This document shows, piece by piece, positions 1 through 64,000 of a DNA stretch of 64,000 nt (its first letter is position 1; every line of letters starts with the position of its first letter). A program made the translations under genes and the position numbers. The stretch is from Monocercomonoides exilis PA203 (taxonomy: Eukaryota > Protista > Preaxostyla), in assembly GCA_001643675.2 (NCBI GenBank), contig LSRY02000017.1, positions 1,116,001-1,180,000 on the forward strand. The letters run 5' to 3'. Under the pieces are notes generated by a model that was not told the DNA's origin, did not search any database, and worked only from the letters and a program-made list of their open reading frames with translations.

Positions 1-229
1 GAAAATGGCGAACATGGGAGCTGCGGAGCCAAAAGTATTGTTCAGGATATCTATGATCCTTCTTGTATTAGGGTTTCTGTTTTATTTAGGCTACACACTT
101 TTCCCTGAGCCAAGTTTGTATTTTTGTCTCAATTTATGAAATGTGCGTATCTGTAATTTTTCTTTTTCTTTTTAACCATTCGTTCAACATCAAGATCAAG
201 TTGTGAAAAATAATTCCCCAAAAAGCTAA
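1..229 (+). CDS. 3' end of a gene with a C-terminal hydrophobic helix (tail-anchored, possibly SNARE-like); probably truncated by the window edge
   Basis: The frame reads ...KMANMGAAEPKVLFRISMILLVLGFLFYLGYTLFPEP, then a GTTTGT donor (~114) and an AAG acceptor (~194), then NQVVKNNSPKS-TAA (227-229). Confidence 0.4.
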
Positions 230-391
230 GTTATTGGCATTTTTCAGTTTTCCAACGTATAAATAGCACTCCTTTTTCTAAGAGATTACAAATCTCTCTT
301 TATTTTAGTGGTGACATTCACTTTTTATATATGATTGATGAAGTGATGAAGTGGAGGAAAAATAAAATTATTCTTAATATTTCTTTTCTCA

Positions 392-1580
392 CTACACAAT
401 TAAAACTGCATTCACGCAGCCATCATTTTCTGGATGATTTGTGATCTGCGCATATTTTCCTGGTCAATGTAAATAATATTAAGAGTAAAAATCAACAAAA
501 TTCGTCATTTTGTTATTTGAGAAAAAAATTGTAAAACAGAGATAAATTTCATCTTCATTTAAAAGATTCAAACCCCAAATGACTTTCCCAGATTGTGTAA
601 CAAGTGAAAGTTCACTGACGTTAACTTCAATAATTGTTCCTTTTGTAAGAATACCCAAAGAAGTGTACAATGGAGAAGAAGGGTTTTTCTTAACACCAAG
701 AATATCAAGTTGAAATGTCGTTTTAAGTTCTGGATGTGTAACGTTAGCTTTTTTGAACCTTAGTGCCATTGGACGAATAAAGCGTTCGTATTTAGGTGGT
801 TTTCTTGTGAAATCTTGACCAACAAATGTGGGCTTTGTAACAACACGTTTCCACATGCTCTCTATCAAAATACGTATATGCAATGACAAAAAATTAAAAA
901 AATTAAAAATTAACTGTTATATATTGATGTTTTAAAAGCAAACTTCTTCTTTTTCCTGTCTTTAAAACACGGAACATTTCCTGATCTGAAATTGCTTTTA
1001 CAGATTGGATTGGCATCGACCACTTTCCAGCCTTTTCTTTACGCAACTGTTTCAAAGTATTACTCAAAACTTTACTGCGAGTAACTTCTTCTCTATCCAA
1101 AAGATAAGCGGGAAGGGCTTCTTCGTTTGGAGGAGCAGAATGTTCAACTTGTTTTTCAGTTGTAACTTTAATTCTAAAGATTAAAAATATTGGCATAACG
1201 ATTTCTCAATTTAATAAATATTGTTCAAACTTTTTGCGCAGAGTTGCTTTTTCCTTATAACGTTTTTGATTATAAAGCTTCGCTCTGATCCCGTGAACAG
1301 TTTTTGCGAATTTTGCCTGCTTATGGATTTCACGAGCAGCTTTCTTTCGTCTATATGTTTAGATAACAAATGGAAATGATAGAAATGTGTTAGTATATAA
1401 TATTTCAACATTATTAAATCCAGAAAACTAAAAAGATCTAACTTTCTTTCCTCATGATCAAGACGCAGTCCTTTTCGTTTTTTGTGCAATTCATAATAAT
1501 CTCCTTGTGCCTATATGCATGTGCATATAAAATGATTAAAAAAACAATTTACATGATTATGAAAAACGCTAAGATACCAT
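392..1580 (-). CDS. NSA2: Ribosome biogenesis protein NSA2 (6 exons)
   Basis: Exons 1580-1578 (ATG only), 1510-1443, 1350-1231, 1173-944, 861-574 and 459-392 are all GT-AG and in frame. Product: [24 protein letters not shown]...KAGKWSMP...[43 protein letters not shown]...[22 protein letters not shown]. Confidence 0.95.
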
Positions 1581-1786
1581 TTCTGTTGATCAAATTTACC
1601 GATATATAAATATCTTGAAATAATAAAACAAGATTTCTTCTTTGTTTCATAATTTTTAAAATAAATTTTTTTTAAAAATCGCATGCTGAGTTGAAAAATG
1701 AAAAGACTAACCATAAACAAAAATTTATATTTATTTGTCAAAAGCCAAAAGATTAAGATTAAAGACATAATTATCAATTGGCAATC

Positions 1787-2695
1787 ATGATGTATCTCAT
1801 ACAATTATTATTGTCGCCCCAAATGAAGATAACAGCCATCTATTTGTTATTGTTGTTGTTTTTCGGATTCTTTTCTCAAGTTATATGCTTTATTCATGAC
1901 TACATTTTATTTATGCCTGCTGAGTTTGCTTTTCATTTTTGTTTGCAAAAAAAATTATTCGTTTGATTATTTCAAAAAGCTGTTGTTATGACTATTTTTT
2001 TATATGGGAATTATTTACTGGACTTTTCAGTTCTCCAACCATTTACAAAGCATTTTTCATGGCTGTGCTTGTTTTATTTTCAGGAAGGGTGACGGAGCCT
2101 CAACTTGGAACGAAAAATTATCTGCTACATGTTGTATTTCTTGGAATTGTTTCGAATTATGCAATTGTGATGATTTCACTTTTTATATTATGGATTGGAA
2201 ACCCTACACTCTTGTTTGTATTGTTCTTTGTAATTATGTGTATCCTGCTTATTATGACTTTCATTTCAGATATACTGATTTTTCAGGCTCCTATTCAATT
2301 GCTTTTGGAACAATTGCATTTTTGGCAATTAAACACTCAGATCAGCCAATTTTTGAAGGAAAATCATTTTTACAAAAAGTAACTTATAATGTATGTTCAG
2401 TAGTTATTTTTTAAATCATATTTCGATTATTGTTATATAAATCTGCATATTTTTCATTAAACAGGACTTCTTTTTTATTTCACTGCTTTTGACTTTGCCT
2501 CTTTCGGTTCACGAAGAATTGTTCGTCGTTCCTATTTTTGCTTTTGTATCTCCTCTCGTTGTTGCTGTGCTTATTGCTATCTTTCCAGAACGATATAATC
2601 AGCCAAAAAATGTTTCTTTGTGGAGAATAATAAAATCTTCCTATCATTTTCCATCAGTTACTCATTTAAGATCATTTTTTCAAAATACAGAGTGA
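1787..2695 (+). CDS. TMEM115/DUF1751-like multi-pass membrane protein (rhomboid-like pseudoprotease); 3 or more introns, 3' end uncertain
   Basis: Three GT-AG introns join four ORF pieces in frame. FFIWELFTGLF...SGRVTEPQLG...YTDFSGSYSIAFG resembles the TMEM115 WIWTL...GRLLEPLWG...HG motif order. Confidence 0.6.
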
Positions 2696-3002
2696 TTTGC
2701 ATTGTTGAAAGAATAATTGCGTTTTGTATTTTATTCATTTCAACTAAAATTTTATGGTTTGTTTTGCGACAGCGAATAATTATTCACATCATTATTTATT
2801 TGGGGAAAAATTAAACTTAGAAAGGAAAGTTGAAAAAACAAACAAACAAATTACATTAATTTTTAAATATGCAAATTTTTTAAAGACATCAAAGAATAAA
2901 CAACAACATACACTCAACAGAATTGATTATATTTAACATCACGCAATAAATCAATCCGCAAATGATTTGTAAGAAAATAACAAGCACAACAAATATTTTG
3001 TA

Positions 3003-4298
3003 TTACCCTTCTTTCGATTTCGTTTTCTGTGAAAAAGTCAGTATATGGTCTATGATCTGCGATGCCACTTCAGACTTTGAGCATTTCTCAATTTTTTTAA
3101 TACCATCGTTCCAGATCATTGTGATTTCATTTTCATCGCTTCCAAACGTTAATTCTTTTTTAGACACGTCATTCGCACAAATCAAGTCCAGTTTTTTCTT
3201 TTCCAGCTTAATTCTCGCATATTCTTCAACACGCTCTGTTTCAGCTGCAAAGCCAACAACAAACGGCCGACGAGTTGTTAGAGAAGCCACACTCTTCACA
3301 ATATCAGGATTTTTAACAAGTCTCAATGTCATAATGTCATCCGCTATAACTTCAGAGGTTTGCGATGGTACCGATGAAGAAGATGTCTCGACTCCTTCAC
3401 TTTTCTTAATTTTTTGTGTAGAAACATGCTCAGGTCGGAAATCTGAAACTGCTGCACATGAAATAAATACATTAACGTCGTTATCTGTTTCAATAATTTT
3501 ATGAACTGCTTCGTGCATTTCCAGTGCTGTAACAACATCAATTCTTTTCACTCCAACAGGAGTCTCAAGCGTAACAGGACCAGAAATTAGTGTCACTTTT
3601 GCTCCCTTTGAGCGTGCAGCTGCTGCAAGCGCAAACCCCATTTTCCCTGAACTTCTATTACTTATGTATCTTACTGGATCAATCGCTTCTTGCGTTGGGC
3701 CTGCTGTTATCAAAATGTGAAATGGATTTAATTCCGAAATAGAATTAAAATAATTTTCCACATTCTTAACAAGTTCTCCTGGCTCAAGCATGCGTCCAAT
3801 GCCAATATCACCGCTTCCAAGACGTCCCTTCTCGGGTCCCCAAATTAAAATGTTTCTTTTTTTCAAAGTCAACAAGTTTTCTTGTGTTGCTGGCGCTCCA
3901 TACATTTGGAAATGCATGGATGGAGCTACAGCAATTTGCGATGGAGTCGCAAGGCACACGCAAGTCAATAGATCATCTCCCATTCCGCTTGCCAGACGAG
4001 CTAGAAAATCCGCTGTAGCAGGAGCAATAAGAATAATGTCAGCCCATTTTCCAAGTGCAATGTGTCCAATGGATCCCGGAGTTGATCTATCAAAAATGTT
4101 GTCTTCAACGGGGAAATGTGTAACAGCCTGCATTTGGCCTGAAGTTACCAGTTTCTCAGAGTTAGGAGTCATCACAGCTCTCACTTCTGCTCCAAGAGCT
4201 TCGAGCATTCGAGCAAGCTCTGGGCATTTTGAAGCAGCAAGTCCCGCTGTTATTCCCAAAACAATGTGTTTTCCTTTCAAGATATTCTTTTTATCCAT
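3003..4298 (-). CDS. coaBC: Bacterial-type bifunctional phosphopantothenoylcysteine decarboxylase/ligase CoaBC (Dfp), intronless; decarboxylase motifs degenerate
   Basis: Motifs present: GHIALGKWAD, APATAD, ITAGPTQEAIDPVRYISNRSSGKMGFA, AAVSDFRP, KIKK, VVGFAAET, VEEYAR, LDLICANDVS. It is colinear with E. coli Dfp at a +4 offset. Confidence 0.95.
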   Translation of the reverse strand: MDKKNILKGKHIVLGITAGLAASKCPELARMLEALGAEVRAVMTPNSEKLVTSGQMQAVTHFPVEDNIFDRSTPGSIGHIALGKWADIILIAPATADFLARLASGMGDDLLTCVCLATPSQIAVAPSMHFQMYGAPATQENLLTLKKRNILIWGPEKGRLGSGDIGIGRMLEPGELVKNVENYFNSISELNPFHILITAGPTQEAIDPVRYISNRSSGKMGFALAAAARSKGAKVTLISGPVTLETPVGVKRIDVVTALEMHEAVHKIIETDNDVNVFISCAAVSDFRPEHVSTQKIKKSEGVETSSSSVPSQTSEVIADDIMTLRLVKNPDIVKSVASLTTRRPFVVGFAAETERVEEYARIKLEKKKLDLICANDVSKKELTFGSDENEITMIWNDGIKKIEKCSKSEVASQIIDHILTFSQKTKSKEG

Positions 4299-5524
4299 AA
4301 CAGCAATTCTATTTTTCCCACAATTAATTTTTTTAAGAAAAAATCTTTGAAAAAATAGGATTTTTTATAAACACATTTCAGTTGAATGATTATTTTTTCT
4401 TAACAAATTGCATTTTCAACAAGACCTTTGTGACAGAACGACATTATTTTTTCTGCTTTATAAGTCGAACGACACTAGACCTATTTTTGTTAGAATCAAT
4501 AAATTCAAATATGTTAACTAATCCTTTGCGACAATTAAATTTTTTGTGAATTGAGTCGGTCGAATTTGCAAAAGAATGTCGACAAACTTCTAATTAACAA
4601 GAACAAATTGTTTTTTGATTATAAACTTTTTTCAGAAATAAATAATTGTCAATTATTCATTTTTTTTTATTTTAATATATATTCCTACATTTTTTCCTCC
4701 ATTGTTTTGATTGTTCTGATGTCTAATTAAATAAAGGGATGGATCAAAATGCTTTTCCTGAAATAGCTCCATCAGGCTTGGTTTGCACTCTGTTAATCAG
4801 TGGATAAACTGTGTGTTCTTTGTTAATCTGCAATCTTGATCAAAAATCGTCTTTGTCTTTCTATTTTCGTTTAATTATTCAAATAAGATATACTTATAAT
4901 TTTTTCTCTATTGTTCTGCACAATTGTTTTATCACAAGATAAATAAAGTAATTTTTTCAAATTTATCTTTGAAATTGGTTGAATAGTGTTTTTTAATCTT
5001 CAAATTTACAAATATGTTTATCTGAAAGTTTATCTTGATATAATTTCATTGAATTAAGTTTTGTTTAATGATTTTCTTATAATAATTGTTTCATTTCCAA
5101 ATATAATTGTATATTATTAACTTATTTTTTATCATTACAAGGATTTAGTCTAACTTAATTCTTGTTATTATATTTTTTTTACAAACAATAGAAACACTTT
5201 TCAAAAAATCAGTGAGCTTTCAGTTGCTGACTCCTTTTTCAAATTTCTGATATTCCAGAATAAGTAATATTAATAAAATGGTTTGAAAAGTCAATTGATT
5301 GTGAATTTCTCGTTCTTTGTAAAAGACAGAAATTTCGATCAAGCTTGGTAATGAAAAATTAAAACAAGAAGATATATATGTTGATTTGGGAAAGTGTAAA
5401 AAAAAATATATTGCATTGACTATGTCGTATGTGCTTCAAATTTTTTATTTGTTAACTGTTGGTTGAAAGAAGGCTTTTTTTTAAGATTTTAGGGTCAGAC
5501 AATATATAAGTTTTTGATCAAAAG

Positions 5525-6503
5525 AGTGGCGTCCAAAGCCGATTGTGTGGTAGCGATGGAGATGATGCTGGAAAAGTTTCAAAAGAGAAAGGAGGACAAA
5601 GTGGAAGAGAAAAATAATGAATGGATCGTAGAGAATATGTGAGAATAATGTTAAATATTCAGAGACATCAGAACATCTGTTGAGTGAAATTTTCTCAACA
5701 GAAGATATTTTGGGGAATAACTCGGATTAGATCAAAGAATGGGTATTGGAAAAGGAAGAAGATGATGATGAAACAAGAAAGAGAACACCATCGCCATCTA
5801 TTTCATCCACTTCAACCACAGACACTTCAGACACAGATACAACTTTTGTTCGATCAGAGAGTCTGTGCCCCTCTACTTCATCGATGTCAAACTTGGTGGA
5901 TGCAATGGCATGTTCTTCGCCTCATGAGAAGCTGATTGTGGATCTGAGGGATTCGCTGTTCATGCTGCTGCATGGGTGGTACAAGAAGAAGGAGATGGCG
6001 ATTGGGACTGTGGAGGAGTGGATGGCGACAGGGGCGCAGATCCTGTTTTGGGTGGGGAATGTGGCGTTGCACTCGCTTGAAGACGAGGAAGATGAACTTC
6101 CCTCTTTGCCGAACCTGAGTCCGCACATTGTGCTGTTTTCAGAGCACATGGTGATCTGTATTGTACTCTACTCGGACTTCTCATCAGACTCAGATACCTC
6201 ATCTGCATCATCCACCTCCGCCATTGTCACATCTTCCTCTGATTGCTCAGCGTTCAACAAGAATGGAGAAACATACAGTTGCCTTCATCAGCATTTGAGG
6301 GAACAGACAATCAATTTGAGAGTTTGCGGTGGATGGCACCGGAGTTGCTGGAGGGGAGGAAGAAGCATTCAACAAAGAAGTCGGTTGTGTTTTCGATGGG
6401 GATGATGCTGCAGGAGTGTGTGGAGCTGGCAATCCCGTTTGGGGGTGTGAAACAGGTTGCTGGAGATACGATTCGGAGAAAAACCAAAGAAGATAGTAAC
6501 TGA
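5525..6503 (+). pseudogene. Relic of the cytoplasmic (pseudokinase) part of the giant receptor-like family
   Basis: Shares RKRTPSPSISSTS...SMSNLVDAMACSSPHEKLIVDLRDSLFMLLHG...NLSPHIVLFSEHMVIC and, after a frameshift near 6270, LPSSAFE...LRWMAPELL...KSVVFSMGMML with the two large genes. There are in-frame stops upstream (e.g. TAG ~5728) and no TM or ectodomain. Confidence 0.85.
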
Positions 6504-7458
6504 TGAGCCGTTTCTTGAGATGGTTGCGAGATAACAGAGGGAACTGATATTTCAAAATAATGAACAACGTCAAAAAAGTTATGTCATTTTCAACAGTTAT
6601 CAAGAAGATTTACAATATTTTCTTTATTAATTTATTGTTATTGTTATTTATTATTAATTTGTATCAATAACAGTACACCTTTTATATTAACATGACATGT
6701 CCTGGTGAATTTTCTTTTTTGGTGAAATTATCGAGTTAGAGACATGTTTTCCAATCTTTCTTTTGAACTTGGAGAAGTTCTAATTTTTTTTAATTTTGCT
6801 TTCTGACATTAATTTTTATTCAATTGTTCTCACACATTGAAAACAATAATTGCACATATATATATACGTCAATAAACAATTGAAACATATTGCGAAGATA
6901 AATTCACAAAAATAACAAAACTGAATGAACAAATGTGTTCTTTGTTGCAAATAAACGTTCGTTTGATTTGGTGATATGAAAAAATACAATATCTCAGAAA
7001 ATACATGGCTCACAGCAATTATTATCAGTTTTAAAAATCACTTGTCATTCAGAAGAATGAAAAATGTTCGAATTCGAAACGAATGTTCCACGAACATTGT
7101 TGAACGCATCGATTTGGATGAATAGCAAGTGAAAGCTAAGAAGATTATTTAAATCAAATAAATAAATATATATTCAAGCATTCATTCACAATCTTCAGAT
7201 GATTCAATAAAAAAAATTAAGCATGCCTTGTTTTTGTAACTCATTTGTCTTCTTTTTTATTGCTTTATGCTTAAATTGATGTTAAATAAAAAAAGTCAAT
7301 ATAAAAACAATTAATAAGGAAAAAATTCCAAACATTGTTAAAAAAACTGCAATATTTTGAAGGCATTATTATCAGGTTTCACACATTTCTCAGAACTCAT
7401 CACTGAAAAGTGAAAGGATTGCTTTTGCTATCAAATCTTTTATCTTAAAAAAGGTCCT

Positions 7459-10214
7459 TTATAAAAGAAGCAATGCGTTAAGTGTTTCTGGTGAAAACGA
7501 GTCCCTTCTGTCTCCAATAATTTGTCTTAAGCGAGAGAAAATTCTCTCACAAGATGCTTCGCTACAGGGAAACATTGTTAAAGAATAGCAAATATTGGCA
7601 AAAATTGTTGGAATAATTCCTTGCTTGCTGATTTCAGAATAGAAAACTTGAGAATTATAATGTTCCACGTGCAGAGAGTCGTCCAGAAAAATTGAAGAAA
7701 AGAATGCTTTGAGGCTCTCAATATAGCAAGAAGCTTTCAGACATGAAATTTTTAGAAGATAATCATTGAATGCTGACTTTAATCTGAGAAACCAATCCAT
7801 GCTGATTGTTTGTTGGATTTTGAATAGAGATTTCTTGATTTGTTCTGCTGACATTGTGCAATCAATGACTGAAAATTCATTTGCGCCAAGTTCTTCAACG
7901 TCTTTGTCATCTTCTGAAGTGTTTTCGACATTATCTGAGCATTTGTCTTCATCTTTTTTTGTTGAATTTTATTGCATGTCATGATCTTCAAGTTGTTATT
8001 GGTTTTTTCTTGTTTCGTAAAATGATGACTCTTGCTCACTTCTAACACAGAAAGGAGAATGAACCTCGATTTCATCATCAGCTGCATTATTTTCTGCTTG
8101 AATAATGCCTGCTTCATCGAAATCAATATCATAGAGGTTTTCATCTTCATTTGAAATTGCTTCTTTTTCAATAAGTGAATTTTCTGTCAAAAGAGTTAAT
8201 AAATGTAGTAAACTGTTGTTTGGTGTATAGATTGGTGAAGTCGATGATATGGAGTGCAAATCTTTTGGCAGCGGCTGAAATTGAACTTGTGTTTCAGTAA
8301 TTGCGTCTGCTATTTTATCTTTTTCTAGGCTTATAAATTGGAGAGCAGAATAAAAAGTCTCAACCGATAACGAAGAAGAGAATATTGGATGAGGAAATTT
8401 TGTTGGAAAATTAGTTTTTTCACTCTTTGAAAAAATGAAAGCGCATATTGTTTGTCTGTAAAAAATCCATTTTCGCTGTTCTTATCTTCCATTACATGAG
8501 AAAATGTTCGTAACTTTTTCTGTTGATTCTTTGTAAGCACAGAATTTGGGATTTCTTTTGAAGGACAAAGAAAGACAGAGTCACTTGGCTTAATATCTTT
8601 TGTGGATTGAATTGATGAACCGCAACGCATCCTTTGAATTTGAGTTTGATCTGAATCCTTTGAAAATGCAGATGAACATTTGAACAGCCTGTATTTTTCT
8701 TTCAATTTCATAAGTTCTGTTGAATAAAACTTTGAAAGCAAACCGTTTCTATATTCAAGAATACCAATTGGAGTTAAGGAATGAGCCAAAGCGATTTGAT
8801 CTCCTCGTTCTTTCCCTAAAAATGAATTGAACAGTTGGATAACAATAAAGCAAACTCCATATTGCCAATCGGGTGAAGAAAATTCCTCAAGATCTTGCAA
8901 CCATATGTATTGTGCAATGGATTTCAGAACATTGGGAAACACATCGCCAAGTTTTGTTTCATCGTTTTCAAAAAATAACTGCAGTTGTTTCAGAGGTGCA
9001 AGTAATAATTCACATCGGATCACATCATCAATTTTTTCTTTGGATAAAAAATTTGTAAATGACGCATTGTGAAGATTTTTTGTTATAAAACAACATATTT
9101 CGAAAAGACAAAGCCACCTCGTTTCTATGAAAGAGGGGCATTTCCGTAAAAACGGGTTCTTTGTTGATGATTTTCTTGTTAACTTTGAAAATGATGTAAT
9201 TTCTTCCTTTAATTGAACGAAAAATGAATAATCCTTTAAAAGGCGTATGACAATTAGATTGATTAAGTGGTTACAACAGTAAACAAATATCGGTGAAATT
9301 TTCTTCGGTGTTTCTTCGTCTGAGCACAACTTCGAATGATCTGCAAAGCTTTGAATTGCGAGTTTTTGTGGAAGCAAGCCGTCCGTGCAAAAACAGCGCA
9401 CTTCTCCTTTCAAATTCGAAACTTTTACAATAATATCACTAGCCAGATAGAAATAATCAGTGGTTGTGAAACATGCCTTTTCAATTTTCCAGAAAAATGG
9501 AGATGCCTTTGTCTGCAACGGAACAATTGTGATGACAGTGTATTTTTTTCCAGCAACTATCCCTCCGTCCATCATTACGGCAACCATTGAATTGAATATT
9601 TTTGAATTTCGTTCAGAAATTCTTTTCTTTCCTTCTTCTTGATTAAGTGCTGTCAGCTTTCTATATGTGAGAGAAGGAAATATGGTTGTAGGTGAAAGAG
9701 ATGGATTATGTTGAGATACAATAATTAATGAAGATATAAATTTATTAAATTCATTGGAGTAAGCAGAAAGAAAAGCAATGTTGCAATGACCAATTAAATG
9801 TAAATATTGCTCAACCAACGAATCAAATTGAAAATGAGTTGGAACAATTTTCTTTGCTGACGCTTCAGACAATCTTGAAGATGGATGAAACTTGAAATAT
9901 GGTAAAATTGTTGATGCAGTTGTCAATGCGCATCGATGATTCACAACTTTATCGCATCCTTTTCGTCCGGAGGTGGCACAATTGATTCCTTGTTTGCTTT
10001 TTGGACACAAGAAATAAATATGTCCATCTTTTTTAAGAGATCCATCTGTCTTGACAGGAGTATATGCCAGCCAAAGCTTTCCATTACATGTTTCAAAATG
10101 AATCTTTCCAATTTCTTCTCCAGTATTGTTTGGGTGTTTGTAGACTTGTTTTAAAGCAGAAAAATGCAAATTAATCTGAGTGATATTTAATAAGAAACAT
10201 ACAATTTCCGCCAT
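7459..10214 (-). mobile_element. hAT-superfamily transposase pseudogene (~920 codons; one frameshift, two internal TAA)
   Basis: Motifs are in hAT order: VMMDG (D1), FCTDG (D2), YCCNHLINL (CxxH), ETRW, then the C-terminal dimerisation motif MFPCSEASCERIFSRLRQIIGDRR..FSPETLNALLLL. ORFs 8331-10214, 7996-8259 and 7459-7854 join via a -1 shift near the T6 run (~8430-8435) and read-through of TAA 7996-7998 and 7969-7971. Confidence 0.88.
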
Positions 10215-10450
10215 TGGATGATTTTGTTCTTATTAATTCCACGAAAGTGCATTCATTGTTCTATAATTCCTCAACTTTTCTTTCAAACGCTTCAAGCTGC
10301 AAAGATGAATCATATTTAAAAAATAAATAATTACACATGCTGGGATAAAATGAGATTGCCAAACAATATTTTTCGCTGACATGCATTTTTGTAATTCAAT
10401 AGGCATTTCTTTGATAAAGTCATTTTTAGTCATTTAACTCATTTTTCAAA

Positions 10451-10509
10451 TGATCTCGACAAACCGACTGATCTCAACAGACGGACTGATCTAGACATGA
10501 TCAAGTCGA
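10451..10509. repeat. Degenerate 18-bp tandem (subterminal-like) repeat upstream of the transposase
   Basis: TGATCTCGACAAACCGAC / TGATCTCAACAGACGGAC / TGATCTAGACA / TGATCAAGTCGA. Confidence 0.7.
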
Positions 10510-11764
10510 AAAGATCTGTCGATTCGTCAAAAAAAATATTTTTGCATTTTCATGTTTTATTATTCATTTTTGTTATTCATAAAATAAAATAGAGCTAAAT
10601 AATTTTTTGTAATAAATTGTTTTCCAATTCTTCAAATTTTCCAAATTAATGATTCTTAAAAAAGTTTCGAAATTCATTGTCGGTCAAATTGTCAAATCAA
10701 TTTGACAGAGTCTGTATGTCGCAAAGGCATGAAAAAAGGTTTCAAACCAAATGAGCTTGTTAAACAAAAACTGATAAATTTTAATTTTTTTTTAATAAAC
10801 CTTTTTGAGGCCAATTGGAATTTTATTTTGGATTCAAATAAAGAATGCTTTTATTCTGAAATAACGTAAGTTAATATTCCACACTGAACTTTTTGTTTCA
10901 TTGCAACTTCTTGTAACAATTATTACCCTCATATCTTCAAGATTTTATAAATTCAGTCGTTGATCTGATTCATATAGATGAAAACTTCTGAAAGCATTTC
11001 TTCTTATCCCTTCCACAGATTAATTGCCTCATCTGATTACTGCCAGCTTTCATCGCCTTCAAAAAAATTTGATACAAAAAAGAAATATTCAGTTTCGTGG
11101 AAGATTGCAGTGTGATCGCATGCTATCTCCAATGGGAGCTTGGGAAAGTTGAATGGCTGATTTGAAGGCAAAGCACCAAATTGGTGAATCGGGTCTGCCT
11201 TCGATTATATGTCTAAATATTTTTGAAAAGTTCATTTTGTATAATTTTCAAATGAAATAAAAATTACAAACATAGATCAAAATTCTGTTAAGACTTACGT
11301 AACTTCGCTTAAATTGAAGTAATAACATTGTCAAGGTTTTGTTTTCATGACAGAAAATTTTCACAAATGGCAACAGAAATTTGATCGAAATATGAAATTT
11401 TACCTTTATTTGGAAATTAAACAAAACAAATTTTTCAAAAAAATTTAGACATATGGGTGATTCTTTTTGAAAAGTCGCAAATGTTTAATTTTCAAATAAA
11501 TTAAAATTTTCATATTTAACTCAAATTTTCGTTAACATACACCAAACTTCACCAACAAGGTATCTATTTCTGGATAATGCTATTTCATTCGTTCCATAGA
11601 AGAATCGTGAGTGGGAACAAAAATTTGATTAAAACAAAAAATATTTTATTTATATGAAAATTAAACATTTGCGAATTTTCAAAAAGAATTACCCATATAA
11701 CAAAAAAACTTTTCAACAAAAATTTTGTTTTCGAATTCAAAAATTTTTCATAATAATGCACATC

Positions 11765-12610
11765 CCGAAAAAAGTTATGATTTCAAAAATAATCACCCAA
11801 TTAGTCGAAGTTGTTAAACTAATTATTCATAATAGTAAAACTTTTTTTTTGAGATTGGAAAACTTATTCGAAATTCATAAAATTAAGTATTTTTATAAAA
11901 AATTATTTTGTGTAAATCGGTTTTTGGTTGAGTGTTGGAAAGTGATTAATATATTATATCATTTAATTATTTATCAAAATGATGAGAAATTGAACCTCGA
12001 ATATTATTGTTCGTGAATAAACATAAAATTTTCTAATTTTTTAGTAAAAAAATCATCATCATGGAAATAGAATAATTTTCAAACGAATTCATTTCACATC
12101 GATTAATAATGCATAATTCAACCAAGAAAAAAATTTTGAATCAATTTTTCTAACAAAATTCCAATATTTTTCACAATTTCATAAATTCATAAATGCATTT
12201 TCGGAATTCTTCTATTGTTATTTATTGTTTATCTTAAGATCTTCAATTTCAAATAACGTTTCATGATTGATTTTTTCATAATAAAACAATGTTAGGTGTA
12301 TTAATTCAAAAATTATCCGATTATCATGATGATGATTTTTTTCAGAAAAATCAGAAAATTTCATGTTTGTTGACAAATTAAAAAATTCGGGGTTCAAGTT
12401 CTCATTTTTTTAATAAATAACGAAAAAATATATAATATTTTAATCACATTCAGATATTAAGTAAAAACCAATTTTTCACAAAAAATTTTTTTTCAAAAAA
12501 TACTCAAATTTATTAATTTCGAAAAAGAAGTTAACCAATTTCGAATAATTAGTTCACCAAAATCGAATAATAAATGGTGTATTCATAAAGTTTTTTTTTT
12601 TAACTTTTCG
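11765..12610. repeat. Diverged ~850-bp fold-back palindrome (old MITE/foldback-like)
   Basis: Left AAAAAAATCATCATCATG (~12046) pairs with right CATGATGATGATTTTTTT (~12325). Left ATGAGAAATTGAACCTCGAAT (~11982) pairs with right ATTCGGGGTTCAAGTTCTCAT (~12385). Left AACTAATTATTC (~11817) pairs with right GAATAATTAGTT (~12543). The centre is near 12190. Confidence 0.8.
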
Positions 12611-12942
12611 AACCTAATTTCTAATAAAAATCATCCAATATACGATAATATTAAAAAATAAACAATTAACAAAATTTGAGCTTCCGCTATAAGTTATCAT
12701 TTGCAGAAAATTTTCTTTTTCGATCCTTTCCATTTAAATAATCAGCATTTTTTAAATAACAATTCTTAAAGTCCTCAAAAACAAAAATAAAATTAATTCA
12801 AATATATATTTTTATATGAATAGCATATGGAATATTTTATTGATGTGATCTTTCACTTTTCCATGCATTCAATTTCTCTTGAGATAAAATAATAAGGGGT
12901 GCAGGCAATTTTGATTTTCGTTTTTTTCTTCCATACACATCC

Positions 12943-15900
12943 ATGGTGAGGTGCTCCACCAGCATAAAAACTGCATTCCATTTTGCTGCATTGTTGTTGC
13001 TGGTTGCTCGCATCTGCAGTTGCAGAGGCATTGAAGAAATGCAAATTCAACAAATATGCGATGAGGAGATGCAGAAAGGCGAGATCAACATATCAGATGA
13101 AAAAGTAACGAATAGCAATAATTATCCCATTCGAAGGGAAGTGATTGGGAATGCAGCTGGCAACCGGTTGTGTTGTGCTGAAACAAGTCTTGTTATCGTC
13201 AACAGCACGTTGTGCGTGAGCCACCTCACCATGGTGCCTCTCAGCGGCTGTGCGTTTGTCACTGCCCACAAGCGCTCAGCTGCCACCATTTTCTCCTCTG
13301 CCTGCCAAATCCACACACACCACAATCACAATCACAAGCACCCCCCACTCTTCCTCTCTGCACACAGCTCTCTCTCACTCACGAACTTCTCCCTCCTTAT
13401 CCCTCAACCGGCCATCCTCTCCTCCCCCCTCTTCTCCACCCCAAATTATCTCTTCTCTTCTTCCCACTCCCCAGTCTCCACCTCCTTCTTCATCTCCCAC
13501 TCCTCTTTCTCCTCTTTCGTCTCCCTTCATCAGCCCTTCCTTTTTTCCCCTTCTTCCCCTCTCCACCCCCAAATCCACCTCAATCTCCATCTCTCAAGCA
13601 CACTCTTCTCCAATATCTCTTCTCTCTCACCACATTTAGCACAAACACCACTTTCCTCACACTCACTCACTCCATTCACCGCCACAACCACAATCACCAC
13701 AAACACCACACACCAGCACAACTCATTCACCACAACCACTGCCACCAACACCAATTCAAACACAATCCCCTTCCACTCTCTTCACTCATCAATTTCCATT
13801 CACTCAACCATCTTCATCCACACTCACAACCCAGTTGATGGTGCCATCCTCCCTTCCATCAACAGTCCATCCACTTCCCTTTCAGCCTTCAACTCTTCTT
13901 TCCTCCACCAAACTCGCTCTTTAGCAAATGCTGCTAAAGTGTATATCGGAAACGAAACTGATAGAAAAATACCAGGAAGATTGTCTGATTTTGATCTGAG
14001 CAGCCATTGCTTCGAATGGTGTGAATGGGAAGATTCAGACAGTGGAGATGATTGGGGTGGTGCGCTTCTAGTAAATTGCACAAATGCTAATCTCACAATT
14101 ACTTCTTGTTCATTCAATAAATGTTCATCCAATGGAGAAGGAGGAGCGTTATATTGTTATTTTTTGTCAAAAGTTAACATTTTAAAATCAAATTTCACAA
14201 ACTGTTCAGCATATCATGGAGGGGCAGCTGAAGTGTACGGACCGCAATCCAATTGTGTTTGGACGTTTGTAGAAAATAAAGTGGAAAGTTGCTCAATTAC
14301 AAATTGGTGTGGAACTGGTTGGTATTTTGCTCTTGGAAATACTCCAACAAACGGTCAATTCTTGTTCACCAAATGCAACTGCATTGCAAACTCGGGCTAC
14401 GATTCTTCTGGTGCTCTTACATTTCGTTATCCTCCAAATAATAAACCGAGACTATTTTTAATTAATGACTGCCTATTTATAAAAAACAAATTGAAAAATA
14501 CATCTTCATCTTATGGAGGTGCTGCAATCTACTGTAATCTAACTTTCACTTGGATGAGCGGAATGAAATTCATCACTTTTTGCTTCTTTGATGGTAATTC
14601 CGCTTCTAGTGGCAAAGGAAATGATGTGTTCTTCAGCGGAAGTGCAATCACCCAATCTCCTTTCCAGCAATGTGGTTCAACAACTCCAACAAAAAGAGTG
14701 TGGAATAATGGAACTGCTGACAACGCTGAATATAATTGCTGGCTACCAATCATCAACCAGAACAAAATCGTTGCAAATGGTGGAAATGATGTCGATGCCT
14801 GTGGCAAAACACAGCAAAGCCCATGTGCCACCGTAGAGTATGCACTCGGATGCATTGCTCCCTTCAGCGATGCCTCCCTCACTCTCCTCCTCTCCACTTT
14901 CACTCCAGCTCAGACACTCACGTTCCGTGCACCAAATACAAAAATCACAGGAAATAGCACAACTGCCACCACCATCGCCTCCAGTGGAATTCCCCAACCA
15001 ACTTATTCTTCCTCTCCATCATTTTTATCATCCTCTTCACCAGATCCATCTATCTCTTCTGCCCTCTTCGCCCAAACCCAGGGATCACTTACAGTCTCTG
15101 CCCTCGCCATCTCCCACAACTCCACAAATCAAATCACCACCATCCTCTTCCACCTCTCCGAAAACTCCCCTTCCCTCAACCTCAACACAACCACCATCAC
15201 CGGAACAACCTCCATAACAATAAAAACTCCGCTCTTCTTCCTCACTGCTGGCTCCCTCACCCTCAACCACACAGCAATCACCAGTTTCACCCTCAACAGC
15301 CAAAGCATCTTCCACCTCACCTCCCTCACAGCACCCCTCACCCTCAACTCCTCCAACATCACCCACATCACCTCCACAGCCACCCCCGCCAGCTGTGTCC
15401 TCTCCTCTGCCACTTCCCCTGCCCTCTCCCTCTCCCTCACCAACTGCACCATGACCAATATCGCCTCTCGACAGCTGAACCAAAATACTGCCACAGATGG
15501 CGGATGCATCTCATTCGCCTCATCCGCCTCTGACAATGCATTTTCGGTGAGCAACACCACCTTCTCCAGCTGCTGTGTGAGTGAGGATGCCAGCGCTGGA
15601 GGAAGAGGAGGAGGAATATATTTGGATTGCAGTTTGAATGAAGGAGGATTTCAACTTTCGTCAATATCGTTTTCTGGATGCTCGGCAACGATTGGGAAGA
15701 ACATGTTTGTAAAGAGCAGCAATCTGGTGAATACTGTGAATACAGAGCGTCTTGCAATTGTTAACACAGATTACGAGGATGATGGGAATGCATTTGTTGG
15801 GGAAGATGGGAAATATGGAGAAATGGATCTCCGAGTGTTTCTTGTTTCTTTGAAGTGGATGGTTGTGTCTGTGTCGAAGGATGGGCATGACACATTGGGA

Positions 15901-18900
15901 TGTGGGAGTGAAATATTCCCATGTCAATCGATGAAAAGTGGAATTGACCACATTGACAGAAGCGAGGCAGAAGGAGAAAGGAAAGTGAATGTGAGAGATG
16001 ATGGAACAATGGAAGATGCTTGTTTGTTTTCAAAAGCCATTGTGATTGATGGGTGTGTGAATGAGGGAGATGATGTGAAGCACAGACTTGTTCATTTTGA
16101 GGAGACTATCAAAGGGGATTCTGCATCGTCTTCATCTGTTATTTCATCAAGCAACTCGCTCATTTTGTTGTCTTTGAAGTTGCAGGTTCCAAGTCAATTT
16201 GTGTCAAACATGAATTCGTTGATTTCATCGAGTGGGATTCTTCAACTCAAAAACTGTTCCTTTGAAAATCAGTCATTAGATATCATTCAATACTCTTTGA
16301 TAACCACAACAAGTGGAAGTTGCACATTGAAAGAATGCAGTTTGACAGATTGTTCATTTGTCGAATGCCCATTGGAGATGAATTCTTCTGTTTTTATTGA
16401 AGACTGCAACTTAATAAATATTGTGAACACCGGAAGCAGTGAAGGAGGTTCAGCAAAAGTGATTTTGAAAGGGAATGAAAAACTGGAGATCAAATCGACA
16501 AATGCATCTTCTTGTTCGCTTTTAACAACAAATGGAAAAGGAGGATTCTTGTATCTTGATTGTCAAAATTGTTTGAATGAAACACCATTTCTTTTGGAAG
16601 GTGTAACATTTGAGAACAACAAAGCAGATATTGGAAAGAATATGTTCATTTTGGGAAAGGATTTCAACAGTTCTGTGACGAATGACTCATTCAAGTTTGA
16701 TTACTCATCAATGAAGGATGATAAGACTTTGTTTGTAGGAAGTGACAATTTTTATCAAGAAAAGGATTTATTCATGTTTCTGATTACATACAGCTCATTT
16801 GAGATATTTATCTCATTGAGTGGATTTGATGTGGAACGCTGTGGAAGTGAGGAAGAACCATGCTTCACAATGTGGAAAGGGATGGAAAACATGGAAAAGG
16901 GAAATGAAATGAAAACAATTCAGATTGAAGGATCAACAATTATTCGAGATTCATTCAACGTGTCCAATTATCAGATCAAAAAGAGTGTAAAGATGGGAGA
17001 AGAAGATACAAAAGCAATATTGAATATTGAAAAGGCAATTGAAACTCAGCTGGAATATTTCATGGAAAATGATAATCATCTTGAATTGACAAATATCCTA
17101 CTCCAACTGAAATCTGGATTTGACAATTCAGCCAAAACAATTATTTCAAACAAAGAAGGAGATTTAGTGATAACTGGATGTGCATTCCATTCAGAGGCTG
17201 GAGTGAACAATGGATTTGATTGTGTGTTTGTGGATGCGATTGGAGGCGGTGTGGAAGTGAATGATTTGTCGATGGAATCGTGCAATGTTGGAAACAGTAT
17301 ATTTACCATTCGCGATTCTGGAGTTGTTTGCCATTTGGTGAATGTTCGAGTGGAATTGTTGAATGAAAGTGGAGGATGCATTTTGTCAATCAAGAAATCT
17401 GAGTCAGGATCAAAATTGAAAAACAAAAATGAGAAAATAAATCTTCAAATTGAGAAATCATCATTTTCAGGAGTAAAGAGAAGTGACAATGGAGCGAGCA
17501 TTTTGGAGTCTGCGAGTGAGAATAAGATTTGTTTGGTTGTGAATGAGAGTAACATCACAGAAGACAAAGCAGATACAAGTGAAAAAGGAGGGGCGATATT
17601 CTTCACATTGGGTGCATCTGGATCAATGAAGATGATTGACTCAACAATCAGCCATTGCGGCTGCAGCGAAAGCAGGGGAAGAGGAGGAGGAGTTCATCTG
17701 GCAACAAAGGAAAGAGGAGAATTGGATTTCGCATTTGTGGGGATGAAGTTCAGTGCAAACACAGCAAGTGTGGGGAATGATATTTTCATTGAATGCTTTA
17801 ACATCACATCGCAGATCAATGAAACCCAGTTTCGATTTGATCTTCGAGAAGGCCATTACACCAGAATGAATGCGATATATGGAATTGATAGTTGTGAGCA
17901 CACAGATGATACAGATCTGATTGATTTTGTGACGATCCATCAGAGCGATACAATTGTTGTGAGCAGCGTGAATGGATCGAATGAGAGACAATGTGGAACA
18001 AGCACACTTCCATGTGCTTCGATTGATTATGGACTGATGCATCTGACTTCAGATTTCATGAGCCAAATGATTGTTATCGGAGAGAGCGTGATTGGTGAAG
18101 AGATAAATCTGAAAGAAATGGGCCTAAGTTCGAAGAACAGAGAGATGTGTGAAGTTGAATTTGAAACAGAGATTGAAAAAACAAAGGAATCTTTGATGAA
18201 AACAACTGGAACAGTTTCATTGCTGAGAGTGAACTTTGTGTTTGATCCAAATTTCATCTCTTCTCACAAATCATTGATATCTCCAGAGGGAGGGATTCTT
18301 GAAGTGATGAATTGCTCATTCGCTTCAAAACAATTGACAGAAGAAGGAAGTATTTCTTTTACTGAAATTCCATTTCACATTATTAATGTAGAAAAAGGAG
18401 AATTACAACTTGATGGATGCTCAATATCAAATCTCATTCTTCATGAATCAGCGTTATATCTTTCATCTTCTCTTCCATCAGTGATTTATTTATTAACGAT
18501 TTGCAATTCAACAATTAAAACTTCTTTGATAGATCTTAATGAATGTGGACAATTAACAATTAAAGATTTCAAAACAGAAAATATCACTGTTGAAGGAAAT
18601 GAAGAATCATTGATATCTTGCTTGACAATGAAAAAGACGATGCAGTTAACGAATTGCACAATGGGCGGAGTCAGTACAAACAATGCAAAGGGGAAATTGA
18701 TGAAATTGGAGGATTGTTTGGATGTGAAAATGGACAGTTGCATTTTCGAAGGAAATTCAAAAGAAAGAAATGAGAAGAAGTTGAATATGGAAGAAGAGAT
18801 ATGCAGATGGGATGGATCTTTAGTGGATATTGTGAAGAGTTCTGTGGTGATGAAAGACACAACAATCTCGAATTCACCAAAAGGTGGAATATCAATGAGT

Positions 18901-20805
18901 GGAGGAAATGTGATTATTGAAATGGGGTTGTTTGAGAATAATAATCCATCAATTGAAAATTATCCATCGTTGAGAAGAAATATCATTTGTTCAGATTCAG
19001 GAACATTGAATGTGATGAGTTTGAAAGGAGGAGATGGATTGGAAAGAAACACATCTCTTTGGATGCTGAATGGTGGGTGCAACTTTGAAGGGATTGTTTC
19101 AGAAAGGGATTCATCATTCTTCATTCCTGTGCTGGAAAGTGTGGAAGCAAAAGAAGAAACTGGTAGAATGAAACTGACATTCAAAGGAATGCTTCTTGTT
19201 CCATGCAATCTATCATTCGCAGTTGTGAAGCGAAAGGGAGAAGAGAAAGAGATTGAAAAACATGATTTTGATTCAAATGGGTTTTTGTCAGAAAGAGAAG
19301 CAGAAGGAAGTGCGGGAAAAGATCTCATCAACAGTTGTGGAGACGAAATAGAAGTGAGTGCATGTATTTTATTTGGGAATGCTTATTCTCCTTCATCAAC
19401 AAATCCATTTGTTCTGAAAAATGCAAGTGAAACAAAGGGAAATGGAGATGGAAGGATTGTTGAAGGAGGAAAAGATCAAAAATCATTTTGGCTGATCATT
19501 GTGATCATCATGGCAATCATTCTCATGATTGTGCTTATTGTGTCTGTTGTTTTGGCTGTTCGATGGAGAAAACAAAAGCGAAGAACAGAGGAGTTGGAAA
19601 TCGTTGTGGAAGACACAGTGAGGAAGGATCCGAAGTTGATTGAGATGACAACGATGGAGATGTCTCCCGAGGAGCAATGGCGAAGGGCGGAGAGGGAAGC
19701 TGAAAAGAAGAATGAAGAGAGGATCAAGAAGAGGGTGTATGCGAAAAGCTTGGGACACTCAGAGTCATCAGAGCATCTTCTCTCTGAGAGTGGATCAACT
19801 GAATACATTCTGGGAAGAGACTCAGATAAGATTCCTGATTGGGCATTGGAAAAGGAGGAGGAAGAGACGAGAAAGAGAACTCCATCGCCATCTATTTCAT
19901 CAACTTCATCCACTTCAACGACAGACACAGAATCCACATTTGTTCGTGGGGAGGACTTGTGTCCAACCACATCATCAATGTCGAATCTGGTGGATGCAAT
20001 GGCCTGCTCCTCGCCTCATGAGAAGCTGATTGTGGATTTAAGAGATTCATTGTTCATGCTTCTTCATGGAAGAAATGAGAAAAAAGAGATGGCAATTGGG
20101 AGTTTGCAGGAGAGGGAGCAGACAGCTTCCCAAATCCTGTTCTGGGTGGCAAATCTCGCACTTCACTCCTTTGATGAGATGGAAAATTTTCTTCAATCTC
20201 TTTCCAATCTCAGTCCTCATATTGTTCTATTCTCAGAACACATGGTCATTTGTATTGTGATGCACTCCGACTTTTCTTCAGATTCAGATTCATCCTCAAC
20301 CTCGTCATCGACCGTTGTGACATCTGCCAGTGACAATGATGATGATGATTCTCTTCCTTCATCAGCGTTTGAGGATGATGATGATTTCAAAAAAGAGTGT
20401 TTGAGGTGGAAGGCACCTGAGCTACTGATGAACAAGAAGATGGGAGCGACAAAGAAGTCGGTGGTGTTTTCGATTGGGATGATGGCGTGGGAGTGTCTGA
20501 CGCTCCAGATCCCGTTTGGGGAGTATGAGGCGGAGGTGGCGGGGCAGAAGATTGCGAATGGGGAGAGGCCTGGGCCAGAGGAGCTTGAGGGATGCGAGCT
20601 GAGCAAGGGGGTGAAAGCGTGCTTGTCGCAGAATGGAGAGGAGAGGCCAGGGCTGATGGATGTGAAGCGGGAGCTGTTTGGGCACTTCCCGGCCGGGGCT
20701 GTGATGGTCACAGTGACTGATGCGATTGGGTTGGAGGTTGGGTCGGGGGATAGAGATGGAAGTGGGGATAGTGAAGCTGAGAGTGGAGATTCGTTGATTC
20801 GATGA
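12943..20805 (+). CDS. Giant single-exon type-I membrane protein (2620 aa): signal peptide, Cys/GGA-rich repeat ectodomain (4 modules), TM, kinase-like (pseudokinase) tail
   Basis: Uninterrupted 7.8-kb ORF. N-terminal FHFAALLLLVARIC; recurrent CGxxxxPC and GGxIxL...FxxNxAxxGxxxF motifs; TM SFWLIIVIIMAIILMIVLIVSVVLAV (~19483-19560); kinase C-lobe motifs RWKAPEL, KSVVFSIGMMAWECLTLQIPF, CL...ERP. Confidence 0.9.
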   Translation: MVRCSTSIKTAFHFAALLLLVARICSCRGIEEMQIQQICDEEMQKGEINISDEKVTNSNNYPIRREVIGNAAGNRLCCAETSLVIVNSTLCVSHLTMVPLSGCAFVTAHKRSAATIFSSACQIHTHHNHNHKHPPLFLSAHSSLSLTNFSLLIPQPAILSSPLFSTPNYLFSSSHSPVSTSFFISHSSFSSFVSLHQPFLFSPSSPLHPQIHLNLHLSSTLFSNISSLSPHLAQTPLSSHSLTPFTATTTITTNTTHQHNSFTTTTATNTNSNTIPFHSLHSSISIHSTIFIHTHNPVDGAILPSINSPSTSLSAFNSSFLHQTRSLANAAKVYIGNETDRKIPGRLSDFDLSSHCFEWCEWEDSDSGDDWGGALLVNCTNANLTITSCSFNKCSSNGEGGALYCYFLSKVNILKSNFTNCSAYHGGAAEVYGPQSNCVWTFVENKVESCSITNWCGTGWYFALGNTPTNGQFLFTKCNCIANSGYDSSGALTFRYPPNNKPRLFLINDCLFIKNKLKNTSSSYGGAAIYCNLTFTWMSGMKFITFCFFDGNSASSGKGNDVFFSGSAITQSPFQQCGSTTPTKRVWNNGTADNAEYNCWLPIINQNKIVANGGNDVDACGKTQQSPCATVEYALGCIAPFSDASLTLLLSTFTPAQTLTFRAPNTKITGNSTTATTIASSGIPQPTYSSSPSFLSSSSPDPSISSALFAQTQGSLTVSALAISHNSTNQITTILFHLSENSPSLNLNTTTITGTTSITIKTPLFFLTAGSLTLNHTAITSFTLNSQSIFHLTSLTAPLTLNSSNITHITSTATPASCVLSSATSPALSLSLTNCTMTNIASRQLNQNTATDGGCISFASSASDNAFSVSNTTFSSCCVSEDASAGGRGGGIYLDCSLNEGGFQLSSISFSGCSATIGKNMFVKSSNLVNTVNTERLAIVNTDYEDDGNAFVGEDGKYGEMDLRVFLVSLKWMVVSVSKDGHDTLGCGSEIFPCQSMKSGIDHIDRSEAEGERKVNVRDDGTMEDACLFSKAIVIDGCVNEGDDVKHRLVHFEETIKGDSASSSSVISSSNSLILLSLKLQVPSQFVSNMNSLISSSGILQLKNCSFENQSLDIIQYSLITTTSGSCTLKECSLTDCSFVECPLEMNSSVFIEDCNLINIVNTGSSEGGSAKVILKGNEKLEIKSTNASSCSLLTTNGKGGFLYLDCQNCLNETPFLLEGVTFENNKADIGKNMFILGKDFNSSVTNDSFKFDYSSMKDDKTLFVGSDNFYQEKDLFMFLITYSSFEIFISLSGFDVERCGSEEEPCFTMWKGMENMEKGNEMKTIQIEGSTIIRDSFNVSNYQIKKSVKMGEEDTKAILNIEKAIETQLEYFMENDNHLELTNILLQLKSGFDNSAKTIISNKEGDLVITGCAFHSEAGVNNGFDCVFVDAIGGGVEVNDLSMESCNVGNSIFTIRDSGVVCHLVNVRVELLNESGGCILSIKKSESGSKLKNKNEKINLQIEKSSFSGVKRSDNGASILESASENKICLVVNESNITEDKADTSEKGGAIFFTLGASGSMKMIDSTISHCGCSESRGRGGGVHLATKERGELDFAFVGMKFSANTASVGNDIFIECFNITSQINETQFRFDLREGHYTRMNAIYGIDSCEHTDDTDLIDFVTIHQSDTIVVSSVNGSNERQCGTSTLPCASIDYGLMHLTSDFMSQMIVIGESVIGEEINLKEMGLSSKNREMCEVEFETEIEKTKESLMKTTGTVSLLRVNFVFDPNFISSHKSLISPEGGILEVMNCSFASKQLTEEGSISFTEIPFHIINVEKGELQLDGCSISNLILHESALYLSSSLPSVIYLLTICNSTIKTSLIDLNECGQLTIKDFKTENITVEGNEESLISCLTMKKTMQLTNCTMGGVSTNNAKGKLMKLEDCLDVKMDSCIFEGNSKERNEKKLNMEEEICRWDGSLVDIVKSSVVMKDTTISNSPKGGISMSGGNVIIEMGLFENNNPSIENYPSLRRNIICSDSGTLNVMSLKGGDGLERNTSLWMLNGGCNFEGIVSERDSSFFIPVLESVEAKEETGRMKLTFKGMLLVPCNLSFAVVKRKGEEKEIEKHDFDSNGFLSEREAEGSAGKDLINSCGDEIEVSACILFGNAYSPSSTNPFVLKNASETKGNGDGRIVEGGKDQKSFWLIIVIIMAIILMIVLIVSVVLAVRWRKQKRRTEELEIVVEDTVRKDPKLIEMTTMEMSPEEQWRRAEREAEKKNEERIKKRVYAKSLGHSESSEHLLSESGSTEYILGRDSDKIPDWALEKEEEETRKRTPSPSISSTSSTSTTDTESTFVRGEDLCPTTSSMSNLVDAMACSSPHEKLIVDLRDSLFMLLHGRNEKKEMAIGSLQEREQTASQILFWVANLALHSFDEMENFLQSLSNLSPHIVLFSEHMVICIVMHSDFSSDSDSSSTSSSTVVTSASDNDDDDSLPSSAFEDDDDFKKECLRWKAPELLMNKKMGATKKSVVFSIGMMAWECLTLQIPFGEYEAEVAGQKIANGERPGPEELEGCELSKGVKACLSQNGEERPGLMDVKRELFGHFPAGAVMVTVTDAIGLEVGSGDRDGSGDSEAESGDSLIR

Positions 20806-22206
20806 GTGGAAACGGTCTGAATGTTTCGAGGTATTTGATAAAGACATTTGTGCATTTTTTTTCCTTTTGAAGAGTTCAGTTGGAAGTTAAAACAGAAGGA
20901 TTTACTTTGGAAATGGAGTGAAAAGCAAATTGAATGAGTCTGATGTTTTGAATGTGTGTTCATGAATTTTGGATTGAATCTTTCGAGACTTGTGGTCTTC
21001 TGAAAGATTGCAGAAAATGCGAATTGGATTGGCAAACAAATTGTTAGAGCTGTGTTTTATTATTATTATAATTATTATAATTATTAATTTTATTTTGTTT
21101 CATATTGACTTTGTGATTTTTTTGCTGAGCACCATTTTCAATCATTGTGACAATTGGGGAGGAGCAATAATTGAATGCTGTTCTTTCATTGAAGTTCTCT
21201 TTCACTTTCTTCTTTTTGTATTTCACATATTCCTTTTTTTTTTCATGGTCGCAATCTGTTTTTGTTGGTTGGGGAAGAAATTTCATTTTTTCGTTTTGTT
21301 TGTTTTTGTTTTATTCTTATTTTAATACCAGCAACGATTTGAAGATATTCTAATTTTTTGATAATTCATTTTGTATATCCATGTTTTTGTGAAAATTTTT
21401 GGTAATGATAGAAATTTTTGTATTTTGTCTGCATGTTTTATTCGAAGCAGATTTCTCAATATTTTTTTGAGATTGAACAAACAGAAATTATGAATATTTA
21501 AACAAAAAAGAGTTTTGGATGATATAAGTGTTAGAAGAGAAAATACACCATTTTTCATCTTTTTTCCTTTCTTGAATTTCGCAATTATCCCATGATTCCA
21601 ACGTTGAAACAAAATGTCCTTTGAGTTTGTTGAGCCAAAAACTTTATATTTGCGTGAAAAGTTTATGAATAGAATCTTGAAATGTTTCAAAATTCTTGCA
21701 TTTATGAAAAAAATAACAACTGTTCGAAACATTTTCTCAGTCTTATCATGATAAGTCTAACATTACCATGTTTAACAATACAGAAATTTCTTGAAACTGA
21801 GAAAAATATTGGTAAAAAATGAGATTAACAAAATTCATTAAGCAAAATTATTGGTTCCATATGATACCAAAAAAATAAGCCAAATTCTGTACATACATGT
21901 CATTTAACAGCATGTTAATATTAACAACCGAGCGTTTTATATTCTATTGAAAAGACAGTTCCTTCTTGAACAATAATAATTTATCATGTTTGAATTTTCC
22001 ATTCCAAAAAGTTGAAAAAACTTTTTTTCGTAGTTTAAAAAGATGCAACAATTTGAATTGTATGAAATATTGATATAACATCAAAAATTTAGAATATTTT
22101 CGAAAAAATAATAAGAATTGCACACCCTTAACAAATACAATATATTTTATTTTTTTTCATCGTTGCGAAAGGGAACAAATTTTGTGTTACATTAGACGAA
22201 CATAAG

Positions 22207-24222
22207 ATGGAAAATGAAAATGAAGCTCAAAAAACAGAAAATAAAGAATTGACGATAACTCGTGAGAAGACGCAAGTCGGGGAAGAAAATGACAATGTGG
22301 ATGTTCAACAAGAAAAAGAAACAGAAAAACCATTTGGAAAATTAATGCCACTTGAATACAAAGTTAAAATATTTTTTAGTGATTTATTTTTAACACTGTG
22401 TCATTACTCTTTCTTATTTTTTTTATAACAGAATTCTGATTTAATTCCTCTTGTACGAAAGAAAATTATTTTTCAAAGAGGTGAAGATCCAGATAAAAAA
22501 ATTTATTCAATAACAGATGATGCTCAGATTATCCATCTTGGAAACAATATGAGAGTAAGCGGTAATCATTTTTTTATTGAATATGTTGGAGGGGATGAAT
22601 GGACGATCACTGATACAAGTACAAATGGGACATTTCTTAATGGAGATAGAATCACAAAAAATGAACCAACAAGTTTGTCTTTATGTTTCTTAATTTAAAA
22701 AAAGCTAACACTTATAAGAGTTGAAACAAAACGATATAATTGGAGCTCTGAAGCCAATCAAACAAGCGAAACTTCAGGACAATTCATTATTAACAAAATG
22801 GATGTTTATTTTAGAAAATGATAATAATGATGTCAAAACACAGGAAGAAAAGACTGAAACGAATGATAAAGAGAAATCAGCTGCTGAAACGGCAGCAACC
22901 TCTACATCTTTACCAACATCTTCTCCACCTCCTTCTGCACAGGACAACAAATCTGCAAAGTTGCAAGCTGAGCTCGAGTGCAGCATCTGCGGACAGGTAA
23001 TGTACAATTGCGTATCGACCATTCCTTGCCTTCATAGTGCTTGCGCATTCTGCCTTTCTGCGTGGCTTAAGAAAAATCGCGATAAATGCCCAACATGCAG
23101 AGGGAAGATCGATTACATCGTACGAAACCATAAAGTTAGATCACTTATTGACGCATATTTGGCTATGAATCCAGCCGAAAAACGTCCACAAGAAGAGATT
23201 GACGAAATGGAAAAAGACAACACTTTAACAGAAGAAGTTGTATGTGAAAAAATTTTCGACAGCAATTATTTGCAAAATAAGTATTTTATTTTTCTGATAG
23301 CTTATTTTATTGTCTTTGTTGATATCTTTTTTTATTGCTCTTGTTATGTTTTGTGTTAAATGGTATTTTAATGATGAATGCTTTTTCTACCAAATTCTCA
23401 TTAAATATTACTTGTTTTTTTCAAAACTGATATATTCCGTTTATTATCAAATTCATAAAATGACCTCAGCTTCGTGAACTTGAAGACAAGAAGCATATGA
23501 AAAAGCGGAGGCGCCACGATGATTATTCAGACAGCGAAGATAGCTACGATTCTGAGGAAGAATATTCTGACGATGATGGAAATGGCAGAGTCCAAGTGCA
23601 GTGCAGGCAATGCTTGGCTCCAGGCCCTGATGGCTTTCAGTGCCCGCCCGCATTAATCGCAGAGCACAACCTCTGTTCCAACTGCTTCCAGTATTTCCCG
23701 CGCCGTAACCCCGCTACTACTCCTGGACTGGCGCCATCTGAGTGTGCTTTCTGCCACCGGATCTATTGCAATCTCTACTGGGGCTGCCACGGGCCAATGG
23801 GTGCGTCTTCGTTCCGCCTGCTGCGCGACCACGAGGTGGCCGTGCTTCCGAAAAAATGCATCCTGAACAACGAAACAGAGACAACAAACATCGAAAAGAT
23901 TGTCATCCACCGCAAAACGACGTTGACTGCAACATGGAAGGAGATCGCGAACTTGCTTGACAACGATGCTGGCTGGGCAAATGTGGTGGATGCACTCACA
24001 ACAGTCGCAATCAAAGGCGACACCCCGTGCTGCAACGCATGCTTCACGCGGATACTTCCGCCACTGTTTCTGAAATGGCGAGAGAGTTTGGATAAGGCCA
24101 CGCTGCCAGACGAGATCAAGAATAAGCCTGACTGCTATTATGGAAAGAACTGCCGCACGCAGATGCACAATGACGGACACGCGCAGAAGTACAACCATAT
24201 CTGCGATCAGAAGCGGTTTTAA
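22207..24222 (+). CDS. CHFR: CHFR-like E3 ubiquitin ligase (FHA-RING-Cys-rich-PBZ), 4 exons
   Basis: Exons 22207-22362, 22432-22672, 22719-23239 and 23470-24222 are GT-AG and in frame. FHA VSGNHF...DTSTNGTFLNG; C3HC4 RING CSIC...PCLHSACAFC...CPTCR; CRQC Cys-rich region; PBZ CYYGKNCRTQ..GHAQKYNHIC. Confidence 0.88.
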
Positions 24223-24529
24223 CGGAGACTGTTCTTAAGGTGCTTGCTACCACTTCGCCACATCGCACGAAAATACTGTTGACATTTGAAGAGGAATAAT
24301 TTTACTCTTTTTTTTTAATATAAAATCCATTGAAAAGAAGGTAATTTGAAGAGAAGCAGAGTGTATTTTTGTTGTTTTTTTCAAGATGTGTGATATTTTT
24401 CTTTTTCATCCAACTCATAAAAACACAATTACAATACTTTTTATTTATATTTTAAATCTTGAAACTTAAAAGTTGAAATACAAGCTAATAGAAAAAAAAA
24501 ATCACAAGATTCTCTTTCAATTCATAGCA

Positions 24530-25889
24530 TCATTCATTCTTTTTTGAATCTGAACTACTTGCTAATTTGCACAATTCAAGGCTTTTGTCCCACAACCACT
24601 TGGCAACTGAAGGGTCACGAGATCCTAAAGGAAAAAACATTGTTAGAAAAAAAGGGAAGATAAAGAAAGCATTTCGACGCAACAGCAAAGAAAATTATTA
24701 GCAAAAGAAAATGAATATCATAATTCACAACTTAAAATAATGATTCAAAAATTATTTCAAACGTTTCGTTCTCCAAGCTGGTTTTAGCCAGGGTCCTATA
24801 AAAACAGTTGATGCCACTTCAGAAGAAGCTGGTGAGGTGACCGATGCTTCGTCTGTTGGCACCTCTGTTTCGGTGACTGTGGCAATGTGAGATGAATCTG
24901 ATGCAGAAAACGCACTTGAAGAACTTTCAAGCTGCGATGGAGAAGAACTAGAAGAAGAAGAAGAAGATGATGATGATGACGAAGCTGAAGGACCTGCGGT
25001 AGAAATCGAGTCAGCTGCTTTTGGTAGCCAAAGAGATGGATTAGCGATCAGATGCAAGGCGGGCTTTGCTGCGTTTGAAGATGACATAAAAAGAAGAGAT
25101 GTTGCAAAACGAATAGGCTTCGAAGCCCATGCTATCCATTTGGGTAATCTGATTTATCACACAAACAAAAAACCGTAACTTTTGGTGATGTTTCATAATT
25201 TTTATTAAAACATACATCGAAAAAATATTGGTGTCTGCGATGCCAGGATGAACTGCAGCTGCATAAACTCCACTCTCATTCATTCTTCTATTGAATTCAT
25301 CCGTGAAGTATAATAGCTCTAGCTTACTCTTTGAATATGCTGCCATTCCGCTATAGTAAGTCTCAGAATTGTAATCTTCGATTGATCTGGGAAAATAATG
25401 CATTACTGAGGACGTGTTAATCACAATAGACGGATGAGATGCTTTCAAAACATCTAAAAGAAGTTGAGTCAACAAAAAATGTCCGAGATAATTGACTTGA
25501 AAATGTGACTCAAAGCCGTCATCTGTGTGATGTTTCTCGGGAGAAAAATCGAGGATTCCCGCATTATTTACGAGAATGTGAAGAGGATATCCTTTCTTCT
25601 TATACGCATCTGCGCACAATTTGATAGAATTAAATGATGTTAAATCCAATTTTATTACGTCCACATTTTTATTGTTATAAAGTTTGCTGTACTCCTCTGC
25701 TAGCTTCTGACCAACTTCAATATTTCTGCAAGCTGTTAAAAAGAATTAGAAATGCGAAAACAATAAAGGTATACCAAAAGTTACGTGATATCCTTCTTTT
25801 ATAAGTTCTTCAACAATTTTTTGTCCAATTCCATGAGTACATCCTGTAACCATCACATATTTTGCTGAACTTCGAGAATTTTTTTCCAT
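24530..25889 (-). CDS. Short-chain dehydrogenase/reductase, retinol-dehydrogenase/WWOX-like, 4 exons (may start at 25989)
   Basis: Motifs VTGCTHGIG, ACRN, LDL, LVNNAG, NYLGHFLLT, YSKSK and VHPG; last exon RSRDPSVAKWLWDKSLELC. Three GT-AG introns keep the frame. Confidence 0.88.
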
Positions 25890-26457
25890 TTACTTTAAAG
25901 CTAATTACCCTTTGTGTATCTTTTGAAAATATTTTTTGTATAATCACAAATAGCACAATGGAAAAGAAAATAAATTCAATTACGGGCATGAAAAAATAGA
26001 ACATAACAAAATAATCAGAAAACGAATAAAATTCCAAGTGATATGAAAAACATTTAGATGGAAACGCGATGTGACACTAGTATTGGTATAGAATCAAGTA
26101 CGACGACAAAATGGATGATTAAAACAACAATTAATTCAATAAAAGTGAATAAAACAAAATAAGTATACGATTTAAAAAGAAATATAATGAAAGAAATCAC
26201 ATAAAAAACAATGGTCAACAACATGATAACAAATATGTAAGTTTATTATTTCTGTTGTTTCTCCTTAAAAATAAAATTAGAGATAAAAACATTTTGCATA
26301 AAAACACACAAGAAATAATGAGAACAATAGAAATGAAATCTCCGTCAACGCAAAACAAACAACGATTTGTCTTTATTTGAACACAGTTGCAATTTCTCTT
26401 TTCATTCTTTTTTTGTCTCTTTCTCTGCTCTTGTTTTCAGTTGCTCTTACTAATAGT

Positions 26458-29400
26458 TCATTTCCTATCTCTTTGTCTTTCTCTTCCCGAATACTTTGCC
26501 TTATACTCGTCTCTTCCTTCTCTTCCACTTCTTCCATCTCTTCCATCTCTTCCATCTCTGTAATCTCTGCTGCTCCTGGCGCCTCTTCCAACGCTCCCAT
26601 CCTCTTCCTCTACCTCACCACTATCACTCTCATAGCTGTCTTCAGACACTGCTGAATTGTGTGTGTGCATGCGATATCTGCTGCTGTGTGCTGAACGAGT
26701 GGCTGGCTGCCTTGATGACTTGTGCCGTGGTGTGGTGTTAGAAGAGAACGAGCCAGAAACATGGCGAGAAGAAGAAGAAGAAGAAGACGATGAAGGATTC
26801 TTCCGGGCCAACCGCGCAGACGATGATAGACGCTGCCTATCTTTGCGGGTGTGCTGCTCATCCTCCTTCTCATATCTCTTTCTGCCAGCGTCAAAGTCCT
26901 CCTCTTCTGCACTGTCGCTTCTATCTGAGGGGCTCTCGCTGTATCCGTGGCGCCTGGACAGCTTCGACAGCTGAGGTGTTCTGGGAGAGTCGCGGCGGTA
27001 TGAACTGCCTTGGGACGATCGCTCACGTGGAGAAGAGGACTTGTAGGGTGATTCTCTTGAATGATGTCTTTCTTTTGGAGGTCTTCTATCTCTTTCTCTA
27101 TCTCTATCACGTTCTCTGTCAGCATCTCTTGCTCTGTCATTTGGCTGTTCTCTGCGATAATCTCTGTCTCTGTCTCTGTCTCTGTCTCTGTCTCTTTCCC
27201 TCTCTCTTTCCCTGTCTCTATCTCTATCTCTGCCTCTGCTCCGAGCTCTGTTGTCTTCGGAGTTCCAATCTTCTTCTTCTTCTTCTTCATGTCGAGTCCT
27301 GTCATATGATGCATCTCTATCTCTGTTATATCCTCTTTCTCTCTCACGTCTCTCTCTTTCTTCTCTCTCCCTTTCCCTTTCTCTTTCCATCTCCTTTTCT
27401 TTCTCTATACGTGCTCTTTCTTCTGCCTCTGCTCGTTCTGCCTCCATAATCATTTTTCTTTCCCGCTCCCTCTCCAAGTTATATACTCTTTCCCTTTCTC
27501 TCCTCTCCTCCAACGTCTCTTCATATTCCATATAATCACTCGCTCTTAAGGAAGACGACCGCAAAGCTGGTGATACAGCACTCACATCAATTGGAAGCCC
27601 AGTATTTTCGTCTATCATCATACTGTCTTCATCTTCCTCTCCAATCAAAATGCTCTCTGTGTTGATTGGAACAGCGCTTTTCCCTTTCGCCCTGAGTGAC
27701 TGTGCAAGTGTCTGCTTCAGCAGGAGCTGCTGCTTCAGTGCCACTTCTTTCTCTTTTGCTGCTCTTTCCTTCTCAATCGCCAAGTCTCTCTCCTTCTGCA
27801 GCAATTGGAGTTCTCTTTCTCGCTCTTCTCTTCTTAGCTTCTCGCGCACTGCTTCTTCCAGCTGCCTCGCCATCTCCTTCTGCTTCTCCTCTTCCTCTTT
27901 CCTCTTCTTCTCCAACTCCTCCAATAATCTTTTCCTCTCCTCTTCCTCTGCTTTCAGCTTCCTCTCTCTCTCTTCTTTCTCTCTCTGGATGCGTTCTCTT
28001 TCATCTGCTCGGATTCTCTCTTCTTCCAATCTCCTCTCTTCCATCTGTCTCTCAAGCTCTGCTCTGATCTTCTCTTCCCGCAGCCTTTCTTCCTCTCTCT
28101 TCATCTCTTCCTCTTTCCTCTTCTCCTCTTCCTTCTTTCTTTCCTCTTCTTTCCTCCTCTCTTCTTCAAGGCGCCTTTCTTCTTCTAATCTCCTTTCTTC
28201 CTCTTTCCTCCGTGCTTCTTCCTTCTCCTTCTCTTCCTGCAGCCTCTTCTCTTCTTCCCTCTTCTTCTCCAAATTTCTAATCCATTCTTCTTCAAACCTC
28301 TTTTGCTCTTCTTTTCTTCTTTCCTCTTCTTTCTTCTTTTCTTCTTCTCTTCTCTTCTCTTCCTCTTTTCTCCTTTCTTCCTCCTTCCTCCTCTCCTCTT
28401 CTCTCCTTTGCTCCTCTTTCTTCTTCTCCTCTTCCAGCTTCTTCAGTTCTTCATCCAATCTTTCCTTGATAATCCTCTCTCTCTCTCTCTCTTCCTCTAT
28501 CTGCAGCTGCTGCAACAACTGCGACTGCTCATTGTCGCTGTCTGACTGCGAAGCATTCGACATCAAGTCGTCTTTCTTCAGCTCATTCTCTTCCGCATTG
28601 TGTCTGCTTCTCAGTTCCCTTAGCCTTCTTCTCTCCAACCGCCGCTCCGCTTTCGCTCTTTCTTCTTTCTCTCTCTCAAACGCTTCCCGCTCGCGCTCTA
28701 TTTGCAGCTCTTTCTCTCTCTCTGCTCTTTTCCTTTCTTTTTCCCTTCTCTTTTCTTCTGCTTTCTTTTCTCTTTCTCTCTTCTGCGACTCCTTCTCCTT
28801 TTCTCTCAACACCTCTCTTTCTTCTGCAGTCACAATCGTCCACTTGTTCTGCACAGGCTTTCCGTCAGAGGTTGCCACCACTCTCACAAGCTGTGCCCAT
28901 CCTTTGCCCAACAGGCGCTGGCAACGCGGCTTCACAATGCAGCCATTCAATGCCTCGTGGTGTATCAGACGGCGCTGCATCTCCTTCGCTTCTTCCTCTA
29001 CAAACATCCTCTTCAATTGAATTTCTTTCTGTTGGTTCTCTTGCAAAATCTCTTCTTTTCTGTCTTCTTTCTTCCTCTTCTTTGATTTTTTGTCCTGCTC
29101 TCCCATGTCCATGCATCTTCCGATGCCCTGTTCGCCATCAGAAGCCAAAGGATCTGCTGTAAGCCACTGCATCAAAAACTTGTGCTTCTCTTCTTTTGCT
29201 TTCTTCATTTCTGCATCCCATTCGCTATCGTCAATCTCGTCGTTGATAAGCAGCGTCATCTTCTTGTTGTCAGCAAAGCTCACTGGAACAGCCACAAACG
29301 GAGCAGCTTCCTTTTCTGCCTCCAAATCGAACTCTGTTATTGCTGCCTGCTGCTCCTTCATCTCAATCTGTCGCTGCCTCACCAGCTCTTTGAACTCGTT

Positions 29401-32400
29401 GCTGTTCTCGTCAACCTCATCCCACTCCACAAACACTTCATAATGCAGCGGATCCAGCTGGTTTTCTTCGATGTCCTCCTCTTCATCTGCGTCGATCATG
29501 TGCGACACAAGAATGTCCAATGTCTCTTCGCTCAGCGGTGCATTCAGATTGATGTTCTGCACATTGAACTCCTCTGTGCTGTCAAATGTGATGCCCATGT
29601 CCAGCAAAAAGTCTTCAATTGCATCTGCGTCATCATCATCATCCACATCGCTATCAATCTCCAAAGGCACAGACACAACCGTCGACAGCTCTTCGTCTTC
29701 CTCCTCACGACGCAGTCTATCTTCTCTCGCCTGCTCACGCTGCACCCTCCTTTCCTCTCTCCTCTTCCTCCGAAGATCCAAGCTCTCTTTGAACTCTGCC
29801 AATTTGTCCTTCAGCTCCCGCTTCTTCTCTTCTCTCTTTCGGATCATACGTTCTTCACGTGTTCTTCTAATGCTCGCCCTCTTCTCCCTCACCCATGTCC
29901 GAGCCTCTTCTGTCCATGATGCAAGTATGTCTGCCTCTTTCTTCACATTAAGTGTCTCCACTGCTTCACCAAACTTCTTCGTGCACTGATACAGCAGCTG
30001 CTGTGGTGTCATCACAACATCGCAGAATGTTAAGTTGTCTGGAGGAATCAGCAACGGTACATCAAACATGTTGTATACAACATGAATACGCTGGTCTTCT
30101 CCCTCTTTCGTTCCATCGCCAAACGAAAGCGAAAACAGGCTTTCTGTCTCACTGCGCAGCTGATCTGAAGGCGGTGAACGACGCGACAAAGGTGATATTT
30201 GACGTGTTTGCGATTTTTTGCCCAGTTTGGAATCAGCCAATTGCATCCACAGAGGCTGTGCAGGCTTGTTGAGGATGACTTGTGAATATGTGGAGTTGAC
30301 AAGTGTAACAACCACATCAGAAAACAGTATTCTGTTCTGCACACGCAGCACTTTCTTTCTGTTCAGGATTTTCTTCCTCAGCTGTGCATAGATCTGCTTG
30401 TATGTCTCTATCATCCTTGATTGGAATGTCTCATCCACTTTGCTTCGCAGGCCAAGTTTTTCTTCTCTCTCTCTTTCTCTCTCGCTCTCCTTCCATTGTT
30501 GCTCATCCTTGGCAAGTTCCTGGTCTTCTTTTTCATCTTCAGCTGATGAAGCATATTGCAAGAACTGCTCTGCTGGATCAGCTGCTGCTTCATCTGGCGG
30601 CTGCTCGTCTGACAGCTGATTGGGCTGAGACAGCTCCATGTCCATGTGCACCTCCTTCATATACTCTGTGATGTATTCATACTTGCTGGGATCTTCCTTC
30701 GCTAGGGCTGTTCCCACCTGCTTGTACATCCGCTTCATCTTCGCAAGCTCTGCATCGTCGTCTGCTCGAGGCGCAAATGGAATGAATGGACGAAGCAAGT
30801 CGATAAATGCTGCAATGTGCTCAACAGCATCTTCTGTGTGCACAAGCTCTGCTCGTGAAAGAGTGATGCGAAGTGTTTCACACACAGGCACCATCTGGAT
30901 GGGTGGATAAGCTGCCTCGCTGTTCTCTCCCATGCTCATCTGGTAATGCGATGCGTACATTGATGACGTAGTGGCTGAGTTGAATGAGTGTGGAGTTGCT
31001 GGATAGTTTGCAGGGCGTGGAGTTGGTGGAACAGACGCCAGTGGAACATTCACTTTTTCTCCTTCAATGAACGGAATGGGCATTGTGGCGCTGCGGCGAG
31101 GCAGTAAGACAGACACAACAACCGAAACAGGGTCGAGATTGGGGTTAAATCTGGGTGTTTCTGAAATGACGTGAGTTCCGCTAATTCCGCGAGGAGACAC
31201 GACAGGCACGCGGGACTGAGCTCTCAGCAGCACAGACGGTGTGCTTGGCTGAGGGAATGGAGATCGCATTGATGAGAATCCAGAGCGCATAGTTGGGTAG
31301 AGTCCTCCTTTGATAGAAGGAGTGGAGCCAGGTGTGGAGTATGGCGTGAATGACTGTGCGTGGAGTGTTGAAGCACGGCGAAGTTTGGAAGCAGAGGCGG
31401 AGGAAGCAGAATAAGCAGATGAAGAGTTCTCTGCGTATGTTTCTTCGACCTGGTTGTGGTGGATTGCGCAAATGAACTGGTTGGCTGCATCAAGTTGCTC
31501 GATGGCGTGAGCAGAGTTTGTTGTTTGGAAGGGTGCCATTGTGAAATTGAAGAGAACATGACGGAGTGACGGCAGCTCCTCTTCCATCGACAGAATTGGC
31601 ACATCGCTGAGGATGTTGAAGGTCATTTCTTTGATCAAGTTCAGCGTCTTCTTCTTCAGCTGCTCTTCTGTTTCGGTTCTTTTGATTGGATCAGACTGCT
31701 GTGAATCAGAAATATACATGCGCTTCTTCAGATCATCGTCTTTCCCGCTTTCTGTGTTGTAGTTCTTTGCAAAGTGTGTTCTTGTCTTCAGAATGCTTCC
31801 AATCTTCCGGCTATACTGCGCGAACAGCGAGTCTGCAATGTCTTGCTGGCTACCAGTGAATGAAGCAGAGAACGATGTTTCGGTAGCTGTTGTTGTTGAT
31901 GAAGGAGACAAAGTAGAAGTGGATGCTTGCAAAGAAGAAGAGGAGGAAGATGAAGAAGTACCCTCTGAACTGTTCTTCTTATTCAGTCCAAACAGCGAAG
32001 GTAGTTCATCTTTCCACTCACTTGGGAGTGCCTCCTCTTTAGCTTCTGTATTCTGTGCTTGTGTTGAGTTTCCGTTTGGCTGAACAAGCGATGTCTCTCT
32101 TGTCACCAATGGAGCAGAACGCAGATCCATCGAAGACGACTTCACAGTAAACATTGCCGAGAATGTTGGTGTCCAACCAACAGACACAGCCACTTTGTCC
32201 AGAATGGCTGTCAGCGGAAGAGGAGACTCACAATGATCCAGCTGTGCTATCACAAAGCGTGTGAAGGTTAAAGTGCACACATACGAAGGTGCCACAACAG
32301 GAACTGTGAACTTCGGCTGGTGTGGCTGTCTCACTGCACTTCGTCGAGACACAAACGATGTGACATCAGAATAAAGACTCATCGAATCAAACGAGCTGAC

Positions 32401-35400
32401 ATATGACTTCAGCTTTCGTACAGATCGTCCATCGTCCATGATGCCAAAGCCAGCCTGCGATGTGAGTTCGTCCATTTCACTCAGCACCGTTGAGCGCTGT
32501 GTCCTGATTTCGTCATTGGCTGCTGATCCTCTCTCATCTTCCTCGTTCTCGTTCGGCTGCTCCTGTGCCTGCAGATACTCTGTTATCATCTCAACATATT
32601 CCCCAAGAATCCGATGAGAAACGTGGAACCGTGACACACATGTATCCAAAGTGCTGCTTTCGTTAAGTGCCACCATCAGAGAATCTCTTTCTCTCCTGAT
32701 TTCCTCTCGGCTCAGTGTTTGCTCTGTGCTGTGCTGGCCATCTGATCGCTGTGATGTGTTTGCATCTTCGTCGTCAACTTCATTGTCGTTTGCCAGCTCT
32801 GTTTCAGGATCTGGTTGCTCAGGCCACACAGACCGTACTTTCAGATAGCATCCGCAAACATAAACAGCCTCTTCCTTCGCAGTGAATGCGTTGGATGCCA
32901 TTCCTGCATCTATCGATGCCAGTTCTCTGTATTGTAGCATTGTCATCAAAAGTGCCTTCCTGACTTCGATTTCTCCTTCGATACGTGCATCCTCTGCAGA
33001 CATAGGGTTTCCGCTGCTCAATGCCATATTCCGCAGACTCTCGCTGTCCCACACTTTGTCAATGCTGATGGCATTCAGCCCTGCTGCTCTGATTCCCTTT
33101 GCTCCGGTTCTGCTGTGTTCCGCAGTTAGCCGAAGAGCTCTGTCAACCTGCTGGCTGACTGTAAGTGGAGATGTGAACGACAACCTGCATCCAATCTCCC
33201 TCTCAAGCAGATGATGCAGATGCCGAGGAAGAGAAGAAGCCGGCAGTGGCAATGCAGCTCTGAGGTATGCAACAGAAGAAGGATCAATCTGTTCTTCAAT
33301 TGCAGTTACTGTGTATGTTGCCAGAGTGAAGCAGGATGTGATTGACGGATCGGGTGATATAACAAATGAAGGCAAGTGTGCTTGGATGGTTGTTTGTGGC
33401 TGAGACAGGCAGCGATGAGGATGGTTGATGGAGAGAACAGTGAGTGAAGATACACCAGTAACTGAGCCAATCTGTTTTGTTATCCAAGTCTTTGCAGAGG
33501 TTGTTGCGCTGATTGTGAGTCCAGATTGCATCGTGCCATGGAACACTCTTCCGATGTGGAATGAACCCAGCACTGCACCTTCGAGTACAGAGGAATATAA
33601 TGAAGAGAACAACAACTCAAATGGAGGAAGTGCAATTGTGAAGCATGGGTTGCCTGCAGACCGATATGTCTTCTTGAACTTGTCGTCTGTTGTAATCTTC
33701 AGTGTTGCACTATTAGTCAGTGAGACAGTCACCAAAGAAAGAGCCGACGCATTGGTGAGAACAAGAGGGCTCATTCTGTGTTGCATTGATCCTTCTGCTT
33801 GTGCAGTGAATGAGTGCACTTTTCTGTCAAATGCGCTTTCTCTGATTATGTCAAGTGAAGTTGACATTGAAAGCAGAGATTTCAAAGTGGATGGAGCAAA
33901 GACTGCTGATACAGATGCCAGTTCAACAGCAATTGGTGCCTTTCCAGGAGATTTGCTCTGCACATCTGATTTTGTTGGGAAGTTAATGAAGAACTGTTGT
34001 GATGGATCAGTAAATGCAACACTCACAGCTTTGATTGTCGAAGTAGAGCAGAACTCATTTGGTGGGATGAATGTCAGTGATGAGCCGATATCGTAGTCAG
34101 GAATTGTGAGCAGTCCCGTCTCTGTTTCTGCATTGCCTGAGGAAGACCTGAATGTTCTGGTTGATCTGGCTGAAGGAAGAGGAGTGGCTCGCATGGTGCC
34201 GAAAGTTCCACCAGCATACATTGAAGCGTTGGAAGGTGCATATGTCTGTTGTGGCTTTGCTGTTGCTGATGGGTCTGATACATTAATCTCCAACTCCTTC
34301 AGATTGACTGACATTTGTGCAAGTGCAACTTTTGGATTCTTCTTGAGGATAACGTCAGTCGAAAGAGAAGTGACCAGAAAGACCAGCCTTGCTCCCACTT
34401 TTGTTTCCACTTCATCCTCTTCAGCAGGTGCTTGCCCAAACCACGTGTTATCTTCGTTATCCAGATCATCCTGCAGATCATCGTCGATCTCGTTGCCGTT
34501 GTGTGAGGCAAGTGCAGAAGTGTACTGTGCTGTTGAGTCGTACTGGTATCCGCTCTGAATCATCGTGTATGTTGTGCCAGTAATATACGCACTGCGGGAA
34601 ACGATTGAACCAACAAAAGAGCTGATTTCAACAGAGATGCAAAGCGATGTGGGCTGTGATGTGAATGTTGGCTGATATGACGCTTGAGCTGTCTGACTGT
34701 CACGGTTGTGCCTTGAAACAGCATTTGGTGACCCATTTGGCTGAATTCTCTGTGTGTTGAGCGAGTCTTCCATGTTTGTCTTTGGCAGGCTTCTGGAGAA
34801 GCGATGAACAAGTGTGACAGCATCGATATGATCCTGAACAAGATGCGCCATAAACGAGAGAATCGGCAGCGACACTTCAAATTGAGGAAGCGGGCGTTCA
34901 GACAGATCAGACGGGAATGAGACAGATGAGAAGCCGTCTGATGCAGCGCCTTGCTCGTGATTGAATGAGCGTGTGAATCCCTCAGCCTGTGTCAATGGAT
35001 TATCCAGTGCCATGTCTTGTCCTGACTCTGACATCTCTTGTGGCTCTGGCTGCAATGACACTCGCAACGAGCGATGTGGGGCAGAAAGCGGACTGTCTGT
35101 TCTGAATGAGGAATACACAACTGTCAGAAGTGGAATGTTCAGAGCGGATTCGTTGAATGAATGAGAATCATGTGTTGACCCGTTCTTCTTTGAAGGGAAT
35201 GTGACGATGGATGACTGCAGCGGAGGAGCAGAGCGTTGTCTCAGTTTGAACACAGACGAAGACGAAGATGAAACAGATGCTTTCTTTTGTGGTCCACAGA
35301 ACACTGCGGGCATCTGCTTCACATATGGATGGAGGGCGGGAACAGCCTGTGAAGATGTTATGATAGACACACTTTTCAAGGAAGAAGACGAAGAAGAGAA

Positions 35401-38400
35401 GATTCTCTTGACCTTCATCGCAGAGTTAGCAGAATTAGAATTAGAGTTAGAAGAAGATGTGGATGTGGATGAGGATGAGGATGAAGAAGAGCAAGAACAA
35501 GAAGCGGTTGAAGTTTCATTCATTTCTTGCTGTTGAATTGAAGATGGCTTGTCAGTTGCAACACAGATACCGCAAAATGTGGCTTCTCTGATGTGCAAGA
35601 GAGCAGACGTTGGAATAGCAGTGGCAGTAAACGATGACACAGATGAGAGCAATGCAGAGGCAGCTTCCATGTTCTTCATCACAGTGCGGAAGTTCAGGTG
35701 CTTGTTAGACACATTTGCACGCGAAAACCCAGATTCGAACCCGAAGCAGATTTCGGTTGCGCTCAGCTTGCAGGAAAGAGAGGAAGAGAGAGAGATACGC
35801 AACAGAGAAGACAACAAAGTTGGTGCAGTCGAGTTCTCTTTTGCCTTTTCCATCTGTCTGCTGCTTCTGTTTGACAAGAACTGTGGCGGATGCATTGTCT
35901 TTCCGATGTTCAGTGCGAGGCAGAGTGTTTGTGCAACAGTTGCCCATCGTGTGTAATCGAGTGGAGCACAAGAGACACGTGGATCAGCTGCTGATGCGCG
36001 CAGTGCAACCAGACTGAGCAGAGGAGGTGTTAATGGAGCAGGCGTCTTTGTTGGACGGGACATGAGATAGAGAAGAGAGATAGGGTCAGAATCAAGCTGG
36101 GTGAATCCTGGTGGCAAGAAAGTTCCAGTGGCTTTTTGTTTGGACAATGAAGACAAGAACAAGAAGTCTGGCTGGAACACAGCTGTAGCCGTGACAGAAG
36201 ATGCAGAGAAGAGTTGAGTTGTGGGGAATGGACGATACAGAAGCGAAAGATCCTTCAAAGTAAATGAGAAAGATATCAGAGACGAAAACGGAGAAGTTCC
36301 AGTTATCTGTTGATCATTCTGTTTTGAGTTAGCTTCTCTTTCTTTGTCTTGTTTGCCATTTTGCAAAGCAGATGAAGCAGAAAGAATTGTGAATGGAATT
36401 GCACTCTGTGTTCCTGTAAACGATGAGATAGGAGTCGATAAAGGCTCCACAAACTGTATTTGTGAAGAAGCACTTGCATTCGATGCCATCAACCCTTCAT
36501 CGTTTGATATATCTGACTCCGTTTGTTTTCTGCTGGCTGCATCAGCTGCAGACGGAGGATGCACAACCACAGCTACATTCACATTGTGTGTGATCAGCGA
36601 GCAAAGAGGAGGCAGCGCAGAGTCTGCCACAACTGACGATAAAACAGGTTCCACAAATGACCCTGGCACTGTATTGTCGACGACTCCTTGCCTTTTGTTC
36701 CAACCACATTTCTCTCTCTCGTTCTTTTCAATGCACGTGATGAAGAGATGGTGAGCATCGTGCTCTTCTTTGTGTCTGATCATCTGTGTGCTCTCTCTCG
36801 TCAACCAGGCACCACGATATGCATCAAATCTCGGGTGATACAATTCTTCATCTGTGCTGTCATCGTCTTCGCTGCTGTTCTTATCGCTCTCATCATCATC
36901 GGAATAGTCACTCTCTCCTTCGCTGATGCTCATCTCTTCATCGTCAGACTTGTCGTCTGTTGAAGATAAAAGTCCAGAAATTCTTCTGGATCCTCTGTCT
37001 GAATGCGTGCTATCACTTTCCTCGTTCTTCTCTATTCCTTGTGATGGATTTCTCGACTCATACTGCTCTGCCAGTTGCTGTCTCTGCAGCACTTTCTCCT
37101 TCTGCCTGCGATCAAACACGAAATCTGTCACAGACAACACAATGCTCTTTGCAATGTGCGAGCGGCGCAAGCGAGTGGTGAAGGCGCTTTCAGTAAGATA
37201 AGCAGCACAGTGTGTGATAGACAAGGCAAAAGTGATTGGTGCAGGCTCTTTCCCTTTCGCTGCAAGGAGATCGTTCTGAATGAGAGTGTGCAAATAAGCA
37301 GAGGTGAAACGATTAGCAGGCGAGCCTTGGTTGGAGGCGGTCAATGGAGATGATGTGATGAATGATGATATTAGCGTCAAATGCTCAGAAAGCGGCTTGT
37401 TCAGTTCCAGTTCAGATGGAATGAAAGCTTCAACAGAATCAGCAGATACTTTCACAATGATGCTGTTGTGTTGTGCAGTTGAGCCAGAAATAGACGCATT
37501 AAGTGCCATCTCCCTCTGCTTGCCTTCCCAAGAAATGACTGTTTGTTCGATGTTCTGCAGAGTGTCAGCATCTGAATGAGGCTGTTCCATCTCTGAGAGT
37601 GTGAGTGATGGCAAGATGGCACATGGTTGAGGCGGCTGCTGTGGATGCACAGGCGTCCGGCTATGGAGCTGAGAGGCAAACATTGCTCTTGTTGGATGCA
37701 CAGGTGGATCGGTTGCACTTTTTGTGCGGTTGATATCTTCGATGATTGTTCGCTGTGCCTCAGAGATTATCGGAATGAGCGCGTCTGTCTCTTTCTCCAC
37801 GTTTGCCGAGAGCGACAGAGCAAACGAGACGTCTTGCAATGAGAAGAATGGCTCAGCTTCTGAGTCAGTCACAGCTGTTCGCATAGCTTTGCCTCCTTCT
37901 CCAATCACTTCGGATTCTTCTGTGAACTGAATCAGCGATCCGTTTCTGAGAGGTGATTGATTCATTCCGTCTTTGGCTCTTTTCTGCTGGTCTTCGTTGT
38001 TGTCGTCCAGCATGTAAACAAGCAGGCTCTTCGGTGAATAGCGATGCACCAGAACTTTTCTGAACAGGATCTTTCGAAGAGGCTCCGTCGACTCTTCATC
38101 TGCAGCATGCCAATCGCTCTGTCTGTCCACAGCCACACTTGAGCGAGAAAGGCCAGGTGAAAGAAGGGACACAGACATTGCATCTGCTTGCACAGGTGAA
38201 TTGAGCAAGCTTTTTGGTGACGACAAAGCAGAAGCGAACGGAGAATTTGCGCTTTGGGTCAGCTTGCGTCTCATTGCGCTGGAGCTGATGAAAGGAGTGG
38301 ACAAAGCGCCAGTGAACTTCTTCATCTGAACTGTGACGATTGTAAGCTTTTGGTCTTCTTCTTCAGTTAAATACTTTGCAGACTTGATGATTGGAGCAAT

Positions 38401-41400
38401 AGAAGAGGAGGAAGCAGATGAAGACGAAGTCGATGAAGAAGCAGAAGAGGAAGAAGCAGGAGAACCAGAACTTTGTTCTTTTTTAGCTTTATCCTGGCTG
38501 CTCTGCTGCTTCTTTCTCTTTCCAGCTTGTTGTGATACAGGAGATAGAGGAGTTGACTGTACTTCCTCAGTCCATCTTAAAGTAGTCACAACTCTTTCAC
38601 ACTCAACACACGGGAACAGATATCCAAGTGCAGATGACAGCTGCTGGGCAAATGAAGGGGATGTGGTGAGTGCAAATGGCTGTGGAAGAACTAACTGAGG
38701 CGTCAAATGATAGCGATGGAAGGAATGTCGCAGCAACATGGCTTCTCTGCGATTGTTCAAGATATCCTGAAGGTTCCTTCCTTTCCTTCCTTCTTCGACA
38801 CTGCCGCTGCCAGAACTGCCAATCTGACTGTTATCAATCAGAACATTGCACTGGTTGGTTTCGAACAACTTGTACTCTTCCAACACAACAGAAACATGCG
38901 ACACATCAATAGACGATGTAATTCCTGATTTGACAATGTCAAAAGATCCCACAGATATTTGAAGTGGTGGTTGTCCAACAGCAAACGACGACACTTTCAG
39001 TGAACCTGTCTTCACATCCATGCTCATTGAGCTCGATGGAGAAGCAGGTGCAGGCAATGACAGATGCAACATTGGAGCAGAGAACAAGTAGACAGCATCG
39101 CGCGAATTATCCCACTGCTTCCTCCACTCTTTGCACACAGCAACACTCGCTGCACTCAGAGCTACGTCAGCTGCGCCCACAACAGCAGTGACAGAGAGGT
39201 TGTAGTACATCAGACGCGGCTTCATCGTCAGCTTCGCTTTTGGCGCAGTGAAGTCGACAGGGACAATGCTGCTAACACAGCTGGAGGGCATCGAAGTTGG
39301 GGCAGTGAATGAAAAGGTGCCTTCAGTTGCTGCAAGAGTGAACAGTGTGATGTGTCTGTATGTCTGCTTCCCTCTGTTCTTCTGGTACTGAAGCAGAGAA
39401 TATGGAGTGAATGGAGCTGCAGAAACAGCAACAGACAAGCCTCTTGGCATCGACACGGTTGTTGAGTAGAACACAGAGGGAGATGTTATCAGCACGCCTG
39501 GTGTTGCCTGTGTGAGAGAAGGAGAGATTCTTCCCTTTCTGCTGACAACTGGAATCGTCGAATGTTGGATGTGAAGCGCAGGCACTGTGATTCTCAGAGG
39601 AGGCAGAGGATGTCTCTTCACAACTGTTTCAGAGGAAGGATAGTCGTATTGAGTGGTGCTTGCAATGTCATGGGCAGCAGAGGCACATGTGTATGAGCTG
39701 CCAGTGACAGGATACAGAGCGATGCTCACTCCCTTTGAGAACAGAAGACTCACTTTCACAGAACTGAGGATTATTTGAGATTCGCTTGAGGATTCTGACT
39801 CGACAACATAAGGAGTTGCAATGGCGAGAGGCGATGTTGCTTGCTGAGTTATTGGTTCTTCTGACAATTGCTTTAGCACAGGCATCTCTGTTCCATAGCG
39901 ATAACCACATTTACCATCTGTGAGTGCCTGCAATGTTGTCTCCTTCAACGCAGCCCATCCGCCTGAAACAAGATCAGCCACGTCTGATGCAATGGCAAGT
40001 GTGCGCACGATTGTTGAGAGAGTGTCGTGGAGGATGACTGTGTTAGACACGACTAAATCAACATCCAGCATACAAAAGCCAACTGGATGCATCTGAGGCA
40101 ATGCGCGCTGTGAAAGCAAAGGAGAAGGCGAAGTGATTGAGCTGCCAGCTGGTCCAGATGAAACAAACGGTGGAATGGAGAAGAAAACAGAGAATGAAGT
40201 GAAGGGAACGCGGATGCTGGCTGACTCAGGGTTCTTGGCTCCTTCCAGATTCTCAACGTATTTGCTATCCTGATTGACATAACCGAATGTGACATCGTCA
40301 ACCGACTTGTCAAATTCTGATGCGCGTGACCGAAACGCTCCTCTTTTTCTGTCTCTTTTCCTGCCGAATGTGTCGTCTGGTGTGAACGTAAACACGAAAA
40401 TCGATGAAAACGATGCAGACATCGATGCCACATTGGGTTGCAATTCGTCATGGAATGCTTCTTCCTCCTCTCCTCTGATCATTCCACTCGTATCCTCTTG
40501 CCTTCCCAGCCAGCTCTTCTTGCCCCATCCTTCCGCTCCGTCGGGCGGATCATCGTCTGGTGAGATGGCGTCTTCATTGAGATCAACCACATACCCCAGC
40601 GACCCAGTCACCATCGTCACACACACATTGGGTATATACACATCCACAATTGGTGGTTCTCCTTCTGGTTCAAAGTCATCGTCTTCATCTTCATCGGGAA
40701 TCAGCTTCGTTGTGTTCTCGTCTTCGTCAATATCGTCCTCTGCATCTTTTCTCTTTACGCTGTCAAACACCCGAAGCGACACAGCAGCCACACGAATTAT
40801 GCACTCCACATTTGAAGAAGATAGGAAAGCAGCAATTCTCTCTTGAATTGAATGATGTGAATCGGCTTCATCGTTACTGCCTCCTCCTTCTTCGAATCCT
40901 GCACTAAATGGATCGTCGTCAGCGGTTGTGTCTTTGATCCAGTTGGAAAGAGAGACAAATGGAAGAGTGAGAGGCGAGAAGGAAGAAACAGAAAGAGGAA
41001 GGTAATCTTCCATTGAAAGTTGGCAGAACAATGTGGTTGTGGAAATGGCAATTGCAACGCCCTTTCGCGATTCTGAGGCTCCAACAGCAGAATCGAACAA
41101 GTTGTCCAGATGAGAATCTGATGCTGATCTGCCCATCAAACCTGAGCCAGAAGCAGAACCAGAAGAAGAAGATGATGTTGAAGATGATGTTGAAGTGGAG
41201 AAGAATGATAGTGAAGAGCTCTGCCCATCGCCCAGTTCGTCTTCTTTTCCCGATTCAACAGGAACAGTCAGCGTGACGTGTGTTGAGAACGTCTCCACAG
41301 CCAGCAGCGTCCCTTTCAGTTCTCCTCTTGTAAGCACTGCGAAGAATGCATCCATCCTCTTCTTGATAGGATGGTTCAGCCCAAAACGTGCTTTTGCGTG

Positions 41401-44400
41401 TGGATGTACTGACTGGTTGGTCCGGTCTTCGTCGTCGATGTCGCAGCCAACTGGGTAGAGATACTCGTTCGGCAGCACATACAAGTCAAACGGATCATAC
41501 GCTCGCTCTTTCTCATCGTCCTCGTCATTGTCGATCCGATCTTCCATCCTGTCAAAGGAGCTGCTTCCATTCCCATTGACATCTCCTCCTCTTCTTTCTC
41601 CTTCAAACTCATCATCACCAATCTTGTCCTGCATTCCCATCAAATAATCTCTGTTCCCAGTGGTCATCTTTCTCCTCGGTGTGCTTCGTCCCCATTCGTC
41701 AACTCTTCCACGTCTTCTCGCTCGATACTTCTGTCGCATTTCCATTGAAGACTCTTCACTTTCATCCTCCTCTTCATCTTCATCGTCCTCACTGCTTGAG
41801 TCGTCTTCACTCAAATATGACAAGTCATCATACTCTCCATCGTCCATCTGCCTGCGTCGTTCGTTCTCTTCTTCTTCTCCAGTCAATGAAGACTCTTCCC
41901 CCATTACTCCAATCTCTCTCATCAGCCTCATCTCTACTGAAGCATCTGTGATACGCGATGGATAAGGTGCAAGACAGCGGAAAGGTAAAACAGGAGGAAG
42001 TTTCCCATTCAGCAGGGCTGATTGAGGAGATGGCTGCAGAGAATGAGGAGCAGACATACCAGAACGCCCTGAAGGTGATGAAGATACAGAAGACATCGAA
42101 GAAAACGCGCGGTGGCCTTTCGCAGCACCTGCACCAGCATTAGCGTTGCCAGCAGCACCAATAGAAGCAGCAGAGACAGCTGTACTTGGAGCGAGTCCAG
42201 TGGCTGGATAAGCAGAATGAGTGGTTATATGAGACAAAAAGCCCGAAGACTGCGCTGTCAGTCGGGTGAGTGAGGGAGGAAGGAACACGAACTGGTGGAG
42301 GAGGAAGTCGCAGTGGTACACGCGGGTCAGCGGGGCAACAGAGAATGCTGCTTTCTCCATCAGCGGCTCAGGCTTCGCGCTTGAAGGGCGGCGGCTGAAG
42401 AAGCGGAGAGAAGAGGAAGGAGACATCCGCTGCTCGTCAGTGGCAAAGAGAGGAGAACCAAATGTGCGCCCTTTCCGCTCGAATTCTTCAGAATCTCCCA
42501 GTTGTGAATAGCCTGCACCGTAAAAAGCGCTATCGTCTCCAAAATCAGCAAACGGGTCGACTTCTCCGCTGGTGTTGTAGCCGTATTCGTTCTCATCATA
42601 TTCATCTGCTCTTTCTTCAGACACTCCTGTGTCGGAATCGCTTTTCGTGCTGACGTTGTTTTCACTGTTTTCTCCTTCTGTGAAGAAAGCATTGTCAATG
42701 TCTGAGGCATCGTTTCCTTGTTCCAGCATGAAGTCCAATTTGGTAATCAAAAACATCGCTGTGTTCTTTGAAGAGCTCACAGACGATCTCACCTGCTCAA
42801 TCCACTGTGCCACTGCGCCAGCTGCTGCCGAGATCGTTCCAGTCTTCTTCCTCTGCCCCATCGGCAGCCCAGCTGTTGTGTGTGTTCCGATAGATGCCAT
42901 CGAAGGTGATGCAGTCAGCACAGGTGTCAGAGCAGGCGTAGAGGGATATCCCAAAGCAGGCGAGCCCAGCGCTGCTGGTGATGGAGATGATAACCTCATT
43001 GCAATAGAAGGGCGTCTGGGAGAAGAGGAGTCAGCATCTCCACCTGAGAAACGAGGCGCCAAGGGAACTTTTGCTTCAGAGGAGAGGAGAGTGATGTAGT
43101 TCAGCTGGCACTCGACGACTGAAGGCTGCAGACGGAATTGCGTGCGCTTCCAGAAGGATGCCATTGAATGAGAAGATGAATGCTCTTCGGGCTGCATGTT
43201 TTGCATTGACAGATTCGATTCTGAAGAAGAAGAAGACGATGATGATGAAGATGATGATGAAGCAGAAGAGAAAAACACAGTTGATTGAACAGGCTCCACT
43301 CTTTCATCAACTGTGGGCTGCCGCGATTTTGTAGCTAAGTTCCCGACGATCGCTGCGTCGAACGACTCGAAGCTTGTTTTGATGACAGACTCAGAATATG
43401 AAACAGGAACCTGCTGCCTCTGCGACTGCTGCGAAAGAAGCGATTTCCTTGGCTGGCTGGCGCTGCTCGTATCACCACCTGCCATCTGAGCAAGCGCGTT
43501 TTTCATCTCTGCAACTGCCTCTTCCTCTTCTTCGTCTTCCGCTTCCGCAAACAGACGCTGCTCAGATTTGTATTCGAATGCTCCGTGCTCCACATTCAGC
43601 AGTGTCTTTAAACGTGTCAAAACAGAAATGATCAGCTCCTCCTGGTCTTCGTCGTGCTCTGCGTCTGTGTGCCTGAGCGGATTGCCGTCTCTTTTCAGAT
43701 CGTGCTGTCTCAACGTTGTCAGAGACTTCAACTGCACTTGGTCTAAAACGCAGTTGATTGACTTTGCCGCGAACGTTAAAGTATGACTGCCTTGATTAAG
43801 TATATCTGATTGTGAATTGACATCTTCTTCCGTCCAACGGATTTTGGGATTTGTCGAACGGAACATCATTTCCTTTGTGTTGTTCAAGAGATATAATGGA
43901 AATGGCATTCGCTTCGCTGATTTATGTGAAAACGCTTGATCAAGTACCTTTGAGACGCACAGTTGTATTAATGGAGAAACCCATTCCGAAAATCTTTTGA
44001 GGAGCATAGATCGGATTTGAGTTTGAGATTTGTTATGAATTGCGCTTGCAATTGGAACTTCGGCTTTTGTTGGATTTGATGATTTTCCTGATAAAGATCT
44101 TGTAACTTCGATTGAAGGATCAACAAGAGTAAGGTTGTATGAAATCTGACATGGCTTGTTTTTCAAATATTGTAAAAAGAATATAATTGTTCTCATGACT
44201 CCAACTTTCACGGAAACACTCTTAAATTTACATGTTGTTTGATATTCATCTTTCTGAAAATTATTCATCAAAAAATTTCAAATAGAAAGCATATGCATTC
44301 AATAAAATTTTCAATTTATCAAGCAAAAATAAAAAAAAAAAGCAACCTTCACTGTGAATGACAATGAGTTGATCGAAGTTGATTCACATGAAGCTGCAGA

Positions 44401-44624
44401 CAAATGTAATTCTGGATTTTGCTTTTGATAATACTGATATATTGAAGAAAGTAACTGATTACTGTAGCAATTGAGAAAATAAAAAATTAGATAACGAATA
44501 AAAATATGAAATAAATAACAAATTACCTCATCTCTTTAAGGAAGAGCAGCAAAGCAACAAATGCTCCCACAACTAATAGTGTTAATCCAAGAGTTATAAG
44601 GGCATGAAATGAGATGCTTTGCAT
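26458..44624 (-). CDS. Giant ~6002-aa protein with N-terminal membrane anchor, beta-strand-rich body and charged helical C-terminus; candidate bridge-like lipid-transfer (VPS13/BLTP superfamily) protein
   Basis: Exons 44624-44527, 44461-44347 and 44253-26458 are GT-AG and in frame. Exon 1 encodes MQSISFHALITLGLTLLVVGAFVALLLFLK. The CDS is well supported; the family assignment is inference only. Confidence 0.8.
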
Positions 44625-44901
44625 TTCTTTTGCTGTTTGTCTTTAAGTCTCAAATCACAGATTAAATACAGACTAGTAAAGGGTCATTCCGATCAATGCA
44701 ATTATTTATTGAATTTGTTTTATGAATAATTTGATAAATGCTCTCATAATAATACAAAATAGTTTTGAGTTATAGTTATTTTTTTGAGAAATTTACAAAA
44801 ATACGAAAAGAATATAAATAAAATTTTTTCTGAATTAATAACATGAATTGGAAGCAACAGCGAAAGGTGATTGCACTCTTTTAAATAATATTCCACAGCA
44901 T

Positions 44902-46658
44902 TTACGAAAGTGAATTGAAAGTTGGAGACACTCTGCAGATAGATGGTCCGTACTCATCATACTGCGCTTTTGTGTGGACAAGTGAGGCGAACTGCCCCGA
45001 CTGAGCCAGAATCGATCCACCGAAATACACAGCATTCCTCTGGAAATGATGTGAAATCACTTTTGTCTCAATGGGCGTGGGTGCGACTCCAGATTTGCGT
45101 TCGTGCTCAGCAAGACGCTTTGTGACGATGGCACTGACATCTTTCTGAAGACGCTTATCAAAGTGCTTGAAGAGAGTTGAGCCACCTGAAAATGAAAAGA
45201 GAGAAATTATAGCGGTGAAAAATGAAAATATTTAAAATTTTCAAAAATCCAAAATAGAAAAATGCGTTACAAAATAATTAGTATTTTATAAAAAATATTA
45301 ATATTAATTTTAATTTTCTGAAAATTTCAGGTATTTTTGAAGTATTATTCATACCAGACAATACAATGTTTGAGTACAGCGCTCTTCTGCAATCGACAGG
45401 AGCTGTCTGGATGGCTGTGTCAACCAAGACGGGAAGTGGTGTTGTGTGTTGGGTTGAGTATATCTCTGGGTTGAAGAAGATCTCTGGAGCAAGGAACCTT
45501 TCATATCCAATATCTATTGAATAGGGCTGAATTGTTGGTAATTATTGTTAAAAACCAAATGTTACAGTATATTTTTTAAAAGCTCTTATTCAAATCTATG
45601 AAGCATACTTTCTTTGTCACGCTGTGTACACCCTCATATTTCTTAAAGTAATCCTGCGGATGTGCATCCCACTTCTCGTACTCACGAACCATATGGTTAG
45701 CAACATAACAATAGTTTTCCTGTTATCATTGGGGGAGGCGATTAATGAGAAATCGATAAATTTGTTTAATTTGAATTATTATTATATTTGACGATTTCTG
45801 CACACTTTAATATTCCTTGCAATTTGCATGGCTTCATCTGATGGAAGTGCTGGCTCGCGATCACGAATCATTTCGAGAATGAATTTGGTGAAGTCGCTTC
45901 CTGCAATTGGAATGTGTTTGATGGCAGATGGAATGACTGCACCGTCAGACTTTAATTATTGTGAAAAAAAGAGTGTTCGTATTTTGCAAGATATTAAAAA
46001 ATAATATGAACATACGACAGGAATAATATGTGTAACACCATCACCAGAATCAACAACAGTTCCAGTTAAATCCTGTGAAGTTTGATTCTTTGACAGCCAT
46101 GTTGCGCAAATTGCAAGAACAGCTTGAACAGCGATATACATTCCTTTAACGTTGAACGTTTCAAACATAATCTCTGCGAGATATTCTCTGTTTTCTGGGG
46201 AGTTAAGAGGAGGTTCAGTCTGAAAGAGTTTTGAAATATCAAATGCAAATAACATAAAAAAGTGTGTATCAATTATAAAAGGATAAATGCAACAGTTAAT
46301 TAACTAGAAAAAATGAAAAAGAAAAAAGTCATACAAGCATCACGTTATAATCTTCGGGATTAAGGCGGAGGTATTTGTAAAAGCATTGCTCATAAAATTT
46401 TTCCATATGATCCCAGTTGCTGACAATACCATGAGACATAAATTTCTCTGATGGATACGCTTTTGAATTTGTAACTGCTTCATCACCAATGAGAAAATCA
46501 AGTTCCTCTAATCCAGTTTTCTTTGTAATCGTTGAAGAGAGCTTTTGATCTCTGATGCCAATGACCGAAGGAATCACATACTGAGGCGTTGCATTTGGAG
46601 CAACACCCATCTTTGTGTATCCGGTACCAACATCAATAATAGCAACTTTGTCAGTCAT
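44902..46658 (-). CDS. ARP3: Actin-related protein 3 (Arp2/3 complex), 6 exons
   Basis: [34 protein letters not shown]|[50 protein letters not shown], and C-terminal [15 protein letters not shown]. Five GT-AG introns. Confidence 0.95.
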
Positions 46659-46752
46659 TTTTATTTATAGATATTTGCTAAAAAATGTTCCTTTGATCTG
46701 AGATGATGAACAATTATACTTCTGATCAAATCATTGTAGCTGGTTTTGAGCG

Positions 46753-49700
46753 ATGGTAAAGCAAAGAAGATTAAAGTTTCGGGAGAGAACCATTGAAGAA
46801 AAGCTTACAATGAGTCCATTCCAAAAATGGAAAAAATATCGAATCTTTCCTTGGAAATTTTTTCTTCATGTTGTAACTTGGATTTTTATTGTTGTTGAGA
46901 TTGCACTTCCAGTGTATTTAATTGATCCGCATGTTGCAGCTTACAATGAATATTTTGATCAACTTTTTATGCCAGAGTTTGCAATTCTTATTGTGATTTT
47001 TCATTTTTCATAATAACCTATTTTCTATGCTATTTGAATGAAATTTGATAGCGACTACAAACGACTCGATTCGCGCGATCAAGATTTTGATATTTTTAGT
47101 ATTGAAGATTTTATGAATTCTTTAACAAAAACCACAGATTCATTTTTTAATTGGGCAGAGTTTGCATTTTATTCGCTTAATTTTCTTCAATTGTTTAAAA
47201 ATATATACACATTTTGAAATTGCATTTGTTTGTGTTTAATTTTGAAATATTTTTCTCAACTTTTTTTTGTTGTTTTATTCATGAAAAACTATTTTTACAA
47301 ATTAGTGATTCGATGGATTTGTATTTTCCAATTGGAAATGGAGCAGAAGCCTCTTATAGATTTTATAAGAACATGGGAGATTTGAATGAAACAAAAACAT
47401 TTGATCGTGCTCGTGAAACACATCATTATATATTGACAAAAGAGAATCCGCTTGGACCATTCCAGTCAGAGGAAGACAGGATTGCAGCAATCAGACGAAT
47501 GGACTATTATGAGGTCGTTATTTCTTTTTCTGCATACTACCCAGGCTGGGCAGGAGGAATGGCACGTGATGATTGGAAATTAACTGTGTGCTTCAAACAT
47601 GATTAATTTGTATTTTGAATACAATATTTTTTTTTCATTTTGTTGAATTAAAACGATTTATTGCTCATAACATGAAACATATCATTTTCCCGCTCGTTTT
47701 ATTGACTAACAACCAAAAACCAGTACAAGTATGACTTTTCAAAGCACGGATGCGTTACGTTGACGCCTAATTATCTTCGAACCCCTCGATCAATATGTTT
47801 GCTGTTTTTTTTTTTTTTTTTTTTTTTATTGCTTATACGATTATTTTCTTTCTTTCTTTCTTTTTTCCTCTTCTTCCTTCAACTCGCATTAATTTTTGTT
47901 ACCATCATTCTATTCCCCCCCCTCAATATTTACTAAACAACTTGCTCCACCTCCCCTCCTCCTCCTCCCCCATTATCATCTTCTATTTCATTTCCTTCAC
48001 AGTGGCTGGCGACATCATCCAGCTAGTCGTCGCCATCCTCCTCGTGGGCCTCTCCATCGCCTCCATCGCGCTGATATTCAAAGCCTTCTATGTGTCCTAC
48101 GCCATCCTCACTGAGACGAAGCGCCTGTACATCGCCGAGTACGAGGCCGGGCGCATCGATCTGCCCTGGAAGAAGATCCCGTTCAAGGCCAAGACTCACT
48201 TCTTCGACGGCTGGCACGCCTTCAACCTGGTTGGGCAGCTGGCTGTGCTGGGAGGTGCGCTAATGGACGTGCTGACGCTCTGCCGGGTGACGCCTGCACT
48301 GACCGTCATGTACGTCTTCCAGGGCATTGCGGGGTTGTTCACGTCGATCTACTGGATCCGCTGGCTCGAGTGGTCGAAGAAGTACTACCTGCTCATCCAC
48401 GCCCTCCGCATCGCCCTCCCCGTCTGCTTCCGCTTCCTCGCAGGGGCCATTCCAATCTACATCGGCTTCTCTGTGATGGCAGTGGCGCTTTTCTCTGACA
48501 AGAGCGAGAAGTTTGAGAACCTGCTGCAGTCGATGGTGACGCTGTTTGCGCTGATGAACGGGGATGTGGTGCTGGAGGTGTTTGACGACGTGTATTCGGC
48601 AGAGCCGGTTGTATCGCAGGTGTTTCTGTTCCTGTTCATCCTCTTCTTCATCACGGTTGTGCTCAACATCTTCATCTCGATCATCGAGGAGTCGTATCAT
48701 TCGGCGAAGAGGCAGACGTTTCCTGAATTGTATGCAGAGGAAGAGGAGAAAGAGAAAGAGAAGGAGAAGGAGGAGAAAGATAAAGAGAAGAAGAAAGAAG
48801 AAGAAGGTAGTAAAAAGAAAGGAGAAGAAGGAGAAGGAGATGAAGAGGAAATGAAAGAATTGGAAGCAAACAAACATTTGAGTTACAAAGAAAGAAGAGC
48901 CAAAGAAAGAGAGTTGGCTAAATTGAGAAGGAAAAAGAGAAGAGAAAATAGAAAAGCAGAATTGAAGACTTCATCAGGAAAAGATGAAGATGAGTCTTCC
49001 TCTTCCAGTTCTTCTTCTTCCTCATCTTCCTCCTCCTCGTCTTCCTCTTCCTCATCTTCTTCCTCTTCCTCCTCCTCATCATCTTCTTCTTCTTCCTCTT
49101 CTTCTACTTCCTCTTCTTCTTCTCACTCATCTAAGCATCCACCAATGGATCCTTCTGCCAAGCCAAAATCTCTGATAACCAAACCTGTCTCTCCTTCTGC
49201 CTCGCCAATTCTGAAATTCACACCTCAATCATCATCTCTATCGCAAGCTTCGCTTTATCCTTATCCTTACAACTCATCAGATTCCTCTTCCTCTTCAACT
49301 TCAACTTCAATTTCAATTTCAATTTCATCCTCTTCGACTTCTCCTTCTTCCTCCTCCTCCTCATCATCATCTTCATCTTCTTCTTCTTCTTCTTCTTCTT
49401 CTTCTTCTTCTTCCTCTTCCTCTTCTTCCTCTTCTTTCTCTTCTTCCTCTTCTTCCTCTTCTCCTTCTCCTTCTCCCGTTCCTTCCAAATCTGTGTCTCC
49501 GTTTTCTCCCTCCAGCTTCTCCACTCCTCCACCTGATATTATTGCTGCTGAGAACCAAAAAGCTGCAGCCACATCCTTATTGTCATCATCTTCTTCTTCT
49601 TCCTCTTCTTCTTCACATTCAATTCCATCTTCTGCTTCTTCTGCTCTTCCCATCTTCGCTCCTTCTCCCCTCGCTCTGTCTTCTTACTCATCTGCAGAAC

Positions 49701-51358
49701 AAGAAAATAACCTTCCTGATTCATCATCATCATCCTCCTCCTCCTCCTCTTCTTCTTCTTCTTCTTTTCCTTCTTCTGTTGCTGCTTCTGTTGCAGATAT
49801 ATCCAGTTCTGTTCTCTCTGCCACGGGGCAGCTGGTGATTGAAGACTCAACGACTTCACAAACTCTTGTCCCGCCTTCTGTGCCTATTGGCGGCAGTACT
49901 CAGACTTCTTCTGCAAAGGGAGATGGAAATACAAGCTCTTCTTCATCATCTTCTTCCTCCTCTTCTTCCTCTTCTTCTTCCTCTTCCTCAACTCCATCTG
50001 CCAGCGACGACATCGCCCTCTCCTCTGTCCCTGCCTCCTCTCTGATGTACATGCTCACCCCTCGTTCTCCACTTGATGCTCCATCCAAAAAGATCCGCTC
50101 AACCATCGCTAAGACAGGTGCTACACCAACTGCGTCAAGTCCTCTTGTTTCTCTCTCTGCGTCTGCGTCGGCTGCTGCCATTGCTTCTTCTTCTTCTTCT
50201 TCTTCTTTTTCTTCTTCTCCCCACCCGACTGCCCCTGCGCTGCACTCCAGGCAGAACTCACAGACGCCGTCCAGAAACTCCCTCCAGCCAGCTCTCAACA
50301 CACTCACCACACTCGCTTCTTCTGTCACAAGTTCATCGTCTTCTTCTTTCTCTTCCTCTTCTTCTTCCTCCTCTTCTTCATCGTCTTCTCTTTCTCTTTC
50401 TCCTTCTCCTCTTCCCATTCAAGCCAACACTGCCGCAACACCTGCTGTGTCATTTGTGCGCTCCACACTCTCCTCTTCTGCAATGGCTGCTCCTGTCATC
50501 CCCATCTCCTCTGTCTCCTCCACCTCTTCTTTAGCTGCCTCTCTTTCATCTGCCATCGCCCCGTCCTCGCCAGCCCCTGCCTCCATCCCCATTTCACAAC
50601 CGGCTGCTCCTTATTCTCCTTCTGTGAGTCCTCTTCCTTCTTCCTCTTTTGCTCTTTCTCTTTCTCCTTCTCCTTCACAAGCACCTTCATCAACATCTTC
50701 TTCCCGATCTGTTAATTCTGATACAGGCGCGCTTCTGCTGTCGTTTGCGCGGTTCAACAGAAGAGAAGGCGGAGCACAATCTGCCCAGCCGTCTTCAGCT
50801 TCGCCTCTTTCTCTGTCGAGTTCACAGACTGCTTTTGGGAGAGCGTCTTCACGTTCTTCGTCTCCTTCTTCTTCTGCTTCTTCTATTGCTTCTTCCTCTG
50901 TTTCATCAGTTTCTCCTTCCACAGCTTCTTCTTCTTCTTCTTCTATTTTATCTCCTCCTCCAGTCACCCAGCTCATTGCCTCTCCTATTCAACATCATTC
51001 TCCTCCTCATTTCACACCTTCATCTCCTCAGATAGCTCCTCCAAAGCAACCACAACTGCCTTCTTCTTCTCCTTCTCCTCCTTCTCCTCCTTCTAATTCA
51101 TTACAGATTTCTTCTTCTTCTTCTTCTTCTGTCTGTTCTGTTGCCCAGCCGAATGCGCTGAGTGAGATGGAGGCGCAACACAGGCAGATGATGGCTGCAA
51201 TGGAGATGAGGATGAAGCAGATGGAAGAAGAACTCATCCAGAGCCTAGAAAATGAAGAAGATGAGGAAGAAGAAGAAGAAGACAATGATAATGGAAATGG
51301 AAATGGAAATGGAGAAGGTGAGGGCGAGGGTAAGAGGAAAGATATTAGTGATAAATAG
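46753..51358 (+). CDS. Mucolipin/TRPML-like cation channel with a very long Ser-rich C-terminal tail, 5 exons
   Basis: N-terminal MSPFQKWKKYRIFPWK (mucolipin-like) and pore LFALMNGDVVLEVF; S6 LFFITVVLNIFISIIEESY. Four GT-AG introns keep the frame, and the last exon starts at ~48003. Confidence 0.85.
48983..51130 (+). repeat. TCN trinucleotide / poly-Ser low-complexity region inside the channel gene
   Basis: Long TCT/TCC/TCA runs, e.g. ~48995-49125 and ~49340-49465. Confidence 0.9.
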
Positions 51359-51792
51359 AAAAAGCGATGTTAAGCATAAAATCTATATTGAATGTCTGTG
51401 TGAATTGATTTGAATAGGATTTTGAAGTGTGTCTTATTTCCTTGTTTTTGACTTGTTCGTTTGTTATTTTTGGTGATCCGTTTTTTGAGCGTTTTATTTT
51501 GTTCAAGCAAACTCCCACTTTTTCATATTTTCTGTCTGAAAAACGAAATGTTAAGATTTTTTTCGTTATGTTTCGTTTTGCTTATACATAATTGCATTTC
51601 AGTAATCTTTGATGAAAAGTTTTGATTTATTCTACTCGCGGAGTGGTGAATGATTTATGCTTTTATGTTGAATTTCAATGATATAATAATAATTTTATAA
51701 AGTGCAATTGGCATTTTAAAAAATGAATTATTCAAATAAAAACGTAAATAATTCGCATCTTAAAAAAGTTATTTTTTTACAAGTTATAAAAT

Positions 51793-51793
<1 letters not shown>

Positions 51794-51844
<51 letters not shown>
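51794..51844. repeat. Poly(T) tract (~51 nt)
   Basis: Directly visible homopolymer. Confidence 0.95.
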
Positions 51845-52849
51845 CTAACAAAGAAAAAAGAGTTGAAAATCCGAATAATGACATTTTGATTTTATTGTCT
51901 AATTACAAAAAATTATATTTTTGTAAATACTTCAAATTTAGATTCAAGTTTTTTTAAAACGAATAACATTTAATACCGAGAAGAGTCATGCAAAGAATAA
52001 GATATTATTTAAAATGTATTTTTTGTGATTTTGAAACATTTTTGAAAACTGTTTATCTTCCTTTAACAAAAGCGATAATTGTTATATAACCGTGATCGAA
52101 AAGAATATATTAAAAGGTGATTTTGTTGTTAATAAGAAGTTTATGCTTATTGAAATTATTTCGGAAATAATTTTTTTATTGTTGTTGCTTTGAGTGCATT
52201 CTGCTACTTTCAATGCCGCATTCTCATGAAAGAAGAATTAGAATTATTTATGAAGCAATTCTTTTACTGTTTACCTTCGAAATGTGCATAATTAACTTCT
52301 GATACACCGAAATATAGGTATTTGTTTTATACAAATTGCATTTTAACTGGAACTTTTTTGCATTATTTAACAATTTTTTTATGATTAAAAGAATTTTATA
52401 AACAAATAAAAAATTATTTTTCACCAAGTACTATCAATAAATCGCAACTTTAGTGGCTTTCTTGTTTTCAAAAGGAAGTTGCAAAGTTGTGCTTTATTTT
52501 TTGTTTTTCCTTTCAGTTATTGGATTGAACAATAATGATGCAAAATTATGAAACATAAAATGTGGTTTGATATAACTGTTTTTATCATTTAAAATAATCT
52601 CATTTATCTCTTTTAGCAAAATACAACATGATGAATGGATTTTAAAAATAAAAGGGAATCAAAACAGATATTTGAAGAATGGAAACTTTGAAATTGGTTT
52701 CATCATTTTACATAGAAATACTTTGAAACTTTTTTAATTGCACTTTATGTGGTTTTAAAGCAACATTAATATAACACATTCTAAATTTTTTGATGGCAAT
52801 GCTGATCAAAATTTGATCTTGATAATATTTTCTGGGGAAAGGAACTTCC

Positions 52850-55800
52850 ATGCTTGTTATCGTTGCTGCATGCCTCATAACTCAAATTATTTACGCAAAC
52901 TACCATTTGACAAGATACGATGATTATTCCGTTTCTTTATTGAAAAAGTACCATTTCTCAAATGATAAATGCAGCAATAACAATTGGAATGGACCTTTGA
53001 GATTTCATGGAAATATTTCATATCAAAGTGATAAATTGAATATCAGCAGCACCATTAATGGAAGAATCTGTTTGAATAACTCAACGGTAAGTCTTTTTTC
53101 TATATGTCATTTTCAACACCAGGGCAAAGAAATATTCTGGTTAAAAAAATGTTCAAGAATTAATGCTTACAGTTGCTCAATCTCACTATTAGGAAAAAAC
53201 TCGAATTGTGTATTTTCCTGTCTAGGTGGCTTTATTAATTTGAATAATATTTCAATAATCTCACTTTCAAGAATGAACTACTTTGCCGGAATGGTTTCGT
53301 CCATACTCAAAAATCGTCATTCACATGATGTTTTGTGGATTTCTCTGAAATTCTGTTTGTTCGATTCATTGAATATTGACAGCTCATCGTGCTTTCTTGG
53401 CAAGTCTGAAGGAGTTTTTTCAAACATAGATAGCTGTTCTTTTTGTAATATATCTAGAAATACAAGTTCAAATTACAAAAGAAAATTGAGCAATTCATGC
53501 AATTTCTTCTCTGTCTTTGTCAAATGTTCAATATTTAACAGAATTTTAGACGCCGATTACAGTTCAGTTTATTCTCTTCCGACTCAAACGTTTTATAGTT
53601 TCAATTCTTCTTTCTTCGCTTCAAAAGAGATTCACACTCCATCCAATGGATCTCTAAATGAATTTTCTACTGGAACTGTGGTTGCTGAATCAACAGTTTT
53701 TTCTTCTATAACTGCGTCAAGAATGGGTTTGGCAATGTATGTTAGTGGGAATGCCACTTTGAATATTTCAAAGTGTGTTTTCTTGGATTTGAACTCAACA
53801 ATTGAAAGTGGTCAAGGTGGAGCTGTTAAACAAGAAGGTAGCGGAAGGCACGAAGTGACTGAAAGCAACTTTTCAAACTGTTTTTCAACTCAGTGGGGTG
53901 GTGGGATCCGTGTTGAATCAGATGGAGTTCAAATTATATCATATTGTATTTTTGAAAACTGTCAATCAAAACATTATTGCTGTGTTTGTTGGACTCCAAA
54001 AGCAAGTGGTTCAATATTTCAAAATAATAAATTGGTTCTGTCAAAAGGAAATGTGCCAGATTCTGAATCTGGTACACTTGGAATAAGGGAGCCATCAGTA
54101 AAGATTTTAATAAGTAATTGCCTTTTTTGGAAGAATCATATGCCAACAAGTTCAGCAGGGATTGCATTCACGATTGGATGTCGGACAAATGAGGTTGCTG
54201 AAATATCATTCTGCTTTTTTGATAACAATACAGTGGATAATGATTCTAAAGGTTGTGACATTTTTGCTCAACCATTCTTTATTTCAACTGTTATCTCTTC
54301 GGCCTTTCGATTGTGTTACTCGTCAAGCATTTCTGAAAAAAGAGTAGTAATTGGCACAACGAATTACCCTGAGATACTACCAAATATTCCAAATTCATTT
54401 ACTGAGTTGTATGTTGTTGGTGATGGATTAGATCACGATTCATGTGGAATGGAGCTGTTTCCATGCAAAACCATTTCAAAAGCAATAGAACTTAGAACAA
54501 TTCACTCAATTTCAGTTGGAAAAGGGAACTTCAAAGAAGGTGAAATTGAAGTGGGAAATTTTACAATTAGAATGAACGGTGATTCAAAAAATTCCAGTTT
54601 CATTATGGCAAAGAGCATTTCAAGAGGATTTTGGCTATTTCATGTTATGTGTGGAAAGCTTGAAGCGACTGATTATACAATAATTCACAGTTCTTCTGAA
54701 AGTCATTCAGATTCGTCACTTGTTGTTATCAATGGAAATGGAAATGTATCTTTTGTTGATTGCATTTTTACTGCGGAGGATCACCAAAAAAGAGTATTTG
54801 AGGCTCCTCAAATGAAGATAGAAGGAGGAGAATTAAATTTCGTAAATGTTGTTGTCAAGAATTTTCATTCAAATGAAGCATTCATTTTGTTAACATCGTG
54901 TTCGTGCATGCTCTTTTCAAATGTGAATGCTAGAGAGATACATAGGACAAGTGGAAATGGAAGTTTTGCCGAAATGGAAATCAGTTCTTCCTCAAAAGTT
55001 GCAATGAACAATGCAACAATTGAAAATTGTGCCTGTGATGATGGAAATGGAGGAGGAGCATTTATTTTGATTAATAATAATGGTGAGTTAACAATTGGCA
55101 ACGAATCGTTGGTCTCATTTGCATCATGTAGCGTTCCAGGTGATGATGAGAAAAAAGGAAAGGGAGGGGGCCTTTTTTTGAGTTGCGGAGATGAAGGAAA
55201 TAACTTTTTAATGAATTCTATTGAGTACAACAATTGTTTTGGCTGGATTGGAAAAAGTCTTTTTGTATGCTCTAAGAATTTGGGCTTAGTAATAAATGAG
55301 ATCCATTTTCCAAAATGGACATGGTTTGAAAACAGTACGGAGAATGAATCAACTGGTTTCGAAGATGATAATAAAAGGCTTGCAATACCGCTCTATTTGT
55401 TCTTTGTGAACCCATTTCCAACGCCAGCATTCATTGGAGGAGGGATGAGCGTTGACCATAGTGGGTGTGGATTTGAAAAGTTTCCATGTGCAACAATTAA
55501 TCATGCTGTTAACCTTAGGTTTGGAAGTTTGAAAAGAGAAATTGCACTAAATGAAGGATTTACTCTGTCTGAAACATTGGAGATGAAAGTGAATGAATGG
55601 ATTGTTTCATGCTTGAAAAAAGACACTGTAATTTCTGTGGACCTATTATCTATCCAGAATGTAACAACAGCAATAAACATTAAAAATAATACCATCATGA
55701 ACAATATCAGTTTTAGTATAAATAAATTATCAATTTCTTTAATAATGATTATCACTTGTTCAAGCGGAACTCTTTATCTGAATAACTGCACAGCTGGCCT

Positions 55801-58800
55801 AAGCGCAGAATTTGAAATAGGCAATGAGAGAGATTTTTGTTTCATTTGTATCATAAATGGATCGTTAGTGATGAATCAATTTGCAACAAACGGTTTCATA
55901 CAAACAGATCAACGTTCATTAATCGAAAGGAACTCCTTTTTAGGATGTGTAGAATGTATAGATTGCTCTTTTGCAGGGATCAAGAAGTTAAGAGGAAATG
56001 GAGGCTGCATCACGAGCGAATGCTGCTTGATTGAAAATTTTGTGAATGAAAGAACTATAGCAATAGAAGGATGCAATTTTAGTGAATGTTATTCTGGAGA
56101 AGATAATGCCAAAGGAGGAGGAATTTATATTGAACTTTGTGCAAATGAAAAGGCCATTATTAACGGTACGGGAGCGTTTGATGGATGTTTCGCGGGAAAT
56201 GATGAAAAGAAAGGCGGTAAAGGAGGAGGTATTATGGTAAAAATTATGGATACAGAAAATCTAATATTCAAAGTCAACAAAGGAGTATCATTTTCAAAAG
56301 AAATTACAAACAAGGCAAAATATGGGAAAGATATTTTTGTTGAATGCAATCGAGGAATATTCCTTGAACAAGTTGTTAACAAGACATCATTTGGTTTCCA
56401 TGATTCTTTTAAAATTCCGTTTGATGAAAAAATGGAAAGTGGAAGTGAGGATGGAAATGAGGCTTTTATTATTCCATTATTTGTGTTTTTAAATCAAATA
56501 GATTCAAAAATTGTTGCAAATGGGAGTGGTGTGGATTATCCTCATTGTGGATTTTTGTCATTTCCTTGCCATTCTATTTCTTATTGCTTTGATGAAAGAA
56601 TAACCCACGATTTAAGTGAGATAGACGTTATGGCACCTTCATCAATTTATCACGAGTTATCAATCCCTTTATATCCGATTTGTATTAAATCAACAAAATT
56701 CATTTCTGGAGAAGAGAAAATGGAAGTGAATGTGACGGATGAAGGAGAAGCAACAAAAGACAGCTTCATCGAATGTTCTTCTTCTTTTCTTATTGAGTCT
56801 CTGGCACTTGTGCTTAAGGATTCTTTTAATCCTCAAAGATGTGCATTTATTCATTCCATATCTTCGATCAAAATGATAGATTGTTCGTTTAATTTAGTTT
56901 CTGTTGATGTTGTTCCACAGATATTTTTCAGTTTGCTTTTTGTAACTGGAGGAGATATTACATTGCAGGAGTTAGTCATAAATGAGGAGATTGTATTCTT
57001 GCAGGCTTCTCCAATCACAATTGAAAACGGAAACAAAATTGAAATCAAAATGAGTCAGATTTTCGATTTAAAAAGAGAATCAGGAAATGGGGGTTGTTTG
57101 TATGTCAAAGGGAAGAGTGGAATTGAGCCTTGCTTGTTAATAAGCAATTGCTCTATGAAATCAATTTGTGAAGGCGGAAATAAACTTAAGGGAGGAGGTA
57201 TCTTCATTTGTTTGGAGAAAGATGTGTTTTTTGAGATGAATGATGTGATGTTTTCTTGTTGCAAGGTACCAAAAGATGGTGGGGAAGAAAAAGGAAGAGG
57301 TGTAGGAGGAGGACTATTTCTTGATATTTCTGATGAAGTGAACATATTTGAACTTAAAAAGTTGAATTTTGAAAATTGTGATGCATGGAAAGGTAAACAA
57401 GTGTTTTTGTCAGCAAAGAATCTGAAACCAATTGTAAATAAGGATCATTTCGTGTGGGAATTAAAAGCTGATGAATTGAAAAAAATGGATGAAATGAATG
57501 GATGGGAAAGATCCACATCTGATGAGCAATTTGTAATTCCTCTTGTTGTATATTTGTGGAATAACTTCAGTAACACTGGATTTATTGATGGTGAAAGAGG
57601 AAACGATTTTAGTGAATGTGGATACAAAGAAGTTCCTTGTCAAACAGTCGATAAACTTATCCACCTTCGATATTCTCATTCCCTTTCACATCCTTCAGCT
57701 TCATCTTATATACGTATAAAAAACTTTTCATCTGTCAATTTTGAAATTTCTTTCGAAGATTATCCACCATTAAATGCAAATCAATCTGTTTCATTTGTGG
57801 GAGAAATAAGCCAAACTTCTGTATTGATAAGTGAGGGGGATGCGAATTCTGAATCAATGATTTCATCTTCAATTATTCTCTCTTTTATTAACATTTCATT
57901 CATCCTTCCTGAAACATTTTTATATCACTATTCATTGATTCAATCGTCAGCAAGTTCTTCACAAACGTCTGTATCATCATCTTTTGTTGAGCTCAAGCTC
58001 ATTAATATTTCGTTTCAATCTAATTTTTCATCTCAAAAAATCAACTACACCATTATTGAAGTTGAAGACGGAAATTTACTCGTTGAAGATTGTACTTTTT
58101 CATTTTCAATTTTCCAGTTTCCATTTATTCATCTTTCTCCAAGTGTCGACGAGATCTTGCTGCTCAAACTATCTGTTTCTTATTCAAATATTTCAAGCAG
58201 CAGTATAATTGCCTATTCATTTTCTGATGCAAAGAAAATGGATATGAATTCATTTTATTATTTGCCCGAAGCAACCGATAATTGCGGCTTCTTCAATATT
58301 ACGCAGTCATCTTTTGATAATATTATTCGCACTGAAAAAGGGTCAACAATTATTTGTTTTGATTTGAATCAAAAAATGAAGATCACTATTCAGAATTGCT
58401 CATTCAAAAAATGTGTAAGTGAGATGAGTGAGGAAGGAGGAGCAATGCTTATTCAATTAAATGATAATGAGTGTTTTTTGCATTTGTCATCTTGCTCAGT
58501 TTTTCAATGTGCATGCTCAAAAACTAATGGAAGAGGTGGAGGAATGATGTTTGATTTCTCTAAACTTTATAATCCATCTTCTTCTTCACATTTGCATCTT
58601 CCTCTCAAGTTGGAAAATATCAAATTCATAATCAACGATGCATTTGTTGGAAAAGATGTTTTTATTCTATGTAAATCTATAGAACAGCAGGTCAATGAAA
58701 CTTTATTTTTGCTGGATTATTCTCAAGATTGCTTTAAATCAAACTATTCAATTTGTGGGTCGGATGATATTTCTACGGATGTGGATCTTCTTCCCTTCAT

Positions 58801-61786
58801 CACATTTCTTTTTGCATCCCAAATATTCGTATCTCTCACATCTGTGGACACACGCCAATGTGGATTACAGAATAATCCATGTCGCAGTATTTCGAATGCA
58901 ATTACTCATATTCAACATGAATTATTTAATGCAATTATTATTAATGTGTCTTCCATTCTTCTTTCTCACGCATATATTTCTGATATATCCATCAAATCCA
59001 TTGCAAAAACCCAGGCAATTATCCACTTTAATAATTCAATATCACAAACAGGAAATGAAAAAAGTGTTATTGAAACAACAAATGATTGTGCAGTTGAAAG
59101 ATGTCAATTTTCTTTTGATTTACGTTTTGAAACTGACTTTCCATCAATTTTGCGCCAATTAAATGGATCGTTAGAAATATCAAGCTGTGCTTTTTTAACT
59201 TCTGATCGAGCACTTGTTATTAATTCAACATTAATAGAAATTGATAGTGGAGAGTTGAACATTGAGAAACTTTTGCTGGCGATGATCAATGTTACCCAGA
59301 GTTTATTTTTGCTTCGAGCTGAATCAGTCATAAGGATCGAAAATCTAAAAATAAATTCTGTTTTCTCAAATCGTGATTCCTTTTTTTTAGAAAGAGGAGC
59401 GCAAGCTTCATTTGAAAAAATGTTTGTTGAAAATTGCACAACTGACTCTGGCAGTATTATATATGTGATTAATGGAAGTGACGAGTTAACTGAGAAAGGA
59501 AAAGAAACAAATTATGGATGTTTCAATACGACCATATCTTCTTTCACCGATATATATGTTTCAGGTTTAGGGAAAAGTGTAATCGACATGCGGACAAATG
59601 AAATGCCAATAATCGTTTCAAATTGTTCATTTCAAGATTGTTCCTCAAATAGAATGAAGGGAAGCATCGTGCAATTAACTGATTGTCATAATGTGACAAT
59701 TCAGCAGTGTTATTTTGATCATTTGAAAACAAATTTCAATAAGCCAAATGATAATTCAAAACAAAGACAAATAAATGAAGTTTGCCGATGGAACGGATCA
59801 GCAGTGGATGCAACGAACAGTGAATTAACATTTAAGGATACTACCATCGCAAATTTTAGAGACGGTGGATTATCATTATCCACTGGCACTATGACAATCG
59901 AGAAAGGGGAGTTTTTGAGCAACAATCCATTCATTGAAAAATATCCATCAGTGAGAAGAAACATCATTTGTTCAGATTCTGGAACATTGACCATTTCCAG
60001 CTTGAAAGGTGGAGATGGAGTGATGCTAAATTCTTCGGTTTGGATTTTGGATGGTGGGTGCACTCTCGGAGGGATCGCAGGAGAAAGGGAATCGCCTTTC
60101 TTCATTCCCAAATTGGAAGACGTTTCTGCGAATGAGAATGGCAGCAACATTGTTATGAAATTCAATGGAAAGCTTCTTCTTCCATGTGATTTGTCATTCA
60201 GACTTTTGTATAAAACAGGGGATGTGGAGTTGGTTGAGACATATCCTTTTGAGGAAGACAGTTTTGTATCAGAAACTGAAGTGATTGGAACAATTCAATC
60301 AGATAATATTTCAAAGATTGCAGATGAAACAGAGGTGTCTGTGATGATAGTGTTTGGAAAGCAATTGGCTTCCACTCCTTCACAGATTCTGAAGAACAAA
60401 AGCGAATCTCGGATAAATGGAAATGAAAGGATTGTTGAAGGAGGAAAAGAACAAAAATCATTTTGGCCGATCATTGTGATCATCATGGCAATCATTCTCA
60501 TGATTGTGCTCATTGTATCAATAATTGCTACAGTTCGATGGAGAAAACAAAAGAGAAGAACAGAGGAATTGGAAGTGATTGTGGAAGACACAGTGAGGAA
60601 GGATCCGAAGGCATTTGAGATGGTGACGATGGAGATGTCTCTAGAGGAGCAGTGGAGGAGAGCAGAGAGGGAAGCTGAAAAGAAGAATGAAGAAAAGATA
60701 AAGAAGAGAGTTTATGAGAAAAGCTTGGGGCATTCAGAATCATCAGAACATTTGCTGAGCGAAAGTGGATCGACTGAATACATTCTGGGAAAAGATTCAG
60801 ACAAGATTCCAGATTGGGCATTTGAAAAGGTTGATGAAAAGGAAGAAGAAGAAGAAGAGACAAGAAAGAGAACACTTTCTCCTTCCATTTCATCAACTTC
60901 AACAACAGACTCAGATTCCACTTTTGTTCGAGGGGAGGATCTGTGTCCAACCACATCATCCATGTCGAACTTGGTGGATGCGATGGCATGTTCTTCGCCT
61001 CATGAGAAGCTGATTGTGGACTTGAGGGATTCGCTGTTCATGTTGCTGCATGGAAGGAATGAGAAGAAAGAGATGGCAATAGGAAGTTTGCAGGAAAGAG
61101 AGCAAACAGCTTCCCAGATCCTGTTCTGGGTGGCTAATCTTGCGCTCCACTCATTTGATGAAATGGAAAATTCTCTTCAATCTCTTGCCAATCTGAGTCC
61201 GCACATTGTGTTGTTCTCAGAACATATGGTCATTTGTATTGTGATGCACTCCGACTTCTCATCTGACCATGATTCAGATTCTTCGTCTATTTCTTCATCA
61301 ACTGTTGTCTCATCCGCCAGTGATGATGATGATGACTCTCTTCCCTCATCAGCTTTTGAGGATGAGGATGACTTAAGGAAAGAGTGTTTGAGGTGGAAGG
61401 CGCCAGAGCTGCTGATGAACAAGAAGATGGGTGCAACAAAGGAGTCAGTGGCATTCTCAATTGGGATGATGCTGTGGGAGTGTCTGACACTCCAGCTCCC
61501 TTTTGGAGACTATCCGGCAGAGGTGTCAGGGCAGAAGATAGTGAATGGTGAAAGACCGGACCTAAGAAAAGTGTTGGAATCTTCATACACAGATGTGCTG
61601 CATCGCACTTTTTCTCCTCAGCCAGACAGCCGTACAACACTGATTGAGATGAAAAGAGAGTTTATTCAGCGTTTCCCAGCAGGTGCTGTGATGCTCACAA
61701 TCTCGGATGCCATTGATTTCGAGAACGAAAGCGAAGACATGGGAAGTGATGTTATAGACTCAATACCTATGTCAAATGGCAGTTGA
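52850..61786 (+). CDS. Second giant single-exon receptor-like paralogue (2978 aa; 5 ectodomain modules, TM, pseudokinase tail)
   Basis: Signal peptide MLVIVAACLITQIIYA; five CGxxxxPC modules; TM SFWPIIVIIMAIILMIVLIVSIIATV (~60458-60535). The tail is nearly identical to that of 12943-20805. Confidence 0.9.
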   Translation: MLVIVAACLITQIIYANYHLTRYDDYSVSLLKKYHFSNDKCSNNNWNGPLRFHGNISYQSDKLNISSTINGRICLNNSTVSLFSICHFQHQGKEIFWLKKCSRINAYSCSISLLGKNSNCVFSCLGGFINLNNISIISLSRMNYFAGMVSSILKNRHSHDVLWISLKFCLFDSLNIDSSSCFLGKSEGVFSNIDSCSFCNISRNTSSNYKRKLSNSCNFFSVFVKCSIFNRILDADYSSVYSLPTQTFYSFNSSFFASKEIHTPSNGSLNEFSTGTVVAESTVFSSITASRMGLAMYVSGNATLNISKCVFLDLNSTIESGQGGAVKQEGSGRHEVTESNFSNCFSTQWGGGIRVESDGVQIISYCIFENCQSKHYCCVCWTPKASGSIFQNNKLVLSKGNVPDSESGTLGIREPSVKILISNCLFWKNHMPTSSAGIAFTIGCRTNEVAEISFCFFDNNTVDNDSKGCDIFAQPFFISTVISSAFRLCYSSSISEKRVVIGTTNYPEILPNIPNSFTELYVVGDGLDHDSCGMELFPCKTISKAIELRTIHSISVGKGNFKEGEIEVGNFTIRMNGDSKNSSFIMAKSISRGFWLFHVMCGKLEATDYTIIHSSSESHSDSSLVVINGNGNVSFVDCIFTAEDHQKRVFEAPQMKIEGGELNFVNVVVKNFHSNEAFILLTSCSCMLFSNVNAREIHRTSGNGSFAEMEISSSSKVAMNNATIENCACDDGNGGGAFILINNNGELTIGNESLVSFASCSVPGDDEKKGKGGGLFLSCGDEGNNFLMNSIEYNNCFGWIGKSLFVCSKNLGLVINEIHFPKWTWFENSTENESTGFEDDNKRLAIPLYLFFVNPFPTPAFIGGGMSVDHSGCGFEKFPCATINHAVNLRFGSLKREIALNEGFTLSETLEMKVNEWIVSCLKKDTVISVDLLSIQNVTTAINIKNNTIMNNISFSINKLSISLIMIITCSSGTLYLNNCTAGLSAEFEIGNERDFCFICIINGSLVMNQFATNGFIQTDQRSLIERNSFLGCVECIDCSFAGIKKLRGNGGCITSECCLIENFVNERTIAIEGCNFSECYSGEDNAKGGGIYIELCANEKAIINGTGAFDGCFAGNDEKKGGKGGGIMVKIMDTENLIFKVNKGVSFSKEITNKAKYGKDIFVECNRGIFLEQVVNKTSFGFHDSFKIPFDEKMESGSEDGNEAFIIPLFVFLNQIDSKIVANGSGVDYPHCGFLSFPCHSISYCFDERITHDLSEIDVMAPSSIYHELSIPLYPICIKSTKFISGEEKMEVNVTDEGEATKDSFIECSSSFLIESLALVLKDSFNPQRCAFIHSISSIKMIDCSFNLVSVDVVPQIFFSLLFVTGGDITLQELVINEEIVFLQASPITIENGNKIEIKMSQIFDLKRESGNGGCLYVKGKSGIEPCLLISNCSMKSICEGGNKLKGGGIFICLEKDVFFEMNDVMFSCCKVPKDGGEEKGRGVGGGLFLDISDEVNIFELKKLNFENCDAWKGKQVFLSAKNLKPIVNKDHFVWELKADELKKMDEMNGWERSTSDEQFVIPLVVYLWNNFSNTGFIDGERGNDFSECGYKEVPCQTVDKLIHLRYSHSLSHPSASSYIRIKNFSSVNFEISFEDYPPLNANQSVSFVGEISQTSVLISEGDANSESMISSSIILSFINISFILPETFLYHYSLIQSSASSSQTSVSSSFVELKLINISFQSNFSSQKINYTIIEVEDGNLLVEDCTFSFSIFQFPFIHLSPSVDEILLLKLSVSYSNISSSSIIAYSFSDAKKMDMNSFYYLPEATDNCGFFNITQSSFDNIIRTEKGSTIICFDLNQKMKITIQNCSFKKCVSEMSEEGGAMLIQLNDNECFLHLSSCSVFQCACSKTNGRGGGMMFDFSKLYNPSSSSHLHLPLKLENIKFIINDAFVGKDVFILCKSIEQQVNETLFLLDYSQDCFKSNYSICGSDDISTDVDLLPFITFLFASQIFVSLTSVDTRQCGLQNNPCRSISNAITHIQHELFNAIIINVSSILLSHAYISDISIKSIAKTQAIIHFNNSISQTGNEKSVIETTNDCAVERCQFSFDLRFETDFPSILRQLNGSLEISSCAFLTSDRALVINSTLIEIDSGELNIEKLLLAMINVTQSLFLLRAESVIRIENLKINSVFSNRDSFFLERGAQASFEKMFVENCTTDSGSIIYVINGSDELTEKGKETNYGCFNTTISSFTDIYVSGLGKSVIDMRTNEMPIIVSNCSFQDCSSNRMKGSIVQLTDCHNVTIQQCYFDHLKTNFNKPNDNSKQRQINEVCRWNGSAVDATNSELTFKDTTIANFRDGGLSLSTGTMTIEKGEFLSNNPFIEKYPSVRRNIICSDSGTLTISSLKGGDGVMLNSSVWILDGGCTLGGIAGERESPFFIPKLEDVSANENGSNIVMKFNGKLLLPCDLSFRLLYKTGDVELVETYPFEEDSFVSETEVIGTIQSDNISKIADETEVSVMIVFGKQLASTPSQILKNKSESRINGNERIVEGGKEQKSFWPIIVIIMAIILMIVLIVSIIATVRWRKQKRRTEELEVIVEDTVRKDPKAFEMVTMEMSLEEQWRRAEREAEKKNEEKIKKRVYEKSLGHSESSEHLLSESGSTEYILGKDSDKIPDWAFEKVDEKEEEEEETRKRTLSPSISSTSTTDSDSTFVRGEDLCPTTSSMSNLVDAMACSSPHEKLIVDLRDSLFMLLHGRNEKKEMAIGSLQEREQTASQILFWVANLALHSFDEMENSLQSLANLSPHIVLFSEHMVICIVMHSDFSSDHDSDSSSISSSTVVSSASDDDDDSLPSSAFEDEDDLRKECLRWKAPELLMNKKMGATKESVAFSIGMMLWECLTLQLPFGDYPAEVSGQKIVNGERPDLRKVLESSYTDVLHRTFSPQPDSRTTLIEMKREFIQRFPAGAVMLTISDAIDFENESEDMGSDVIDSIPMSNGS

Positions 61787-62244
61787 ATTTAATCTTTATT
61801 TTGTTGAACAACATCATACAAAATTTAAAAATACTTTAATGAGAAGATAATGGCAAAACTTGTATCTCTTTGAAGATGAATGGTCAAGCAATGTCATTGT
61901 AGATCAATTAAGCTTTCTTTATGGATTCAGATAATGAAAGAGATCAAAAAAACTTAAATTTGATGAAAAAGGACAAAAATAGATGAAGAGAAATCAAGAC
62001 ATTGATTCAGATATGTTAGTTTTTATATTTCTGTAAAATGTATTCTTTTTTTCTTTCAAAAATTTTTATTAATTAAAAATTAATCTTCACTTCTCTCTCA
62101 AAGAGAGAGCATTGCAGTATCAAACAAGTTATACAACAATTCTAATATTAATTTATTGAATTCAGTTGAGTTAAAAAAAGAAAGAATAGTTATATTGTTA
62201 TGTCTTTGGTATTTGCCAAAGCTGTGAATTGTTCAAATTTTTCG

Positions 62245-62263
62245 AAAAAAAAAAAAAAAAAAA

Positions 62264-62342
<79 letters not shown>
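62245..62342. repeat. Poly(A) tracts followed by an (AAT)n microsatellite
   Basis: A-run 62245-62267, CAT, A-run 62271-62310, then about ten AAT units. Confidence 0.95.
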
Positions 62343-62344
<2 letters not shown>

Positions 62345-62346
<2 letters not shown>

Positions 62347-62724
62347 TGTTGGACACTTTCAATTTCTGTGGACAGTGGCATTATCTCAACAACTGTTGAT
62401 AATTGTATTTTGACAATTAATCCAATTATTCCCTCAATGAATATGAACAAATAAAACATACAGAAATGAATCAACTTGCTCTGCAGAATTTTGAAAAAAA
62501 ACATTTTTAATTTTCGGAGAAACCCTAAGAAAAAAAATTCTCCGAGTTTCTCCGAATATTAAAAATGTTTTTTTTCAAAATTCTGCAGAGCAAGTTGATT
62601 CATTTCTGTATGTTTTATTTGTTCATATTCATTGAGGGAATAATTGGATTAATTGTCAAAATACAATTATCAACAGTTGTTGAGATAATGCCACTGTCCA
62701 CAGTTATTGAAAGTGTCTACCATT
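62345..62724. repeat. Near-perfect 380-bp palindrome (179-bp arms, 22-bp spacer)
   Basis: 62345-62523 is the reverse complement of 62546-62724, with ~5 mismatches, four of them in the outer ~25 bp. Confidence 0.95.
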
Positions 62725-62764
62725 ATTGACACTAACAATACTCAAGATTTTTTATTCTTTAATA

Positions 62765-63282
62765 CAGTCTAAACAGGATATAATCACGTCGAATATAATC
62801 ACATTCATTTATAGTCACATTTTTCGATGCACCGACAATTATGGCCTTTTTTCCTATCATTTCCCATCGCAAATAATCACAGAGCTAAATATATATAATC
62901 ACATTTTTTATTATAATGAGTTCATTTTTCAATGAAAAATCTATTTTTCGATCAAAAATTCTAATTTTATGATTTTTCAAAAATGTGCTCAAAAAAGTCA
63001 AAATAATGTGTATTTTTAATCAAAATTTTTGATTTTTTGATTTTTCAGAATTATGTTTAAACTAGTCAAACTGACATTAGCATGCATAAAAAAGTGTTAT
63101 TTCAATTGAAAAATGGGTTTTGATGAAGAATTTTCAAAAATGAAAATATTGACCCAAAATTAATTAATTAATTAATTAATTTTTATTTTTTTCTGTGTTG
63201 AGCAGCATAGTATATTATCACAATCGGATATAGTCACAAAAAGTTGTGCAAAACCCGATGTGATCATATCCGGTTTAGACTG
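62765..63282. mobile_element. Non-autonomous Tc1/mariner-pogo-like MITE (518 bp)
   Basis: Left TIR CAGTCTAAACAGGATATAATCACGTCG versus the reverse complement of the right end CAGTCTAAACCGGATATGATCACATCG (24/27). Flanks are TA and TG. The internal ATA(A/G)TCAC-like motif is repeated. No ORF. Confidence 0.75.
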
Positions 63283-64000
63283 TGTTCTATTTTTATAAAT
63301 AAGTGAAAATTTTTGAAAAATCACCACAGATCAAAAAGTGATACCATTATATTATTATTTTGAAATATTCTTTCATTCTAAAATGCTTTGAGCTCGTTTT
63401 ATCGATGGAAAAAAACCACATTCGAACATTCCATGATAATGTTTGTAAACAAAAATGAAATTTGAATTTTTATTGCATATTTTGATCAAAATAAATTATG
63501 ATTTTTTTGAAATAAACTCATGCAAGAAGATTTGAATTTTCGAAGAAAACCTGTTCATAGCCTTTTTTAAGGATAAAGTGATTTTTCAAAGGACGGTAAT
63601 TGTGGTGCGTTTCAATTGATTAGGTTCTATATTTTTTTGACATTTTGTGTATTTCGGATGGATTGAAATATTTATCGTTGAACATTTTCCTTCACCGTTT
63701 AATTTTTGGAAGGAAAATCAACACTGATAATTGATTTCGCAATTTTACCAAAAATCCGCATCTCAAACATGAAAATTTACAATAACAATTAACAGAATAG
63801 TTCGAATTTGTTGTCTCAGCTTCTTTTTCTTCCTTGTCAATTTTTTATTTGAATGAAGCTTGTGTGGTTTTTTGAATTGAAGTTGCACCAAGGATAGGAA
63901 ATAAACGATTTTTTGGAGCAGAAGGGAAGCGAAGACGAGTAGGATAGGTTTTATTGGTAGAACAGAGAAATATTTGAAGTTGGAGAAGAAAGTTTGCGAA

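Follow-up and report, generated by a model that had tools for sequence, protein, structure and literature searches.

The window analysed here is a stretch of 64,000 nucleotides from the genome of Monocercomonoides exilis PA203 (G000:C11:1116001-1180000), lying on a 1.6 Mb contig of an assembly of 82.3 Mb in 101 contigs. It is AT-rich, has a low ORF density and carries giant ORFs. On the minus strand, positions 3003..4298 form an intronless ORF of 431 amino acids, encoding a bacterial-type CoaBC (termed the fused CoaBC below). The product matches the family model TIGR00521 (coaBC_dfp) with 434.9 bits, against a cut-off of 219.7 and over model positions 1–391 of 392, and shows the architecture of that family, with an HFCD flavoprotein domain at the N-terminus and a DFP/PPCS domain at the C-terminus, both scoring above their Pfam cut-offs. 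The CoaC (HFCD flavoprotein) domain spans residues 10–181 (3756..4271, minus strand; PF02441, 95 bits, profile positions 1–159 of 162), and the CoaB (PPCS) domain, which is fully canonical, spans residues 194–395 (3114..3719, minus strand; PF04127, 230.9 bits). A Ser-rich insertion of ∼16 amino acids is located in a surface loop of CoaB (residues 303–318; 3345..3392, minus strand). These residues fall opposite a gap in both the Escherichia coli and Mycobacterium smegmatis sequences, and are predicted to be disordered, with pLDDT values below 50.

The read evidence for this gene comes from runs assembled into Logan contigs rather than from the raw reads themselves. One DNA contig, of a 2016 run, spans 2912–4303, and the RNA contigs of two 2024 runs cover 2697–3320 and 3308–4292 in one case, and 2727–3315 and 3326–4292 in the other, with 0 differences from the window in all of them. 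The gene is transcribed, the RNA contigs extending over the coding sequence and a 3′ untranslated region (2697..3002, minus strand). RNA depth is zero at 2600–2673 and 4302–4800, and these same flanks are covered by the DNA run X5, which argues for a true transcript and against carried-over DNA.

The CoaC fold of the fused protein is confidently predicted. The AlphaFold model has a mean pLDDT of 89.7, with the CoaC blocks mostly above 90, and its best fold match in the PDB is the CoaBC of M. smegmatis (6TGV). The CoaB half superimposes on E. coli CoaB with a TM-score of 0.93–0.95, and the match to AtHAL3a has a TM-score of 0.85.

Substitutions in the fused CoaC domain

I aligned the fused CoaBC to E. 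coli K-12 Dfp (b3639; L005:1732-2952), whose numbering is used for all substitutions below. An earlier note, made from the DNA sequence alone, had described a constant +4 offset to Dfp, the altered motifs AGLAASK, PSMHFQM and LGSGDIGIGR, a retained H79 and an open reading frame; the alignment gives the same constant offset, both the histidine and the open frame are seen in the ORF, and all residue and codon coordinates match the sequence (A18, gcg, 4247–4245; H129, cat, 3914–3912; S162, agc, 3815–3813). The note also held sequencing error to be unlikely. Sequencing or assembly error is indeed ruled out, as the gene is identical across the DNA runs of 2016 and 2022 and the RNA runs of 2024, and independent DNA and RNA contigs carry the same codons.

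Residue frequencies were taken from a survey of 151 distinct bacterial CoaBC sequences. This set combines loci picked via CoaB motifs, which avoids a bias on the CoaC motifs, with two samples that each ranged over a phylum; its sampling of Actinomycetota was not systematic. The 119 nearest bacterial CoaBC show no variation at nine CoaC positions (G14, I16, H75, A123, N125, Q126, Q156, A157 and C158), where the fused CoaBC carries A, L, H, S, H, F, L, G and S, respectively. Beyond the residues singled out in the note, the changes in its CoaC domain comprise I16L, F46L, P49S, A123S, Q126F, Q156L, A157G and P163I.

The first altered motif (4227..4256, minus strand) reads GITAGLAASK, for GVSGGIAAYK in E. 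coli. A fourth degenerate stretch, LVTSGQ for FITPLS (4134..4151, minus strand), includes F46L, P49S and L50G; among the surveyed bacteria, position 46 is Phe in 150/151 and position 49 is Pro in 138/151. The catalytic histidine is present as His79 (4062..4064, minus strand; E. coli His75, AtHAL3a H90), in an E. coli-like GHIxLGKWAD context, and its position is invariant in 151/151 bacteria. At the PXMNXXM motif, PAMNQQM is replaced by PSMHFQM (3903..3923, minus strand; A123S, N125H and Q126F), so that the catalytic Asn (E. coli N125, AtHAL3a N142), found in 150/151 bacteria, is His129. In the substrate clamp (3792..3827, minus strand), GRLGSGDIGIGR replaces GSQACGDIGPGR (Q156L, A157G, C158S and P163I), and Ser162 stands in place of the redox-active Cys (E. 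coli C158, AtHAL3a C175) that is present in 146/151 bacteria. Since these two residues, the Asn and the Cys, are defining catalytic features and both are missing, I do not classify the CoaC domain of the fused protein as a phosphopantothenoylcysteine decarboxylase (PPCDC) enzyme. The substitutions I16L, Y19S, F46L and P49S are no more than suggestive of an effect on FMN binding and PPC decarboxylation.

A stand-alone CoaC paralogue

The earlier note had proposed looking for a separate PPCDC elsewhere in the genome. A candidate is found on contig C14, where the second PF02441 locus (G000:C14:1653646-1654155) corresponds to a canonical stand-alone CoaC of 185 amino acids (L001:1483-2040; G000:C14:1653628-1654185). 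All of its catalytic motifs are intact (AGIAAYK, GH, PAMNQQM and ACGDIGKGR), with the histidine present as H76, and it has FITPLT at the stretch that is degenerate in the fused protein. It matches the EukProt entry MONOS_12897, an old, shortened Monocercomonoides model, at 100% identity, and the exact protein sequence has no record in assemblies. No remnant of a CoaB domain was found downstream of the gene.

The stand-alone CoaC and the CoaC half of the fused protein align without gaps over 179 amino acids, with 56% identity. They are sisters in both phylogenies, with an SH-aLRT support of 99 in a tree of 176 rows, and a UFBoot of 99 and SH-aLRT of 97 in a more careful tree of 47 rows, and both trees place the pair within a clade of Enterobacterales. 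The two proteins also have in common the derived states G14A, A43S, P67R, E70P and T109C. The fused CoaC sits on a terminal branch just 1.3 to 1.6 times as long as that of its stand-alone sister.

This paralogue bears directly on the first motif, where G14A is common to both proteins, and I16L and Y19S are specific to the fused one. The earlier note had read G14A as a loss of FMN binding, a reading that does not hold: the residue is shared with the canonical stand-alone CoaC, and with seven Halomonas/Vreelandella CoaBC whose motifs are otherwise perfect, and it is ruled out as a defect.

Origin of the two genes

The best matches of the fused CoaBC are gammaproteobacterial CoaBC proteins, at 50–54% identity, the nearest clusters being those of Yersinia and Edwardsiella. 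The ORFs that neighbour it in the window are of eukaryote type, and encode a polycystin-like channel and a protein of 2620 amino acids with a terminal kinase domain. Its GC3 is 0.30, compared to 0.53 for E. coli dfp, and the flanking DNA has a GC content of 26–28%. Taken with the gammaproteobacterial matches, the low GC3 and the AT-rich flanks indicate that the gene is an old, AT-ameliorated lateral acquisition from Gammaproteobacteria (Enterobacterales-like; gut-type bacteria), and not contamination, which the size of the contig and the eukaryote-type neighbours also rule out. A tree of CoaB only does not place the donor beyond Gammaproteobacteria, and shows a weak grouping with one Halomonas sequence. 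Sequence searches returned no eukaryotic orthologues of either protein, including from other oxymonads, the only eukaryotic match being the organism's own MONOS_12897.

The genome contains one PF04127 locus, that of the fused CoaBC, and two PF02441 loci, those of the fused and the stand-alone proteins. A six-frame, exon-by-exon search of the genome detected neither a second PPCS nor any eukaryote-type PPCS or PPCDC, though a heavily spliced gene could escape this approach. Also present in the genome are a eukaryote-type pantothenate kinase (Fumble) and matches to CoaE and to cytidylyltransferases. Given the one PF04127 and two PF02441 loci, the organism appears to depend on bacterial-derived genes for steps 2 and 3 of CoA synthesis. 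The simplest history is that of one transfer, followed by a duplication of the CoaC part. No publication on how Monocercomonoides makes CoA turned up in a literature search.

Distribution of the substitutions

For a comparison of the two halves of the fused protein, near-universal columns were defined as those at least 95% conserved in the 151 bacteria, giving 26 columns in CoaC and 31 in CoaB. The fused CoaBC deviates at seven of the 26 CoaC columns (I16L, Y19S, F46L, A123S, N125H, A157G and C158S), and at none of the 31 in its own CoaB half (Fisher p = 0.0025). The stand-alone CoaC deviates at 0/26, which also differs from the fused protein (Fisher p = 0.0098). Among the bacteria, 108/151 have no deviation at the 26 CoaC columns, and the maximum is three. 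The earlier note had claimed that the CoaC half has lost its catalytic residues, with CoaB intact, and these counts support a loss of active-site constraint that is specific to CoaC.

The decay of CoaC in the fused protein is local and restricted to the motifs. Four motif windows (E. coli residues 11–21, 43–52, 120–130 and 152–166) were compared with the rest of the domain, by counting matches to the majority residue. Inside these windows, whose choice was in part made with the data already in view, the fused protein matches at 19/47 positions and the stand-alone CoaC at 37/47 (p = 0.0003, to be read with the partly post hoc choice in mind). Elsewhere in the domain, both paralogues are equally conserved, with 68/129 and 64/129 matches respectively (p = 0.71). 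The fold is thus under selection while the catalytic and cofactor pocket is not, a pattern typical of pseudoenzyme domains that are retained for structural reasons.

Variant CoaBC in bacteria

The earlier note had also raised the case that the same substitutions might be common in active CoaBC. They do occur, in M. smegmatis and in some bacteria with a sole CoaBC copy, but they are rare. The M. smegmatis CoaBC, whose structure is FMN-bound (6TGV), has PAMHTEM and GRLTGADSGPGR, with a Gly at the position of the clamp Cys. In the survey, this position is Glu (C158E) in two Stenotrophomonas genomes and in one Bacillota genome (G052), and Ser (C158S) in another Bacillota genome, and one Anaerolineae genome combines N125D and C158S. 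No second CoaC was found in these five genomes: Stenotrophomonas has no other PF02441 match, the Anaerolineae genome and the Bacillota genome with Ser have additional matches that score as UbiX, and the additional match in G052 corresponds to neither the CoaC nor the UbiX model.

As these variants are found in CoaBC proteins that are the sole PPCDC candidate, the two hallmark substitutions are not by themselves proof of inactivity. The bacterial CoaBC lacking the Asn or the Cys may be active by another route, and the fused protein could likewise retain some activity. This qualifies the earlier description of a half-dead or repurposed enzyme, of which the degenerate CoaC motifs and the intact CoaB stand, while the loss of the Asn and Cys does not suffice to establish that the domain is dead. 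The survey also raises the side question of how mycobacteria, Stenotrophomonas and one Anaerolineae genome, with a single CoaBC that lacks the clamp Cys or the Asn, bring the reaction to completion.

The likeness to the mycobacterial enzyme, with a His in place of the Asn and no clamp Cys, goes together with clear differences. M. smegmatis CoaBC retains GGIAAYK, F46 and A123 as well as FMN binding, and presumably no other PPCDC exists in that organism, whereas the fused protein departs at four more positions and has a canonical paralogue beside it. With respect to bacterial CoaBC/Dfp in general, the fused protein is alike in its two-domain architecture, length, identity, conserved CoaB and matching predicted folds, but it is nuclear-encoded in a eukaryote, has lost the usual residue at seven near-universal positions, the Asn and the clamp Cys among them, and possesses both the disordered insertion in CoaB and a separate CoaC paralogue.

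Proposed functions of the two proteins

Subfunctionalisation after lateral transfer and duplication is probably the explanation for these observations, with the fused protein acting as a PPCS that carries a degenerate CoaC scaffold, and the stand-alone protein as the PPCDC. An ancestor of Monocercomonoides would have acquired one gammaproteobacterial (Enterobacterales-like) coaBC gene, which would now account for the only detectable PPCS and PPCDC homologues of the genome, and the CoaC half would later have been duplicated into a stand-alone gene retaining every catalytic motif. With this second gene in place, the CoaC domain of the fused protein could lose the constraint on its active site and cofactor site, that on its fold having stayed. 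The fused CoaBC would then be the phosphopantothenate-cysteine ligase (PPCS) of the cell, while phosphopantothenoylcysteine decarboxylation would be carried out by the stand-alone CoaC, alone or in mixed oligomers.

The role proposed for the N-terminal domain of the fused protein is mainly that of an oligomerisation core joining the CoaB dimers, in the manner of the bacterial CoaC trimers. In bacterial CoaBC, a tetrahedral dodecamer is built around these trimers, which hold the CoaB dimers in position (PMC7794376). In M. smegmatis, whose CoaBC is such a dodecamer, CoaB alone is inactive, CoaC being needed for its stability or activity (PMC7770189). An oligomer scaffold had been one of the options listed in the earlier note, and it is the best reading of the domain, in view of the conserved fold, the high pLDDT and the dependence of M. 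smegmatis CoaB on CoaC.

The active site of PPCDC spans a subunit interface, and in yeast Hal3 and Vhs3 retain only the His, the PXMNXXM Asn and the Cys being supplied by Cab3 (PMC9604783). This yeast system is the closest analogue of the two Monocercomonoides proteins: the fused one shows exactly the Hal3 pattern, with the His kept and the Asn and Cys lost, while both of the missing residues are present in its paralogue. It is conceivable, if on the doubtful side, that they form mixed oligomers with composite sites, in which the fused protein would still donate His79 across the subunit interface to the Asn and Cys of the stand-alone CoaC, as Hal3/Vhs3 do for Cab3, thereby making a yeast-like split PPCDC from bacterial parts. 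If so, composite oligomers would tether the decarboxylase to the ligase inside one CoaBC-type particle. The likeness to yeast is one of function and not of homologous descent, as the origin here is independent, through lateral transfer from bacteria and then duplication. The degenerate copy also differs from Hal3/Vhs3 in being fused to a PPCS, and the heteromer is putative here. In addition, the stand-alone CoaC, unlike Cab3 in this scheme, retains its own His, and could therefore work as a homo-oligomer.

Of the other explanations, the one that survives best is that PPCDC activity persists in the fused CoaC, which I regard as rather unlikely. The change would then be a convergence on the mycobacterial type, with His129 acting for the Asn and another proton donor for the Cys, and the stand-alone CoaC would be a redundant or differently regulated isoenzyme. 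The FMN-binding M. smegmatis CoaBC and the bacteria with N125D+C158S, C158S or C158E described above agree with this, as do the retention of His79 and of the fold, and the only modestly raised overall rate of change of the fused CoaC. However, its seven near-universal deviations exceed the bacterial maximum, I16L, Y19S, F46L and A123S are absent from the mycobacterial enzyme, and the presence of a canonical stand-alone CoaC removes the need to keep the activity. Putting a Ser at the clamp Cys is furthermore the classic way to inactivate the enzyme: in Cab3, the Cys-to-Ser change abolishes function (PMC9604783), and the C175S form of AtHAL3a holds a trapped enethiol intermediate (PDB 1MVN title). 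AtHAL3a C175S (PDB 1MVL/1MVN) carries the same clamp change as the fused protein and stalls with the oxidatively decarboxylated enethiol, but it was made in the laboratory, by changing a single residue of a eukaryotic PPCDC that is canonical in all other respects.

It is considerably less probable that the fused CoaC has acquired a new function, either a LanD-like oxidative stop with release of the enethiol, or the binding of another ligand, for instance in the regulation of CoaB. HFCD enzymes without the Cys, namely EpiD and MrsD, are among its PDB homologues, the enethiol is held by AtHAL3a C175S, His79 is kept, and the scaffold positions are still constrained. Against this, the first (oxidative) step requires the Asn, and that residue is changed as well, the substitutions in motif 1 and around F46 speak against an intact flavin site, and neither partner genes nor a peptide substrate are evident nearby.

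The suggestion in the earlier note that the ligase half couples cysteamine directly, bypassing decarboxylation, has the degenerate CoaC and nothing more in its favour, and is highly improbable, being unneeded in a genome with a separate, fully canonical CoaC on contig C14; moreover, all 31 near-universal CoaB columns are unchanged, and there is therefore no sign of an altered substrate specificity. An artefact, be it bacterial contamination, sequencing error or a decaying pseudogene, is hardly credible either: the nearest relatives are bacterial, at the 50–54% identity given above, but the 1.6 Mb contig, eukaryote-type neighbours, GC3, identical DNA and RNA runs, open frame and perfectly conserved CoaB all argue against it, as does the fact that this is the only PF04127 locus of the genome.

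Relation to other eukaryotic CoA enzymes

A bacterial-type CoaBC in a eukaryote is not new in itself, as a fused PPCS-PPCDC is known from Entamoeba histolytica (EHI_164490; PMC6114107), which is also an anaerobic gut protist, and whose enzyme is similarly E. coli CoaBC-like. By its description, however, that protein is a single bifunctional enzyme, and neither a degenerate CoaC half nor a stand-alone CoaC has been reported with it. Monocercomonoides thus appears to be an amitochondriate eukaryote that runs steps 2 and 3 of CoA synthesis on laterally acquired bacterial genes. If the proposed division of labour holds, it would also offer a clean example from nature of how a domain becomes a pseudoenzyme, where the active-site motifs decay, the fold and the fused partner are still selected, and a sister paralogue takes over catalysis. 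The two genes would further provide a second, independent test of the idea, derived from Hal3 and Cab3, that the interface active sites of PPCDC favour a division of labour between paralogues.

The residues next to the catalytic histidine also differ between the two proteins. Beside its own His, the stand-alone CoaC has I76L, a change seen in 0/151 bacteria, and K80S, while the fused CoaBC retains I76 and K80. This pattern, the only pointer to a hetero-oligomer with a composite active site, is no more than a weak hint of a complementary specialisation.

Neighbouring open reading frames

Two ORFs of eukaryotic type, both on the plus strand, are found in the same window as the fusion: one of 2620 aa (window 12943–20805) with a protein-kinase domain at its end (residues 2483–2578), and one of 1187 aa (window 47795–51358) with a polycystin cation-channel domain. 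Because of their eukaryotic character, these neighbours argue against contamination. The window also includes two giant open frames, of 5937 aa (26458–44271, minus strand) and 2978 aa (52850–61786, plus strand). No Pfam match at E ≤ 1e-4 was obtained for the latter, nor for the 4900 aa of the former covered by the scan. The GC content of the 5937-aa frame is 47–48%, far higher than the ∼30% around it.

Features of the CoaB half and of the stand-alone CoaC

In the CoaB half of the fusion, a Ser-rich low-complexity insertion of ∼16 aa (residues 303–318; window 3345–3392, minus strand), predicted with a pLDDT <50, is located in a loop whose E. coli counterpart is short and whose M. smegmatis counterpart is disordered.

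The stand-alone CoaC paralogue (L001:1483–2040, or G000:C14:1653628–1654185 in the M. exilis assembly) is an open ORF of 185 aa that contains the GIAAYK flavin motif. Its public gene model, EukProt MONOS_12897 (131 aa, first residues MGLMN), is truncated and mis-started.

Bacterial CoaBC sequences

The clamp Cys (C158 in E. coli Dfp) is replaced by Glu or Ser in CoaBC of Stenotrophomonas (L037, L066), Anaerolineae (L060/L087) and Bacillota (L127, L160), and the Anaerolineae protein also has Asp in place of the Asn of the PXMNXXM motif. A search for a second CoaC in the genomes of these variants identified none. An example of a split arrangement in bacteria is the genome G003 (source of L076, labeled Akkermansia), with separate CoaB and CoaC genes on two contigs (C8:22879–23487 and C16:15512–16036).

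The CoaBC of L084/L089, on a contig labeled as an Actinomycetota MAG, is proteobacterial in appearance (QACGETGAGRM), and the phylum sample drawn through this label yielded sequences resembling those of proteobacteria; either the contig itself or the label given to it may be wrong. Finally, the Yersinia CoaBC cluster (90% identity) to which P0002 belongs also includes dUTPase members of ∼150 aa, probably a clustering artefact arising from the overlap of the dfp-dut genes.

Follow-up and report, generated by a model that had tools for sequence, protein, structure and literature searches.

Giant intronless genes of Monocercomonoides exilis as members of a large predicted beta-helix receptor family with pseudokinase tails

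Monocercomonoides exilis is a gut flagellate without mitochondria. One 64-kb stretch of its DNA (64,000 nt, referred to as the window) holds two giant reading frames whose products differ over most of their length and are nearly alike close to the C-terminus. The locus raises the question of what kind of protein is built in this way, how many such genes the genome holds and how the divergent and the shared parts came to be combined.

Genes A and B, the tail relic and their surroundings

Gene A (12943..20805, + strand) is an uninterrupted, intronless ORF of 2620 aa; its product, a predicted type I membrane protein, joins an A-type ectodomain to a class I pseudokinase tail. A signal-peptide-like hydrophobic N-terminus (12943..13026, +; aa 1–28), recognized from sequence and hydropathy, precedes the ectodomain (13840..19120, +), for which about 5 tandem right-handed beta-helix domains are predicted, the last two of them modelled. 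The conserved membrane-proximal region (18802..19494, +), where swaps are frequent, runs from the final part of the last beta-helix through a probably Ig-like all-beta domain to a stalk. Hydropathy places the single TM helix at aa 2185 (19495..19563, +), and the class I tail (19564..20802, +) consists of juxtamembrane helices, a conserved Ser/Thr-rich segment and a TKL-like C-lobe. Gene B (52850..61786, +), likewise uninterrupted and intronless, encodes 2978 aa with about 6 modules (anchors at aa 532, 873, 1233, 1590 and 2004), a single TM helix at aa 2541 by hydropathy (60470..60538, +) and a class I tail. The membrane topology of both proteins was predicted by hydropathy alone. An initial annotation had described two full-length genes on a common plan, and the uninterrupted ORFs, the one strong TM in each and the hydrophobic N-termini of both agree with that description.

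Up to aa 2000 the ectodomains of A and B are 16–39% identical per 100 aa. Identity reaches 54–57% at aa 2001–2200 and 87–93% at aa 2201–2500, the opening 300 aa of the tail; where the C-lobe ends it has dropped to 53%. The high similarity that had been reported from the TM onward is therefore present, but its rise begins about 230 aa before the TM. Likewise, the view that ectodomains share only motif skeletons fits A versus B but not the genome at large, where ectodomains of one type are 70–85% identical. The ectodomain of gene B belongs to a rare type whose best paralogues are 27–40% identical. The third copy (tail relic, 5569..6542, +) is interrupted in frame by a stop near 5730 and shifts frame near 6250–6280. 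It is indeed a relic, but a tail-only one that lacks the full plan attributed to it: TM and ectodomain matches were sought in this interval and neither was found.

Both genes had also been described as intron-free among intron-rich neighbours, which holds for part of the window. Neighbours at about 1–2 kb, 22.1–24.2 kb and 44.9–47.6 kb look multi-exon, as judged from broken ORF chains. They include a CHFR-like FHA-RING-CRD-PBZ gene (22.1–24.2 kb) and an Arp3-like gene named by eye (44.9–46.7 kb, −), which lies head-to-head with a mucolipin/polycystin-type channel gene (46750–51358, +; PKD_channel match) that has a very long Ser-rich C-terminal exon. Three other neighbours are single frames. 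These are a Ser-rich ORF of 17.8 kb and 5937 aa (26458–44271, −) that contains a long charged coiled-coil and has a C-terminus rich in RD/RE, an intronless bacterial-type CoaBC fusion (3003–4298, −; Flavoprotein and DFP Pfam matches), and a hAT-like transposase ORF of 627 aa between the relic and gene A (8331–10214, −), in which the DDE motifs DGG, DG, CxxHxxNL and TRW were seen by eye and Pfam gave no useful match. A MITE-like foldback lies 3′ of gene B after a poly-A/AAT run (62345–62724; 380 bp, near-perfect, 187-nt arms 96% identical) and has at least 40 dispersed copies at 75–90% identity among 186 candidates. Upstream of gene A, nested degenerate palindromes (11207–12554; 70–80%, 244-bp periodicity) are probably old foldback elements.

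RNA-library contigs at ≥97% identity covered 29–30 of 30 bins over 12801–18700 in 4 runs of one study; these contigs come from an assembled bulk metatranscriptome, so that they record no more than presence and may stem from DNA or close paralogues. No GT-AG joint was seen in them over this interval, and the first bin, mostly 5′ of the ATG, was empty in 3 of the 4 runs.

Fold of the ectodomain and homology of the tail

Ectodomains of the family are composed of 3–9 modules, mostly 310–430 aa each, and each module is marked by a CG-x5-C anchor. In A, a DUF1565-like cap starts each of the last four domains (anchors at aa 620, 987, 1300 and 1684). An AlphaFold model of A aa 1260–2184, built from 103 sequences (pLDDT 87.5), shows a pair of beta-rich repeat domains and, C-terminal to them, a small all-beta domain. 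Structural matches of the better-tested domain are right-handed beta-helices at Z 24–25 and 7–13% sequence identity, namely PL6 alginate lyase, phage tailspikes and the adhesin PfbA; the match to VIA has Z 25.4 and rmsd 3.2 Å over 309 residues. The ectodomain has as its atlas neighbours a Preaxostyla cluster together with clusters of the DUF1565, Chlam_PMP, Beta_helix and methanogen adhesin-like kinds, and Pfam returned only sub-threshold beta-helix matches in the A and B ectodomains. Based on the model and its matches, the A-type ectodomain is predicted to adopt a right-handed parallel beta-helix (pectin-lyase-like) fold, in line with the beta-helix reading of the initial annotation.

The GGA(I/L) and FxxN motifs had also been likened to those of Pmp-like adhesins. 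GGA-type motifs are sparse (6–10 per protein in A and B), neither protein has a Chlam_PMP (PF02415) or autotransporter Pfam match, and the chain ends in a TM and a cytoplasmic tail instead of an autotransporter barrel; membership of the chlamydial Pmp family was rejected on these grounds. Distantly related to the ectodomain is a protein of Streblomastix strix (3977 aa) that has one TM and no kinase match; a JGI metagenome scan returned no relative.

Kinase similarity of the class I tail was confined to the C-lobe in Pfam, PDB sequence and Foldseek searches alike. The tail matches positions 163–258 of PF07714 above the cut-off, finds ILK, TAK1 and BTK among PDB sequences, and aligns over about 95 residues at 2.7–2.9 Å in Foldseek. 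WxAPE is present in 121 of 122 class I tails, VAIK, HRD and DFG in 0 of 122 each, and GxGxxG in 1 of 122. With the register assigned by eye, the catalytic-loop position is held by an NLSPH-type segment and the activation-loop position by an acidic Ser-rich insert. The segment where an N-lobe would sit is highly conserved, and no N-lobe was modelled there (pLDDT <50, shallow alignment); because the whole tail model is of low confidence (pLDDT 48), this does not prove that the N-lobe is missing. By its C-lobe homology and motif content, the class I tail is best described as a putative TK/TKL-derived pseudokinase, which accords with the non-catalytic tail proposed earlier. An active TK/TKL protein kinase was rejected for the 122 class I and 3 class II tails inspected, all of which lack VAIK, HRD and DFG.

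Family size, tail classes and exchange between copies

The assembly scanned comprised 82,301,135 bases in 101 contigs. An 11-codon tail motif gave 892 genomic matches against 0 for a control, a lower bound on class I copies, and with about 110 other-tail copies the M. exilis family numbers about 1,000 genes. The large repertoire put forward for testing is thus borne out by at least 892 copies. On the contigs listed, motif-bearing copies are spaced about 40–100 kb apart, and some form tail-to-tail inverted pairs. Such pairs, 4–5 kb apart, were noted at G000:C1:2284/7556, C1:75583/80830, C1:189553/194802, C6:727360/731874 and C36:538259/542493. Frames of at least 2400 aa hold 97 of the 131 best copies, and 19 of the 131 have short frames. 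A rough estimate from mean frame length in this biased sample of best copies gives about 6.7 Mb of family DNA, and one ectodomain module alone has 5134 candidate places.

That a kinase-like family might already be annotated in this genome proved correct. PMC6759080 gives protein tyrosine kinases as the largest M. exilis family, with 332 genes of which 320 are TKL, and PMC8767320 reports that tyrosine-kinase genes overlap unclassified repeats. This published family is very probably made up of the same genes as the receptor family described here. The passages of the two papers that we cite do not mention an ectodomain, a TM or a dead kinase, nor do they describe tail classes or recombination, and a literature search for a beta-helix/half-kinase architecture found no description. 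Our protein sample consisted of the 120 best tail matches, mostly N-truncated public models: all 120 are MONOS_ entries named 'uncharacterized', they carry a PF07714 match only, and 27 of them keep the hydrophobic N-terminus. The full-length A and B ORFs are both missing from the public protein collection.

Searching with the ectodomain of B recovered proteins with other tails. MONOS_15565 and MONOS_3818 are 67–82% identical to A over the covered ectodomain and carry a class II tail, a second C-lobe pseudokinase with about 88 copies that passes the PF07714 cut-off. It matches the A tail only in the C-lobe, at 32–35% identity, and the Gly-rich loop, VAIK, HRD and DFG were all absent from the 3 class II tails inspected. 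MONOS_2314, which shares 70–80% identity with A through most of its ectodomain, carries a class III tail, which has no kinase part and about 22 copies. For one A module the 103 nearest copies were examined, of which 9 share an open frame with a class II tail and 3 with a class III tail. Free assortment predicts 9.0 and 2.3, and since the class II and III counts are lower bounds the fit may be partly chance. Eleven further A-type genes, whose frames of about 2300–2400 aa fall some 300 aa short of the others, may have a different tail again. Judged from these sequences, the same ectodomain types are combined with at least three tails, two dead half-kinases and one non-kinase, so the 'constant base' of the initial annotation is too simple. 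Separately, P0132 (MONOS_785) and P0156 (MONOS_10976) have beta-helix ectodomains on further non-kinase tails; the public MONOS_785 model starts with a class I C-lobe and is probably mis-fused.

We next consider how ectodomains and class I tails are associated. Pairwise module identities sort 122 proteins into 38 ectodomain types, and tail identity is 0.73 both inside and across types. The Spearman correlation of tail with ectodomain is 0.04–0.07, against 0.46–0.59 among modules m1, m2 and m3. The tail tree and the m2 tree have 10 of 112 splits in common. In FastTree reconstructions, the tail tree requires 31 changes of type and the m1 tree 7, whereas changes of contig number 31 on the tail tree and 50 on the m1 tree. 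Pairs with close tails and alien ectodomains lie on one contig in 26 of 31 cases (expected 1; permutation p<0.001; each contig inferred from its listed length).

The same pattern appeared at the DNA level, where we compared 31 loci over about 3.9 kb each (proximal ectodomain, tail and 3′ flank). Identical runs of at least 100 nt occurred in 19 of 48 same-contig pairs versus 1 of 417 cross-contig pairs. Gene A contains a recent conversion tract of 789 nt (20014..20802, +) identical to the paralogue G000:C11:1080314; identity is mostly 83–91% on the 5′ side of the tract and about 88% beyond the stop. In the tail-to-tail pair L015/L016, 1397 coding nt and 688 nt of 3′ flank are identical, and the upstream part differs. 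Silent divergence among A-type genes is greater in the tail (0.47–0.54) than in the proximal ectodomain (0.26–0.35). One module position of A is exchangeable (15640..16365, +; aa 901–1140), with 22–28% identity to four otherwise A-type relatives and about 70–85% in the flanking modules. P0058, P0009 and P0002 are mosaic proteins. In these comparisons tail and ectodomain are decoupled, and tails are exchanged mostly within one contig. Two outcomes that would have spoken against the initial annotation, a small copy number and congruent trees free of recombination, were not observed. Free shuffling of all modules was rejected: m1, m2 and m3 remain correlated, and swaps would therefore fall mostly at the membrane-proximal/TM junction, with occasional replacement of single modules.

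Possible functions of the repertoire

We propose that A and B are members of a type I membrane receptor/adhesin family of about 1,000 in M. exilis. By sequence or model, the outside is a chain of 3–9 right-handed beta-helix domains, and the class I inside is a strongly conserved C-lobe remnant without the residues for phosphotransfer. Sequence statistics show that dispersed copies, mostly those on one contig, undergo ectopic gene conversion or crossing-over, for which the conserved membrane-proximal, TM and tail DNA supplies the homology. Such recombination re-pairs ectodomain types with tails, unrelated tail classes included, and sometimes replaces single modules. Many members may be co-expressed on the cell surface or on a feeding/endocytic membrane, where their ectodomains could bind varied surface glycans of bacteria taken as prey, or gut mucins. 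The signal might be reported by a non-catalytic scaffold tail common to the members, the tail class choosing the output. A co-expressed surface or phagocytic repertoire for bacterial or host glycans that signals through non-catalytic tails is, on balance, the reading we favour. M. exilis is bacterivorous (PMC12308965). A bolder version, for now tentative, is a two-axis combinatorial system occupying about 8% of the genome, in which dozens of ectodomain types are re-paired by intrachromosomal recombination with several non-catalytic tails, and which would serve, as innate immune repertoires do, to identify bacterial prey or partners from the glycans on their surface.

Giardia VSP and Plasmodium var are variable outside, constant inside and recombining. 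Mutually exclusive expression and switching are their defining traits, and their folds are unrelated to those of the M. exilis receptors. A coat of this type, with one member per cell, switching that evades host antibodies and a tail that anchors or recycles the coat, would suit a gut dweller and a very large, recombining, intronless repertoire with mosaics, a variable outside and a constant inside. We consider it unlikely, however. Copies are dispersed along contigs with no cassette or expression site seen, and a strongly conserved signalling-type tail of 400 aa in several classes exceeds the needs of a coat. The proximal ectodomain of A-type genes, the part tested, is under purifying selection (omega 0.22–0.35), and RNA contigs show many close paralogues, a weak argument in bulk data.

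We give a similarly low probability to a surface-tethered array of lyases or hydrolases that degrades bacterial capsules or mucin, with the tail used for trafficking. Its appeal lies in the top structural matches, which are lyases, polygalacturonases and tailspike depolymerases. These matches are only 7–13% identical, however, the adhesin PfbA scores as high, and a fold in common proves no function. Across 103 aligned segments, G, C, N, Q, F, L and H make up the invariant columns of the helical modules, and an invariant Asp/Glu/Lys/Arg set that could be catalytic is absent. The invariant residues look structural, which favours binding over catalysis.

The poorest prospect is a mostly non-adaptive spread of largely redundant copies by a mobile element or segmental duplication: it would account for even dispersal, inverted pairs, relics, the 19 short frames among 131 and the nearby hAT-like transposase and foldback elements, but it is largely refuted by class I tails that are strongly selected as protein (dN/dS 0.05–0.11) at near-saturated silent sites (divergence 0.46–0.61), and the 3′ flanks are shared by same-contig copies only, which indicates no common element end. 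Neither A nor B contains a transposase or RT domain, and with 3′ flanks unshared across contigs, a mobile element was rejected.

The proposed receptor repertoire can be set beside known systems. Entamoeba histolytica PATMK, a TMK that may be a pseudokinase, acts in phagocytosis, and the TMKs are likewise an expanded gut-protist family with a signal peptide, an ectodomain, a single TM and a kinase-like tail (PMC2880585, PMC2211552). They differ in their CXXC ectodomains and complete kinase domains, compared with tandem beta-helices, C-lobe-only kinase matches and about 1,000 genes in M. exilis; membership of that family was rejected. Trichomonad Pmp/BspA proteins, also from a metamonad, resemble the M. 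exilis receptors in GGA/FxxN-type motifs, one TM, demonstrated adhesion and the pairing of one TM-tail with differing ectodomains, but the Pmp tails carry endocytic motifs and no kinase remnant (bioRxiv 10.1101/454884). The M. exilis layout of tandem capped domains in chains of 2600–4200 aa also departs from Pmp. Methanogen and bacterial DUF1565 adhesin-like proteins, PfbA, PL6 lyases and tailspikes share the fold and the N-terminal cap motif; they are prokaryotic or phage proteins and have no TM with a pseudokinase tail.

As a mechanism, gene conversion within a multigene family is ordinary; what is unusual is the scale, a tail reduced to the C-lobe and ectodomains shared across tail classes. 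The reading changes how the largest family in a landmark genome is understood: its 'tyrosine kinases' would be largely dead half-kinase receptors, and the family DNA, by its rough estimate of 6.7 Mb, would form part of the 'unclassified repeats' of M. exilis. With this reading the prey selectivity of M. exilis and its failure to grow axenically become testable, and the family supplies a large library of beta-helix candidate binders.
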